Shown: piece by piece, positions 1 to 64,000 of the stretch | Position numbering within the stretch: the stretch's first letter is position 1 | Layout of the letters: every line of letters begins with the position of its first letter | NCBI GenBank assembly: GCA_003971905.1 | Contig: RSEE01000029.1 | Span: 372,001 to 436,000 of the forward strand | Length of the DNA stretch: 64,000 nucleotides | From: Moniliella sp. 'wahieum' | Taxonomy: Eukaryota | Reading direction: 5' to 3' | Position numbers and translations under genes: made by a program | Notes under the pieces: generated by a model | What the model was told of the DNA's origin: nothing | Seen by the model: the letters and a program-made list of their open reading frames with translations, nothing else | Database searches by the model: none

Positions 1-3000
1 TCATCGTAGTAAGAAACGGAAGAGATGATCCGACAAGCATAGGCACATGCCATCGCTCCCTTTCTTTTTGGATCTTCATTTTCATGGACGCCGACCACAT
101 GAATAGGACCCGATCTCGTGAACCATTGGGAATCTCTTCTCCAGACACGGCATAGGGCCAGAGGGTCTCGTTGATTCGGGATGCAGTCAGCATGGAACGA
201 ACTGGGCCGGTGCCATTTGAATCAAACTCATGGTAATATGTGGGAGGGAGTGTCACTAGGATGGCGTCAAGCTCGGATGGGGTAATGTGCGTGGTGAGGT
301 TGGTGAAGTTACTCGGCATAGTTAGGGAGGTGACAGAGGAGTCGAGATCGGCACGGTGTCGCATGAGCGAAGGGTGAGCGACTAATTTCCAGAAGAGGAT
401 AAGAAATAAGGCGCGCAGTGTCCACAACCGCACCCCGCGTAGAAGCCCGCGTACCCCCTCGGCGTTCCACGTGCGGATGAGCACACGGAGGACCGAAGTG
501 GGTACAGCCGGCAAGTCCTGCTGGGGGGCAGCAGGGGCGAGGCTGCGTGGGGCCCAGTTGGCACGTGCCCGCACCAAAGATATGCGGAGCGGGTTTGCAA
601 ACAGGCCAAATAGAACCAGGTTAAACACCACAGAAAGGATCGCCCCAATGGCATGGTTGATACCAACGACTTCTGCTTCAGACAGGTCGCTGTCAGGCAG
701 CAAAGCGGCCGAGGTGGCGCTGCTGTTGATACTGGACATGCGCTTCTGCTATCCCGAAGGGTATCGATGGAGAGACGAGGGGTGGTGGGGTGGATGGTGG
801 TTGGTGGTTGAAGGACATAGTAATAGGCTTGTTGCCCGAAGGGCTCAATGTACGCTTAATAACCGGCACAACCACGCGGCAACCGCACCAACCTGCATGC
901 CACATGCCACATGTCACACGTGCCATTGCATACGTCATGATTTTTCCACCCCCACATGCAGTCGCAACGTTGCGCGTAAACTATACGGACCTCCATCAGC
1001 GCCATCAGTGCATCAGCCCATCAGTCGATGGACAGGGCAGGCATCACAAGCAGGAAGCGTGCAGTGTCCATTTGTTTGTGCCCGGGGGCCGCATCTCTGC
1101 TCTTTCCCCGCCAGCTGATGTATGCCTTCCCCGGGCAATTGCATCCTCCCGACACACTGTGCTTCTTCAATCCCTGCCTTAGTTGCTCCACGCCCACAGA
1201 GTTCCCTTCCGACAGCCCGCCTCTTTACTAGCGAGAGAGTCAGCGGACAATCCATACTGCTCCTCCGCTGCCCGTCATGGGAAAAGGGCTCATCGGAACG
1301 ATGCTTTCTTCCCGTCGCGCCCGGTCGTGGCCGAACCCTGTCCCCGTTGCGACCGACTGCGGTGCGTCAGTTTAAAGCCCTGGCGGGGCGTATTAATAGT
1401 CTTTACCTCTCCATGGAAAGTTCTCCGGCCCATGCACTTTGTCAATATTCAATTAACCCTCAAAAGGCTTGGTATTCACTTCCTCGGGTCCCTCCCTCAG
1501 AGCGATACCTGTACGCTTGTGCTCGCGCATGGTTATAGTCCTTCTATAGCCGAGCAGTTAGTCATTGTATTTTTGCCGAGCGGGTCTGCCCTCTGGTACC
1601 GGCCTCTAGCCGAGACAGTGCCCTCTGGTGCTTCCCTCAGGGAGAGACCCTTGTGCTCACGCTTAGTTAGTCAATGCACTACAAGCATCCCTGTCGTTCA
1701 TCGGCTGCTTGCTATCATGGCGCTTATCGACCAGCCTGTCCCTGCCCTGTTCACCCTGTTCGTATCCTGTTGTTGCACCTATTCTACCTTCTACCACCCT
1801 TACGAATTTACGACTTATGTGACCCCTCTGCCAGGACTCGCAGTAGCGCTTGCTTTTCATTACGACTTTGTCTGATTCCGTCTGCTACAGCGCCTCGAGT
1901 GTGGTAAAGCCACCCGGAAACCGCATTACCCCGGAACTCCTGGACCCCTTCAGTGGTCTGACGACCTACAACGCAGCTCCTACCTCGGAGGGTCTGACCT
2001 GCGGCCTTTGCAAGCAGGCAGCCACCCAAACTAGAGGGTCTCTCCTCGCCTCTACTTACACCCGCCCAGTTCAACCAGGATCTGAAGCGGAACCTAACCT
2101 ACGTGGCTCCGATTGGCCGTCCAAGGGTTTATACACTTAATTAAACTACAGGGTGGGTCCCACTTACAGACCTCTCCTCACTCTCGGGCGCGTGTTGCTA
2201 AGTTGTAAAAGTCGTGTTGGCGCCAGACCCGTTTAGGAAAGCACAGGAACCGCCATAGCAGATCAGGACAGTGTGGCTCCTGTTATCAGTTTCCAATCCC
2301 GATGAGGTAACGCGTGTGGATACACATGAGCGTGGTACAGTAGGAACATTCGATGAGCGTTCACGTCGGTGAGGAATGGTGGACCATATCTCCATTGGAG
2401 AGACTAACTCACAGTTAACTTTTTTCAGCCCCCAAGCGTCTTCAATGCTCGCTGTCTTGGTGGCATCAGTATCTTCGCGTCACCATAACCAAAGGGAAGA
2501 AGGGTTCTTGGGCGCGGCCCTGGTACTTGGTGTTCATGCTACATTCTACTTGATCCAACAATCGAGAAGCAGCTTCTTTTCGCATGGAATTCCAAGAAAA
2601 GGCATGGCGGTGCTCTCGTGTACCACACCCGGTACGCAGACAGCATCTCCAGCGTTCCCTAGTCCCGCAACGTGCGGTCCACCTCCATTCCTGATCCTCC
2701 GAATGCACCAGGCCCCATCACCCTTTTGCCCGTACGCATCGCCTTCTTCGCAAGCCTCGTCCCATCCTCTTTCTCCAAGGTCAGTTCGTTGGGATGGATA
2801 TAAGTGTCGGGGATGGAGCACAGGAACTGGAGAATGGGCCCGGAACTACCTTGTGCTTGGTGCGGGTGCAAGCCATGATGTGCTCAAGTGAGGTCATGAC
2901 GCCGTACTTGCGGGTGGAGCGGCACAGCGTGCGGAGCTGGGAACCAACCTCAACCTGCTTGTCGGTGAGCCGGAGGCGCGGGGCTGATGGAATTGAGTAG

Positions 3001-3290
3001 AGCCAAATGTGGCTGAGCGTGTTGCTTCGTTAGACCACATTGGGATCGTCGACATGGTCAAGCTTCTTGATCAGTTCATTCCAGCTCTTCTCCCACATCT
3101 CCCAACAGCGCTTGTGCTGCGTCCTAAATGCGTTCGTCGTGCATGCTTGCAAAAGGGGGCAACAAAAGTGGTAGTAAACAATACTATTATGACGGTTGAG
3201 GGGAATAACGTGTGGAACACGTGCACTGTGGGAACATGATCCACGTGATGCATATGACGCGCTGAGCATAATACCTGTTGCGTGTCTGAC
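1..3290 (-). mobile_element. Degenerate Ty1/copia-like LTR retrotransposon relic
   Basis: Minus-strand fragments lie in copia order: a PBS-like junction aacaggtattatgctc (~3263-3279); gag-like FLCSIPDTY..ELTLE (~2770-2830); a decayed zinc knuckle CSYCTTLMCIH (2316-2348); protease-like FLNGSGANTTF (~2205-2240); and integrase-like SNG..VRSMLTASRINETLWPYAV (146-225). There is no long ORF and there are many stops. Confidence 0.5.
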
Positions 3291-3718
3291 TTGTGAAATG
3301 AGGTCGTACGCGGTACGGGGGGTCTAACCTCTCCCCGGAAGACGATCGGACAATACGAAAACCTTGTAGCGGCAAAGGAATAGCCGCTGCTTGGGCGCTG
3401 GACGCGCCAGATTTCAACGTCAGTGGTCAGTCAACGTGATCAACGCGAAAGCGCTCGTCTTCGCCTGGGCAATTTCCGCATGGGTCTGGTTAAATGACCT
3501 ACTTTATTGCCGGAGAGGCGAGGTGCAGGCGCGTTGGACAGCTATTAACGATTAACGACAGAACCCTAAAGCGTGTTGTTGTTTTCACCTGGCACACTGC
3601 CCTTGTGCTACGTGGGGGGGAAGACTGCGCGCAGTCAGCCCAACCGGTGGGGCCTTGTTTCTGTCGAGCGCGACGTCAGGCATGCGTGCGCACACCACCA
3701 CACACCACCTTCCCCGCC

Positions 3719-4716
3719 ATGGGCGAGTCGCGCACCGAGCTCATTGCCTGGCTTAACGACCTGCTGGTCTTGGCTACACCAAGGTCGAGCAGTGCGGCAC
3801 CGGTGCTGCCTATGCCAGATCATCGACAGATATGGCAATGTGCCATGAGTAAGCTACTGGACGCCAAGATGGAGTACGAGTTTCTAGGCAACTACAAGGT
3901 GCTTCAAAATGTGTTTAAGCGCAACAAGATCGACAAGCCCATTCCCGTGGAGCGTCTTATCAAGTGCAAGATGCAGGATAACCTCGAATGGCTGCAATGG
4001 AGCAAGGTGTGTCCTTGTCATGTGTCCTATTGTGGAGCGTGTCCCGAACCTAACTCACCTAACGCTCTACTGTAGAAATTCTGGGACGCCAACTACCCCG
4101 GAGGAGAGTACGATGCCGAGGCGCGGCGGCATGGCGCGGCGGCGGTGCCCCCACCTGCATGGTCAGGCGACCGTAGGGGATGCTCGTAGGGTACGTCCTT
4201 CGACTACCACCACTCGTCCGACCGCAAGGGTAAGCGTCACCAATACCCCTCCACGAAGTGGTGCGGCCCCCAGGACGGCGGGTGCCGTGCGCGCTCGTCC
4301 AGCTACCTCGATTTCCTTGGCAGCGCAAAAGAAGCATGAAGAGAATGTTGCCGCTATGGAAGCACTGACCGCCGAGGTGGAGGAGATGCGGGAGAGCATT
4401 GGGGTGATTGAGCATGAGCGTGACTTTTATTTTGACAAGCTTCGCCAAATGGAGATCATCGTGTCGGATCGGCTGGAGGCGAGCAAGACGCATGCCCAAG
4501 CTTTGGATGAAGGACGCCAAGCCGACGTGGAAGATATCCCACCTCCAACTGAGACGGAGCTAGAGATTCTCCAACGACTCCTGGATATCATGTATGCCAC
4601 CGATGAGGGGTTCGCTGTCCCGGACGAAGAGGGGGTATGTGCCATTGGTTCCGAGGTAGACGCAGACACTGACTTTTGCGAATGCAGGCAGCCGTCGATG
4701 AGGAAGAGTGTTTTGA
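3719..4716 (+). CDS. BIM1: EB1/Bim1 microtubule plus-end tracking protein (CH + EBH domains)
   Basis: MGESRTELIAWLNDLL, NYKVLQNVF..IDKPIPVERLIKCKMQDNLEWLQW, KFWDANY, ERDFYFDKLR, IMYATDEGF. Introns at 4007-4075 and 4635-4687. Several small frameshifts. The acidic EEExF-type C-terminus needs a 1-nt correction. Confidence 0.93.
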
Positions 4717-6660
4717 GCTGCAATGGAATATCGTGTTAGGCCGTCTGCTGGAACAAGTCTGCTGTATTGTCACGCTAGTCTGGTCTGGGACGATAGGAGA
4801 AATGTTGATTGGACGGCCGTCTAGCCGGTTTTGAGATCTGGTGTCTGCGCTGTAACAACCATCAAGTCCCTTTCGAACCCTTCAGGCCAATGCATCTCGT
4901 AGAACATGAAACAAGAGTTATGAAGGTTCAAGTGCATCTGTCAGCGAACCCATCCAATTAAAACGAGCGTCCAAACTGATTACGGACACTTCATCCGTGA
5001 GAGCATGGGCGCAACGCCCTGGGTACCTTGCGCGAACCTAGGAGAAGCAAAAGAGAGGGTGAGAAGCACGGAAGGCTCTTCGGAACTATGTTGTGGTCTT
5101 TAAGAGAGAAATGGATATGGGGCCGAATGCATCAGTACTAGTAGACATTCATTGCTTGGCCCGGTAAGCATGTCGTATAGTGCGAGTTGATCATATACCC
5201 GGTTCGAAAAATGGGACGCAAAATTCCACCCGGTTTCCCCTCAGAGTGCCATGCTACACCAATACGGTCGGAAGACCCTTCCTGACTGGCTCGAGTAGAC
5301 AAAGAAATCATGGTTGGGGGGTTTAAGATTATTGAACGTGTGGCGACACATAATCCGTCCCTCTCATCTCCACCAGTACCAGCACAGACTTGCTATCCTT
5401 CCTCGCATCACCGCGGAGGCGGCAGCGAGAGGAAGAGGGTGAGTGATGCGGCCTGAGAGGGAGCGTTCAGGCTGAGCGCTCAGGCTGAGCCTCACCACAA
5501 AACCAAAAGTGGGCCGAGTTGTACAAAAGAAGATGCTGCCCTACTACTATTTCCGAGCAAAACCATACTTTATCCTCTTGAGGTAAAACACCGCGTTGTA
5601 GCAGCCCGTAGATCGAGCAAATACCAAAATGAGCAAGCGGGACAATACAAATACTAGTAACGTGTGCCGGCAGATATCATCCAGTAATAGCTAGTAATGC
5701 ATGGTAATGCATACTGGCCACCCGTGGTGCGCGTCCAAGACGAGGTCCACGGGTTTGGTGACAAAGGCAATGATTAATGATTAATGACCGTCCCTGATGC
5801 GATCGACTCTTTACATGTTACACGTAGGGACTAGCAGCGGATGTCTCAGATGATCGACGAGTGGGGTTTTCCGAAGTCGTGTGGGCGTGTGTATGGGCCC
5901 CGGCAAAGTGTAACGGAAGACAATATATGCTTTTTTGTACAATAGCAGTTTAGTAGGGCAGAAACATACATGTGGCAGCTATGTGAAGTTGGTTGTTGGG
6001 AAGCCGAAGAAGAGCTTTTCTGTCTTCCCCTTTCTTCACCTCATCAGTGCGGACGACAAATACGATCGACGCAGTTTCTGGGACTCAGTCGTGAGACTCA
6101 TGTTTCTTCTTCGCTTGTTCGGGTGTGCAGGCCATGCACTATACATTTTCGTCCTCATCCGTTCAGCGAAGAGTTTATATTGTGGCCAAAGGCCACTGAT
6201 GCAACCGATGAAGCAGTAGTAGCCTAGTGCCAACAGCTGGGAAGACGGGGGGTTGCGCAATCTATCCTGGTCAGGCTGGTTCTGCGCCGGTCGACGATGG
6301 ATGCCCGTACCCGGGGGAAGAGAACGCTCGGTCCCAACACTTGGGGGCTGCAGTGGGATCAGATATATACGCTTCTTCTTTCGCATCGAACCACGCCGAG
6401 TTGGCTTCCACTTGCCATCCAATCACGAGCGTAATGACCATGTCAACGAACCGGCACCAAGCCAGTCGAGAAGTCTGCGGGCTTGCAGCACAGCGGCCTG
6501 CATACGGCCAGTACACGTACACCCATCGCAGGCATCGTGCCAAAGCTACAAGCTATCAACCTTACTATCCCCTCCCGAGCCTGCGCTACGCCTTTTTGCG
6601 TGCTGCGACGATCGAAATAAAGAGTACACTTTTTCCCCTGCTCTGCTCCCGCGCTACGCC

Positions 6661-8686
6661 TTAGGACGCCTCCACTGGCTCGTAACTCCACACGCGGGCA
6701 TTAAAGTCGCCCGATCCGGTGGCCAGCAACCCGCCTGCCGGGCTGAGGTGGATAGCAATCACGCTATTCTTGTGTCCCTGCAAGACGACTTGCGTTTCGG
6801 CCGTGTCTGGGTCCCAGAACATCACACCACGGTCCTTGCTCCCCGACGCAATCCACTTACCATCAGGCGAGCACGAGACGCTCAAGACATAATCCTTGTG
6901 TCCCGCCAAAGTGGTTACCGTTGGACCATCTCCCTGCGTAGGCCGACCCTGGACGCGCGCAACGGTACTGCTCAAATCCCACTTCTTTACCGTCTTGTCC
7001 AGCGATCCCGAAACGAGCGACGAACCGTCCGGCCCAAACGCGACTGAATAAATCGAGTCGGTATGACCTTCGAGACACTCAACTTGTTGCGCCGTACGCG
7101 CGTCCCAGACACGAACGTACGTGTCCAGCGCACCGGCTGCAACTAGGCGCGAATCCGAGTTGATCGATACACTTGTCACTCCAGCTTCGGGCGCCGAGGT
7201 GGAATTGGGTACCGTGCCCATGGTCAAAGTGTGCATCAACGTGCCCGTATCCACATCCCATATCCGAACCGTCATGTCCCCCGATCCCGACGCAATGATC
7301 TTCCCGTCCAACGACCAGTCGAGCGAATAAATCTCCTGCTCATGACCCTGAAGCAAATGCTTGATGGTGCGTGAAGCAATGTCCCAAATGCGCACCTGCC
7401 GATCCTCCGCTCCCGTAGCGAGGTACTTGCCATCCGGACTGAAACACACAGACCGAATGTACAAATCTTCTTCGGCTCCGCCGCGTCCTCAGCCAAGATG
7501 GCTACCCGAGCACCTGTCGCTGTATCGTAGATCTGGGCAGAACGGTTGCACCCCGTCGCAACGTACTTGCCATCGAGAGAGAAGCGAACGCAGCACACGA
7601 CCGAATCATGCACCATGCTGTGCACCAAGTTCAACTTCATCCGCCGCGGCACCTGCGGGTTAAAGATAGCAATCCAATCGGATCCTTCCGTCTTGAGCGC
7701 TTTTGGCACCTCGTCCGGATCCAGGTCGGACAGGTGAGCAAGCGCCTTGTTCGCCTCGGTCGCACTGGCAGGAGCCACTTCCTTGGCAGCAACAGGAACC
7801 GGCGTCGCCATCGGTACCTCTGCACTGCGTACCTCTTTTCCCCGTGGCGAGGGCACAGAGGCAGCAGGTTCGCGATACGGCGCAGGTGGTGCCTCCCATT
7901 GGTACCCCTCTGCCATGCGTAGCCGCTTCGGTTCCGGCGGGGGAAGGCGCGCTGCGTCCCTCGGTTCCGAAGGCGGGAGGTGCGGTGGGGAACGGGGACG
8001 AGGGTACTCTCTCAAATCGGGCGGGCCAAATGGGTTTTGGCCAGGCCCGACAGGGATGGGGACACTGTCAGGCCGTTGGTCGACCAGCATGCGCAGCCGC
8101 TTGATTTCCTCGCGGTACCTTGGGAGAGAATGGGGTTAGAGCACAGTACGTATTACAGATGGATGTACGGAGGGGAGGTCCTCCGCAGAGGAGGAGAAGC
8201 AAGTGCAAGGTGCGAAACGGAGGGGAGGAGGGGAGGAGGAACGTACTGGGTGACAATTTCCGCGTGTCGCTTCTCGAGCTCGGTGACTTGGGCCTGCATT
8301 GCCCTGACCTCCTGTACCTGGGAAGTCATCTGACCTTCGATCTCTTCGCGCTGAGTGCGCAGCACCATGTTGTCCTGGCCGAGCACGTCGAATTCTTGGC
8401 GGATCGTGCCAAAGACGTCGGTCAGACGAGCATGGGCGGCGGTAAGCGCAGCAGAGGCCGCGGGGGGGGCACTCATGCCAACGACGACGGCAGGCGTGGG
8501 CGCAGGCGGGAGGCCGGGCGCAGGGGGCGGGGGCATGGCCGCGGCTGGGGGCAGCGGGGTGCGGCGGCCATCGCGGTCGTCGCGCAGGGGAGCCGGGGCA
8601 GGGGAGGAGGTGGTGCCGTTGGTGGCGCGCGGGTTGGGGGGGACGCTGATGGGGACGAGGGAGCGGTGCTGGTAGATGTGCGACAT
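6661..8686 (-). CDS. TUP1: General transcriptional corepressor Tup1 (Tup_N coiled coil + WD40 propeller)
   Basis: N-terminal [24 protein letters not shown] across intron 8119-8246. Also [80 protein letters not shown]. One frameshift near 7480. Confidence 0.96.
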
Positions 8687-9909
8687 GCCCGGCGCAGTGC
8701 TCGCTCACACTCGACTCACACGCGAAAAAGGCGCGGGTGGTGGGCGGAAGCAAGAAGCGGGGGCGGGGGCTGGGTGCTGGGTGCTGGGTGCTGGCTGAGG
8801 CTGCGCTGAGTCTGAGTGCCGACGCGGCTTGGGCTCGTCTGAGCTGCAGGCGCCAGCAGCTGGCCAGTGCCTGTGGGCCCGAGCAGGCGCCTGCCGCTTG
8901 AATTGAACGTTCAGTCATCCACGTTCCACCGCCGCCGCAGGCGCCCCGCTGGGGTTTCCGATCAGCCATCACCCACCACCCGCTCACGCGCCGCCGTCTC
9001 GCTCACCGCTCATCGGTCACCAGTCACCGACCATCGAGTACTGACTACGGCGCCAGCGTACTCAGCTTGTCCTGGTCCTGGTGTGGTGGACGCGGTGCCA
9101 GGTACACCCCAACGTAAGTACGCTGCAGCACACCGACGACGGACACAAGAACCACGGAGCTACCCGCTACTGAGTTAGTAGCTGCCACCCACTACCCACC
9201 AGGCGCGCACTGCCAGGTCTTGGGCCACTAGCACCGCGCCCACCCAGCACGGGCGATCTTCCATTGGGCCTTGGGGCCAGCGCCCAGCAGCCCACAGCTC
9301 GACCGAGCTGTGTGATCGATGCTCGGGGGATCGGTGATCGATCTGATCGTACGCCCTGCTCCCCACTCGCCCTCCTATCCGACAGCCGATTGCTGGGCCC
9401 TGCCGCCTGCTGGGCCTCGCGTCCGCGTCCCGCGTCCCGCGTCCCGGCCGGCGTCCGGCTCGTGGCTGACGCTACGTGTGCTACGGCCAGCAGCCATGGT
9501 GCATGATGCATGAGTATGACCTGCTACAGCCTCTTAAGCGATAACTTTAGTTTGCCCGGGCCTTCCATGGACCTCGCATCCGGGCTATCCCGGAATGTGC
9601 AGCAGATGCACCCAGGCAGGAGTACGTCCTTTTAAGCCTCAAGCTTTACCGGCGTAACGTTTACTTTTCCCCTTCGCCCGATCGACCCGATCATCGATCA
9701 TTGATCATCGACCGATCACTCGATCACTTCGATCATTTTTGCTTTGGCGGTGTAGTGCCTGTTTTGGCTACCCCACCAGCCACCACTGCGAGCATGCCCC
9801 ATGCAAAGTTTCACGCCCCCATCCCTTTCACATTTCAACGTCCTTGTCTTTCAACCCGCCTGCATCGAGCATCCTGCATCCTGCGTATCCTGTCCCTTTG
9901 GTGCCCTTT

Positions 9910-10087
9910 GTCATAGTTTGGCTGATCTCGCTCCCATTTCCAATTTCTTCGTCTCGAGCGTCTCGCTCCTTCCCTGTTCCTTCCACTTCGCACCATGTCC
10001 TCTGTTCTTGCTTCTTCCCCACGAACGATTGCTACACCCTTGGCCTAGTCCGATCCTGGTCTCCTCGCCTTAGCCCCGACTGTGACA
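9910..10087 (+). mobile_element. Dispersed repeat copy A, solo-LTR-like, ending in TGTGACA
   Basis: Near-identical to the reverse complement of 37632-37819 (gtttggctgatctcgc..tttccaatttcttcgtctcgagcgtctcgctc..ccccacgaacgattgctacaccc..ttagccccg.ctgtgaca). The terminal 14 nt are duplicated at 10090-10103. Confidence 0.8.
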
Positions 10088-11192
10088 TTCCCCGACTGTG
10101 ACACCCTTCTTGCCTTGCCTTTGCTCTGCCCTGCCTCGCCTTGGGCTCGGTCGGGGCCATGTGGCAAGCCCATCCAGTATGCAGCTGCTGGATTCATGAC
10201 TGGTGACGTCACCGAGCGTCCCAGGTGTGGCACGTGAATGCAGAATGCAGAATGCATCCTTGGGCAGCCGCGAACGTCGAACAGCCTCCGGGCTGGGTGG
10301 TGGGTCCGCCCGGCTCCCGTCCCCGGTCCGACGGGTTGCCGTCTGTCTTGTGGTCTTCCTCCACTTGCTTCACCCTCAGTCTGGGCGCTGGGTGTGCCAT
10401 GTGCGTGCGCACAATCCATCAACTTGACGCTTCCACCGCCCAGCTTCAGATTTCAAAGTCTTTCAGACTGAGCAACGCGCCGAGTGCACTCTTACTTGGT
10501 ACTTACGGAGGGTGGCCATTGAAACGTTCAGCGCCAATCGAGAAGCGAGAAGCGAGAAGCGAGAATCGACGCGTCGACGCGTTGGCGCCAACGGGCGTCA
10601 ACTGCCCCAGTGGCGGCAGAGGGTGGGGCGGGTGGCGGATGCAACTAGCACTGCCCACGACTAGCGCTGCTCCCACATTGGTCCGCCACACGCGGCCCAG
10701 CTCCACACTGCCCCACTCCCCGGGGCCATTATAATTTGTCTGCGTCCGAGGGGAGATAGTCGATAATAGCAGCCAGGCAGCACAGCACCAGCCAGGGGCA
10801 AGCACAGCATCCCTGTCCTCCCGCCGTTTCTCCAGCGCTATCCACTATCGACGATCGCGTCGCATCAACGTACGCCACCGCCCTGCCATGCCCCTCCCTT
10901 GGGCGCAGGAGGCACGACTAGCATGACAGTACAGCCATCTCCCCACCACCCGCCCACCCGTAGGCCGCCGGTGCTCTGCGACGCCATTGGATATTCCACA
11001 CGCTCGGCTGCCATGCGCAGCTCATCGGCAGATGTGTACGCCATGGCCTCTGGCAACATGCTGCTCTCTGCGCCCAGCAGCAGCCCTGCCATGCCCCTGG
11101 CGATTGCTATGCCCCCCCCTATAAACCACACCATTGGCTTGGGCATCTGCCCGCCCAGCCCCCACCCCACCTCCCCTGCCCTGTCCGCCCAC

Positions 11193-13275
11193 ATGGCGTC
11201 CAGCAACGACGACGGTGCCCTCCCGCCCGCGCCCCCCGAGCGATACTACCCGCGTCGCCGCGCTTTACGGGTCCAACACTCCTACCCCCCGCGGGGGTAT
11301 GAGGCGCACGATGCCTATCCCTTTCCCGTCCCAACCCCAACCCCCGCCACTACTCCGACCGCAACCCCGACCCCTACCCCGGCCCCCACCTCCTCCGTCC
11401 CCGTTGCCGCCTCTGCCTCCTCCTCTTCCTCCTCTCCTTTGCCTGCCGCCTCGGGGCAGACACTGAAACCGGCGGACTTGCCCCCCAGCTTCCCCTACTG
11501 CTCTTCCACACCCCGCTCTTCCCTCCCAATTCTCCTGTCCTGAGTGGACTTCCTTCGCTTCCCTCATCTGTGCCTCCAACGTCTCCACCCCATTCCTCGC
11601 TCTCGCCTCCTTCGCCTGCACTCAGCACTCTGGCCCGCCGCACCGAGTCAATTTACTCGGTTGCACCGAGCGAGTCCTCTACCGTCTCCATGGCGCTTAG
11701 CACCGTATCTGATCCCTCTGGCCTGTCGGGTTACGCATGGCCACACGCGTCCCCCATTCCCATGGCCGAGCTGTACCCTACTGCCTCGCCTGGCTATGGG
11801 TCGCTTACTTGCCCTTCTCCTACTCTCACTCCCACTCCCATGCAGTCTCCTTGGTTCCTTCCGCCCGGACACGGACAATACGCCCCACCTTCCCCGCAGT
11901 ACGATTGGCACAGTTCCCAGGTGCACCCTTACCTTTCCCATTCTGGTACGGGCAGTCGTGTGGGCATGGCCAGCGATCGGGGTCCAACCGGCAACTATTA
12001 CGCCACGAGCAGCGCCAGTGGCAGTGGCAGTGGCAGTGGCAGTGGTCGTACCTCCTCTTCTGGCAAAAAGAAGGGATCGCCCACCTCGCATCCGCATCCG
12101 ACCAAGCTGCCTATGACCAAAACGTTTGTTGCAGATTACCGTGCGCGGATGGCTGCCGAGCCCGATGCAGAAGCCCAATTTGCCTATGTGCAGTACCTAA
12201 TCGAAGCTGCGCGGACGATTACTGAGCCCATCGAGTCAGCCAAGGCCCAGCGTCGGTTCCGTGACGCACTCTTATCCGAGGCGGTCAAACGACTTAAAAA
12301 GTTAGCCCAAGGCACGCTCACCATCACCACCACGGGCGCATCAGGTGGTGTGCACCCGCTTCGACCGTACTGCGAGGCACAGTTTCTCCTTGCCACATGC
12401 TATGGTAACGGTTCTTTGGGTCTGTCGGTCGACCATGAAAAGGCTTATCGACTGTACGTACAAGCTTCGAAGCAGAACCACCCAGCTGGCACGTACCGCG
12501 CCGCAGTATGTTCCGAGGTGGGCGCCGGAACGGCAAAAGATCCAGCACGTGCGATCCTATTTTACCGCAAAGCGTGTGCTTTGGGCGATACCGCTGGCAT
12601 GTACAAGATGGGCATGGTGCTTCTTGAGGGCCTGTTGGGGCAGACGAAAGATCCGCGAGACGGTGTGGTCTGGCTACGCCGTGCAGCGAGCAAGCGCAAG
12701 ATGATCGTGCCCACCCGTATGCGATCCATGCGCTGGCCCAGGTGTACGAGAAGAAAACCGCGCTCAACGGAACAGACGAGGAAATTGTGCAGGACCTACC
12801 GATGGCACGCGCACTGTACCTCCAAGCTGCGCAGCTGGGCTATGCTCCCTCGCAAACACGCATCGCTGCTGCGCTGGAACATGGTGCGTTGGCTGGTGCG
12901 GCCAACGTGCGCGCAGCTGGCAAGTGGTACGTGTTGGCGGCGCGACAGGGCGAGCCCGCGGCGGAACTGGCCTTGTCGGGATGGAGTTTGACAGGCGTAA
13001 CTGTTGAGGGGGACGAGGTGTGGCCTCAAAATGATACGGAGGCTTTATCGTACGCACTGCGCGCGGCTGCACGCACCTATCCCAAGGCTCAGTATGCAGC
13101 GGGATACTATTACGAAGTGGGCATTGGCGTTGCACCCTCGTTGGACGACGCGAAAAAGTGGTACGCTCGCGCAGCGGCTAAGGGCGACCAACGCGCCGCC
13201 CAACGGCTCGCCGAAATCAAGTCTGGCAAACGCGTGCCGGCTAAGGAGGCTGAGAGGGAGTGCGTGGTGATGTGA
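11193..13275 (+). CDS. SKT5: Sel1-repeat chitin synthase activator (Chs4/Skt5 family) with C-terminal CaaX
   Basis: Sel1 repeats AQFLLATCYGNGSLGL, YVQASKQNHPAGTYRAAVCSEVGAGT, AMYKMG-like GMYKMGMVLLEGLLG, KAQYAAGYYYEVGIG; ends in CVVM*. The N-terminus is low-complexity and the start is uncertain. Frameshifts near 11540 and 12700. Confidence 0.88.
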
Positions 13276-13834
13276 TCGTGGGAGCGGTTGGGCAGAACGC
13301 CAACGCCAACGCCAACGCCTGTCACATGTCGCAGCGCGTCAGCGCGTCAGCCGTCATCGCGTCGTCATGCAGTCGTTTGTCGTCCGTGCTTAACTATAGG
13401 CGGTCGTATCGCGCATCGCGCATATATCGTTCCGTGTATTTGTACCTACACTTGCGCTTCCCATCGGGTTGTGAGATGCTACTACCTTGTCTTATTTTGC
13501 TCTATCCATCCATCCACATCCATTTTCCTCTTCCATCCATCCACAACCATTTATCTATCGATCTATACTATCTATCTCTATCTCTATCTCTATCTTCTGT
13601 CGATCTTATCTCGCCACACTTGTTTATCTCTCTTCCAAACAGCTCGAGGTACCCGCGGTACTGCACTGGGAGAAACGATGGGAATACGATGGAAAGGGTT
13701 CATCGCGTGGCGCACACCAGGGGTATCGAAGGTGTTTTTTTGCGTGCTGCGGCAGAGAATTGATGAGGCCGAGGGGGGCTGAGTACAGTGGGTATCGATT
13801 TACCCCACAATGTTTGGACTGACCTAAGGCCTAA

Positions 13835-13862
13835 TGAAGCTTGAAGCTTGAAGCTTGAAGCT
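13835..13862. repeat. (TGAAGCT)4 heptamer array
   Basis: Read directly from the sequence. Confidence 0.95.
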
Positions 13863-14003
13863 CCTTGCTAGAAGTTAGACCCGGACGTTGAACCCTCAGT
13901 TGAGGATGTTGAGGTGTTACATGTTAGGTCTGAGGTTATTAGGCGAGGGTGATTTATGGTTGGGTGTTACATGTTACATTGATCTTGGGCATTGTCACCT
14001 GTC

Positions 14004-14442
14004 ATGCAAGTCACCGGCACCACCATCCACCCTCTCCCGTCTCCCGCTCTGGCCCAGGCCCAGGCCGCAGCTGCGCCTCAGACCGCATCGGCGAAAAAGA
14101 AGACGGATACGGATGTACGCACAGAGATTGCAGCTATCATAAGGCAGATCACAGCGAGCTGTACATTCCTTCCTTTACTCGACGGAACCCCCCCGCTTGG
14201 TGTGTTTGGTAGTCGTGGAGAAATTGTACTGACCCCCGCTCGTAGGCTCGTTCCAGATCCAAGCTTACACCAATTCCGACGCGCCCGGTCCAGAGGAATG
14301 GGCCATTTCGGCGCCTCAGTTGATCAACGCCAACCGTGCAGAGCAGGTACGTCTCCCACCGTTCTCCACTGCGGTGCACAAAGTCGATGCCATGGCCGCC
14401 TACCGCCGGGATGAAGGGGAAGACGAATGCCAGAGACGGTGA
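14004..14442 (+). CDS. MAD2: Mad2-like HORMA protein, C-terminal half only (about 130 aa after splicing)
   Basis: KTDTDVRTEIAAIIRQITASCTFLPLLD, then intron 14200-14245 (gtgtgt..actgac..cgtag), then SFQIQAYTNSDAPGPEEW..AEQVRLPTFSTAVHKVDAMAAYR. The N-terminal Mad2 motifs are not seen upstream. Confidence 0.8.
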
Positions 14443-14532
14443 CACGCTCGCTACGAATCCATACGCTTTCTCCCATTGTACCCATGAACCCATGAACCCA
14501 TGACGCATGCATGAGGCATGCAAGTGAATTTT

Positions 14533-15894
14533 TTACGCAGTCGCCAATGTGCCCACGCTGTGGGAAGATGTTGCTCGTGCGCGTTGGGAGAGAGCGGAAA
14601 GTTGCTCCAATGCAGCTGGGGTGTTGGACTCGATTGTTGCTGCCAGCTCGGCCCAGGCAGGATGCGAGCGCGGCCAACGGACCGGGTACAAGTCCAGTGA
14701 CAAGTGGTTGTACTCCTCCTTTGACCTCAGTTTGGGCATGGTCCCACGAGCCGTTAGGCCAGGTAAGTATTTAGCATGGAACAAGGTCTGTGCCGCGGCG
14801 AGGCCGTGGTGATGGTACACGGCGCCCATTAGTGCTTCGACGGCCACGCCTCGGATCCGCCAGAAATGAGTAGCACGCGCTTCCCCGATCGTCTGAGGGC
14901 GGTAGGCCCAGCCGGGAAGGAAGGCGCCCGTGGGAAGTGGGATGCCCTGCGGACTGCCTTGGGCACGAACTTGGTTCTCATACGCCTCGACTGTGGGGTA
15001 CGTGTCTTGCATCAGCTGGCCCATGCCGGGAGTGACTTTTTTAGGTGACCAGCGCAGTACTTGCTCCAAGTGCAGGTGCTCGCCCACGGACCCACCAAGA
15101 TGAAGTGTGTTGAGCAACACATCGTACGGCCGCGACGGAGGGGGCTCTGCACCCCCCCGCTTCTCTGTCACCGTCTGCCAGGTAGAGGAAAGACTTTGGT
15201 TGGGCTCGTACAGTACCTGCGACACTTGTTCCCGTTCTTGTAGCGCCGCCATGCTCACCCCGGCAGGCAAGTGGGAATGGAAAAACATTGCCATCAGCAT
15301 CTTGAGTACTTTGCGCCCTACAAATGACAAGCGACGATTGTGTCCCGCAAAACTCGTTCCGTACTTCCATGATTCATGGGTAATTGCCTGGGCGGCCAGG
15401 ACAGGTGGCAGAGGAAGTCCAATCGTCCTTTCGACCGCAGCTAGCATGTCCTCCGTCGTAGCGTGAGGCGTGATACGAGGGACCATAGGCAATGGCTTGC
15501 GTTTCAACCCCAAATCCTTCAATAGCCCCGGCTCCTTCTCTGCCACCCGGGCCAACTCTAAGCGCACAGCCAACCGACGACTAGAGCGCAGCGCCGCCGG
15601 GTCCAGATCGTGCACTTCAAAGTCCATCCCGGCACTGGCGGGGCCGGTAGGACGCGGCGTGGGGAAGGGCAAGTCAAGTCGAGGGGGACTAAGCGGAGCC
15701 ACATCCGGCCGAGGCGGCAGTTCACGCGCAACAGGCGGAACAGAGGGTGAAGCGTGTGTCGCAAGGCGGCGGACAAGGCACAGAGGAAGAGGCTGGGACT
15801 GGGACTGGCGCACAGGCAAGGCCATGGCCATGGCCAAGCGTAGCTCCCATGGCCTCCCGGGCACGCGAGAGCCCACCGCCAGCGCACGCATCAT
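14533..15894 (-). CDS. MRPL15: Mitochondrial ribosomal protein mL57 (RNase III-like)
   Basis: Uninterrupted ORF with an Arg/Ala-rich presequence-like start. Motifs AQAITHESWKYG..HNRRLSFVGRKVL, LEQVLRWSP, GVAVEALMGAVYHHHG match the non-catalytic RNase III fold of mL57. Confidence 0.78.
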   Translation of the reverse strand: MMRALAVGSRVPGRPWELRLAMAMALPVRQSQSQPLPLCLVRRLATHASPSVPPVARELPPRPDVAPLSPPRLDLPFPTPRPTGPASAGMDFEVHDLDPAALRSSRRLAVRLELARVAEKEPGLLKDLGLKRKPLPMVPRITPHATTEDMLAAVERTIGLPLPPVLAAQAITHESWKYGTSFAGHNRRLSFVGRKVLKMLMAMFFHSHLPAGVSMAALQEREQVSQVLYEPNQSLSSTWQTVTEKRGGAEPPPSRPYDVLLNTLHLGGSVGEHLHLEQVLRWSPKKVTPGMGQLMQDTYPTVEAYENQVRAQGSPQGIPLPTGAFLPGWAYRPQTIGEARATHFWRIRGVAVEALMGAVYHHHGLAAAQTLFHAKYLPGLTARGTMPKLRSKEEYNHLSLDLYPVRWPRSHPAWAELAATIESNTPAALEQLSALSQRARATSSHSVGTLATA

Positions 15895-16114
15895 GGTAGC
15901 GCGCACTGGAAGAAATTAAGCCAGCTCGCCTCGGAAGACCAGCCGGGCGGAAGAGGGGCGGAACGGGGTAAAGCAGGCGAAGGGCAAGGGCATGGGCGCT
16001 GGCCGCCCCACTGCCCCCGTGCCCTTGGTGCCCTGTTCCCAATTTGGGAGCACTTGCGTGGGGGAGCACGGAGCACAAGGGCTGGTCCCGAGAATGCTTA
16101 AAGCACGCTGTGAC

Positions 16115-16148
16115 TACTGGTTACTGGTTACTGGTTACTGGTTACTGG
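16115..16148. repeat. (TACTGGT)n heptamer array, about 5 units
   Basis: tactggttactggttactggttactggttactgg. Confidence 0.9.
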
Positions 16149-16279
16149 GTACCACCGCCGCTGCCACCGCCACTGCCATCGCCTAGAATGACCGCTGTTG
16201 CTTCTCGCCCGCGTCCAGCACAGTGCGCCTCACGCTTGTGTTCGTCTCCGGGTCATCACTCACTTGCCCTTCCTACATG

Positions 16280-17130
16280 ACATTGCGAGGATGATGACGT
16301 TACGATTCCAGGAGCGCGACGAAATGGTGGTGTCAAGATCACTATTTTTCTCCACTGGTTTCTGACAGAGTGTGCACTGCACCCTTGTCCATTCTCAAGT
16401 TCCTTCTGCAGCCACGGCCCCCGGCAAGCCTAAGCGTCCCACAAGGTTGGTAAAGAGCACGGATGATCCTCCGCTGGCTTAAGAGGGTGGGTACAACACC
16501 ACCACGGTCGCCGAGAACACACCACATATGTTTCATGCTGGTTGGTGCCGCCAAGGCAGAGCCCGAGCCATCTGTCGAAGATGCAATGCGGAATCAGTTG
16601 CAAGGCAAGAAGACCCAGTCAGTGCTGCTACTGCCGCGGGGACCACTTCACCACCCGCTGTCCGTACAAGGATACACTTGTTTCCGCTGTGGGGGAAGGA
16701 CTGGACCACGGACCAGAAAATCCGGAATCCGGCACTTAATGACCCCTCTAACGCCACTGTGGGTGCCAGTGCGGCTGCACGCACCGAGTGCTACGTTCTT
16801 CCCGGCCAGCAGGAAGGAGCTGCGTCACACTTTAGTCCTGCCTCGATGGGTGGCGGGTCGCGCGACGAGCAGCCAATGTTGTATGTGACCAAGCTTTCAG
16901 AAGAGGTGCAGGAGGGGGACTTGCGGCAACTCTTTGGTCGCTTTGGTCAGGTGACCCGGGTGTTCGTCGGGCGGGATCAGGAGACGGTACGGGACAAAGG
17001 GTTCGCGTTTGTATCGTTTGAGATGGTTGCCGATGCGGACCAGGCACGGCAGAAGGTGGCTCAGTTGGGTATGCCAACCTCATGATTCTTTCGGTTCAGT
17101 GGTCCCAGCTGCGCGGGGAGCAACCAACAC
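16280..17130 (+). pseudogene. TIF35: Translation initiation factor eIF3 subunit g, degenerate copy
   Basis: Zn-knuckle CCYCRGDHFTTRCPYKDTL (from 16623) and RRM MLYVTKLSEE..LFGRFGQVTRVFVGRDQET..KGFAFVSF..ILSVQWS. The 5' half is broken by stops and frameshifts and conserved residues are substituted. Identity is confident; pseudogene status less so. Confidence 0.7.
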
Positions 17131-17214
17131 TGAGTACTGAGTACTGACTGCCTAACTTGTTGTTTTATCTCGTTGGTGACTTCTTGCCTAGCGCCACGGA
17201 CGTGAAAAGTACAA

Positions 17215-18523
<1,309 letters not shown>

Positions 18524-18787
18524 TAGGAGGTGCGGGTGGTGGGGCAAAGCCACGAGCAAGTAGAGATTCAAATTTAAGTCCTTGCTCGGCGTTGGACGTT
18601 GGTCGGGCCGCGCAAATCCGCGCAAATAGCTTTTTTGAAAATAAGTTTGTGCTCTATGCTTGCAAAAACTCTCCCGAAACCCCACTTTGTGGTGGCGTCT
18701 GCACCACCTGCTGCTACCCACGCTCGAGTTAACAATGCTTGCGGGCCGCTCATGATCAACATGCCTATGAAACGGGCGGGAATCCAT

Positions 18788-19429
18788 TTAGTCCAGGGCC
18801 ATGGAAGCATGCTGATCCATGCTCACCCCAGCTTTCCCCTCTTTCTGAGCCGGGACAGCAGCCATACCTTCCTCTTCTTGTGTTGGATCGCGGGCCTGGA
18901 GTAAGATGCTCAACTCTTCGGGATCGAGGGCAAACTCGTCGTCACTTTCCACCCACATGATATCAGGTGGAGGTTCCTCCGCATCCTCCACCATCTCCAT
19001 GTCAATATGTCGATCAGGGTCGAGGGCATACGTTTGCGCTGCGGCCGCTTCCCCCTGTTGTGTGACAAGGGCTTCTGCGTGCCAAATGGTATGGGCAAAC
19101 TCGAGGTCTTCAGCCATGTCGGCTTCGTCTTGTAGGTCTCCTGAAGGTGGAGGCCGAGGTCGTGGAATAGAAGGAGGATGGCGCAGTTTCGGTGCAGTGG
19201 GGCGGGAAGGTGGTTTAGGGTGGGTGGCACGTCGAACAGAGGGGGTACAGTCACTGGTGCTGGTGCTGGTGCTGGTGCTGGTGCTGGGATGGGGACTGGC
19301 TCCGCAAGTGGGGACCGCCGTCTCTCGGGCAGAGGCGACGGCTTGGCGGCGGGCACTGAGCATAGCCTGTTCGTGGGCGGCAATGCGTGCATGGTGGGCT
19401 GCTGCCGAGGCGGCGGTGCCGCCTGTCAT
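18788..19429 (-). CDS. Hypothetical protein
   Basis: Open frame from MTGGTAASAAAHH with an (ST)n tract and an acidic C-terminal region (EDLEFAHTIW..LDPEELSILL). No family recognised. Confidence 0.5.
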   Translation of the reverse strand: MTGGTAASAAAHHARIAAHEQAMLSARRQAVASARETAVPTCGASPHPSTSTSTSTSTSDCTPSVRRATHPKPPSRPTAPKLRHPPSIPRPRPPPSGDLQDEADMAEDLEFAHTIWHAEALVTQQGEAAAAQTYALDPDRHIDMEMVEDAEEPPPDIMWVESDDEFALDPEELSILLQARDPTQEEEGMAAVPAQKEGKAGVSMDQHASMALD

Positions 19430-20205
19430 CTGGGAGGGGGACACAGTGGGCGCGTGATGATGCAGATAGAGGGATGCCGATGGTCGGTGGAGCCGAGGGC
19501 GTCTTGCGAGGGCAACAGCCAAGCCGGGGTTATTCATACCTTCGTCCACGCATCGCCACACGCCTTGCCACATGTCACGCACGCGCTAAGACTAGCCAAT
19601 GCACAGTGCACCAGTGCTGCAACATTTCAGCACAGCGACAGCTGTCAATGTCATGGTCAATCGGACATAGGAACTGGGAGCCATCGAATTTGCTGACCCG
19701 CGCCAGCCCCCCCTCCCTTTCTGCTTCTATGCACTTCCACCATCATCATCAGCCCCGCTCCCCTTCCAGTCCAGAGGCATTGTACACGCCTGTAGCCCAT
19801 TGAGCATAGGGTGGAGCACCCACCCTTGGGAAGCCAAAACATCCACACCTCGACGCACCAAATGCGGGGTCAGACGTCGCCCCCGAGGTAATTGCCTCTT
19901 TCGTCTCCAGGCTGGCCAATGCCCAGATGCAGAACTTCATCCTCAACTGAGTCGAAGGATATAGTTACTGAGTCTTAGTTCTTGATGATTGGCGATGTCC
20001 TAGCCTCCCCACGGCACCATAGCGGGAACAGACTAATAGAAACTGGACGCGCCGCTCTCGCGGCTTCTTGACGACACGGGTCTCGTGTCTGGCGAGTAGC
20101 CCTGGGCGGCATGCGTTATAGATTGAGCAAAGAGAGGATGGATGGGGAGAGAATGCAGTAAAGATAGATGACTAAACAGTACAAATAGGATCTGGATCAT
20201 ATCAA

Positions 20206-22218
20206 CTAAGCCCGTGCTTGCTGTAAGGCTTGCTGCCGAGCCTGCTGCCAAGCCTGTGCCTGGTCCATCTCCTGCGGCTGGAGCTGTGCGACAGCTTGTT
20301 GGATGGCGATGTTGTGCTTGAGCAGGCTAGCGAGCGCAAGGATCGCGTGCTCCCGCATGTAGGGATTGGCCTCGTCCACCTGGGTCAAGTTAAGCACAGT
20401 GTACAGACCACCCGCTTGGTGCACACGGTCTTGCACTTGCTTCACTCTCTCCCGTTCTTCAGTCGACGCGCGGGGGGAGAGGAAAACAAGTCCGGTCAGA
20501 AGGCGGAGCAGATCTCGTTTCAGGTACGGAAGGTCGGTCTTGCCTTCCATATGGGCGGTGCGACCGGTATGGCTCAAGGCGTGTCCCTCTGGAACTGAGT
20601 CCATTTTGCCCCCCTTGAAGGGAGAAAGCGGCGGGGAAAACTTGACGACCGCTTGGAGGAGGGATACCAAATTTTCCATTCCCTCCTCTGAGAAGCGATG
20701 AACGAACCATTGTCCCACTTTGAGCATCTCTGTTCCAGTGGAGGTGACCTCTCCTTGCTGGGCAGGATAGATGAATGCACAGAGAATCTGCAGAAGCACA
20801 ACCAAAGCTTGGTGCAGTGCTACGATCTCGCTTTTGGCTTCAGGACCCTCAGGGCAAGCGAGAAGCGTCTCCATTTTCCACTGAGAGAGACCCAGATGGC
20901 CCACAGAGGGGGCGTCTCCCTCATTGTCAGAGGTAGACTCGTATCTATCCGCCCCGCGTCGAGGTAGGCATCGAAGAACTTGAGTAGCGCCACGAGCTCA
21001 GTCGAGAGACCAGTTCCTAACCAGGATACGATCGATCCCAGCAAGCCGCGTTGAAATAGCGGTTTGAGCACGGCATGGTCCAGTTGCAGCAGATCTCCCC
21101 CTTCTGCTGGTGCGGCTTCCTCGGGATTTTCTTCGGATGAGAGGAGCTGTTCAAGCGTTCGATGTGCGCTATGCAACAGAATCCGCAAAACAGGGTGGGC
21201 TGGGGGAGCGGACGCGAGGAAGTTCGCGCGTAGTGTTGCACCGGGTGTGGTGGGAAGCACACAATTGAGAAGAAGGACTCGGACCGCAGAGGCTATTTTG
21301 GCGTCGTTCATCTCCATTAGACGTTGAAGGAAGGTGGGTCCTACTGAGGAAGAGTGGGAATAGACCATAGCCCAGAACTTGGTCTGTGCCCCTTCGCAGC
21401 GGGTAGTGCAGTTGGCCAAGATTTGCACAAATGTACGTGCCAGAGGGACATCGTCCTCGCTTTCCACGATTGCACCCGATGTGAGGCGTAGAAGCACGCT
21501 TTGGTCCATCACGGACAAGAGGGTGAGGACTCGCGTTTGTACCCGTTCCCCACCAGCAGCGAGCATGTTTCGCACAAACCGAAGCGCCGAAAGTGAGATT
21601 ATCCTTGTTTCAGGACTGGGAAGAGTGAAATAGACTGAGGTCAAGTGGAAGAGATGCAGTAGGCGGTGCATGTCCCCTTTGGCCTTGACCATTTGGCTGG
21701 CAAGGACGCGCAGGCGGTGGTCCTGCGCCATCTCATCCACAAGTCGGGGAAGCAGCATCGCCAGCTGAGGCTGTGGTGAATGGGACCAGTCACCATCGAG
21801 GATACGAGCAAGCTGGGCCATGTCCTCGGTTTCCGCCATGCTCATTTCGCGCAGTGAGAGCGAGGTGGTGGCCTGCCAAGAGGAGGTCGATGTATGCGAG
21901 GGGGTGGGCAAGGGCCAGGTCGTCCAGGACGTCATACTCATGAGCCAGAGCCTGGGCGTGAACCAGCCGCTGGCGCCGATCTGGTATCGAAGCGTACCCA
22001 GTGAGCTGAAACTGGTTGGCGTGCAGACCTAGGGGGTCGTCGAGGCGGATGGTGTAGGGCCCCGCGTAGACACCAGCATCACAGGTTGCGTCGCGAACCC
22101 AGGCAGGCGGCTGGTAGGCGTCCGAGGAAACAAGAGAAAGTTGGTCGAGGGCATGGGGAAGAGCTTCGGCCAGCGAATAGTACAGTGCTGGCCCCACCGC
22201 TTGGGACGAGGCGACCAT
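20206..22218 (-). CDS. Ataxin-10/Ctr86-like ARM-repeat protein
   Basis: C-terminal ataxin-10 signature VQDRVHQAGGLYTVLNLTQVDEANPYMREHAILALASLLKHN. Frameshift near 20880. The start is either 21839 or, with one more frameshift, 22218. Confidence 0.8.
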
Positions 22219-22670
22219 GGCAACTGCTTCTGTTCACCAGTAAGAGGTGGAGCCAAGTAAAAAAAAAAACAGTGGCAATTAGGGCGGCCCGGAGCTAAGA
22301 GGGCTACCCCCGGCATTCCGCCGACAGGCTGGCTGTCTCCATTCCGCCCACACTTGGGCCTGCGACCAGCATTATACACGGTGGTCCCCACGGTAGCGTT
22401 CATGCCCAGGATGGAAATGGGCGGATAGATGGAGCAAAGTCCAGCTGGCGACGCCAATGACGTGAACGGAAGGGGGGTTGAGGCCCCGTGGAGGAGCAAG
22501 CATGACTTTGTATCTATTCTCGCCGCGTACAGATCGTACAGCAGTCTTAGAACGAAAGCACTATACATGTTACTCTGTTATAGTCCACCTCCCCCTTCAG
22601 ACCAACCTGTTGAGACCAGCAGTCTTCGAGTCGTCCGTTTCAAAAACAAAAAATCCGTTACTAGAGCAAG

Positions 22671-25434
22671 TTACCCCTGGGTAGAGTAGCGTACTGGGCG
22701 AGAAGCCACTGGCGAAGCAGGTCGCGGTACTCCTGAGGATGAATGGGTCAAGTGGTGTCCGACTCCCCCTTGAACCCCCCTCGCTGCAGCCCAAGGGTTC
22801 CCGCCCCTCGGGGAGTGAGGGCAGGATGATGTTCCATTCCCCATCGGTTCTTGGTGCGCGTATCGTCTCCACCCGTAAGAATGGGACAGAGGTTTGACCA
22901 CTTTCAGCTGACCCCACTGAGGCTGCTCTGGGTTGACCTGGTAGTCCATCCGACACAGTTTCTTGGGTCCAGACATGCCTTCTTCTTCGATCGCAGGGCG
23001 CGAGAGCGTCTGCTCCCCTCGCATGAGCGCAAACTTCTTATTGACCAAGGCCAAGTACCAGAACATGAGGTTGGTGATCGTCACTTGTTCGCTCAAGGGT
23101 CGACGCGGATCCGCTAGTTTGTAGTGGCTCAGTCGATAAATCGCCCGCTCCATGTTGACAGGGAAGCGTTGAATCTTGGCCTTCTTTTTGGAGGGATGCA
23201 GAGGCGCAAGCGATTCCTTCTTCTTCCCAAACAGCGCACCAAGCTTTTTAGTTCCTTTGCTCAACTCTTCATCTCGCTTCCCAAACCAGGCAGTAAAGCT
23301 TCGCTTGTCCTTGTCCTTTTCTTTTTCCTTTTCATGTCCCCGGGGGGGAGGGGACGAGGCTGAAGTTGCATGGGCGACTGCGTTGGAGAGTGCACACCTT
23401 GCCCCGGTGGGTGCGGAGCTTGAGCACGCTGAACCGAGGCTTTCGGCGTGGGTGCTTGCTGAACTGGGTGCTGAGCTGGAGGATACCCCACAGCGTGAAC
23501 CGAAGCATATGTTCCGGGAGCACTCGTCCATTGTTGGGGTGGTGGGGGAGCACCTCGACCTTGGCCAGGGGCGGGGGGCTGAGCGCGAATGGGTGCGGAC
23601 GGTTGTGTCTGGGGGAGAGGCGGGCGGGACTGCTGAGACTGTACGCGGGTAGCTACAGGGTGGCCTTGGGGTGTTTGGTGGGCTGAAGGGGAAGGTAAAG
23701 ACTGTAACCTCGATGTTCCCGGCGAACTTGGCCTCGCTGTCCCCGGAGCGCCGGGAGGCGACGTCTGCAATGGCGAGGTTGGCGCTGGCTGTGCGCGTAT
23801 GCCTCCAAAGGACGCGCGGTACCTTGGAGGACAGGGCCGGGCGCGGATCCTCTCACGGCATGGGGACCAGCGACGGGTAAGGAGCGCACTGAAGTGGTGG
23901 GAGAAGTTGGCTGACCACCCGGGGGGCGAGGGGATTGATTGTAAGCCTGACCCGCTGAAAAGGGGCAGGGGGCGGGTTCGAGAGAGCAGTACTAGCTCCT
24001 CCGTCCCTAGGCATGGATACGATAGGCAGGCCCTGCCGCTGAGCCTTGTGCATCTGGGTCAGATAGGCCGGTGGCAGTTCTGGCTGTGCAACGCTATGTC
24101 TTGGTTGGGGTCCACTTTCCAGTGCAGAAATGAGACGTTCGCGCGCCGTCGTTTCTGCATTGGATGCGGTTGAATTGAGAGCAGTTGAGCTGAAAGGACG
24201 GGAGGGCGAATGGACGGGACTGGGCGATGGGTTAGCATATGCCTCAATGATCATCCCGTACGATTGAGTGGCCGAAGCCGAAGTAGTCCCCCCGCCAGTT
24301 CATCCATGTCCAGATCGGCATAGGCAGCGTCTGTATCCGCTGGAGAAGTAACAGGTGGGCGGACAGAGGTCTCTTTCGTCAAAGAAGTGAGTTGCTCTCG
24401 GAGGGAGGGATCGCGCCGGCAGAAGAGAAAGATCCCGCTTGGGGGGGAAGAGGATCGCGACGCAACGGAGGCTCGCTTGCGCTTGTTGAAGAAGCATGTT
24501 CCCCGCCGAGAGATGGGAGGGGTGGCACCTCTTCCGTGGATCTGGTCGACCCATACCTTTACCTTCTCGCTGTCGTTGGCGCAAAGAGCCCGAGCGACGT
24601 ATATCCCTCACCTCGATCGCTTCTGGCATTGCATCGACGACGTCCATGGCTGTGCAGTCCAACGTTAGTGCCATTTGCCGAACAAAGGAAAACAAGACAC
24701 ACCTGCATTTCCACGCATGCTCAACGTGCGACCCAGCGCAGCCTTGAGGGCATCGGGGTCATCCCACTCTGGACCAAAGGAATCGTCCATTTCCGCCAAG
24801 GTAGGCCGACGAACCGGAGTCACTCGGTCCTCTACACCTTGGGGAGAGAAGGACTGCCCAATCGGGGGCTCGGGATCGTCACTCGGAGTGACTTGTTTCC
24901 GAAGCGTGGAGCGACGATTCAGGGGTCCCATTACAGGTGAAGGCTGCTGGTGTTGATGAGCACGGCGAATGCTGCGTGCTCTGACGCCTCCCAACCCAGA
25001 TAGAGCAGGGTGCAGCTCTTCCTCCTTGGGTTGGGGGGGAATGTGGCATTTCCGGCGGCTCCCGCTACTTCAGGTGCATCGAGGCGGGCACCCACCCTGA
25101 TGCAGCCCTGGGGGGACGAGGCTTGCTGCCCTCATCCGACGCCGAGCTGCGCGGCTCTCCTCGGTATAATTGATTGTCGATGGAGGCGCAGGGGGAGGCA
25201 CGGGGGCTGGGGCTGGGGCTGGGGTTGGAGCTGGGGATAGGTGCAGGAAAGCCGGGGTACCAGTGGCAGAGGTAGGGGTAGGAGCAGGGGAGGGGGGCAT
25301 ATCCAGGGGCAATGTGAACGTGGAGGGCAGCGGCGGTGGTTGATGATGTTTGTGGCGCGGGGGCGAAGGAGGGTACAAGCCGGGTCGGTCCGAGACGGCA
25401 CCAGGGGACGGCGTGGGGCCGAAGGAGGCGCCAT
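22671..25434 (-). CDS. ZDS1: Zds1-family PP2A regulator
   Basis: Zds_C motif RFPVNMERAIYRLSHYKLADPRRPLSEQVTITNLMFWYLALVN (~23040-23170), preceded by a long Pro/Ser-rich region. Probable intron ~24652-24703. Start uncertain; frameshifts. Confidence 0.8.
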
Positions 25435-26162
25435 GGTGTGGGCCTTGCTTGGCACTGGCCGTGGATGGGTGGAAGTCTGGGCCGCGGGCGCGTAGGCGTC
25501 GTTGGTCGTCGACAGGCGGAAGGCGGGGTCGGTAAAAATGGGCGACGGCGCCGATGGCGCTGGGCGGGGGGAGGAGGAGGGCACTGCGAAGGCGTGCTCG
25601 GCGGGCGTCCCCCCGACGGCGGTGTGCGGCGGGAGAACATTGGTGGTGCGCAGGCAGATCCAGACGCGGCGATGGGCAGTGCCGGCGACGGTGCCTTGCG
25701 CTCAGGCACCAATTCGGCCTGCACCGCCCACCCACCGACGGCCACGTCCCCCCAAAGCCTATCTCCCGCCGCAGTGCCCCTGTGCCTGGGCTGGCGTATC
25801 TTTGTTTACCCGCCCGCCTACGCAGCGCACTACGCCACCTGTCTCGCTTGTCCCCCGCCACCCTCCGTCTGACCTGGATGGCACGCACCACCCCCCACCC
25901 CCACCACCCCACGCTGCTCGCTCAGGCCCACACCGCCATGAGGCCATCGTCTCTATCCGCCGCCTCTGCTTCTCTACGAACCACTGTAGCGTCCTTGCAT
26001 TAGCATGAAGGCGTGTGCCATTTTGTGCTGCTACACTGCACAGCGAGGATGCATGGGGACATAGTGTGCCCGTCCTGAGCCAGGTATTGCCATGTCCAGC
26101 AAGGGAGCCGGAACCACCAAAGGGGGCAAGCCACAGGCGGAAGAAAAAAACACACAATGCGT

Positions 26163-26754
26163 TTACTTTTTCTTGCCGGCAATGGCGCGGCCACGGCGAC
26201 CAGTGGTCTTGGTGTGCTGGCCACGCACACGGAGCTGGAGGTAGTGGCGGATACCGCGGTGGGCGCGGATCTTCTTCAACCGCTCAATGTCCTCGCGCAG
26301 GGCAGAGTCAATGTTGTTAGACACAAGCTGGGACGACTTGCCAGTCGTCACATCCCGCTGCCGGTTGAGGAACCAGTCCGGGATCTTGAACTCCTGCGGG
26401 TTGCAGAATGTTTACCACACGCTCCAACTCATCCGAGTTGAGCTCACCAGCACTGGTGCATCCACAAGGTCAGTAAAGCAGTTATATTGCAGGCACCGAA
26501 CCCACAAGGAACGGTAGCTGGGACGGAGGCGGAATGCACATCGCCTACGACACCCCTTCAATCAGAGCATCTGGACGTACCGCTTGTTCAGGTCAATGTC
26601 GGCCTTCTTGCACACCATGTTGGCAAACCGGCGGCCGACACCCCTTGATCTGGGTCAGGGCGTACATGATCTTGACCCTACCGTCGACATTGGTGTTGAG
26701 CAAACGCAGAATGTGCGCAAAGCTCTGCGAGGCGTCCATAGGAACAAGAGACAT
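26163..26754 (-). CDS. RPS18: 40S ribosomal protein S18 (uS13)
   Basis: [68 protein letters not shown]. Intron 26453-26580. Confidence 0.97.
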
Positions 26755-26763
26755 GATGGGCAA

Positions 26764-26834
26764 CTGCGTTTCAGTCAGCACTTTGCTTCCAGGACAGGGG
26801 AATGGTGAGCGAAAACGACTAGGACAAGACGTAC
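26764..26834 (-). promoter_or_regulatory. Probable 5'-UTR intron of RPS18
   Basis: Minus strand reads gtacgt..gctgac..cgcag and ends 9 nt upstream of the ATG. Confidence 0.7.
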
Positions 26835-27770
26835 AAGACTTGGTGAGGTGGGTGGGAACGGCACACACTACTGCGCCAGCACGCGTCCAAGCGGAGGGTG
26901 GCGGAAGGCGGAGACGGAGTAGGGTTGTAATAGGGTTCCGCAGCTTTTTTTCTTTTCATTGCGCAACCCTATGCCGCGTTCATTACCTACGGCCATTTCG
27001 TCGGCAATGCTATGCGTTGTAAATTATACATCCGACCCAGTACGCTTCTCCCACGCTCCTCCTCATGAGGGCCAACAAACGACGCCAATCGACTACATTG
27101 GAGAGCTGGACACCGTCGGCGTAACGTTGTGGGCAATTAAAAGTAGGAAGGGCTGGTGCTAGAGTGCGACTTGGGAGCACTCGCGATCCTATGGATCACT
27201 GCAAAGCATCTTCAGACAAGGCGTGAAGGCGAAGTGGTGACCACAAGTCTTCAAGCAACGTCTGAAGAGAAAGAGACAGGAGAGAGAGAGGGAGATGGAG
27301 CGAGCAGGGGGCGCGGCCTGCGAGCGGAACTCTTCCGCCCGGCGAAGATCGCCGATCAACTGAGGGCCGTGCAGGGGAACCCTAGCACTACCCTCCAGCA
27401 GCTGGGAGAGGGATCCCCCGCGTCTCAGCCACTTACAACACTATTTCGAAACGCGTCAAGAGTGGGATCTGCACGCGTCAGTCGGAACGGTGTCCTGCTA
27501 ACGGTAGTAGGTGGGTACGCTTCTTTTGGTGCTGTGCGCTGTATCCGGCGTGTCCAAGGGGGACAGTGGGTGCGCGACTGAATTTGAAATCGGGGTCAAG
27601 TATATGAACCTTTCATGAGTATTCCGTCGACGCGTTTCATTCCGCCCACCACCTTCGTAGCCATCGCCACAGCCCATCACCGCCCTCGTTTTTGACCAAC
27701 AACACGTTCGATGGTGGTGCTGGCCTACGATGCGGCGCTGGACGATGTGGCGGGCAACGCGTGGACAACC

Positions 27771-29084
27771 ATGAGCGACACGCCATTTTTTGTGCTGCTC
27801 CCCTTGCCGTGAATGGCGGGGTGAGGCTGTGAGCGCGGATGCCGAGCGGGTGCGAGCCCACTCAGACCGTGTGAGCTACTACTTCCCCAAGGGCGTCGGC
27901 CATTACCACTACGGCGAGCGACACCCAATGAAGCCGCTCGTCTGACGTTAACCAACCGGCTTGTTCTCGGATACGGCTTGCATACATACATGCATGGCTC
28001 TTCTCCCCATCCCCCGCCTCGCGGGAGGAGATGGAGGCCTTCCACGATCCGGATTACATTCAGTTTTGGCGACTGTTACGCCTTCCTCGCCACCCACCGC
28101 AGCTTTCACCCGGTTCAACTTTGCCGATGATTGCCCCGTGTTTGATGGCATGTACGAATTTTGCCGCTCCTATGCGGGCGCCTCGCTTGCCGCCGCACGC
28201 AAACTCAACACGGGCACGACTGACATTGCCATCAACTGGTCTGGGGGACTGCACCATGCCAAAAAGTCCGAGGCCAGTGGCTTTTGTTACATTAACGACA
28301 TTGTGCTGGCCATCATGGAGCTACTGCGTCATCACCCGCGCGTGCTCTACATTGACATTGATGTCCACCATGGGGATGGGGTCCAAGAAGCCTTTTACAA
28401 CTCGAATCGCGTTTTCACTGTAAGCTTTCACAAGTATGGCAACGACTTTTCCCATGCACCGGTGCGCTGCGCGAGACGGGGGTTGCGCTTGGCAAGCATT
28501 TCTGCATGAACGTTCCCCTTGCTGATGGGATCGACGATGCATCCTACGTTGCCCTTCAAGGCCATTATGGAACCGATTGTCAATACGTTTGATCCAGCCG
28601 CGATTGTGCTCCAGTGTGGCGCGGACTCGCTTGGGAACGACCGTTGGGCTGCTTCAACCTCTCGGTTGCAGCGCATGGGGAGTGCGTGCGCTTCGTCCGG
28701 CAGTTTGGGATCCCCTTGCTCACAGTGGGAGGGGGCGGGTACACGGTGCGCAACGTGGCGCGGTGCTGGACGTATGAGACGGCAGTGCTGCTCAACCACA
28801 GGTCCCTGACCACCTGCCACACAGAGTTTGATGCCTTCTTCCTCCCCTCCAAACGGTTGCATGAGCCACTGCGAGCACGGCCCAACGCGGGTGGGCAAGG
28901 CGGACGCCTGGAAAATCAGAACACCCGTGCTTCGCTCGAAAAGATCCGCGTGGCTTGTCTCGACAATCTGCGTTACCTTCACGCGCACCTTCGGTCCAAA
29001 TGCACGAGCTGCCCCCGGATCTGTTGGGCAGCTGGGTCGAGGAGGAACCTCAAACCGATCCGCGGGCGGACAAGTGAACAGTGA
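27771..29084 (+). CDS. HOS2: Class I histone deacetylase, Hos2/HDAC3-like
   Basis: [96 protein letters not shown]. Multiple frameshifts. Confidence 0.9.
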
Positions 29085-29819
29085 ACCGACTGAACCTGTT
29101 GTACTTTGTACTTATACCTCCTCTGTTTCATTCTGTATTGGCCATGGTGAACCATGCATCGGTCGTAGGTTTCATTCGCTACCGGTAGGCATCCTCAGCA
29201 CAGGGCGTGTCCACCCACCTTGCTCAAGGCGACGCGAAGCGCTTGGCGGCCACGCTTCCCCTTGTCCGCGCCAGCTACGCCACCCTCGGTAGCCATCTTG
29301 TAGTCGTCCTGACGTTGGAGGCGGGAACCAGCGCGCTAGAGAGGGCGGAAGAGCGACGCTAGAATGCGAAGCATATACTGGACGCAGATAGGAGAGAGGG
29401 AAGGACCGCTGGTTGTGGACGACCGATAGCCCGGTGCGTTGGCGGAGAGGCCGTATCATCTCAACCACTAAACACGAGGCATGACGCGTGACGCGTGATG
29501 AATTGTGCAAGAATCGATGATCGATGATCTGCAGTCGGCCAGATGGGCCTATTGCGGGTGGGCAGCTTGGGGGCAGTGTGGTGCTAGGGTTGGCTTTAAA
29601 GCCGCGCGAAGTGGAGCCAAGCGCTGGATGCCAGCATCAGATTAATCCGAACGCTGGATTGGGTTGGGTTAGGTTGGGTTGAGTTTGGGATGGGAGGTTT
29701 GAGAGCTGCTTCTCGCGCATACTTCTTGGCCTGGCCCTCCTCCACCTCCTCCACCACCCCACCACCTCCACCTCCTCCACCTCCACCTCCCCCACCTTCT
29801 CTGCCACCACCCCTTCACC

Positions 29820-30991
29820 ATGGTTGCCGACGTGTACATCCTCAGCGCTGCTCGCACGCCTGTTGGCTCTTTCAACGGTACTCTCAAGGACGTTCCGGCC
29901 ACCCAGCTCGGCTCGACTGCCCTCAAGGCCGCCGTTGAGCGCTCGGGGGTGCAGCCGGCCGACATTCAAGAGGTCGTGTTTGGCCATGTGCTGCAAGGCA
30001 GCGCAGGCCAAGCTCCCGCCCGTCAAGCTGCTATCGGCGCTGGTTTGCCCGTTACTACGGATGCCACCACGGTCAACAAGGTGTGTGCCGCCGGGCTGAA
30101 GGCGGTCGCGCTCGCTGCGCAGAGCATCCAACTGGGTCACGCTTCTCTCAACGCCGCGGGCGGCATGGAGTCCATGTCCAACGCGCCGTACTATGTCGCG
30201 CGTAATTCGACTGGTGGGTTTGGTCACACTTCGCTCCAAGATGCGTTGGTCAAGGATGGCTTGAGCGATGCCTACTCGCAAGAAGCGATGGGCATCTGTG
30301 CTGAGGAGACGGCGCGCAAGTACGACCTGTCGCGCGAGGCACAGGATGCGTATGCAATCGAATCTTACACGCGTGCCGCCAAGGCGTGGGCGGACAACCT
30401 GTTCAAAGATGAGATTGTGCCTGTGACGATCAAGGATCGGCGTGGAAACGAAACGGTGGTGGCTGAAGACGAGGAGTACAAAAAGGTCAAGATGGAGAAG
30501 ATCCCTTCGCTCCGCCCTGTGTTCAAGAAGGACGGCACCATCACCGCTGCCAACGCATCGACGATCAACGACGGTGCCTCGGCGCTGGTCTTGGCGGCAA
30601 AGGAGGAGGTGGAGAAGCGTAACCTGAAGCCCTTGGCGCGCATCGCTCTTACGCCGACGCTGCCGTCGAGCCCGTCGACTTCCCCATTGCGCCCGCCTCA
30701 GCCATCCCAATTGCCCTTCAGCGTGCGGGTCTGACCAAGGACGAAATTGCTCTGTGGGAGGTGAACGAGGCCTTCTCGGCTGTCGCCCTGGCCAACGCCA
30801 AGATTCTTGACTTGGACATGAGCAAGGTCAACACTAGGGGTGGTGGAGTGTCTCTCGGTCACCCGCTGGGCTCATCCGGATCCCGTATCCTCGTCACGCT
30901 CGCCCATGCGCTGAAGCCGGGCGAGTATGGTTTGGCGGCAGTGTGCAATGGCGGTGGTGGCGCGACGGCGATGATCATCCAGCGTCTGTAA
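29820..30991 (+). CDS. ERG10: Acetyl-CoA C-acetyltransferase (thiolase II)
   Basis: [69 protein letters not shown]. Frameshift near 30650. Confidence 0.95.
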
Positions 30992-32218
30992 ATGTGACTT
31001 CTGAATGTGGTCTTCTACGCATCCCTGCAATAATCCCAGTGTGCACATGCGCTTGACCAGTCCAATTGATTGACAGACCTTGATAGACCTCGATTATATC
31101 CCATCGCCCATCGCATATAAGGTGTACGGATGTTCTATGGCAATGCAGCAAAGGAAGACGAGAGAAAGGGAATGAATTGAATGCGGAAGGTCTGTAGAGA
31201 AAAAAACCAGTCAGAATGGCATGTTCATCTCGACCGGATGAAGGGATCAGAAGAGATCTTTGGCTTTGATCGTGCTAATCTTCATGGGACATTATCCGCC
31301 TGGGGCGGCAACAATGGTCATCCTGTGGTGAGGCAGAAGGCTGAAAACGTACAGTGCTCAACGACTAGTGACCGGTCGCTTGAACCTTGACCAAACCACA
31401 CAAGCCACCAAGAATCTGCAGAAACACACACACATACATGTCGGCGTGTGCGCCTGGACTAGGGGGATCATGGTCCGCCGCACCTCAAACGAGGGGCAGA
31501 CTGACCCACTAGGAGCGCGAAGCTCATTCACAGAAACACTGGCACGAGGCCCGGCCCAAGCTGGCACAATTGTTCTTGGAGACGGGAACGCGGTACTGGG
31601 ACGGAGGAAATGACCAGCACCGAACTTTTGAGTCTGGGGGGAGGGTTAGCGGGAGCCGGAGTATGGGCAGTGAGATCTGAGAGCCAGTTGGGTACGCACC
31701 TCCTTTGGATTTTTTGTTCGAGAAAAGAAGAAAGAGGTCGCCAGCCGAACCGCGCAAAATAAAGCCCACTGGTTCGTGGAGGGCGGAAAAAAACGGATTC
31801 CGCCCGTGGGCGGATCGCGTGATGAAAGTTTCGGCGCAGAGGGCACGCGCCCAAGGTAGGGAAGGAAGGATGGGTGAGCGTAGCTGGTGAGGCGGCATTC
31901 ACGAATACCAGACAGGAGAGCCGGAAGCTTGAAACTTGAAGGCAGGGTGGCATGTGCTTCACAATTTGGCATCTGATTTGAAAGTTGAACGTGAACGTGC
32001 AGCCGCAGACGGAGGCAGCCGCCCAGCGTCCCGCCAGCTGAGGCTCACTAGCACTAGTCACTCACCCTCAGCGTCTCTCAGCTCTCACGCGTCGCCCGCG
32101 TCACCGCCGGGCCCGGCCTCGGGGCCGGCACAGCCGTAGCCGTGTGCCCCGCCTGCATGCGCACTGGGCAGCCCGGCAGCCCCCCACCCCCCACCACCTC
32201 CTCCCTCGCTTGTGCATC

Positions 32219-33284
32219 ATGGTCAAAGCTGTCGTTGTTGGTGCCGCCGGCGGAATCGGCCAGCCGCTCTCGCTTCTGCTCAAGCAGTCTCCGCTCATCC
32301 ACGAGCTCGCCCTCTATGACGTGGTCAATGCGCCCGGCGTAGCGGCCGATGTGTCGCACATCAACACCCCCGCCCGCGTCACAGGCTACCTCCCCGCCGA
32401 CAATGGCCTGGACAAGGCGCTGTCCAACGCCGACCTGGTTATCATCCCGGCCGGTGTCCCCCGCAAGCCCGGCATGACCCGCGACGACCTCTTCAACGTC
32501 AATGCCAAGATCTGCGCTGGCATTGCTTCTTCCATTGCCGCCAACGCCCCCAAGGCGTTTGTGTTGGTCATCTCCAACCCGGTCAACTCGACGGTGCCCA
32601 TCTTTGCCGAGGTGCTCAAGCAGAAGGGTGTGTACGACCCTCGCCGCCTGTTCGGCGTCACCACCCTCGACGTGGTACGGGCCAGCACCTTTGTTGCTGA
32701 AGCGGCACACAAGCCGCTCGAGTCGCTCGGATGGAAGGTGCCCGTGATCGGAGGCCATTCGGGGCACACGATCGTGCCCCTGCTCAGCCAAAGCGAGCCG
32801 CGTGTGGTACGTCGTAACCGACCCAGCCCTCCTCCCCACCTAACCATCTTTTCTGTAAATTCTGCTGTGGCTGACGCAAAGTAGGCATTGGACCAGGAGA
32901 CCATCGCCCACCTTACCAACCGCATCCAATTCGGTGGTGATGAAGTGGTCAAGGCGAAGAATGGTGGCGGGAGCGCGACCCTCTCGATGGCCTATGCTGG
33001 TGCACGGTTTGCCATTTCCGTACTGGAGGCCGCAAGGCAAGACCCAGACCGAGTACAGCTACGTGGACCTGGCTGCCGACCCGGCAGGTGGGGCCGAAGT
33101 GAAAAAGCAACTGGCTTCCGAGCCTATCTTCTTCTCTGTTCCCGTTGTTCTGGGCCCCCGTGGCGTGGAGAAGGTCCTCCCCCTCCCGGCCGTGAGCGAA
33201 TACGAAAAAGAACTGATCAAGACTGCCGTCAAAGACCTGGGTGGGAACGTCGCCAAAGGCGTGCAGTTTGCTGCCAAGCTTTGA
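32219..33284 (+). CDS. MDH: NAD-dependent malate dehydrogenase with C-terminal PTS1 (AKL)
   Basis: [75 protein letters not shown]. No mitochondrial presequence. Intron 32807-32884. Ends AAKL*. Confidence 0.95.
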
Positions 33285-33783
33285 GCTGCTTGGAGCTGAT
33301 CCAATCCAAACGCTGTGACTCCAGTTATTCAAGTCTAATCTAAAGAATCATCTTAGATCTAAGGTCATTAATCCCCGCTACCAAGACCTACCTTTTTGTC
33401 CTTTTTCTTTACACCGGCCCAGTCGCCAGTGCAATGAACGGTGTTGTGTCCCTGTGTCTGGCTGATCTAATTGACGCATGTAGTTCCCGCCATGGAAGTA
33501 TCAATCCTCTTCGGTAGGGGAGGTGTCTGGACAGCCGAGGGCCCTCCGCGTTAAACCAAATCTCACCAATGCCCGCCCTGTATCTACCATGCATAACTTT
33601 AATTGGCCCCTTCGAGACCTGCCAGAGCCTACGCGGGGAATAAAGCGTCTCCATCCGAACGTGCTAGTATACCATTGGGTCTGAGGGTACGCATTCTTTC
33701 CTACTACTCTAAACCTAAGCCTTGGGTGTTGAAGATACAGGCCTGCATACGATCAAGTACGACAAACGAGTAGAGGATTGAAT

Positions 33784-35035
33784 TTAGAACTCTGCAGCTA
33801 GAACGTGGGCGGGTGGCGACTCCTGCTTGGTAAGGTCAATCGAGCGTTGGATCTCCTCCACCTCGTCGGGCCGGACTGGGTTGGGATCGACCGAGTGGGC
33901 CTCGGAGCGCAACCGATTGATCAAACGGATCCCATTGACTGCCTTGCGGAACGTCATCTTGCCATCAAACGCTCGTTTCATCCCGGGCATCAAATCTGCT
34001 TCTTGCGGTTCCGCGCCGGCCAACCAAGGGTGTTCCAACGCTTGCGCGGCCGTCATGCGCTTCCCTGGATCGACCACCAAGAGTTTCGCAATAAAGTCCT
34101 TGGCCGAGGGAGAGACACGGTCCCAGTACACACGCGGTTCAAACGCATAGTCAGCCCGCGTGATCGCCTTAACCTCCTCGGCCATCGAGTCACGATCAAA
34201 GGGCGTGTAACCCGAGAGGAGAAAGTAGGTGATCACCCCTACCGCCCACAAATCCACTGGCTTGTAGTGCCCCGTCTTGGTAAAGATCTCAGGTGCCATG
34301 TACCCGGGCGTACCACAGGTTGTGTTGAGCAGCGTCATCTTGCCATCGTCCACAATGCGTGACAGTCCAAAATCGGCAATAACCAGCTCGGCTTTTTCGC
34401 CCTTGTCCTTGAAGAGCAGATTCTCGGGTTTGAGGTCTAAGTAGAATGGAGAGAGACATGTTTAGGCGGTCAAGACAGTGTCAACAGCGCACAAAATGGG
34501 CGGATGAAGGGGACGTACCGCGGTGAATAACGCCGTTGGCGTGCAGGTACTTGACGGCATCTACGATGGTTCGTACGAGGTGGGCGGCATCCCTACAGGA
34601 TGCGGGAACGGGCAGTGAGAAGAGGGGATGGGGGGTCAGATTCGCTCTAGATAAAGCCAGAGGAATGGGTGGGTGCTGGGTACCAATCGAAACGTACTTT
34701 TCATAATACGATCCCCGTGCGCAAATCCGGTCAAACAGTTCCCCTCCCGTGCAGAGCTCAGTGACGACATAGAGGCTGTTGAGCGTCTCGAAATAGTCCA
34801 CCAACGTGACACAGTTGGGATGGCCTTGGGATACTTTCCTCATAGCCAAAATCTCGTTGCGGATCATCTGCTCACGTCCCCGCAGCAACTTTTTGGTAAT
34901 GATCTTGCAGGCAAACCGTTGGCCATCGACGATTCGTTGCGCCTCTTTGACTACGGCGTAGGTGCCACTGCCCAAGGTGCGGCCCGTCTTGTATGCACAC
35001 GGTACCGTTCGCACCTTCTTTTGGGTCGACGACAT
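33784..35035 (-). CDS. CMK1: Calcium/calmodulin-dependent protein kinase (CaMK1-like)
   Basis: LGSGTYAVV, FACK, GGELFDRI, HRDLKPEN (spliced), IADFGLS, CGTPGYMAPE, and a CaM-binding-like FRKAVNGIRLINRL. Introns 34593-34697 and 34437-34518. Confidence 0.93.
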
Positions 35036-37336
35036 GGCACAAAGGAAAGAAAGGTCAAGAGGAGGTGGTGGGGCAGGCAAAGGAAGTGAGGGAAGAAGCT
35101 ATCAGCGGTTCGGTTGGGGGAGGCCGAGGTTGGATTGCGTGGAGGAAGGAGATCCACAGCTCACACTACGCAGCCTGTGTCACTCTCCACTGCATAGCAA
35201 TGCCCTCAATCCGCCTTTCACTCTGTGTTCAATATTCACTAGCTCACTCTGTAACCCAACCTACTGACCCGACTCACCCCTCCGGCCCACGCGCCCACGC
35301 GTCACAACACGCACCCAGTGAGTGAGTACCTAGTAGATCCCAGTAACTGGGTTGCTCACAGCCTCAGGGTCTCAGGCCCTCCTCAGGTCTCGCCGTCACG
35401 CGTCCCTGGCCACCCCATTATGCACCACCCCCGCACAAGCCGAGCAGCTGGGCAAGCTGGAGGCCAGCTGGAGGCCGTTTGGGCAGTGCTAGCGACCTGT
35501 GGTTGCGCGAGCTTGATGCATGAGCGCCATGAGCGAAAGACCCTAACGAGCTAGTGACTACGAACCTCGGGAGCGAGCGCTGAGCTAGTGATATAGCTAG
35601 CTGGTGCTAGTGATCGAGTGATCGATGATGCTAGTGATCGACGTGGCGGTGGTCCGGTGATACCACTGGTTGCACCGCATTTGGCACTGCCCCCTTGGTG
35701 GCCACCGGTGATGGGGATCCGCACCGCCCTCGTACTCTGATTGGTTCGGTTTGGTCTGCAAATCCCTTCAAGCTTCACGCGTCACGCTTCAAGCTTCAAA
35801 ATCCATTTGCTCGCGAGCCAGGGTGGGCATCCCATAGTCCAATCGTAGGGTCGTCAACGCGCCAACGCGCCAACGAAGTACATGCAATATGCAACAGAGG
35901 AACAGCTTTGCAAGACCCCAACCCCCCAACAGACCCGTACTGAGCTACCGAGGACTCTCAAGCTTCTCAAGCCGTGTCCAATAATACGCCTGCCTAGCCC
36001 ATACTGGAAGCAAACGCAAAAGGTATTCAAGTTTAACCGGTTATCTAGGTTGTATAGTAGACCGTCAAAAGATATGCCCCCCTGGCGCCTATATACAGTC
36101 CCCTTGTCCTTCGCACATTGCCGTGCTATGCCATGTGTGCTGTTGGTCGAATGCCGCCACGTTCTGCGCCACCCCCTGGCCTTGCTTGCTCGGCCAGGCG
36201 CGTATGGGTGTGCGGTCGGGTCGAGAGGGGTATCGCAAAGGATAGGAAGACGGCACGGAAACTTTTCGCGTGAGAACTGCGCCATTTTGCTTGGTTAGAG
36301 TATGTGGACGCTCCGCACATGTCACACCTCAGTCGTGGAACGCAGCAAGCACAGGACGAGATAGCCGGCTCTCTGTTCCTCCTCCTCCTGGGCACCTGAG
36401 CTCGGGTTTTCTCCACGGTGGAACTCGACTGGTTGATGCATGGTGCCTGTCCATGATGATCTCGATGATCGTTCGGATTATCGATGAAGCTCTGTGATAC
36501 AAGTCAGGATGAAGCTTGAAGCTGCATCTTCATGCATCTCATGCATCATGCACATTGTGACACCAAATTCTAGTTTCCGACAGTCACTCTCTCCGACGTT
36601 GTAGACGTGTCATGCAGGTCATGCGTTCCTCTTGCTTGCATGAGCAGGGGGGGTCGCCCCGTCGTGCATCACCTTGTCGACGTTGGGCCTCCCTCCGGTT
36701 CTGCCCTGCGCTCTGCCAGCTCTGCCTGTTAGGCGGTACGGGCGACTCTGATAGAACAAACCTCTCATGTCCTCAAATGCTCATGCTTCTCACCTCTGGA
36801 TGCGATTCGTCCTAAGTCTACAGGGGAAGAGTCGGGTGAAAAGCATGCATTGGAACAATCTTCCACTCATCAGGCTCGAGGAGAAAGGCAAATGCACCCG
36901 GCAGAGAAAGGACGAGAATCAGATAGAATGCTTAAAGCGTATCGGCATCAACCGTTGCGACGCGGTTGGATCCGTGCTTGACTCTAATTGTTAATGGATC
37001 ATCATCTCGTCCTTCTCTGCGCGGGAGCAAAGCGTTCCATCGAGCGATCGAGGGAGGGGTTGAGCAACAAGCAAAACCAGAAGATGGATAATAGCGAGGA
37101 TCCGAATGCATTACTGGGGACATGTTGGTGGATTGGTGTGGTGGGGGGGTGGTTGGGGTTGGAGTGGTGGTGGTGGTGGTGGCCCAAAATGGTTTGAGGG
37201 TCGGACGGCTGAATAATAGGGCAGCACAAGAAAAAACCTGGGTGGAGGGTAATCGGTGCAATGCATTATTACCGCTGCAGCCGCCAATTCTTATGGATTC
37301 CGCCCAAATTGCGGCAGGTTCAGGCTGAACATTCAA

Positions 37337-37392
37337 TCAACGTTGAATTTTGAATGTTGAAGCTTGAAGCTTGAAGCTTGAAGCTTGAAGCT
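37337..37392. repeat. Eight-unit heptamer array ending in (TGAAGCT)5
   Basis: TCA ACGT TGA ATTT TGA ATGT followed by (TGA AGCT)5. Confidence 0.95.
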
Positions 37393-37631
37393 TACAGTTG
37401 GAACGCCCTTCGGAACGCAATACGGCTGTGTGCGCCTGCACCCCGTCAGACAGCAGCCACAACAGTAGAGAAGCAGCCGAGGGCGTATTATACGCGACGG
37501 AGCATTGAACTACGGGCCATACTTCATCATACCACTTGAGGACCACATGTTGTATTCTACCCTCCTAGTCGCGCATTGCGTACAGGATATCACTCTTCCT
37601 AAAAGCCAAGATGAGACGCACTCCCCCTGTA

Positions 37632-37819
37632 TGTCACAGCCGGGGCTAAGGCGAGAAGAGGAGACCAGAATCGGACTAGTAGCTAGGGCAAGGGGTGTAG
37701 CAATCGTTCGTGGGGAAGAAGAGAACAGAGGACGTCGTGCGAAGTGGAAGAAACAGGAAAGAGCGAGACGCTCGAGACGAAGAAATTGGAAATAGAAGCG
37801 AGATCAGCCAAACTACGAC
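37632..37819 (-). mobile_element. Dispersed repeat copy B, solo-LTR-like
   Basis: Reverse complement matches 9910-10087. Terminus TGTCACA at 37632. A TATATAA lies on the minus strand at 37861-37867, just upstream of the matched part. Confidence 0.8.
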
Positions 37820-38064
37820 ACTGCAACAGATAAGAAGGAAAAAAGGTCTAGAGACTAGGATTATATAGTCGCACAGCTCACAGAAGTAAGTATATACCAT
37901 TGAACGTAAGTCATTCACTCAACGTAAATATAGACCGCAACCACAGTACGAAGCTAGTTGGTCCAAAGTACGGAGTGCCCGTTACCGAAAAGATGATTGG
38001 CAAAAAGTGCCGTGCACTAGAAGTAGCGATCGACATGCAATCACGGGGGAAAAGATCATCGGCT

Positions 38065-40757
38065 TTATTTCGGCCGTTTGATTGGGTTGGGCAACCACTG
38101 ACCATTGGGTGCGGGTGCAAAGCCATGGGCAGGTACCTCCTTCATGGTGAGAGTGTAGGAACCCTGGAGGTTTTGCGCTTCCACCCGGTTGCCCCACCAA
38201 AGGTGTTCACCATTAAACGCATTGTCGACCGCGAGGCGGCGCGTGGTGGGTACCTCGAGACACAATGAAATGAGGAAGGACATGATGGCCGAGCCACAGT
38301 CAAACCCGGCAGAGAGAATGTAGTTGTAGTCGCTCCAAAATTCAAAGTAGTGGTGGCGGAGGTAGTACTGGAAGAACCAGCGACCAGGAACCAGGAGGTA
38401 AAGTTGATGCCCGTCGCAGGAGGCATCATACCCGTCGCCGAGAAGAAGACGGGCCAGTTGATGAGGCGCACCCACGAGTTGGGGTACTTTTTGGCCAGAT
38501 ACCACGTCGGGATGGGAATCACAGCACCAATGATGAACATGATGTTTAGTGCACCGTACGTCTGGCCAATTGCAAACGTCTTAGCGGGCCCGATGAGCCC
38601 CCAGATAATGCTCGCTAAAGAGACAGAAAGCATCCAAGTGATCATAGAAGGTCAGATAATTAAGGAAGAGAAAGCACGGTAGAAGGAAACGTACCAGAGT
38701 AGAAGGTGTGTTGATACTGGCACGTAAAGTGAGCCGGGCTGATCTTTTCGGCGGGATTGACACCACAGAGGTTGTGGGTCGATCCAAAGAGGAAGGCAGT
38801 GACACCAACTTGCACCAGGCAGGCCCAGATGGTGGAAATCATCTGAGCCCAGAACAGTCGCGGGGGGGATCTTCATATAGTGACCCAGCTTTAGGTCCGA
38901 TACAAAGGTAACAGCTTGGGCCATGGAAATGTAGCCAAACGTCTTGAAATCATCATGGCCACCGGCTTGCCCGGAATGGCGTAACCAACAATCATCTCGC
39001 TAATCACGTTGAGACCCGGCTCGTTGGCAGTCACAGCAACGATGATACCGATCGGGATGGTGTAGAGAGCGCTCATGAGGATGGCAATGATGAACAGCCA
39101 AATGGGCAACTGGGTCTTGTAGCAGTAAATTGCAGGGACAGCCATCGCAAAGGAGGCCAAGAAGGTCACCAAGTACCACAGTAAGGAACTTCCTTGTACC
39201 CGACATGAGACGAGCGTGAATGTCAGGTCCTCATGAAGAGACCTTTGATGCTGACAATCTGAGGCGCGTAGTAGAAGGCGACATGCGTCAGCGTCGATGT
39301 GATGGCCCCAAACCCAACGCAGTAGCTAATGATGAATGTCTGCCCTCACACCGTGTCAGTATACTGAAATCAAATCTAGGCAAGCAACAAGAAGGGGACA
39401 TACGGCACTGAGGTACTCCTTGGAATAAGTCTCGTAGGCAGCTTCGTTCAGCACATAATCTTTCGTCACCACATGGCTCACCGAGTAGGGCTTGCCAAAA
39501 CGGTCAAAGATGCCCGAGTCGGAGAAAGTGAGGTAACCCGTGTACTTGGTATTGGTGGCCCACATGATGGGCGCCACAAACGCAATGATGACAAAGTAAC
39601 CCACCATCGTATTGGCAATGGCAAACCAAGGGACAAAGATGGGCGAACCAAGTCCACTCGTAACCTGCAGCCAATCGAGAGTGATCAGGTTGAAACCAAT
39701 GCCGCCCGACCCACCAAAGACAAGGTTGACACCTTTGTTCTTGGGAGCTGCCCAGGCGGGCCAAAAGACAGAGAGACCCGTAAAGAGATACGACGGAACC
39801 ACTTCCCACAAAAACATGAGGAACGACGCCACGGAAAACATCTTGAATCGAGACCAGCCACGGAAACAGCCGACCTTCTTGTTATCGTGCATCGATGTGA
39901 GGAACGCTGTGCTGGTCAAATTGCTTGGCCAAATCATCGAGGCAGGCCATACCAGCACCTGGCGACAGAAGCCAGCATAAGAAAATCCAATGAGCTGGGT
40001 CGAGAGAGTAAGAAGAATCATGTACCCGCAGTGATGTGCTGACCGTAGTACGCGTGCTGCGTGATGAGATGTCTGTGGAGTATGCCGAGCCTACGCCAAC
40101 CGTGGCCATCACAGTGATCAGCGTGTGTTCCTTGATGTTAAACGGACCGGGGTTGACCCAGTCGGCCAAGGGCCAATGGCGGGGGTAGGGAATCTTGGAC
40201 ATGGCCACACCAATGGGGTAGGCAAACAGTTGCACTGCAATAGATGGGAATCGAACCATAGGCCACTATTATCACAGAGCGAAAAGAAACAATGAGTAAG
40301 TTAGCCCGAGACGTCCCCTCTTCTGCGAGCACAAACAACATCACGGAGAACAAATGCAACGTACCTGAGCAGAGAAGTACATGTTGATACCACTGAGCAC
40401 TGTGCAGGAAACCATGCCCATGAGCCAGGTGCGCAACGTGTTGGCCCTCATGGTTGGGTCGTCAATGTTGCTGACGGCGGCACGCACTTCGGGGTAGATG
40501 GAATCGTCCCCGATCACATCCTCAAGACGCAGCTCTGCCTTCTGGTCGCCCTTGCGAAGCGCACGATCTGCTTCTTGCAGAAGTTCGGGGTCAAGGTTAG
40601 GATCGTTGATGCGGCCATTGGTGATCTCATGACGAATGTCGTTCTCAATGCCACCGAAATAGGACGCTTCGTGGTCGAGTGTAGGCGGTTTGGGGGTTCT
40701 CAGCGTTCTCAACCGGCTCCTTGGTCACTACCTCCTTCCGGTAGGGCTGATGTCCAT
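38065..40757 (-). CDS. OPT-family oligopeptide/glutathione transporter
   Basis: [66 protein letters not shown]. Introns 40266-40364, ~39341-39402 and ~38637-38694. Frameshifts. Confidence 0.93.
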
Positions 40758-43230
40758 GGTGGTGGGGGTGGGGGAAGGATGGGGGGAAACAACGGGGGTG
40801 GAACGCAGACGAACAGCTATTATAACTAAAGGTCAAGATGGTGCAAAAAGGCAAAGTGACCCTTGTGAAACATTGACCTTAGTGTCGGCCAGTGCGTTAA
40901 TCGATGATCGAGATGATCGAGAGGCGATAATCACACCTAGATAAACCCGGTCTCCACACGCGACGAGGCATGGGGGCACTGTGCGGTGGCCACAAACGAG
41001 AACATGTGGGGGAATCAAAAACAGCTCTGGTGAGATTGAGATGCCTGAGTACCTGAGTGAGGCTCCGGCCCCTCTGAGGCCTCAGTCTGGGCTGGGCTCG
41101 CCATAGACCCGCTCTCATTCTCTTGGCATGATGAGGCCCGGAGCGGGAGGCAGCAGGAAATTTTGTTCGACGTGCTGTGAGTGATCATGGAGAGATGCGG
41201 ATGGCATGTGCTCGTCGCACTCGTCAAATGAAAGTGCGCCTTGGCAAACTTGGTGGGAGACCATATGGCGAGGTGATCTTGCAAGATGCAAGATGAAAGA
41301 TGCAAGCGTCAAGCTGCAAGCGGCTTCATGCACTTCATGAGCCTTACGCGCCTCCAGATGTTATCGACTATCGTAAGTCCGTGTGCTACACGTGGCTGGA
41401 CTTCAATGTCTTTTGGGCTTTTTCCAGAGTCTAGCTGTTCAACGGAAGGGCGATCTTGCCCTGTCTTGTTGCCACCTCTGTACTTTCTGTGCGGAGATCC
41501 AGGCTCTCTGTCGTGGTGACAAATTATGTGCCGGAAGCACACTGAAGGACTGCGAGCACTGATGCACTGATTGGTTCCTGTGTGTTTCCTCTGTGATAGT
41601 CAGGTGGCGCCGCGTTAGTGTAACTCACAGACCCTTACAATCGCTCATACATCATACCCACATTATCGATTATCACTAGCACTAGTCACTGTTAGTCACT
41701 CTCGATCTCGATTATTAAGTTGCGAATATGCTCTTCTAGGCAACAGACAGTGGAGAAAGACGGCTCCACGCTCCACCCACACAAGCAACAACCGCATGTC
41801 AGGAAATGTACAGGATGCATACGCCTGCAGGGCAACGCCATTGAATTCTCTTTTTCTCTCCCGCACTATCCATTTCACAGCGGACATATTCGAAGTGATT
41901 AGAGGCCTTAGGCCCCTTGTTTGGCGGGTGTGAGAGACTTGAAGCTTGACATGTGACAGATGTGCTGCACGTGTGTGGTCCTATTTTTTGCTTTCTGTGC
42001 TGCACCATTTCCGCGCCTATATATACTTTGTATGTAACTCCCACCTTTTACCTCAATTGAGGCCTCAGGCCTCAGGCCTACATCTGAGAGGGGGCGGATT
42101 GACCATGATCCGTCGGGGCTGTGGGAGAGAGTGTAGAACACCAAGTCGCCCACTTGTATATTTGACCACCGCCTTCAACATTGGATACACATCGCCTCAT
42201 TCGTCATTAGAACTGTGTGGGTCTTATACGTGGACCCGACCCCGAGTTCTGGGTTTCTCCAGATGTGAACGTGTGAACAAGAAAAAGAAGACATACTTTT
42301 TCGGGTAGCAACAATTCCACCAGGTGACCATCTGCAGGGTGTGGGACTCTCCCTCTCTTCCTTATCTCCACACTGATAATAGAGCACAGCGGCCGGGGCT
42401 GCGGACCCGACGGTTTCTTATTGTGGATTTGGGCAGAGGTTTGATGGTGCCGGACGAGGACGACATTTTACCATGTATTGTGGGAAATGAGATGGACGTC
42501 TCGCCACGCGCGTGAGTTTTCTGTGAGAAGCTGGGTGGGGACCTGCCGAGCCTTACCCTCAACTTACGGAACGGACGTGCGTCGATCGAGACTGTGATTG
42601 GACTGGAGAAAAAGGTCAACTTTCAACGTTCAACGCGTTCAAGTTCAACACGTTCAACGTCCAACCGATTATCTTGTCACTATCACTATATTGTGGATTC
42701 AGAAGCCCCGCACAAAAGCCGATGGTCGATGGGGGACGGTGGTATTTGAGAAAGCACGGTACACGTTGTTACTTGCAGCGAGATGTTCGAAGGCGCCAGC
42801 TGGAACTACTTTATCTCGAAAAACAACACCCCGGTGGGCGGGAAAGTTTTATAGTACAAGGAGACCACCGTCGGGCCTACGGCCCGGTCAGCTGCTGGGG
42901 CTTCTCGCCCCAGCTTGTGCTGGACGACCGTCGCCACAGTAGCCACCGTTCTACCGGTCTACCGTTCCACCTGGAGAGGGTACCATATCACCAATTTGAT
43001 CTGCTGGCGATTCCCCTGATTCCTTAAGTGGGGTTGGCGCTACCAACTAGTGAGCGCACGCAGGATGAACGGGTCGGTTTAGGCGCAGCGTTTCGTGTTC
43101 CCAGCCTTAGGCTCTGTCAATGATACGGTTGCAGTATAGTAGGTATGGCGTTGGCAATGGACGTCTTGTGGCAAGAGTGGTGGAGCGGAGAACCAGTGGA
43201 TGCTGCTGGTTCATATCGATGGAGTTGTGG

Positions 43231-43407
43231 TGTCACCGAATGACTAAGCTCGCTCCAATTTCCAATTCTGCATCCTGTGTCTCTCGCTCTTCCCTTCCCT
43301 TTTGCTTCTGTTCTCTGCCTGATGCCTTCTGTTTCCCCCACGAACGATCTTGCCTTTCCCCCCCCTGACAGGACCTTGGTCTCCCTCGTTTAGCCCCGAC
43401 TGTTACA
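43231..43407 (+). mobile_element. Dispersed repeat copy C, diverged solo-LTR-like, ending in TGTTACA
   Basis: Shares ctcgctcc.atttccaatt, ccccacgaacgat and ggtctcc.tcg..ttagccccgactgt.aca with copies A and B, in the same order. Confidence 0.65.
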
Positions 43408-43964
43408 TGTGGCTGATGCTTGGATTTTGCTTGCTGCTTTGCTATAGCGTCGGATGGGCCATTGGTCTGTTCCTTGCGAATTTCAGTGCTGCATGATGCA
43501 TGATACATGACGCGTGACGGCGGCTGGCCTGGGGCCTGAGGCTGAGTATACTGGGGCTGGAGTGGCGGGCTGCGGACTCCCGCAGTCACTTTCGCAGTGC
43601 CCCCCGCGGGAGGCACGGGGGCAGCCACACGCTGTCGGGATGCCGATCAGCGCCCTGCTGCCGCTGGTGCCAGGCTCGCCAGGGTCCACCTCTGCCGGGG
43701 GCGCGCGCGGATCACAGCGGCCGAGTGCCTGGGATAGGCCGCCGATCTGCTGACATAACCACCCGCCCCACCGGCCACGCGCCCCGAGGCGCGGCGGCGG
43801 CTTGGACGCCTGGGCACCCTTAGGGTTACCCAGCAGCCCTTCGCCTCAGATCAGCTGTCGCCGCCAGCATCCACCCAACCTCACCCCATCCATCCTCTCC
43901 ATCGCCGCCGCTGGCTCGGCCCCCTCCATCCCCACCCTCCCACATCTCCTCACGCCCGCGCGCA

Positions 43965-45957
43965 ATGCCTGCTGCCAACCAGACGCCGTCCTCTCCGCCG
44001 GCTGGTCCAACTACCGCCTCAACCACCAGCCCAAGCCCCGCCCCAGCCGCCCGTCTGGGGCAAGCGTGCACGTAGGTTCCCCTCGCCCTGTCCTGTGCCC
44101 GTCTTCTCCAGCTGCATCCTGACCACGTCTCACGCAGTCAACCAGACCCAGTGCCTCCTTGCCGAGGGCTACCTCGCCCCCGCCGCCGGCGCTCTCGTTG
44201 ATACCTCTGTCAAGACCACCATTTCTTGGGACACTACCTGCTTCAAGAACAGCGGCGGCACGCTGACATGTACCTGTATGCCCTCAACAAGTCGTCCCTC
44301 CTTCTCCCTATCCATGGATGGCGCTCCATCCCCCCGACAAGGGCTCTACCTCGGTTAAGCTCGCTCCCTCGTGGTGGATTGATGACCCGCATACCTCCCA
44401 GAACCAGAGCTTGTACATCAACATTGTCACCTCGGGCAACCAGCCGTGGGACACGGCCACCCAACCGGCCCCACCTGGACCGCGATGTACGTCGCCCTAG
44501 CAAGGTCACAACCCCCCAAGGACGCCTTATCTGATCCGTCGATGAGCGACAAGGTCATCTCCGTCTTCTACGCCTCGGGCGGCTTGACCGGTGCAGGCAA
44601 GACTGCGGCAATTGTGTGTCCGCTCATTGTGCTTGTCGTGGTTGTTTCTTTGGTCATCCGCAAACTCCACATTAATCGCAACAACAAGACGGCCGACTTT
44701 GCCGAGAAGGTGGCAAGCGCATGAGCCGTATCTCCATCGACTGGAACGCAGGTGGAGATGGTCGTCACGGTGCTGTTCCGGGTTCCCGCCCGGCTTCCTA
44801 CGTCTCGCAGTCTCGCCCGGCAGCACGTTTGGTCCAGGGATGCATGGCACTTCGTACTCGGTAGACTATGGGCTGCACAACCGTGCCGGCATCGGTGCGA
44901 GCAACGACATGGACTGGAACAATGCAGGTCAGCGCTCCTCCCAAATTTCCTTTGCTCCAGGCACGCGTGTCTCGGCATACGACCCTACCGTGCCCTCCCC
45001 CTTGGCTGGCGATCGGTCTCATCGTGCCTCCTCCTCGACGGGCGTCATTGGTTCCGGGTCCAACTTGAAACAATCGTGGTACCCCCCTGCCCCTGCTCGT
45101 CGTGGGATGGAAGACGACGACATGGAGGATCTAGACGACTTTGCCGTCATGTCGGCCGAAGAGAAAATGGGCGCTCGTCCGCTTCCTTCGCCGAGGCAAT
45201 TGAACTGGAAATCCCCGGAGGGAGTCATCCCCTGTCTGCTGCCCCTGGGCCGCATGACTCGGTCATCACTCCCTCCGAGGCGACCAACCCCTTTGATCTG
45301 GATCTGACCCCGGGCCAGTCTCCCATGCCGCCCCAACAGGAATTTGGTCTTGCCTACGCAGATACTTCCTTTTCCCACGATGCAGCGTACGATGATGGTG
45401 CTATGGTTTCCAACGGACCCATTGGCCATGCCTACACGCAATCGGAGGACCAACGCTACGGCCCCCAACCTGTTTACCTGCCAGAGGAGAGTACGACCGC
45501 AGAAACAGCGACCCACGTGATTGCCGAGCCCGAAGCGCAAGGCCAACACCCCCTTTTCGTCGCCGACGCGGCGGATGATCCTTGGTCGGCCGATATGGAT
45601 GCGCGGCCGGCTGGCCATCAGCCCAGGGCGAGCGAGGCATGGACGCCCGCTGATTTCCCCGCGGCCGAGCCAGTTGACCAAGACTTTGCCGCTTACCAAG
45701 CCGCTGCCGCCGCGGGGCTTACCGACGACCTGCCTGCCGGAGGACATGCGCGGTCCACGTCGGTGGCCCAGCGAGAAGTGGGGAACACCCATGCTCGTAC
45801 TGCCTCTGCAGGCCCGCGCACACTGGTAGGAGCTGCTCGGCCTCAGTCGGGCGTTTCGGGCCAATCGGTTGGAACGTCGTTGGTGTCGAATGAAGATCAA
45901 GTGGTAGGCTACACTGAGCCAGGTGGCTACCCCGATGCATATGATCACCACGCCTGA
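43965..45957 (+). CDS. Hypothetical single-pass membrane protein
   Basis: Intron 44072-44137. Cys/Trp-containing N-terminal region, then TM segment TAAIVCPLIVLVVVVSLVI followed by RK, then a long acidic disordered tail ending YDHHA*. Frameshifts. Confidence 0.65.
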
Positions 45958-46959
45958 TCGTCATCATGCATCATGGTCATGGCCATCTATCACACTCTTT
46001 TTCGGTTCACGCGTTCACGGTCCACCTTTTGGATTCCTTTCTTGACTTGGTCGTATCACTCTCTTTCTCGGATCCGCCCCCAACTTCCTTTTGACCCGCA
46101 CCTTTTAACCTATGCCCTGCGGGATGACGTCGTCTTCCCCAGACATGGGTCTCCAGCCCCGGAGGCTGTCAATATGATCCTACGTTCCCTTTGCCGCGAG
46201 GTTTCCCACCGCTTCTCCTTTCGTTTTTTTTCGCTTTGATTTTGGCTCCTACTTGTCTGCTTGGTTATTATCCTTGCCATCTTTTTACCATGCCTCTTGC
46301 TTGCGTCGTGAAGACCTCTCTTAGTTCAACGTCCATGCGTCGTATAATGAAACCCGAAGCTCAGGCTCCCCTGCTCTTATTGGAATGCAGCGCTCATACA
46401 TCACGTGGAGCGGATGGGGAGGAACATGATGATGGGGATGGGGATGGGGATGATGATGGGGATGATGATAGGGAGACACCAGCTAGACGCGTGCTGCACC
46501 AACCAAGCTGAGCCTGCCTGGCAGAATAACCCACTGGTACAGGTACTGATGATCGGTGATCGATGATCTCACCTCACACACTTTTGAAATGCGCAGTTCA
46601 GTTCACGCCGCCGATCATCGATCATTGATTAATTGATCAATTGAAAATTGAACTGTTGAGTGATGAGCTCATCTATCTGATGTGGAGCTAACGTCGCCCA
46701 AGCCTGGTCTGTGCACACGTGCTCTATAGAGCCCGCCCAGCCCGCCCAGCCCACCCGTTTTGGATGGGGATCAAGCTTCAAGTCGATCAAGATGGACAGC
46801 ACAGAACCAGATGTCGGCGCTTCAGCCGAGTCAACCCACCAGTACCACAACGCCCCGAAAAGGACATAACTAGACAGCCATTCGTTCATTTCACACATTC
46901 CATTCATAAGCGTCACGCCGAGAGAAGGAGGACTTTGACGAAGAGGTGCTTTGGGAAAG

Positions 46960-47746
46960 CTACTCCTCCTCGGACGCCTCGGCCGCTGCATCGATCGCGT
47001 CATTGTGAATAAGGCACTTCTGAGTGGCCTTGAACGCATCCAGGCAATCCTCGCCCTTGGGCTCGGTCTCGGACGTGGCGAAGCACGAGAAGGCCGTCTT
47101 GAAGCTCTCGGCGCACGGGCCACTGAGCTTAGGTGCCAACAAAGGGCTTTCCCAGTTGACTTCGCCTGCTTCGAAGGCCAACGGCGTCTCGTCTCCCGTA
47201 AGAATGTCGGCCACCTCGGCCACAAGCACAGTGACGTCCACGTCTTCCTCTCCCTCATCTGCATCTGACCAGAAAAGGGGTTAGCGGTGCGTCAAGAGAA
47301 AAAAAAGAGAGTGGCCAGGCTTACCTTCCGGGGTTACAGTAGCTGACTGGACGACGATAACTTGCTCAGGAATCAGGCCAAGTCGGGTGTGCCAAGCAGC
47401 GCGGGTAGGCTTGGTGAACGACGGAGGGGGCTCCTCAGTCTCAGGAGCCGGAGTCTCCTTGGGCTTGCCAATACGGTCGTGCCATGCCCCGCGCTTCTCC
47501 GGCACCGTACCGCCCTGTGCTTCGACCGCGTAGTGACCCAGACGTTCACCATAGCTCCCGCGACTTTCGAGGTACAGCTGATCGGGCCGAGAGGCGAGGT
47601 AGGCCACCCCCCAGGGTGGCCAGGGCGGTGGCGACGCGTCGGCCCATCACGGGGGCCGGGGCAGCAGGCGCAGCGGCACGTGTGGAGGCGAAGCGCACAC
47701 CGGCTGTGAGAGCAGACCGAGCAGAGGAAGAGGCACGAACGAACAT
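46960..47746 (-). CDS. MIA40: Mia40/CHCHD4-like twin CX9C protein lacking the CPC motif
   Basis: Presequence-like MFVRASSSARSALTAGVRFAST and a short hydrophobic anchor; intron 47265-47324; core GEVNWESPLLAPKLSGPCAESFKTAFSCFATSETEPKGEDCLDAFKATQKC. Confidence 0.82.
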
Positions 47747-49013
47747 CAGGACTAAGTGCAGGTGGAGGGCTTGGGGTTGGGGTGGTGGGTGGGTACCGAG
47801 TATCGGTCAGAACAGAGCGGGCCGGGGTTGTTATACGATAGTGAATTATCAGCTCAGTTCAATGGGGGCCGAGACGGCAGCACAGCGCCAGTGTCCGAAC
47901 CGGGTTATTAATCTGTTGCGCTCAGTACTTGGGATCCTGGAGTAAACTAGTAACCCACTTGCGGTGTGCCGGCTGGGCCCGTGATGTGCTGACTGGTTGG
48001 CAACATTGACAGCACTGGCGCTCAGCCGCTCAGCCTGAGCCTGACCAAGCTAATGAAGCCACGGGAGGTTTCGTAGAGACACTAGATGAGCTGGCGTATG
48101 GGTCTGGCTATATGGCCAAGCTATAAGGCCTGGCTATAGTGACTTCTACTATAGTACTGCAAGCAACTTTCCTATGCGCTTCTTTCAGCCTCTCTCTTCC
48201 GGTTTCTGGGCTGGACGGTCAACGTATAGTCAATGGGGGTCGAGCGGTAGCCTGCGGTAGCTTTTTACTGGGGGCACAAATGTCAATGTAGTATCAAATG
48301 AGGTATCTCTTTCGTTAGATCTCTGATACGAATAAGTCACCATATGGCCAACACGGACGTATAGTTATCCTAAGTGGCCCCTAGCACAGCGCTGGGGACT
48401 GGAACCATTTCTACCAGTAACCCTCGGTGCACAACACTTCCAACGCACCATATGCGGCTACTGGGGAGTTCGAGGAACCAATCAAGCGCGCACCATGCAA
48501 TAAGAACCCAGAGGTCTCAAGACTCTCCCACGGTGAGACCGGACATTGTTAAGCAGATCAATGCCAAGGCCCATGGCGTATGGCTGAGGATGGAGTTTCG
48601 TCTTTCTCTGTTGGCGTGCTCCCTTAGAGATGAAGGCACCTCGCCGTCGTCCACTGCGTGTATATAGGGCCTACCCTGTTCGAAGCGCCATGTCGCAAGC
48701 CCCACAGTTGAATGTTTGAACATTGCTTGGGGCAGCCGAAGCGTTTGAGAAGGGGCACGGGGGCGGTTACCAGCCCCGGCAATGCGTCTCGGTGGCGAAT
48801 TCCGCTGCCGCGGAGTGGCATTGGGTTGCACCGGGCGTCTCGGTGGCCTGGGCGGGGTGCTGAGATTGCCTCATCGGTGTGCCGCAGCTGATTTCAAAAG
48901 TATCCACCGGCCACCCCTCTATCTCTGGTGTGTGTGTGGTATGACGGGTGCCGACGGGACGGTGAAGCGCACAAGCGCAACCACCTTCCCCTGCCCTCTA
49001 GTTTTGCCCCATC

Positions 49014-51162
49014 ATGGCATCCGGGTCCGCAGCTGCACCCGCTCGGACCCAGGCCGGCGCGAGCGATCTCGATGCGTTCCGTGCCGAGTGGGCCGCCGAT
49101 ATCCGCCAGCAGCGCCATGCCTTCCAGCTCCACGACACGCCCTGGACGTCGGGGGAAGCACCGGCGGCAGATGCCCACGCTGCCGAGGACGGCTCCGCAT
49201 CTGACTCGGACGACGACTGGGCGTGGACGTGGACCGGAAGGACCGGGCTCGAGTCCAACGTCGCAGAGGAGGTGCTCGGCCTCTTTGGCCCCGAGTCGGT
49301 CCTGGGCACGTACGTCGACGCTGTTCTCGCTGAGCGAAGCGGCGATCTCGACACTGCCCTACGACTTTATCGCTCTGCTTTCCGTGCCGACGAGAGTGTG
49401 GACCGCACCTTTCGTCGTGCCGTCGTGGTAGCCAATGATCCTGCGGCTATGTTCCCCCTTCGCCCTCCTCACAATGGTATGCCCGACCCTCACCGCTTCT
49501 TGCGACGCCTGTCACGCAAAGTTCGCCGTGCTGCCCTACCCTCTTCGGTGGCACAGGAGGGAGGCATCCGCGCTTCAGCTCCTGTCCTTCCTCACGACGA
49601 TGCAATTTCTGCCCTTGCTCACGCAACGGATGGGATGAACCTTGATGCACCGCCCCCCGACCGGAGGCCAAGGCGACATCGTCCAAGCCGCCTGCAGATT
49701 CTCACCTTTCGCCCCCGCCTGCCATTCTTCCTTCGAATGAGCTTCCATCCAGTGATCTCACTTCCAAGTACAGAAAAGATATTGCGTTAGGGCCTCTGAG
49801 CGGGATAATGGACGAGGCTCGTGCGCTTCGGGCCCGTCTGGCTCGGGAAGCTGAGGTCGAGGCTGCACAGGGGACCACCCACCAGGCCATCGACCCAACT
49901 CGCTTGGGACCACCACTGGAGCCTGTCACAGCCACCGAAAAACTAGAGCGACTCGGAAACATGACCGCCATCCTGCCTGCAGAACGGGACGCTCCGTGCC
50001 CCCTTGCAACGCTTCCCGAGGAAGTAGTACTAGGGATCTTGACCCGCGTCCTTTCCCTTCCTCAATCCGCTGGCGTGAGACACCTTCCTTTCCAAGATCC
50101 GGCCGAGACGGATGTGGTAGAGGAAGGACTAGGCTCTCCCCCGCCGGCCCACGGAGCCAAGGGGAAACGGTCCGGCAGCAAATCCGAGAGCACTCGTCCC
50201 CTTCTCCAACCCCCCGCTGCTGCTCGCGAGCCCGAGACCGAGCAGCAAGGGTATGACGTGACGTCTCTCGAGACGTTTGCTCGGACTTGTTGGAAAGTAC
50301 GCCTTTTGTCTCTGGAACCACTTTTGTGGCGACAAGCGGTACGGCACGTGTATACTGGCCCCCAGGTAGCGCACATGGATCTGCCCGCACCCGATGCCAC
50401 TTTCCCCCCTTCCATTGAGAAGAAGGAGAAAGAGGCTCACTTGAAGGGGAAAGAGGCACGTGAGGCGGAACGTGAACGGGAGACGCTCATGCTTCGCGCC
50501 CAAGAGTGGGCAAGTATGCAAGTTCTGATTCGAACCACCTATGGACACAGTCCACGGCTTGCCTATGTGCACCAACCGCGTGTCCGCACGGGCGGGGTGT
50601 ACATTGCTTCGTGTCATTACCTACGGGATGGCCAGTCCGAGTCGTCGTCGTGGATTCGGGTGTTACAGCGGATCGAGTACTTTCGTTACTTGCGTTTTTA
50701 CCCTTCAGGCCTGGCCTTGTCTCTTCAAACTACCGATACGCCTCAGGAAAAGGTGCGCCAATTGCACCATCCGTGGATCATGCGGCAACGAGGCTCGGCG
50801 TGGGCAAATGGGCTCTCTATGCTTCGTTGAAGATGTATGATTTGATGCACCCTACTGGCGACGGCGCAGAGGGAGACGACGGACAGAGCGCGGTGCAGGA
50901 GGCTGAGAGGGAAGCTGAGTATGCCAAGTACCCGGGTCCCGTGGTGGCGGTAACGGATGTGCTGGACCCGACCATGCCCCACATGCGCTTTTTCCTTGTG
51001 CTCAGTTTACGACAGGCAACAGCACGCACCCAAGGCAAATGGAACCGGCTGGACATGGTGCGGTCTCAGTCGCTCAACTTGCGCTATGGCACGGTGGACG
51101 ACATTCCGGCCCGCCACCGCACGGCCTTTCTCTACTCGCCGGTCCGCAGTTTTTCCACGTAA
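49014..51162 (+). CDS. HRT3: F-box protein, Hrt3/FBXO9 family
   Basis: LDAFRAEWAADI, ERSGDLDTALRLYRSAFR.D..VD, F-box PLATLPEEVVLGIL, PRVRTGGVYIASCHYLR.G, IEYFRYLRFYPSG. Frameshifts. Confidence 0.88.
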
Positions 51163-51439
51163 CTCATCCTGTGTTTTTTTCGTTCAATCCCTCTTCCTTC
51201 AGAGGACTTCTTGTGATCCGGAAGGGCTACGCAGTTCAGGCTGAACCACCCCAGGTAGAACCGACCCGAGGAGAGGCAGCAGTAGGCGCCGAGAACGGGT
51301 GGCATCACGTGATGATCGATGATCGATGAGGCTCATCCCTGAGGTTACATACGCACCCCTGGGGTCCGTGCTGATACAGTCGCTCGTCCAGAGTCGCTCG
51401 CAGTCGCTCGCTCGCTCTACCACGTAGTTGCTCACCACC

Positions 51440-53882
51440 ATGTCCGACCTTTCCTGGGAGCCGACCAGTGCGAAGACCTACCCCCGTCCTGACTGGGTAC
51501 ACGACTCGACGCGCTTTGCGCTGCTCGACGGCGAGTGGACGGTGCTGTTTGATGACGAGAACCAGGGCACAGCGGCTGGCTGGGGCGCCAGCGGGCTCCC
51601 CGCCCAGGCTGGTGCGCAGGCGCAGCGCACCATCACGGTACCCTACGCCTTCCAGTCCCCAGCGTCGGGCATCAATGCTCCCCATGAGGCACATGAGTAT
51701 CTATGGTACGAACGCACTTTCTCCTTGCCCCAGGAAGTTGCCACGCAACATGTCTCCCTTCACTTTGGTGCGGTGGATTACGAGTGCTCCATTTACCTTG
51801 ATGGTCAGAAGATTGGAGAGCACAAAGGAGGTCACGTTCCCTTTTCTTTTCCTATCACCTCGTTCCTCAAGCATCAGGACCACAGCTACCGTCTGACGGT
51901 GCACGTCTGTGACTCGCCCTTCGACCTTACTCAGCCGCGAGGGAAACAGTACTGGGTTCTGGACGGTAGCGCCTCGATCTTTTACACTCCTACCAGCGGA
52001 ATTTGGCAGAGTGTATGGATGGAAGCATCGCCTCGCTCGGGAGAATCGCCAGCGCGCATTTCGGCCGCTCACACTATCCTCCGTACCGACATACTCAAGG
52101 GCGACCTGCTCGCCTGGGTTGCAGTCGAAGGCGGGGGGCAAGGCGCGGACCTTCGTGCGTCTGCAGAGGTATCTCTGGCCGGCATCCTCTTGGAACGTCC
52201 AAACAAGTCGCGGTGTCTCCTTTGAAATCGACGGAACTGCTGGCGGAGCCTCCGACGCTCACCCATTCCCTCCTTGTTTCTTCTACCGTGCAAGCCCAGT
52301 TGCCTTCGGCCTTTGTCGGAGCCCACCCTGCTTCGTCCACCACTACGAATGTGCTGAAATCGTGGCGTGATGCGCGGCTTCGGGGGGAAGACATGGTGCT
52401 GCAGCAAGCGGCCTGGTCGGACAACGGTGTGGCACTGTGGTCCCCGCTGCACCCGATTTTGTACGACGTGGTGCTCACCTGACCAATGCAGATGGTGAAG
52501 TGGAGTGGTGCGTACCACCGTTGGTGCCCGCTCGCTTGAATGGGACCCTATGCCTCTGCGCCAGGTGGGGGACAAAGAGGTACAGCCCAAGGGTGCCTTC
52601 CGCCTGAATGGCCTACCTTACTTCCACTGCCTCATGCTCGACCAGGGTTACTGGCCAGAAACCAACCTCACCCCCCCTGATGACGCAGCAGTGGGAGGGA
52701 CCAAGGGGATCAATACGGGTCTTGCGCTGAAGCGGGACATTGAGCTGGGCAAGGCGATGGGCTTTGATGGGGTGCGCAAGCACCAAAAGGTTGAGGATCC
52801 TCGGTTCCTCTACTGGGCTGATCGTCTTGGGTTTTTGGGTACGCATATTTTTTTTCTCTCTCTCTCATTCGGGTGACGAACCAAACGCTAACTTGTGCTC
52901 GAACTGCTCTCTTCTTCTTCAGTCTGGGGCGAGTTTGCCAATGCGTACCAGTGGTCGGAGGAGTACGCAGAGCGGATCGAACAAGAGTGGACGGAATCCA
53001 TGCGGCGCGACCGGAACCACGCGTCGATCGTGGCCTGGACCCCGGTCAATGAAAGTTGGGCCTACACCGATCTGGAACAACGCGATGAGCAGGGCCACCT
53101 GACTCAGCTGGCATTGCGCCAACGCCAGCATATTGGCCAATTGGTCCAGTTGACCAAGCACCTCGATCCCACCCGTCCCGTCAACGATAACTGTGGCTGG
53201 CAACATGTCGCTGGTGACTTTGCCTCCTTCCACGATTACAGCGATGGCACAATACTCTACGAGACGTGCCGCCACCTCCTCCCAGCCGAGCCAAACGGAA
53301 CGCAATCTTGGGGATCAAGGATGAAGGTCGTCGGGTGATGTTTGTACCGTCACCCGGCACGGCGCAGGCGGCCGTAGCAGGCACCACGTTTACAGGTGCA
53401 CCCTTGCCACGGGGTATGTGCCCGGCATGCCTGTCCTCAACACCGAGTGTGGCGGGATCAACATTTCGACCACCCAAGCGCAGCCCGAGGCGAAAGAAGC
53501 TCGGCCTCTGGCGGACAAGATCTCGGTATTGGAGGCGACTACAGCGGTGCCGAATGGGGGTACACGACAGCCTCCTCGGCACAAGACCTGCTTGCGCGAA
53601 TCCGACGCGTGGCTCTGGCGCTGGTAGGGGTCAAGGTGGCAGAGCGCGAGGGGGGCTTGGACTACGCGTTGTCCAAGTGTCCTGCTCAGGGAGTACGCGG
53701 GCAAGAGGCGGCTGGAGCAACCCATCTGTGTGGCATGGTGTACACCCAACTGGCCGATTGCGAACAAGAAACTAATGGCCTGCTAACCACAGCGCGAAAG
53801 CAAGTTGCCCAACGAGGCACTCCAGGCGGTCCTGGACGAGTTGCGCACGGTCTACTTCGCCAGCTTGGGGGAGTGGGTTTAA
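51440..53882 (+). CDS. Glycoside hydrolase family 2 (beta-galactosidase/glucuronidase-like)
   Basis: [59 protein letters not shown], acid/base [15 protein letters not shown], nucleophile-like [21 protein letters not shown]. Intron 52839-52922. Frameshifts. Confidence 0.9.
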
Positions 53883-54508
53883 CGTTTAACGCTTGACGTT
53901 TATGTCAGTGTAGAGATACGAATGGATTGCCTATCCGCGTATAGCTATTACACCGAGCTTGACCTGGCCTGCCTTGGCTTGACCTGTGGGTTAGGCCAGG
54001 GATGGCGCGGGCGCATCAGACCTCTGCCAGTTTACTAGAGAACCAGTAGCGTCACGTCGGATTCTTGGCGTCGGATGTAGGAGGGATACTAACCGATGGC
54101 CAAGGTATGCTATGAGAATGTCATTGCTCAATGTGGCATGTCGCTGTAACGATCCTGGAAATTGAGCGTTGAGCGGGGCGACATGACGCAAGCGTGTGCC
54201 ACCGCGCTCAACCCATCAACGCCATCCTTGCGTTCCATGTCGGATTGGCCAGCGCACTCACGCAACCCGCCCCGCAACCGCCAGTTAGTATTTACCGCTT
54301 ATCGATTATCGATAAGTTGTTGCTTTACGATTTCGATTACCGATTTTTGGACGATCGATAATCGATAACTCAATCAATCGGAGGACCGTGTTCATGTGTT
54401 CCGCGCTGCTTGCTCATCGCCCCTGAGGGAGGATTGACCTGTTCCATCCTGCAAAATTGGAATCGCCTGCCCCACCTGCTCACCTCCTCGACCCCCATCC
54501 TTCCTACC

Positions 54509-56376
54509 ATGGCAAGAAGGACGAACTTCCTGCGCCTTTGAGTGCGCCACCCGCTGCCCCCACCAGCCGCAGCAAGCGTCTTTTGCCCTTCTTGGCACTG
54601 GGCGCGCTGGTGGTAGTGGTGCACACCCTACGGATCCCAACCTGGCTCCCGGTTCCGACACGCGATGCCCATTCGCGCGTCCAGCCCCTGGCCGAGGTTG
54701 ACTGGGATGCATATTGCCCCCAAGTCCCGGCCTATCAGCATCACCTCCCCCACCGGCGGCACTGAAGGCTCCGAGCCAAGACCAGCTCGCTCACCTGCTC
54801 GCTGGGGCATTGAAGGTGGACACGTCGGTGCAAGATGCCATGCCCCATGTGAGCGATGCACCTGAGGTGTGGGCCAAGATCTTTGATCCCTTCTTTGCGT
54901 ATCCAGTCGGCCTGGCCGCTGTTGCACGCCCCCACGTCCCCTGTCACACTGGAAAAAGTGAATGGACATGGACTGTTGTACGAGTGGAAGGGAACCGACC
55001 CAACGCTCAAACCCCTTCTGCTCATGGCCCACCAGGACGTGGTACCAGTGCTGGAAGAGACCGGCACTTGGTGGCTGCACGACCCCCTTTGGCGGGTTCT
55101 ACAACCGCACCAGTGGCTTGATCTGGGGACGTGGCGCACAGGATACCAAAGCGTCCTTGACTGGCATCTTGACCGCCGTGCAGTCGCTCCTTGAGGCTGG
55201 GTACACGCCCAAGCGCACTCTTGTCCTCAGCTTTGGCTTCGACGAGGAGCGGGGCGGGTTCGAAGGCGCAGGCCGCATTGCCCCCGTGATCGAACAACGG
55301 TATGGCAAGCATGGCGTGGCAATGGTGGTGGATGAAGGTGGTGCCTTCTCCGTCCCCGAAATCGGAAGCGGGGTGGGGTACAGCATCGCCCCCGCCACAG
55401 CAGAAAAAGGTAAACTCAACATCAAGGCTACCGTCCAGACCCAGGGGGGGCACTCGTCTGTCCCGCCGGCTCACACGGGGATCGGGTACCTGAGTCAACT
55501 CGTCGTTGCTCTTGAGGCGAGTCCGGAAGCCGCGGTGCTCGATACCACGCCCCATAATCCTTCTTGGGGTCGGCTGTTGTGTGATGTGGCGCGAGGCGCG
55601 GTACAGGGACCTCTGCGCGAGGCTCTGCGCGACGTGGTGCAACTGGAACAGAACAGAACAGGTTGGTTGCTTGTCCCATGCACGCTCAGCAGCTCGAACG
55701 CGCCAAGGCGAAAGCTGTGCAACTCATGTCGGGCTTTCAGCGTGCCGCGTTCCAGAGACCACCCAGGCTACCGATCTCGTCCGAGAGGGGTCAAGGTCAA
55801 TGCGCTGCCGGAAGAGGTGGAGGTGATTGTCAACTACCGCATTGGCACATTCTCCTCGACCAACGCTCTGCGTCGCCACTTTGCTAACACCGTGTTACCT
55901 GTAGCCAAGAAGAATGGATTGAAGCTGGATGCGTGGTCGGACGGAACGTTGAGCTACTCGCCACCCACAGCCGCAGCAGGCACCATCGTGCTCCGCGCAT
56001 TTGGGCATGGACTGGAACCTGCGCCGGTCACCCCGCTTACCGGACCGCTTTCCAAACCCTGGCAACTGCTCAGTGGTGTCATCCACTCCGTCGGGACCCA
56101 GCCACTTCGCCCGACGCAGCCGATCGGCAGGCCAAGTTGTACGTCTCGGGCGGCACCAGTTTGGGCAACACCGACACGCGTTACATCCACAACAGCTCGT
56201 CTGCGGTCTTCCGCTTCAGCCCGCGCTCTATCCACCCGCCAACGGAGGACGAGCGGGCGATCGTGGGCCGCTGGGGCGCGCACACGGTGAATGAGCATGT
56301 GCATGCTAGTACTCTGACTGCCGCCTGGACGTTCTACACGCAGCTGATCCGCGCGAGCGATGAGACGGAGCTGTAG
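54509..56376 (+). CDS. CPS1: M20 metallopeptidase, carboxypeptidase S-like
   Basis: N-terminal TM (LLPFLALGALVVVV), KPLLLMAHQDVVPV, WGRGAQDTK, SFGFDEE, VDEGG, GGHSSVPP, GNTDTRY, AHTVNEH. Frameshifts. Confidence 0.9.
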
Positions 56377-57038
56377 AGGCGGCGGGGCGGCGGAGAGGCG
56401 ATGGATTAGATTGGATGCGATGCGATGGGCTTGCGTGTGTGCGTTGCGGTTGCGTAGCATTCAGCCTACAGGAGCGGTAGCAGATAAGCGCCAACGTATA
56501 TATAAAGGGGGGCGCCGTCTGCCAGAAGGGGGGAATGGGCCTCGACATCTCCATCTGGGTCGACCGAAGCAGCGTTGAATTTTGAAGGTCAACGTGCAAT
56601 GTTCAACCACGTGCCGCCATGGAGGTTACGGCGTTAGTTACCAGTGGCCAGCGCCCAAGCGCTGAGGCGCTGAGGCGTCCCAGGCCAAGCGTCGACACGT
56701 GCAGTCGTTGAACACCAAACACCGAACATTGAACATTGAACTCTGGCGCGGCCACAGACTGGCAGGCGGCTGGCGGCTGCGCGGACACTGGCGCTGCGCC
56801 CCGAGACGCCCATCATGCATCATGCATCGGGTGTGCATGTTCAGTCAGCGCTCAGCGATTGTCGGTTGCCGATGGCCGATTCGTCGATTAGTGAGCCTCC
56901 GCGGCTGAGCTCACGCCATCCCTCTGGGTCGCTCAGCTGAGCTCAGCCCCCCTGCCTCTCGCCTCCTCCCACCGTGCCTGGCCCTGCTCGGCGCTCCCGC
57001 TCTCGCTCCCCCCATCCGTCGCCTCCCCCCTTATACCC

Positions 57039-59263
57039 ATGGCCGAGCTCTCCACCCAGGCGTACGCCAGCGCCTTCCTCCACGCCGACCCCAAAGAGGC
57101 CACCCAGCTCCTCCAGCAGCGCTTCCGCGACGCCTCTGCCCTCTGCGATGAGCTGGGCGACTACTTTGCTGCGCGCCGCGCCGTCGAGGCCTCCCATGCC
57201 CGCGCCCTGTCCAAGCTAGCCAAGCGCCCGTGCTTTTCTCGCGACAGTGCGCCCCGCGGCGTTCGTCCCATCCTCGACGCTCTCATGAGCGAACTCGACG
57301 CCTTGACCCAGGTCCATGCCGCACGCGAACGCGCGGTGCACCTGTGTGAACAACAGGTGCGCGAAGCCCCGTCCAAAGGTGCCTGGGCCCAGCTCCCGCG
57401 TTCGAAGACCGCTTGCACGATACGACACGCGACTTGAACCTGCTCGAGTCGGGGCTGGCGCGCGAGTCGCGTAAGCTCGACTCGAATTCGGAGCAGACGC
57501 AACAGTCGGCCGCGCACCGCGTGGCCCAGATGCAGAAGGATGTGGACCAAGCGTTGATTCAGTGGCGCAAAGATGCCGGCCCGGCGTTCCAGCTGGCCCA
57601 GCGTGCCGACGTCGAACGTCTCACCCTGTTGAAAGAGGTGGTGGCTCAATTTGAAACGGGCGCTGCCGACTCGGCCAATCAGTTGTCCAACGCGGCCGAG
57701 ATGGCGCTGCAAGCTTCGTTGGGCCTGGACGTAGAGCACGAGGTACTTTCCTTTGCCCAAAGTGGCAAGCATCGACGTCCTGCGCCACCGCCTCCGTCTC
57801 ATTCCGCCTCCCGCCCTCTCCCGCCGTCAGAGGCGTTGGCCGAAAGCAGGGGAGAACCCACACCGCGGCGCGAGGTGGACGAGCCCAAACCTTCGGGTCT
57901 GCGAGGCGCCTTGGGCCGGTTCGGCCGCCGACAGAGTCACAAGGAACCCCCTCCCGTGCCCGCGCGTAGCAACTCGCCCGAGTCCCAGGTATCTGAGGCC
58001 CCCTCCGGCGGCTTCATCCGCCGTGGCAAGACGTTGCTCGGTAGCAAGCGGGCCACCAAGCTGTTCACTCACCATTCCGGCAGTCCCGCCCCAGACTTTG
58101 GCCCACCGCCGATCCAAGAAGATGTGCGCGATACGCCCGACGTAGCAGTAGACTTGTTGGCTGACGATCCGGCGGAGCGCGATGGCCACTTTGCTCCTCT
58201 CCAACCGTCTCATGCGGATCACAGGTCGGCGTTGGGCGCCGGCGTTGCGTTGGCGCTGGTGCTGGCGCTGTAGCTGGCGCCGCGGGTGCTGCTCTTCTCT
58301 CCAATGGTGCTGCGCCCCCGGACTTGAGTACCTTGTCTGTCTCCCCTCCCCCTACATCGGCGCAGGACGATGAGGCACTGCAGTCGCTACGGGGTACCTT
58401 GGCACCGCCCAAACCGAGCGTGCGTCGCGGCTCGTCCACCCGTCGTGCACCTCCGTCTCCGTACGGTGCCACCACCACTGCCACCCCGATCCCGAAGATC
58501 CATTTACTACCGAAGCACCCAGTTTGACCCCGGCGCCTACCCTGCCTGCGAACGCACTCAAGATCAATGTGGCAGAAAAGGTCAATGTCTACTTTACTGG
58601 TACCTCGGTTTCTCGCCTCATGGTTGTTGGAGACCTAGAAGCTATCGTGAACCCAACTGCCATCCCACCGGGCTTGGCTAGCGTCCCTGTCCGCCTGGAC
58701 CAAGCGCAAAACTTGGACCGCTTGGTGCCTAACCCGGCTTTCCTTCAGCCCGCGGCCGGACCAGGCGAATGGGACTTGAACTTGGCTGCTTTGGCACAGG
58801 AACGGACCAAAGTCGTCCTGGCCAAGTACCAAGCCCATATCGACCCGGCTGACCAGACCCAGTCCATCCCGCTTCAGTTGCAGGCTCAGTGGCGTGTGCT
58901 GGAGGACCATGCGGACTTGCTCTTGCGCTACGAGGCAGGGGCAAGTTGGCCCCCAAGTTAGACGAGGTGGTGGTGGAAACCACTGTCCCACACACCACTC
59001 ACGTCCAAGCGATTCCTGAGACAGAATCGTTTGATGCTTCTACAGGTCTGGCGCGCTGGACCTTCCCCCGCTCCGCTCTCACCCAAGCTGGCGTCATTCG
59101 CGCCCGCTTCTTCGTCCCGGCTGGCGAGGCGCAACCTGTCAAAGCGTCCTGGACCACCGACGGGACCGTGTCGGACGTCGCGCTGGCCTTGGTCCAGGCT
59201 GGTCAGGATACTTTCGTCCCGGCCACACGCTCGGCCCAGGCAGGCACCTACGTCGCCACCTAA
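57039..59263 (+). CDS. SYP1: Muniscin endocytic adaptor (F-BAR + mu-homology domain), Syp1/FCHo-like
   Basis: YASAF..LQQRFRDASALCDELGDYFAARRAVEASHARALSKL (F-BAR start), DVERLTLLKE, and a C-terminal beta-rich domain INVAEKVNVYF..MVVGD..KYQ..IPLQLQAQWR..IRARF..AGTYVAT*. Confidence 0.85.
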
Positions 59264-59305
59264 CGCGGTTTCGTAAACCGCGTACCAGTTGCGCCCGCAG
59301 GTTAC

Positions 59306-59340
59306 ACGTTAAACGTTAAACGTTAAACGTTAAACGTTAA
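59306..59340. repeat. (ACGTTAA)5 heptamer array
   Basis: Read directly; lies about 40 nt downstream of the SYP1 stop. Confidence 0.95.
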
Positions 59341-60233
59341 CGTTAAGGTGCGCCGAAGGAACTTATCACCTACTACCTATCACCCCCACCCAATCACATT
59401 CGCTCGTTTTTTTGTTTGGCTTGGCTTGGTTTGGCGGGCATCGGGTATCCGGATCCTTGCCTCCTTTCCTCCTTTCCTCCTTGCTTCCCTTTCTTTCTTT
59501 CTTTCTTTCTTTCTTGGCTCCGTGTTCTTCTTTGATCCCCTCTTTTGGTCTCTGCTTGGAAGTTGTTGTTTGCGTGCGTGGGGTGCTTGTGTGGGACGCT
59601 ACGACCCGCGGGTTAGGGCGGCGGGTGGTGCGGGATCATCGATCAGGCCTCAGGTGCGTAGCAGATTCGTATTCGGCGCTGGGAGCGGTAGATTGGGGGT
59701 TGGGGGTTGGGGGTTGGATGTTGGGGGGTTGCTTCGATGGAAGCTTAAAGATTGAAGCTTGGAGCTTGGAGCTGGTCTCGTTGGGACTCGTTAATTGGTC
59801 CTGTGAGGCTCTGGTTCCTTTCCGGCCTTGGGAGTTCAACCCCCACCGCACGAAGTTCATGCAATTGGCCGGTGAGATCTGTGATGGATCAAGCTGCTCA
59901 GGCAGATGAAGGCCAGAAATGAATCGGTGGGGATGCAATCACGCGAAGGCAGCAAGCGGAACGGGGCCGCTGCACACAAGCCTATAGACTGCGTAAGTTT
60001 ACTTGGCGCATATATCGCATGTCGCCCACCTTGCCTTGTGGCTCGCCCGTCCGCCATCCGCTCTGACCTGACCGATGACCTCGACCTCTTTTAGCCTCCA
60101 CCGTCTCTCGAGCAAGTTGACGTTGTTGCCGGTATGGTGCGAACGCTGGCGCCTGATCTATGCGCACATCTGATTGTGCCAGCGGCGAGGAGGACACATG
60201 GGGTGAACATACGTTACATGTGCCATTCCACAC

Positions 60234-60328
60234 GCTTCAATGGGTTAGTGGTATACTACATCGTTGCCAGACAGCCCTAGTGCCTGTGAGACATCGATGT
60301 GACAGGGGTTCGATTCCCCTTTGAAGCA
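60234..60328 (+). tRNA. tRNA-Gly(GCC) with a 24-nt intron (60270-60293)
   Basis: Acceptor stem GCTTCAA/TTGAAGC, D-loop AGTGGTA, anticodon stem CATCG/CGATG with GCC at 60266-60268, T arm AGGGG-TTCGATT-CCCCT, and an oligo-T terminator just downstream. Confidence 0.93.
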
Positions 60329-60727
60329 CTCTTTTTGTTTCCTTCATTTTTTTGCGTTCCCCCTGTCCCGGATTGCCCCAAAGTTCATGCAATGCTTGCT
60401 TTAGGGGTTAGCACAGCGCCAGCCTGGCCCTTCCTGATCCTATGCTTTAGGGGGCGGGCGGGTTAGCACCGCAGTGTCATTGAGAAGTCTCAGATTCAGG
60501 TGTGCGGTTCATGATTTCAAATTTCAGTGCTCTCCCCTTCCTTCTCGACGAGGCAGAGGCGTTGTGAGATGGCGGCAGCGGCTTCTGGGTTAGGGTTAGG
60601 TAACCCGGAGAGCATAGGGTCCCAGGGTACAGGGTATCGGGGTTCCCGGTTCCCGGTTACCGGGGTGCTCAAATTTCAAAGGGCTAAAGGCAAAAAAGGT
60701 CATCAGCGTGCCGCTTGAAGTTTCCCT

Positions 60728-60759
60728 AGCTTCAAGCTTCAAGCTTCAAGCTTCATCGA
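60728..60759. repeat. (AGCTTCA)4 plus TCGA heptamer array
   Basis: Read directly from the sequence. Confidence 0.95.
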
Positions 60760-62693
60760 CTTCATCGGCCATCGGTGCATCGGAAGCGCCGGTGGTGGGG
60801 CCAGGCAACCGGTAAGGTCAAAGACGCATCCGCATCAAGCCATCTGCACCAACCGCTGGGGATAGATTTGCCGGATGTTCGATGAGATCTGAGAAGACCA
60901 TGAACGAGTGGGTAGATACGTTGATAGGATGGTCGATGATCTATGAGTACTCGATGAGTACGTTGAGTACTTTGGGAGGCAGGATGCTCGGTTCGGTCGC
61001 CCGTTCGGTCGCCCACTCGGGACCCGGCCGCACCCTGGCTGTCTCATCGGCCATGCATGATCATCGATCATACATCTTCCCATGTATCAAGCTTGAACTT
61101 CAGCTGAAGCGCTGAAGCTCAAAGACCGAATGGGCGGTTGCGGTCGGAACCTGGACGAGCGCAAACGTCATCGCTCCATCGATGGATCCAATCATACGTC
61201 GTTCCGAGTACTCCAGAAGGGTTCTGGAAGCCTGAACAAACCGAACATACTGAGGATGCCTTCGAAGGATGCATGGGATCTTGCGATCATTTGGTCCCTG
61301 CACGAATGAAATGATCGATTCGATGAACAGAGTGACGATATAGCTTGCCGAAGCGTGACGCTTGAAGCTTGAAGCTTGAAGCTGATGAAGCCTAGCTGTA
61401 GTGAGTGACTCGACTCGATTGCGATAGCCAACTAGTCAATAGCCAATTGTCAACCAATCGTCCATTACTAAGTACTCAATAAGCGGGCAGTTCGCCAGCA
61501 GCCAGCCGGGCAAAACAAACGGAACTACGGCCAATGCACGGCTGTTTCCGAGCTGCTGCCTCTTCCATGGTACATGGTACGGCTGCTATTGGGGCAGCTG
61601 GGGTCCATCGCTTGTTGTCGCTTGGAACGGTTACCACGTCGAACGGGGTGGCCGGGACCGCGTAAGCAGGAACTACATGCATGTGTGACATGTGAGCCCT
61701 CAGCCTGAGGCTCAGGCTGGACGCGGGTTGGGGGCGGTAGGGTCACAGGAGACTGCAGCAGGAAAAGGGCCTAGGGTCTACTTTGAATACCAACGTGTAA
61801 CATGTACCGTGTGCCAGGCCCAGCGTACCGTACGTACCCGGGACACGCAGGCCAGCGAGCACACTGTTAGATCTCCGATCTCACTCATCAAGTCGATGGC
61901 TTATTGGGATGGTGAGAGACGGCTAAAATGGAGAGAAATGAATCTATTCAAGCGATCTGAGATCGGAGATCGGACGTGTGGCGGGTGAGAGGCGAGGGAC
62001 GGGTGAGGGGCGTGGGAGGGTGGATGGGGGCAGTGGCGCCAAGCGGAGGCGGGGCGGGGCAGCAGCAGCAGCAGACACCAGGCACGACGCCAGCGGGAGC
62101 GTTGCGCCGATTGACGACGGAAGCTTGAAGCGCTGAAGCGGAAGCGCTGAGCCAGCCACTTGCCACACCAAAGCCACCCCAGGTGGCGGCGGCCCGCAGA
62201 CGGGCACTGTCGGGTGGGCTGCAGGGTCTGTGTGGGATGGTGATCGAGTGGGTGATGCCGCCGAGCGGGATGCAGATGCAGATGCAGGGGGCAGGACGCA
62301 GGGTGTGGCCACCCACCCAGCACGCCCCCTGGCAGCGCGCCCACTGGCCGGGTGCGGGCCGAGCGGCAGGGCCTGGCGTGGGCTTTGCCTCGCAAGCCCC
62401 GCTCGGGAGCATACATGCGGAGCACTGGCCATCCGAGCGCCTCAGCAGCCCAGACGCCAGCGGCCAACCATCGCAGCGCCTGAGAAAAAAACAGGCCAAG
62501 CCAAGCCAGCACCCTGCTCGGCCACGCCCCCATCCTCTTCCACCCGCACCCCACCACCTCTTCCGTCCCGCTCCTGCGGCCCCCCGATGCGCTTCGCGCG
62601 TCCGCTCCTCTCCCACTCCCACTCCCACTCATACTCCCACTCATACGCACCGCTGCCTGCCCGCCCACCTGCTAGCCCCCACACCCACACACC

Positions 62694-64000
62694 ATGGCCG
62701 ACACTGCCCCGCCCCCCCTCTCTTCCCACCCCACCCTCTCCGGCTGGCCCACATCCGTCCCCCCCCTCGACTCGTGCGACCTCCTCGCCCCCTGCGCTTC
62801 CCCCTCCCACGCCCTGCCGCCCTCCATGCACGACACCGCTCCACTCGCCCCTCGGCCCCAGTGGCCCCACCCGACCAAACATTCGCACTGCCCATCTTGC
62901 CTCCCCACGACACCAACGTATGTTCCCTCCTCCCTCCCATCTCTTTCTTGCCCTTGCTGACGTCTGCCCCCGCTGCTATTTTCCTCCAGACTCCCGCTCC
63001 CCACTGGCCTTGGCAGAGTAGCGACGGTCTTGCCACCCCCGCCGATGGCCTGCCTCTGGCTCATGTTGCGTACGAGCCCGACGCGGACTATTTCCACCCC
63101 ACCCCGCCCGAGTACAGTACCCCCCAGCCTTGCTCCCCCCTCCCTCCGCTCCGCCCGCTCCGTCCCGCTCGCCCAGACCCCGCGCCTCGGCTCCTGTCTC
63201 GATGCCGCCCCCGCGCTCCATCCCACAAGTAGGGAAACATTCCCCCCCTGCCCTGCGTTCCCGCTTCCTCCAGCCATCGCCTCCGCAGGCGGCTGGAGCG
63301 GTATACCGCCTGCCGGTGCGGCCTTCGCCCCCCTCGAGCCGACCTTTCCCAGGCCGGTTATCCGAGTCTCCCCCATGCCCGCTTGCGCACTTACGACGAT
63401 CCAGCCAGGCTCCTGTGCATGCTAGGCACCACGACTTTACGCACCCCCTCGACCCGCCTCCGCCTCGATCGCCCGCTTCGCCGTGGGAGAAGGTGGTGCC
63501 GGCTCATCCGCCTCCTCCGTCCGGGTCAGATTCATCGATGCTGCACCCCTCGCTCAGCTCACCTACGTTGGCCACGTCGAGAGATGAGGTTGTATACGAT
63601 CTGGCAGTAAAACGGAGCCAGGCAGCGCTTGCTGCGCCCCCTGGTCCCTCCCTTGCTCCGACCGCCCGCGCAACCGGAGCTACAGTGTATTTACAGGTGA
63701 CGCTACCAACCTCCTTTGGCCCTGGCGCTGGCGCTGGCGGCGGCGGCGGTGCGATGCCGCCGAATCCGAATGATGTGCTTGCGGCCCGGCTGGGACAGTT
63801 GTGCATTTCGCCCTCCAGCCAGGAGGAGGTGCGACGGTCGTTTGCGCGGCGCCAGACCACGGCCAGTACAGCTGCTCCGCCACAGAGTCTCGAAGCGTTA
63901 CGTACGAGCCACGAGTGTGGCTGCTGTGCTCCGCACGGCCCCTGCTGCGGCGGCAGCGTCGCAGGCGCACCCGACTCGGTTAGCATGGGCACTTGGCCGC
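62694..64000 (+). CDS. Hypothetical Pro-rich protein, 5' part (probably continues beyond the window)
   Basis: ATG in a caccATGG context and a canonical intron 62918-62989 (gtatgt..gctgac..ccag). No domain recognised. Confidence 0.45.

Follow-up and report, generated by a model that had tools for sequence, protein, structure and literature searches.

The window analysed here is a single 64-kb stretch of DNA, from which all counts for this genome derive. Its genes are ordinary housekeeping genes of an Ustilaginomycotina fungus. The window carries short arrays with a period of seven nucleotides, in which the unit is a TNA triplet followed by a 4-bp palindrome that differs from locus to locus. 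This observation of heptamer arrays with a common TNA format is confirmed as real and very strong. Loci are given below with their coordinates, lengths and units, and no strand is assigned to them. The examples named in an earlier, sequence-only reading of the window were all found at, or a few bases from, the places where it had put them.

1442..1453, 12-mer, TCA + ATAT
5769..5787, 19-nt array, TGA + TTAA
5811..5822, 12-mer, TTA + CATG
9500..9513, 14-nt array, TGA + TGCA
9688..9701, 14-nt array, TCA + TCGA, decayed units onward to about 9736
13823..13834, 12-mer, TAA + GGCC, abuts the array at 13835..13862
13835..13862, 28-nt array, TGA + AGCT, 4 units, predicted ssDNA hairpin of -7.8 kcal/mol
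13915..13926, 12-mer, TTA + CATG
13965..13979, 15-nt array, TTA + CATG
17129..17147, 19-nt array, TGA + GTAC, between convergent RRM and phosphatase genes that are ~136 nt apart
29482..29498, 17-nt array, TGA + CGCG
29513..29529, 17-nt array, TGA + TCGA
31671..31682, 12-mer, TGA + GATC
35228..35238, 11-mer, TCA + ATAT
35514..35523, 10-mer, TGA + TGCA
35619..35629, 11-mer, TGA + TCGA
35766..35799, mixed chain, TCA constant, 4-mers AGCT, CGCG, CGCT, AGCT
36510..36523, 14-nt array, TGA + AGCT
36539..36552, 14-nt array, TCA + TGCA
37357..37393, 37-nt array, TGA + AGCT, 5.3 units, the longest, predicted ssDNA hairpin of -10.1 kcal/mol
41662..41674, 13-mer, TTA + TCGA
41938..41958, mixed chain, TGA constant, AGCT then CATG, two 12-mers with the central TGA common to both
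42060..42079, 20-nt array, TCA + GGCC
42622..42635, 14-nt array, TCA + ACGT, then decayed units to about 42665
43490..43504, 15-nt array, TGA + TGCA
43508..43519, 12-mer, TGA + CGCG
45962..45975, 14-nt array, TCA + TGCA, 8 nt past the end of a predicted coding segment
46557..46568, 12-mer, TGA + TCGA
46612..46625, 14-nt array, TCA + TCGA
46771..46782, 12-mer, TCA + AGCT
51311..51329, 19-nt array, TGA + TCGA
53877..53891, 15-nt array, TTA + ACGT
54299..54313, 15-nt array, TTA + TCGA, inverted partner of 54354-54368
54354..54368, 15-nt array, TAA + TCGA, reverse complement of 54299-54313
56811..56828, 18-nt array, TCA + TGCA
56845..56857, 13-mer, TCA + GCGC
59306..59340, 35-nt array, TAA + ACGT, 5 units
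59634..59654, mixed chain, TCA constant, TCGA then GGCC
60514..60526, 13-mer, TCA + AATT
60669..60680, 12-mer, TCA + AATT
60728..60755, 28-nt array, TCA + AGCT, 4 units
60883..60894, 12-mer, TGA + GATC
61059..61071, 13-mer, TCA + TCGA
61360..61383, 24-nt array, TGA + AGCT
61684..61695, 12-mer, TGA + CATG

Enrichment and genomic setting of the arrays

There are 64 occurrences, spread over 46 loci, of a 4-bp palindrome between two TNA triplets of the same N; order-3 Markov simulations (n = 20) gave 1.5±1.1. Palindromic 4-mers fill 79 of the 190 T.A....T.A occurrences in the window (41.6%, versus a baseline of 6.1%), which bears out the proposal that they are enriched between phased TNA triplets. 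The T..A frame is alone in this among 16 frames, the share in the 15 other X.Y frames being 4.0-9.8%, and the enrichment is limited to length 4, since palindromes of 2, 6, 8 and 10 bp between TNAs are at background level only. Thirteen of the 16 possible 4-bp palindromes are in use. Perfect period-7 runs reaching 14 nt or more number 60; in 26 of them the unit is one base plus a 6-bp palindrome (chance share ~11% by our own arithmetic), and 25 of these 26 are of the A....T type. Use of N tracks availability, with TSA:TWA (S = G/C, W = A/T) at 37:9 at the loci and 835:357 in the background. Usage of the first two bases of the 4-mer, pq, is uneven (TC 11 versus 3.9 expected; AG 9 versus 3.4; CC, CT and TA 0), which could reflect target preference or selection.

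Period 7 also exceeds periods 6 and 8, as had been anticipated. For lags 7, 6 and 8 the match fraction in non-coding DNA is 0.291, 0.279 and 0.267, and runs of at least five matches number 47.5, 25.4 and 19.2 per 10 kb; no period-7 excess was found in coding DNA.

Coding and gap figures depend on a rough gene map, self-trained on the window. On this map predicted coding sequence takes up 55% of the window, yet 44 of 46 loci fall outside it (P = 1.6e-13). Per kb, non-coding DNA holds ~1.6 loci. Arrays had been said to occupy most intergenic spaces; they are present there, but in about half of them: a locus falls in 12 of the 25 predicted non-coding gaps that reach 300 nt, and in 9 of the 16 that reach 500 nt. 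Divergent (5'/5'), convergent (3'/3') and tandem gaps are used alike. No rule of strand orientation was found across gap types: TGA/TAA lies on + in 5 arrays and on - in 4 in + + gaps, and the split is 2 and 2 in - - gaps. A neighbour lies within 60 nt for 20 of the 46 loci, whereas random TNA sites gave 8.2±3.4 and reached 20 in 2 of 2000 simulations.

Anatomy of the basic unit

The basic unit is a 12-mer, TNApq-q'p'-TNApq, and not a tandem duplication. It consists of a 5-nt direct repeat whose spacer is a 2-nt inverted copy of the repeat's own end, a structure equal to a 7-bp insertion next to a TNA. An A....T hexamer plus one spacer base, the format first proposed, holds as a description, but the generating unit is refined to this 12-mer. 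The 49 perfect period-7 runs bearing the motif comprise 1 of 10 nt, 2 of 11 nt, 16 of 12 nt, 5 of 13 nt, 8 of 14 nt, 5 of 15 nt and 12 of 17 to 37 nt. Their mode is thus the 12-mer (1.7 units, with fixed boundaries), 37 of the 49 are no longer than 15 nt, and copy number across loci ranges from 1.4 to 5.3 units. In control frames run counts fall from 10 nt onward (28, 18, 17, 8...). The 2-nt extension is on one side only in 16 of 16 12-mers and 1+1 in none, whereas chance extension predicts 1/3.

When sequences were classed as direct(k) + inverted(m) + direct(k), only the class k = 5, m = 2 was rich in TNA (82 of 147, 56%); the share was at most 11% in every other class that occurred 40 times or more. 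In 82 cases the inverted dinucleotide is a copy of the TNA-distal end, and in 5 of the TNA end. Decay was assessed from non-coding pairs of the same N, of which 62 are palindromic, 22 retain the outer pair only, 10 the inner pair only and 22 neither. Runs of 14-15 nt number 13, versus ~4 from chance extension of 12-mers by our own arithmetic, so a second route contributes too, for instance longer arrays that have decayed or a tandem duplication.

Given such a unit, any palindrome is possible, N stays constant along a chain, and mixed chains arise. N is indeed held constant while the palindrome changes in the mixed chains of the window (35766-35799, 41938-41958, 59634-59654) and in those of metagenomic contigs outside it (L004, L117, L001). 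On its sequence, 41938-41958 reads as two 12-mers on one TGA, one from each flank.

Origin of the arrays

We consider it somewhat more probable than otherwise that a stereotyped mutational event, still active, left the arrays as scars and that they are not functional sites, and we infer both the insertion event and the enzyme behind it. The best reading, held with slightly better than even confidence, is an active TNA-anchored process of templated insertion followed by slippage; the earlier suggestion of an uncharacterised mutational or repair process is thus retained. A target T-N-A-p-q (p and q any base) would gain 7 bp to become TNApq-q'p'-TNApq, the 5-mer being directly duplicated and the 2 nt between copies being the reverse complement of its last two bases. 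Because the insertion would itself make the palindrome pq-q'p', any palindrome can arise, and the A....T hexamer and period 7 follow automatically. Every event would generate a new TNA. A second event within a product would add one identical unit, and an event at the end of an array or after a point mutation would give a different palindrome with the same N, that is, a mixed chain. Hairpin-assisted slippage may in addition expand or contract longer arrays. An insertion of 7 bp disrupts the reading frame, so selection would exclude scars from coding DNA. The placement in non-coding DNA, the occupation of all gap types, the use of N by availability and the decayed units are what neutral scars would show. 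Clustering of the loci, counted in favour of the insertion reading as a whole at that same slight lean, would represent self-propagation and hot spots. One leading candidate is an enzyme of the nuclease or transposase type with specificity for TNA: its staggered break would be filled in and one end would receive two templated nucleotides, like the 'P nucleotides' of hairpin opening. The other is a switch of template, in which lagging-strand or gap-repair synthesis moves onto a displaced 5' flap. Weighing against the reading are a window with neither a transposase nor a TIR/TSD element, the two homologous metagenome pairs that showed no new 5+2 insertion, the surplus of 14-15-nt runs over chance extension, and the uneven use of pq. 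If correct, this would be an undescribed sequence-specific insertion process leaving scars in fungal non-coding DNA; no description of such a TNA-anchored heptamer process was found in the literature open to search, and a full-text search gave no support to the suggestion that intergenic heptamers abound in Ustilago maydis.

Ordinary microsatellites, in which self-complementary heptamers grow by slippage and the slipped strands are hairpin-stabilised as in CNG repeats, are an unlikely source. A folding program predicted that, as ssDNA, arrays of at least 3.4 units form hairpins mismatched once every 7 nt (-6.4 to -12.2 kcal/mol), with z-scores of -3.9 to -5.3 for the four TGA/TCA + AGCT arrays, and predicted no fold for three non-palindromic heptamer arrays; a CTTGAAG array also has one unit more in one of two related Agaricales contigs than in the other. 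These points favour slippage, and the mismatched hairpin envisaged earlier (one N.N per 7 bp) is predicted for such arrays. It fails at ~2.7 units, where folding was no better than for shuffles, and most loci are, by this prediction, too short for a hairpin. As runs are mostly no longer than 15 nt and shorter arrays do not fold, the hairpin cannot be the creator of the arrays. Slippage of an existing repeat cannot yield the 12-mer mode with its fixed boundaries, and mixed chains would require paired compensating changes. The view of the sequence-only reading that ordinary slippage does not explain the format is supported. Hexamers of the C....G and G....C types would form stronger stems yet are unused.

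Less likely again are excision footprints of a TNA-targeting cut-and-paste element, left over many rounds as a target-site duplication (TSD) plus a few palindromic bases. A direct repeat around a short inverted segment is the classic shape of a footprint, the clustering resembles local hopping, and PIF/Harbinger-type elements produce 3-bp target duplications of the TNA type. Footprints are normally heterogeneous, whereas here they are 5+2 only with one-sided inverted bases. No transposase domain was found among the 83 predicted coding segments of the window, a search for TIR/TSD elements there gave chance-like hits only, and the locus density is very high for an element-free region. A version invoking TIR remnants needs 13 families with different termini and leaves unexplained the equality of pq with the two bases after the second TNA. 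Also on the favourable side, the accessible part of PMC12730594 gives 3-bp TSDs for canonical Harbinger elements and describes hAT lineages with 5-, 6- and 7-bp TSDs from basidiomycetes and other organisms.

Functional cis-elements, either phased TGA/TCA half-sites 7 bp apart read by a protein or DNA/RNA hairpin insulators or terminators, are the least likely. bZIP and homeodomain factors use TGA as a half-site, the loci are clustered and restricted to non-coding DNA, and the arrays at 17129, 45962 and 59306 lie just past gene ends, but a single protein could not read almost any palindrome, N matches background availability, all gap types are occupied without a strand rule, short loci lack a fold, and unit count varies widely here and differs between the Agaricales relatives, so the factor first suggested is not favoured.

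Related systems and other DNA

By analogy, the loci resemble the P-nucleotide footprints of hairpin-forming transposases and V(D)J-type joints, in which a short direct duplication is joined via the reverse complement of the adjacent flank and the palindrome is set by the site and not the enzyme. They differ in having no element, an invariant 5 + 2 geometry, one-sided added bases, a T-N-A at one edge of the duplicated 5-mer, and arrays that build to 5 units. CNG triplet repeats are likewise self-complementary tandem repeats with one mismatch per unit and a predicted fold once long; here the period is 7, the unit differs by locus, most copies are too short and the origin is read as non-slippage.

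In template-switch and fold-back mutations a few bases are copied off the wrong strand, so that palindromes are made or lengthened, and the direct-inverted-direct order matches. Yeast offers precedents for insertions that create or lengthen palindromes in the accessible parts of PMC5677150 (quasi-palindrome correction and palindrome elongation in rad27Δ) and PMC11724301 (fold-back insertions at breaks, about 5-34 bp); small inverted triplications are about 150 bp in that of PMC13334657. As described in those parts, such events vary in size and have no sequence anchor, whereas here 7 bp and the TNA are fixed.

Metagenomic fungal contigs, which are independent assemblies, carry similar arrays at lower density, mixed chains among them. 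In 567 kb of these contigs with seed arrays masked, the class k = 5, m = 2 was again rich in TNA (53 of 268, 19.8%), versus 1-9% in the eight other classes tested. A new 5+2 insertion was sought in two homologous metagenome pairs and none was found; they showed only the one-unit array difference.

PIF/Harbinger and IS5-group target duplications (TNA/TWA) share the symmetric 3-bp T-N-A target. At the present loci 5 bp are duplicated plus 2 inverted rather than 3 bp, 37 of 46 carry G or C as N (availability only), and the window holds no such element. By our own reading, the other 5+2 loci contain an excess of half-matches, with T only or A only, which points to base-specific recognition and not to T·A pairing.

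Period-7 arrays and their palindromic units

Short arrays of period 7 were numerous in the window (Tandem Repeats Finder), and all window counts reported here derive from this one 64-kb window. Perfect tandem runs of at least 2p+1 nt numbered 32, 38, 39, 10 and 4 for periods 5, 6, 7, 8 and 9, respectively. Perfect period-7 runs of 14 nt or longer numbered 60, and in 26 of them the unit consisted of one base plus a 6-bp palindrome, for which we calculated a chance share of ∼11%. The hexamer was of the form A....T in 25 of these 26, the remaining one being TCCGGA. Period-7 runs minus the palindromic class roughly fit a trend that falls from period 5 to period 9. Non-palindromic heptamer arrays were also present: TACTGGT (5.4 copies, 16115-16152), CGAGAAG (4.4 copies, 10539-10569), GGGTGCT (4.3 copies, 8765-8794) and TTGGGGG (3.6 copies, 59693-59717).

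The example arrays listed in the sequence-only reading were all found at or beside the positions it assigned to them, and its proposal that palindromic 4-mers are favored between phased TNA triplets was borne out. Occurrences of T.A....T.A enclosed a palindromic 4-mer in 79 of 190 cases (41.6%), versus a baseline of 6.1% for all 4-mers in the window and 4.0-9.8% in the other 15 X.Y frames. Period 7 had also been expected to exceed periods 6 and 8, and it does so in predicted non-coding DNA, where autocorrelation peaks at lag 7 (0.291, versus 0.279 at lag 6 and 0.267 at lag 8) and runs of at least five matches occur at 47.5 per 10 kb for lag 7, 25.4 for lag 6 and 19.2 for lag 8. Coding DNA showed the usual multiples of 3 instead.

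When the same N was required on both sides of the palindrome, 64 occurrences at 46 loci were obtained, versus 1.5±1.1 in 20 order-3 Markov simulations. One link was present in 34 loci, two in 8, three in 2 and four in 2. This excess is specific to 4-bp palindromes; same-N palindromes of length 2, 6, 8 and 10 numbered 10, 1, 0 and 1 versus simulated values of 5.8, 0.3, 0.0 and 0.0. The flanking triplets were TGA (30), TCA (22), TTA (6) and TAA (6), with every other triplet at 7 or fewer, and usage of N tracked availability (G/C:A/T of 37:9 at loci versus 835:357 in the background). Thirteen of the 16 possible 4-bp palindromes were used. The dinucleotide “pq” following TNA was uneven, with TC (11) and AG (9) versus about 3.5 expected for each, and with CC, CT and TA at zero.

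Perfect 10-bp palindromes of the T.A type numbered 10 in the window, about twice the mean of the other classes. A perfect 10-bp palindrome, TCA+ACGT+TGA (37337-37346), lies within a longer imperfect palindrome directly before the longest array (37357-37393).

Anatomy and proposed growth of the 12-mer

Run lengths were measured by extending each motif to its longest perfect period-7 stretch. Runs of 10, 11, 12, 13, 14 and 15 nt numbered 1, 2, 16, 5, 8 and 5, those of 17, 18, 19, 20 and 24 nt numbered 2, 1, 3, 1 and 1, and the longest were of 28 nt (two), 35 nt (one) and 37 nt (one). If the unit were the 10-mer consisting of TNA, a 4-bp palindrome and TNA, chance extension would leave most runs at 10 nt, as is seen in non-TNA frames, where counts fall from 10 nt upward (28, 18, 17, 8, 5 and so on). 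In all 16 TNA 12-mers both extra matching bases lay on the same side, never one per side; since chance would place one base on each side in one-third of cases, the probability of this outcome is (2/3)^16, or ∼0.002. Each 12-mer reads TNApq-q′p′-TNApq or its mirror image, where q′p′ is the reverse complement of pq, and is therefore a 5-nt direct repeat with the reverse complement of its last two bases in between. Whichever 7 consecutive bases are deleted, TNApq remains; a 7-bp insertion beside a unique TNApq is therefore the simplest history, and the one-sided 2-nt flank identity indicates that pq is ancestral.

The window was scanned for structures composed of a direct repeat of k nt separated by an inverted copy of m nt. 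In the class with k=5 and m=2 (“5+2”), 82 of 147 repeats (56%) begin with TNA, while the TNA share was at most 11% in every other class with at least 40 occurrences. The inverted dinucleotide was a copy of the TNA end in 5 cases, versus 82 for the opposite end. A further 33 non-TNA 5+2 loci were listed, ∼29 after alternative phases of TNA arrays were dropped; by our own reading, ∼10 of these have the T only, ∼10 the A only and one a complementary A..T pair, so that half-matches to TNA are over-represented. These half-matches, along with a small excess of 12-mers in non-TNA frames, suggest that the event also takes place at near-TNA sites at a lower rate. The data did not support a requirement for T·A self-pairing, as in a mini-hairpin closing a loop. 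Palindromic 4-mers are at baseline in the C.G, G.C and A.T frames, which together with the half-match excess argues for base-specific recognition instead.

The identity of N remains constant along chains even where the palindrome changes, as in the three mixed chains of the window:

35766-35799: TCA chain with AGCT, CGCG, CGCT and AGCT
41938-41958: TGA chain with AGCT then CATG, readable as two 12-mers on one TGA, one per flank
59634-59654: TCA chain with TCGA then GGCC

Among the 12- and 13-nt runs (21 in total), the non-extended side carried an in-phase T in 13 cases, G in 14 and A in 13 at 7 nt upstream, a pattern not seen downstream. The upstream bases fit unit addition at array ends. Of the non-coding same-N pairs, 62 were palindromic, 22 were complementary at the outer pair only, 10 at the inner pair only and 22 at neither; the corresponding numbers for different-N pairs were 13, 9, 3 and 15. 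Loss of the inner pair appears often to resemble CpG decay of TCGA.

Genomic setting and possible origin

Genes were mapped with a self-trained codon model, a rough guide by which 55% of the window was called coding. Pfam matches were to ordinary genes (Tup1-like, Sel1, RNase III, RRM, tyrosine phosphatase, ribosomal S18 and histone deacetylase, as well as thiolase, malate dehydrogenase, kinase, OPT transporter, GH2, M20 peptidase and F-BAR/muniscin). Forty-four of the 46 loci lie outside predicted coding DNA (P = 1.6e-13), at a density of ∼1.6 loci per kb of non-coding DNA, and about half of the predicted gaps of at least 300 nt (12 of 25) contain one. The loci are clustered: 20 of 46 have a neighbor within 60 nt, whereas random non-coding TNA sites gave 8.2±3.4. 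All three gap types (convergent, divergent and tandem) are occupied, and their comparison revealed no strand or orientation rule relative to genes.

Several other features adjoin these loci. TTA/TAA+TCGA arrays at 54299-54368, exact reverse complements ∼40 nt apart, form a larger inverted repeat immediately upstream of the M20 peptidase gene. Just upstream of a four-locus cluster (13823-13979) are 2.1 copies of a 27-nt tandem repeat, followed by TATC/TCTATC microsatellites (13494-13595). Rfam placed a tRNA at 60234-60328 on the forward strand (54.3 bits) in locus-rich non-coding DNA at 59.3-61.7 kb; its length of 95 nt indicates that it probably contains an intron. ARAGORN, unlike Rfam, called no tRNA anywhere in the window.

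Each locus probably records one or more 7-bp insertions, repetition of the event within its own product giving homogeneous arrays. More tentatively we propose, while judging it somewhat likelier to be wrong than right, an undescribed sequence-specific, self-propagating insertion process in basidiomycetes that is hyperactive in this lineage, in which a T-N-A-recognizing enzyme repeatedly triggers a fixed 7-bp product. The enzyme might be a domesticated transposase or nuclease, and repair would “duplicate five, invert two”. Because each product would regenerate its own TNA target, non-coding DNA would fill with palindromic heptad arrays. PIF/Harbinger and IS5-group elements use symmetric 3-bp sites like T-N-A. 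A direct duplication with a short inverted copy results when a staggered break is filled in and, as in the action of hairpin-forming transposases, gains “P”-type nucleotides as a hairpin is opened. The same combination can arise by template switching or fold-back in flap processing or break repair (PMC5677150, PMC11724301 and PMC13334657), and mutations of this class would be expected to depend on replication or repair factors such as FEN1/Rad27, RPA and Pol delta. Inserted bases in such mutations reverse-complement the adjacent sequence, as at all loci here, where q′p′ is the reverse complement of the neighboring pq at 46 of 46 by construction of the palindrome. We could derive the 5+2 product from no single textbook pathway.

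Pure replication slippage of microsatellites would account for the head-to-tail repetition of a single unit, seen in 26 perfect arrays of 14 nt or more, and for unit number that varies, three versus two, between two related Agaricales contigs. Slippage nevertheless fails, as it expects an arbitrary unit and no fixed register, whereas the arrays are restricted to TNA plus a palindrome, their lengths peak at the 12-mer with fixed boundaries, and short loci do not fold. The hairpin with one mismatch per unit envisioned in the sequence-only reading, which resembles that of CNG-like repeats, was recovered for arrays of at least 3.4 units but was lost at ∼2.7 units, and most loci are shorter still. 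Long arrays were predicted to form, as single-stranded DNA, stems of 5-6 bp with one mismatch per unit and a TNA triloop. Predicted values were −6.4 to −10.1 kcal/mol for four AGCT arrays (z of −3.9 to −5.3), −7.0 kcal/mol for a GGCC array (z of −2.6) and −12.2 kcal/mol for a TAA+ACGT array, yet with a z of just −1.1. Arrays of ∼2.7 units (−0.5 and −1.7 kcal/mol) and three non-palindromic heptamer arrays folded no better than shuffles. Since only long arrays fold, hairpins may aid their slippage but cannot create seeds.

True excision footprints of transposons consist of a duplicated target site around a few residual or templated bases, a form shared by the 5-nt direct repeat with its 2-nt inverted copy. 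Footprints fail on uniformity, however, as heterogeneous junctions with variable trimming or addition are expected of them, whereas only k=5, m=2 is enriched and neighboring classes are at background. Within the 64-kb window, Pfam revealed no transposase among predicted coding segments and a search for elements with TIRs and TSDs gave chance-like matches only. The version in which footprints are TIR remnants (a TNA TSD with 2 nt per element end) is ruled out by the 13 different palindromes and by 12-mer flank identity. Canonical Harbinger elements have 3-bp TSDs (PMC12730594). Duplications of the PIF/Harbinger type differ from the present loci in that either nothing, after precise excision, or an element lies between the TNA copies, whereas a 4-bp insert is always present here; the TNA share among direct repeats with k=3 and m=0 was 2.7%, which is background. 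A 7-bp TSD of an odd-palindromic target is ruled out by a mode of 12 rather than 14 nt and by 14-mers of mixed phases, and canonical hAT-type footprints with a complemented edge base did not reproduce the sequence in our derivation. A protein-binding or structural role fails because a binding-site array expects a conserved recognition sequence, whereas 13 palindromes are used and all gap types are occupied without position or strand rule. Provision of stops in all three frames after genes is ruled out by the lack of an orientation rule.

We class the arrays as akin to two known kinds of sequence, templated-insertion scars and palindromic microsatellites. No description of TNA + palindrome arrays came up in full-text literature searches. 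Standard microsatellite surveys usually stop at 6-nt units, which may explain the lack of earlier description. If the proposed insertion process is correct, it would provide a readable mutational signature with a fixed anchor (TNA), size (7 bp) and geometry (5 direct plus 2 inverted). It would explain how microsatellite-like arrays can originate in unique sequence with no pre-existing repeats, and why palindromic ones can arise. Comparison of fungi with and without the signature would give a direct handle on the responsible nuclease or repair defect. The process would also create restriction-site-like hexamers, hairpin-prone DNA and hypervariable markers at the density noted for non-coding DNA, would be useful for strain typing and would bear on promoter and terminator evolution.

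Related arrays in metagenome contigs

The best named matches of the M20 peptidase were Violaceomyces and Tilletia (∼41%) and those of the thiolase were Tilletia, Pseudozyma flocculosa and Tilletiaria (61-66%), all Ustilaginomycotina; one further contig reached 84% in the same comparisons. A pattern search with the M20 peptidase for close relatives among metagenome contigs gave 598 matches, none of which was confirmed. The 17-nt TGA+AGCT array was found at a minimum of 121 loci in metagenome contigs, and among the matches listed, six contigs (L001, L004, L047, L062, L084 and L117) bear further TNA + palindrome motifs and mixed chains. Excess of motifs outside the seed arrays was modest, with 15 versus 9.6 expected, 10 versus 3.6 and 9 versus 2.0 in the three best contig groups among the matches listed and a ratio of about 1 in the others. 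After masking of the seeds, structures with k=5 and m=2 in contigs among the matches listed were likewise rich in TNA (53 of 268, 19.8%), versus a share of 1-9% in eight other classes tested. The design is thus shared beyond this genome, although its density is far higher here. Pfam gave no match for 12 ORFs of L004 and L001, and a search of the atlas with an L004 ORF gave no usable match.

Unit number varies between relatives. Contig L067, which derives from a member of the Agaricales (its AreA-like protein had Crepidotus as best named match, 62%), has two CTTGAAG units, versus three in related L002, with 88% identity by BLAST and 94.5% over aligned columns. No new 5+2 insertion was present among 18 indels in homologous metagenome pairs. 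Contigs L010 and L046, which are AT-rich and ∼87-89% identical around the site, share an identical array of two TCA+AGCT units that may be part of a dispersed repeat rather than an orthologous locus. Contig L020 (1-15179) contains four diverged paralogous segments of 1.3-1.9 kb with 77-83% identity, and a TGA+AGCT array lies ∼200-250 nt upstream of two of them. A ∼100-nt tandem repeat in L084 (200-510) carries TCA+AGCT and TTA+GGCC motifs in every copy, so whole motif-bearing blocks can be duplicated.

Follow-up and report, generated by a model that had tools for sequence, protein, structure and literature searches.

A probably maintained Mia40 relative with Ser-Pro-Leu in place of the redox-active Cys-Pro-Cys motif in Moniliella sp. 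'wahieum'

A spliced two-exon gene, located at 47746..46960 on the minus strand of a 64,000-nucleotide stretch of the Moniliella sp. 'wahieum' genome (hereafter the window), was found by reading and translating its frames to encode a relative of Mia40 in which Ser-Pro-Leu (SPL) stands at the place of the Cys-Pro-Cys (CPC) motif. The disulfide of CPC is the redox centre of the Mia40-Erv1 import relay. Judged from its sequence, the encoded protein looks like a maintained, redox-dead derivative of Mia40 rather than the result of a sequencing error or of plain decay. The complete reading proposed here, namely that it is an anchored receptor/holdase of the mitochondrial intermembrane space and a probable paralog of a canonical MIA40, is given an even chance of being right. 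On the narrower question of descent, a paralog maintained beside a canonical MIA40 is rather probable.

The gene is a nuclear gene of a GC-rich fungus and its product comprises about 241 residues (the features are collected in Table 1). The splice signals are consensus-like and the phase is kept, which supports the integrity of the gene: the frame is preserved across the intron by a split codon G|AT, giving an Asp between ...TVTPE and ADEGEE.... Exon 2, with a GC3 of 0.75, translates as ADEGEEDVDVTVLVAEVADILTGDETPLAFEAGEVNWESPLLAPKLSGPCAESFKTAFSCFATSETEPKGEDCLDAFKATQKCLIHNDAIDAAAEASEEE (P0002), and all residue numbers given here (C50, F54 and others) are counted along this translation; the segment 46960-47262 (-) reads ...AFEAGEVNWESPLLAPKLSGPCAESFKTAFSCFATSETEPKGEDCLDAFKATQKCLIHN... 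up to the stop codon.

Table 1. Features of the Mia40-like gene, in coordinates of the window
Feature	Coordinates	Strand	Basis or content
Exon 1, first part	47613..47746	-	Frame of the ATG at 47746; presequence-like N-terminus MFVRASSSARSALTAGVRFASTRAAAPAAPAPVMGRRVATALATL
G6 run, presumed point of the 1-base frame shift	47607..47612	-	Frame comparison and sequence of the run
Exon 1, second part	47325..47606	-	Next frame; end of the hydrophobic stretch (VAYLAS), then polar linker
Intron, 60 nt, phase 1	47265..47324	-	GTAAGC 5' end, CTAAC branch-point-like site, CAG 3' end
Exon 2, including the stop TAG (46962-46960)	46960..47264	-	Acidic stretch, helix, Mia40 core domain, acidic tail
AGC CCT TTG = Ser-Pro-Leu	47140..47148	-	Stands where Mia40 has its redox centre, Cys-Pro-Cys
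Twin CX9C core, C50-X9-C60 and C73-X9-C83	47014..47115	-	Includes the hydrophobic-face residues F54, F58, F61 and F77

The sole intron lies upstream of the core domain, which contains none. In 28 canonical Mia40 loci from metagenomes (L012, L030, L042, L048, L053-L059, L061-L071, L073-L077 and L079), the reading frame of the core is interrupted directly behind EPKG(M/V)(D/E), which suggests that these genes have an intron within the core, just before the third structural Cys. A translated search of the other 63 kb of the window returned no second copy of Mia40. One weak tBLASTn match at 45298-45432 (-), with E values from 0.38 to 9.6 and a translation devoid of CX9C, was attributed to chance.

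Several lines of comparison identify the protein unambiguously, as far as sequence and predicted fold can tell, as a true Mia40 homolog by descent. Residues 24-87 align without gaps, as originally predicted, to human MIA40 (2k3j, E 1.2e-15, HMMER phmmer against PDB chains), and yeast Mia40 fusions were matched by HMMER at E values of 2.4e-15 (3a3c) and 8.6e-15. All five PDB sequence matches at E<=10 are Mia40, and the two top ones are Cys-to-Ser variants of human MIA40 that read NWNSPC (2l0y) and NWNSPS (9gqz). The AlphaFold model, built on an alignment of 61 sequences (mean pLDDT 73.9), has helices at residues 10-22, 43-46, 51-63 and 71-97. Foldseek placed this model closest to four structures, those of yeast Mia40 (2zxt, 3a3c) and human MIA40 (2l0y, 2k3j), with an rmsd of 1.3 A over 56 columns against 2zxt, and gave no other match below E 1. 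The protein thus shows both the sequence similarity and the twin CX9C helix-loop-helix fold by which membership in the Mia40 family is judged. The redox-active Cys-Pro-Cys expected of a Mia40 oxidoreductase is replaced by Ser-Pro-Leu; since this defining feature is absent, the protein is not classed as a Mia40 oxidoreductase.

The replacement of the motif is exactly that announced by the original prediction, the codons being AGC (47148-47146), CCT (47145-47143) and TTG (47142-47140). Both Cys columns of the motif are 100% Cys in 56 canonical sequences. The passage from TGY-CCN-TGY to AGC-CCT-TTG cannot be made with fewer than three base substitutions and involves no indel, so that the earlier description of a multi-base substitution also holds. 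As a consequence of the change from Cys-Pro-Cys to Ser-Pro-Leu, the protein is unable to accept or donate a disulfide. The codons of the structural cysteines are all in place (C50 at 47115-47113 and C60 at 47085-47083; C73 at 47046-47044 and C83 at 47016-47014), both CX9C motifs being intact as claimed, and the AFSCF and EPKG.DC signatures are kept.

A search for CPC-less orthologs in relatives, suggested together with the prediction, was productive. In a representative library of 1.84 billion proteins (HMMER), 1064 matches were obtained at E<=1e-3, 425 of them at E<=1e-10, and the 150 best were inspected. All 150 carry the Mia40 W-x-C/S-P lid and the twin CX9C pattern, and 149 carry CPC. The sole exception is the top match (P0003, 94 aa, E 1.6e-23, 64% identity), which has SPK at this place and whose sequence is NWKSPKLAVKANGPC. 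Its 90% cluster holds four variants derived from assemblies of public runs, all of them SPK and all open across 94 aa. The proteins with Ser-Pro followed by Leu or Lys will be referred to below as SPx. A word-index protein search with the SPx alignment, among proteins of near length, returned only P0003; the same kind of search with the 100-aa domain among longer proteins gave no scoring protein among 379 candidates. When metagenomes were scanned with the SPx alignment as seed, 80 loci were retained from 201 relatives; 79 of these 80 carry CPC, SPx was found in none, and one locus (L060) could not be resolved. The occurrence of the CPC-less state in both the window gene and a distant relative indicates, by comparison of their sequences, that the loss is real and old.

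Maximum likelihood, applied to 154 core domains (67 columns, quick search), united the five SPx rows in a single clade (SH-aLRT 99). The stem leading to this clade measures 2.8 changes per site, whereas the median path between pairs of canonical Mia40s is 0.70; within the clade, the branch of the window protein measures 0.43 and that of P0003 1.23, the path between the two lineages amounting to 1.67 changes per site. With so few columns and a quick search, these branch lengths are rough; they suggest that change was rapid at first and that divergence then slowed down, in a clade represented by two lineages only. No sister group emerged for the SPx clade, its nearest canonical neighbours coming from groups as different as Tremellomycetes, Zoopagomycota and Ustilago.

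Conservation, at the level of the alignments, speaks for continued selection. In the 61-sequence alignment, all 13 invariant columns, which include the four structural cysteines, are kept by the SPx rows (G33, W37, P40, P49, C50, F54, F58, C60, S64, P68, C73, F77 and C83). Among the columns fixed in the 56 canonical sequences, those lost throughout the SPx clade are C39, C41, I35 (V) and G51 (A), F61 and G70 being altered in P0003 only. With the two CPC columns omitted, the window protein and P0003 are identical at 30 of the 44 columns that are at least 80% conserved in the 56 canonical sequences and at 12 of the 48 others (Fisher p 5e-5). Furthermore, ten derived states are common to both lineages, each at a column with 80-100% fixation in canonical Mia40 (T32A, I35V, C39S, G43A, M45K, G51A, V62A, M80T, F84L and H87N). 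Such shared derived states would fit a new and stable constraint better than decay.

A stretch upstream of the core is also conserved in the five-sequence SPx alignment (T11, L13, E16, A18, I20, L21, E25, P27, L28, A29 and F30). It is predicted to form a helix and is without counterpart in the canonical consensus. An amphipathic helix, TVLVAEVADILT (residues 10-22 of exon 2, 47197-47235, -), is conserved in the SPK relatives. This clade-specific helix might pack on the hydrophobic cleft or occupy it.

The cleft itself is not fully preserved. The residues of the hydrophobic face L42, F54, F58, F61 and F77 are kept, F58 and F61 corresponding to F315 and F318 of the yeast protein according to a residue mapping made by manual count. 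At two columns of the cleft, canonical sequences have Met in 89% and 96% of cases, where both SPx lineages have K45 and T80, and F84 of the canonical cleft is Leu in the SPx clade. With Met replaced by Lys and Thr, substrate binding of the Mia40 type may be weakened or lost.

The N-terminal half had been described as a fungal-type presequence followed by an anchor. The first part of this description agrees with the basic character of the N-terminus, the first 45 residues of which comprise 6 R/K, no D/E and 23 S/T/A. The anchor is more equivocal. The best 15-residue window of hydrophobicity, VATALATLXVAYLAS (X at the frame break), bordered by RR and SRPD, has a Kyte-Doolittle mean of 1.69 and is continuous only when the shift at the G6 run is read through; this stretch of about 15 residues would be short, modest and stop-transfer-like, and it may not span a membrane. 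The linker carries the pattern AWHxR[IL]G twice, in EKRGAWHDRIGKPKE and TRAAWHTRLGLIPE (47385-47510, -). The first of these matches EPRQAWSDRLKPKES, located just past the anchor of a Ustilago Mia40 (P0005; E 0.005, single comparison). Among the proteins scanned, the loose pattern occurs only in P0005, in its twin P0156 and, less convincingly, in P0100.

Exon 1 is interrupted in the assembled sequence, a point absent from the original prediction. The frame of the ATG, MFVRASSSARSALTAGVRFASTRAAAPAAPAPVMGRRVATALATLGG..., ends after 66 residues, with a stop at residue 67, and the remainder of the exon (VAYLASRPDQ...TVTPE) can be read in the next frame, which contains no stop from residue 34 as far as the splice site. 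The frame switch must lie between both stops, the obvious spot being the run of six G at 47612-47607, where one base is too many or two are too few. An intron in place of this frameshift was rejected: the sole GT..AG pair noticed spans about 30 nt, a length regarded as insufficient for a fungal intron. The shift is probably a homopolymer indel of the assembly, because a neighbouring gene has two such shifts, although a real frameshift is possible; the latter would mean that this copy of the gene is dead in the Moniliella genome.

This neighbouring gene, M20/carboxypeptidase S-like, lies at 54910-56373 (+). A tblastn of two M20 peptidase relatives against the window revealed two frame switches without room for an intron, so that the indel errors reported elsewhere in the window are indeed present. 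The first is located at 55085-55089, in a C5/T3 run within 'gaccccctttgg', and the second between 56107 and 56134. Both point to homopolymer indel errors in the assembly, a second broken gene being less likely. Homopolymer-type indels thus occur in the M20 gene at roughly 1 per 700 coding bases, and one such error would therefore be expected in a coding sequence of 724 nt such as that of the Mia40 relative. The best relatives of the M20 peptidase, from Violaceomyces, Tilletia and Colletotrichum, are only about 40% identical to it. Taken with the linker motif common to a Ustilago Mia40, they hint at a basidiomycete as the source, perhaps one close to the Ustilaginomycotina.

Public sequencing data cover the locus thinly. 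Contigs from two public DNA runs (shares 0.11 and 0.07, one study) match it over 46762-46941 and 46884-47104 at a depth of about 3, and both end short of the SPL site and of the G6 run. A third public run gave no contig matching the locus, and among the public sequencing runs no RNA run is listed as containing the gene. The contig from run X2 (46884-47104) differs from the assembly at 46928 and 46948, in the 3' UTR, and at a single coding position, 46974 (A>C), which turns a Ser of the acidic tail into Ala; public data therefore contain, at thin coverage, a close strain or species.

The other genes recognized in the window by Pfam in raw frames (39356-40265, -; 49646-50830, +; 51428-53338, +; and 11303-23852) include an OPT oligopeptide transporter, an F-box protein (FBO_C), a GH2 glycosidase, a Sel1-repeat protein, an RNase III-like protein, a Siw14-type tyrosine phosphatase and a Zds_C protein. 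Among these Pfam-annotated neighbours, none has an evident link with mitochondrial import.

Four other explanations have to be weighed against that of a maintained paralog. The protein might belong to another twin-CX9C family that resembles Mia40 (Cox17, Cox19, Mic19/CHCHD3 or a GCK-domain protein). Indeed, Pfam gave only sub-threshold matches, to CHCH (PF06747, 17.2 bits) and GCK (PF07802, 14 bits), with a cut-off of 27.2 for both, and the nearest clusters in the ESM Atlas, none of which is an SPx cluster, are ordinary Mia40/CHCH or GCK clusters with scores of 0.76-0.88, including some GCK-domain clusters at 0.86. However, all the PDB sequence matches and the four best fold matches are Mia40, the lid and twin CX9C pattern of Mia40 recur in every one of the 150 best library matches, and residues that are specific to Mia40 outside the cysteines have been retained (G-E-x-N-W ahead of the lid, GPC, AFSC and EPKG). 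The clustering with another family that the original prediction asked to be checked was therefore not found, and this explanation is extremely improbable. It is hardly more credible that the CPC codons were altered by an assembly or sequencing artefact and that the real gene is an ordinary MIA40. Such an artefact would have to consist of at least three substitutions in two codons, whereas the errors known from this assembly are indels; it would leave unexplained some ten more derived residues common to the independently assembled SPK relative, as well as a domain that is just 44-59% identical to the canonical Mia40s directly compared with that of the window. The indel errors of the assembly, and read-derived contigs that stop at 47104 before reaching the SPL site, are what speaks for it.

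The two remaining explanations are unlikely without being negligible. The gene could be a decaying pseudogene, i.e. a duplicated or former MIA40 that is non-functional in the organism, as the frameshift in exon 1, the loss of the catalytic motif and the fast evolution would suggest, together with the lack of any listed RNA run and the absence of the gene from the protein collections searched. This is improbable: the CPC-less state is common to a lineage 1.67 changes per site away, where the frame is open in four variants, the substitutions spare the structurally conserved columns (p 5e-5), the four structural cysteines, the splice sites and the stop are all present, and the sole defect lies in a homopolymer, in an assembly with two frame switches in a neighbouring conserved gene. 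Somewhat less probable still is that the protein is the sole Mia40 of its lineage and acts as a pure import receptor, oxidation being ensured directly by Erv1 or by an unknown oxidase in a rewired relay. The full architecture of a fungal Mia40 appears to be kept, the EKRGAWHDRIGKPKE motif is otherwise found, among the proteins scanned, only in canonical Ustilago Mia40, as in an ortholog, and no second copy lies in the window, although its 63 kb of flanking sequence are uninformative on the rest of the genome. Such a situation is feasible in principle according to accounts of a partial rescue of yeast Mia40-SPS by diamide (PMC4951193) and of suppression by Arabidopsis Erv1 (PMC5731054, PMC5679390). 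The same accounts also weigh against it, Mia40-SPS alone giving no viability in yeast (PMC4951193) and fungal and animal Erv1 being described as no longer able to oxidise substrates alone (PMC5731054). Moreover, the stem of 2.8 and the changes at fixed columns resemble those of a released duplicate more than those of an essential single-copy gene. If true, this explanation would provide a natural counterpart of the experiment combining yeast Mia40-SPS with plant Erv1, and the first known opisthokont in which import is uncoupled from the Mia40 disulfide relay.

The resemblance to fungal Mia40 (Tim40/CHCHD4) extends from the W-x-x-P lid, GPC, AFSCF, EPKG.DC, the structural cysteines and the Phe face to the apparent succession, across the G6 run, of a basic N-terminus and a hydrophobic stretch and to the linker motif common to a Ustilago Mia40. 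The differences from canonical Mia40 are the loss of both redox-active cysteines (SPL in the window protein, SPK in its relative), the lack in SPx proteins of the F-R-x-H-P-x-x-Y tail after the last Cys, the extra conserved helix upstream of the core and the very long stem branch. Plant Mia40 retains CPC, whereas in SPx proteins the motif itself is lost. According to a review, six invariant cysteines are common to all Mia40 homologs (PMC5725982). The redox role of Mia40 is presented as dispensable or absent in plants and protists (PMC5731054, PMC8557897), plants being credited with a pathway of intermembrane-space oxidation that can do without Mia40 as a redox enzyme (PMC5731054, PMC10669224). 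Arabidopsis Erv1 is reported to bring about a partial suppression of redox-inactive mia40 mutants (PMC5731054, PMC5679390). According to a commentary, fungal and animal Erv1 are no longer capable of oxidising substrates alone (PMC5731054).

A protein of Leishmania, LtaP04.0660, noted as Mia40-like, resembles the window protein in its description: a CHCH domain of the twin CX9C type without CPC is said to be accompanied by a targeting sequence and a transmembrane segment. Its homologues are reported from a few amoebozoa only and from some opisthokonts, yeast not being among them, and in this description it is not presented as a Mia40 homolog (PMC8557897). The closest counterparts by construction are the yeast Mia40-SPS protein (C296S/C298S) and the human SPS or C53S variants (3a3c, 9gqz, 2l0y), which likewise consist of a Mia40 core without the redox pair but with the positions of the structural disulfides intact. 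These are, however, laboratory mutants changed at the cysteines only, whereas the window gene is natural and has many further changes; in addition, the second redox position is Ser in Mia40-SPS and Leu or Lys in SPx proteins.

These engineered mutants have been used to separate the receptor and oxidase activities of Mia40 (PMC4951193). As described there, yeast Mia40-SPS has correctly oxidised structural disulfides, binds substrates and imports them efficiently, some of which accumulate, yet it cannot oxidise them; it gives no viability alone, the cells being partly rescued by diamide (PMC4951193). A pocket mutant, F315E/F318E, is described in the same article as inactive and as driving no import of substrate (PMC4951193). 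The original prediction proposed either a redox-dead holdase/receptor paralog or, for a sole copy, a rewired import pathway. What both proposals have in common, the homology with Mia40 and the loss of CPC, stands, and conservation speaks for continued selection, while the role of holdase or receptor is extrapolated from the behaviour of yeast Mia40-SPS.

For a maintained paralog, the following scheme may be proposed. The apparently kept architecture, i.e. an N-terminal presequence, a short hydrophobic stretch, a polar linker and a C-terminal core with two CX9C disulfides, would direct the protein to the inner membrane, on the side of the intermembrane space. Its two structural disulfides would be inserted by a redox-active Mia40/Erv1 pair, assumed to be encoded by the same genome, and its remaining hydrophobic face (L42, F54, F58, F61 and F77) would bind incoming or unassembled intermembrane-space proteins non-covalently. 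The protein would then have kept the 'trans-site receptor' activity of Mia40 and given up its oxidase activity. M45K, M80T and F84L, together with the lost C-terminal HP..Y motif, suggest a narrowed or changed range of clients and no docking of Erv1.

A full-text literature search, which included few subscription journals, returned no description of a natural CPC-less Mia40 in fungi or animals. A natural and conserved protein of this kind would mean that the receptor/holdase half of Mia40 is selectable on its own, and the SPx protein would serve as a natural tool for the study of oxidation-independent binding. Next to a canonical copy, it would be a new accessory factor in the biogenesis of the intermembrane space; as the only copy, it would point to a fungus whose disulfide relay has been rewired.
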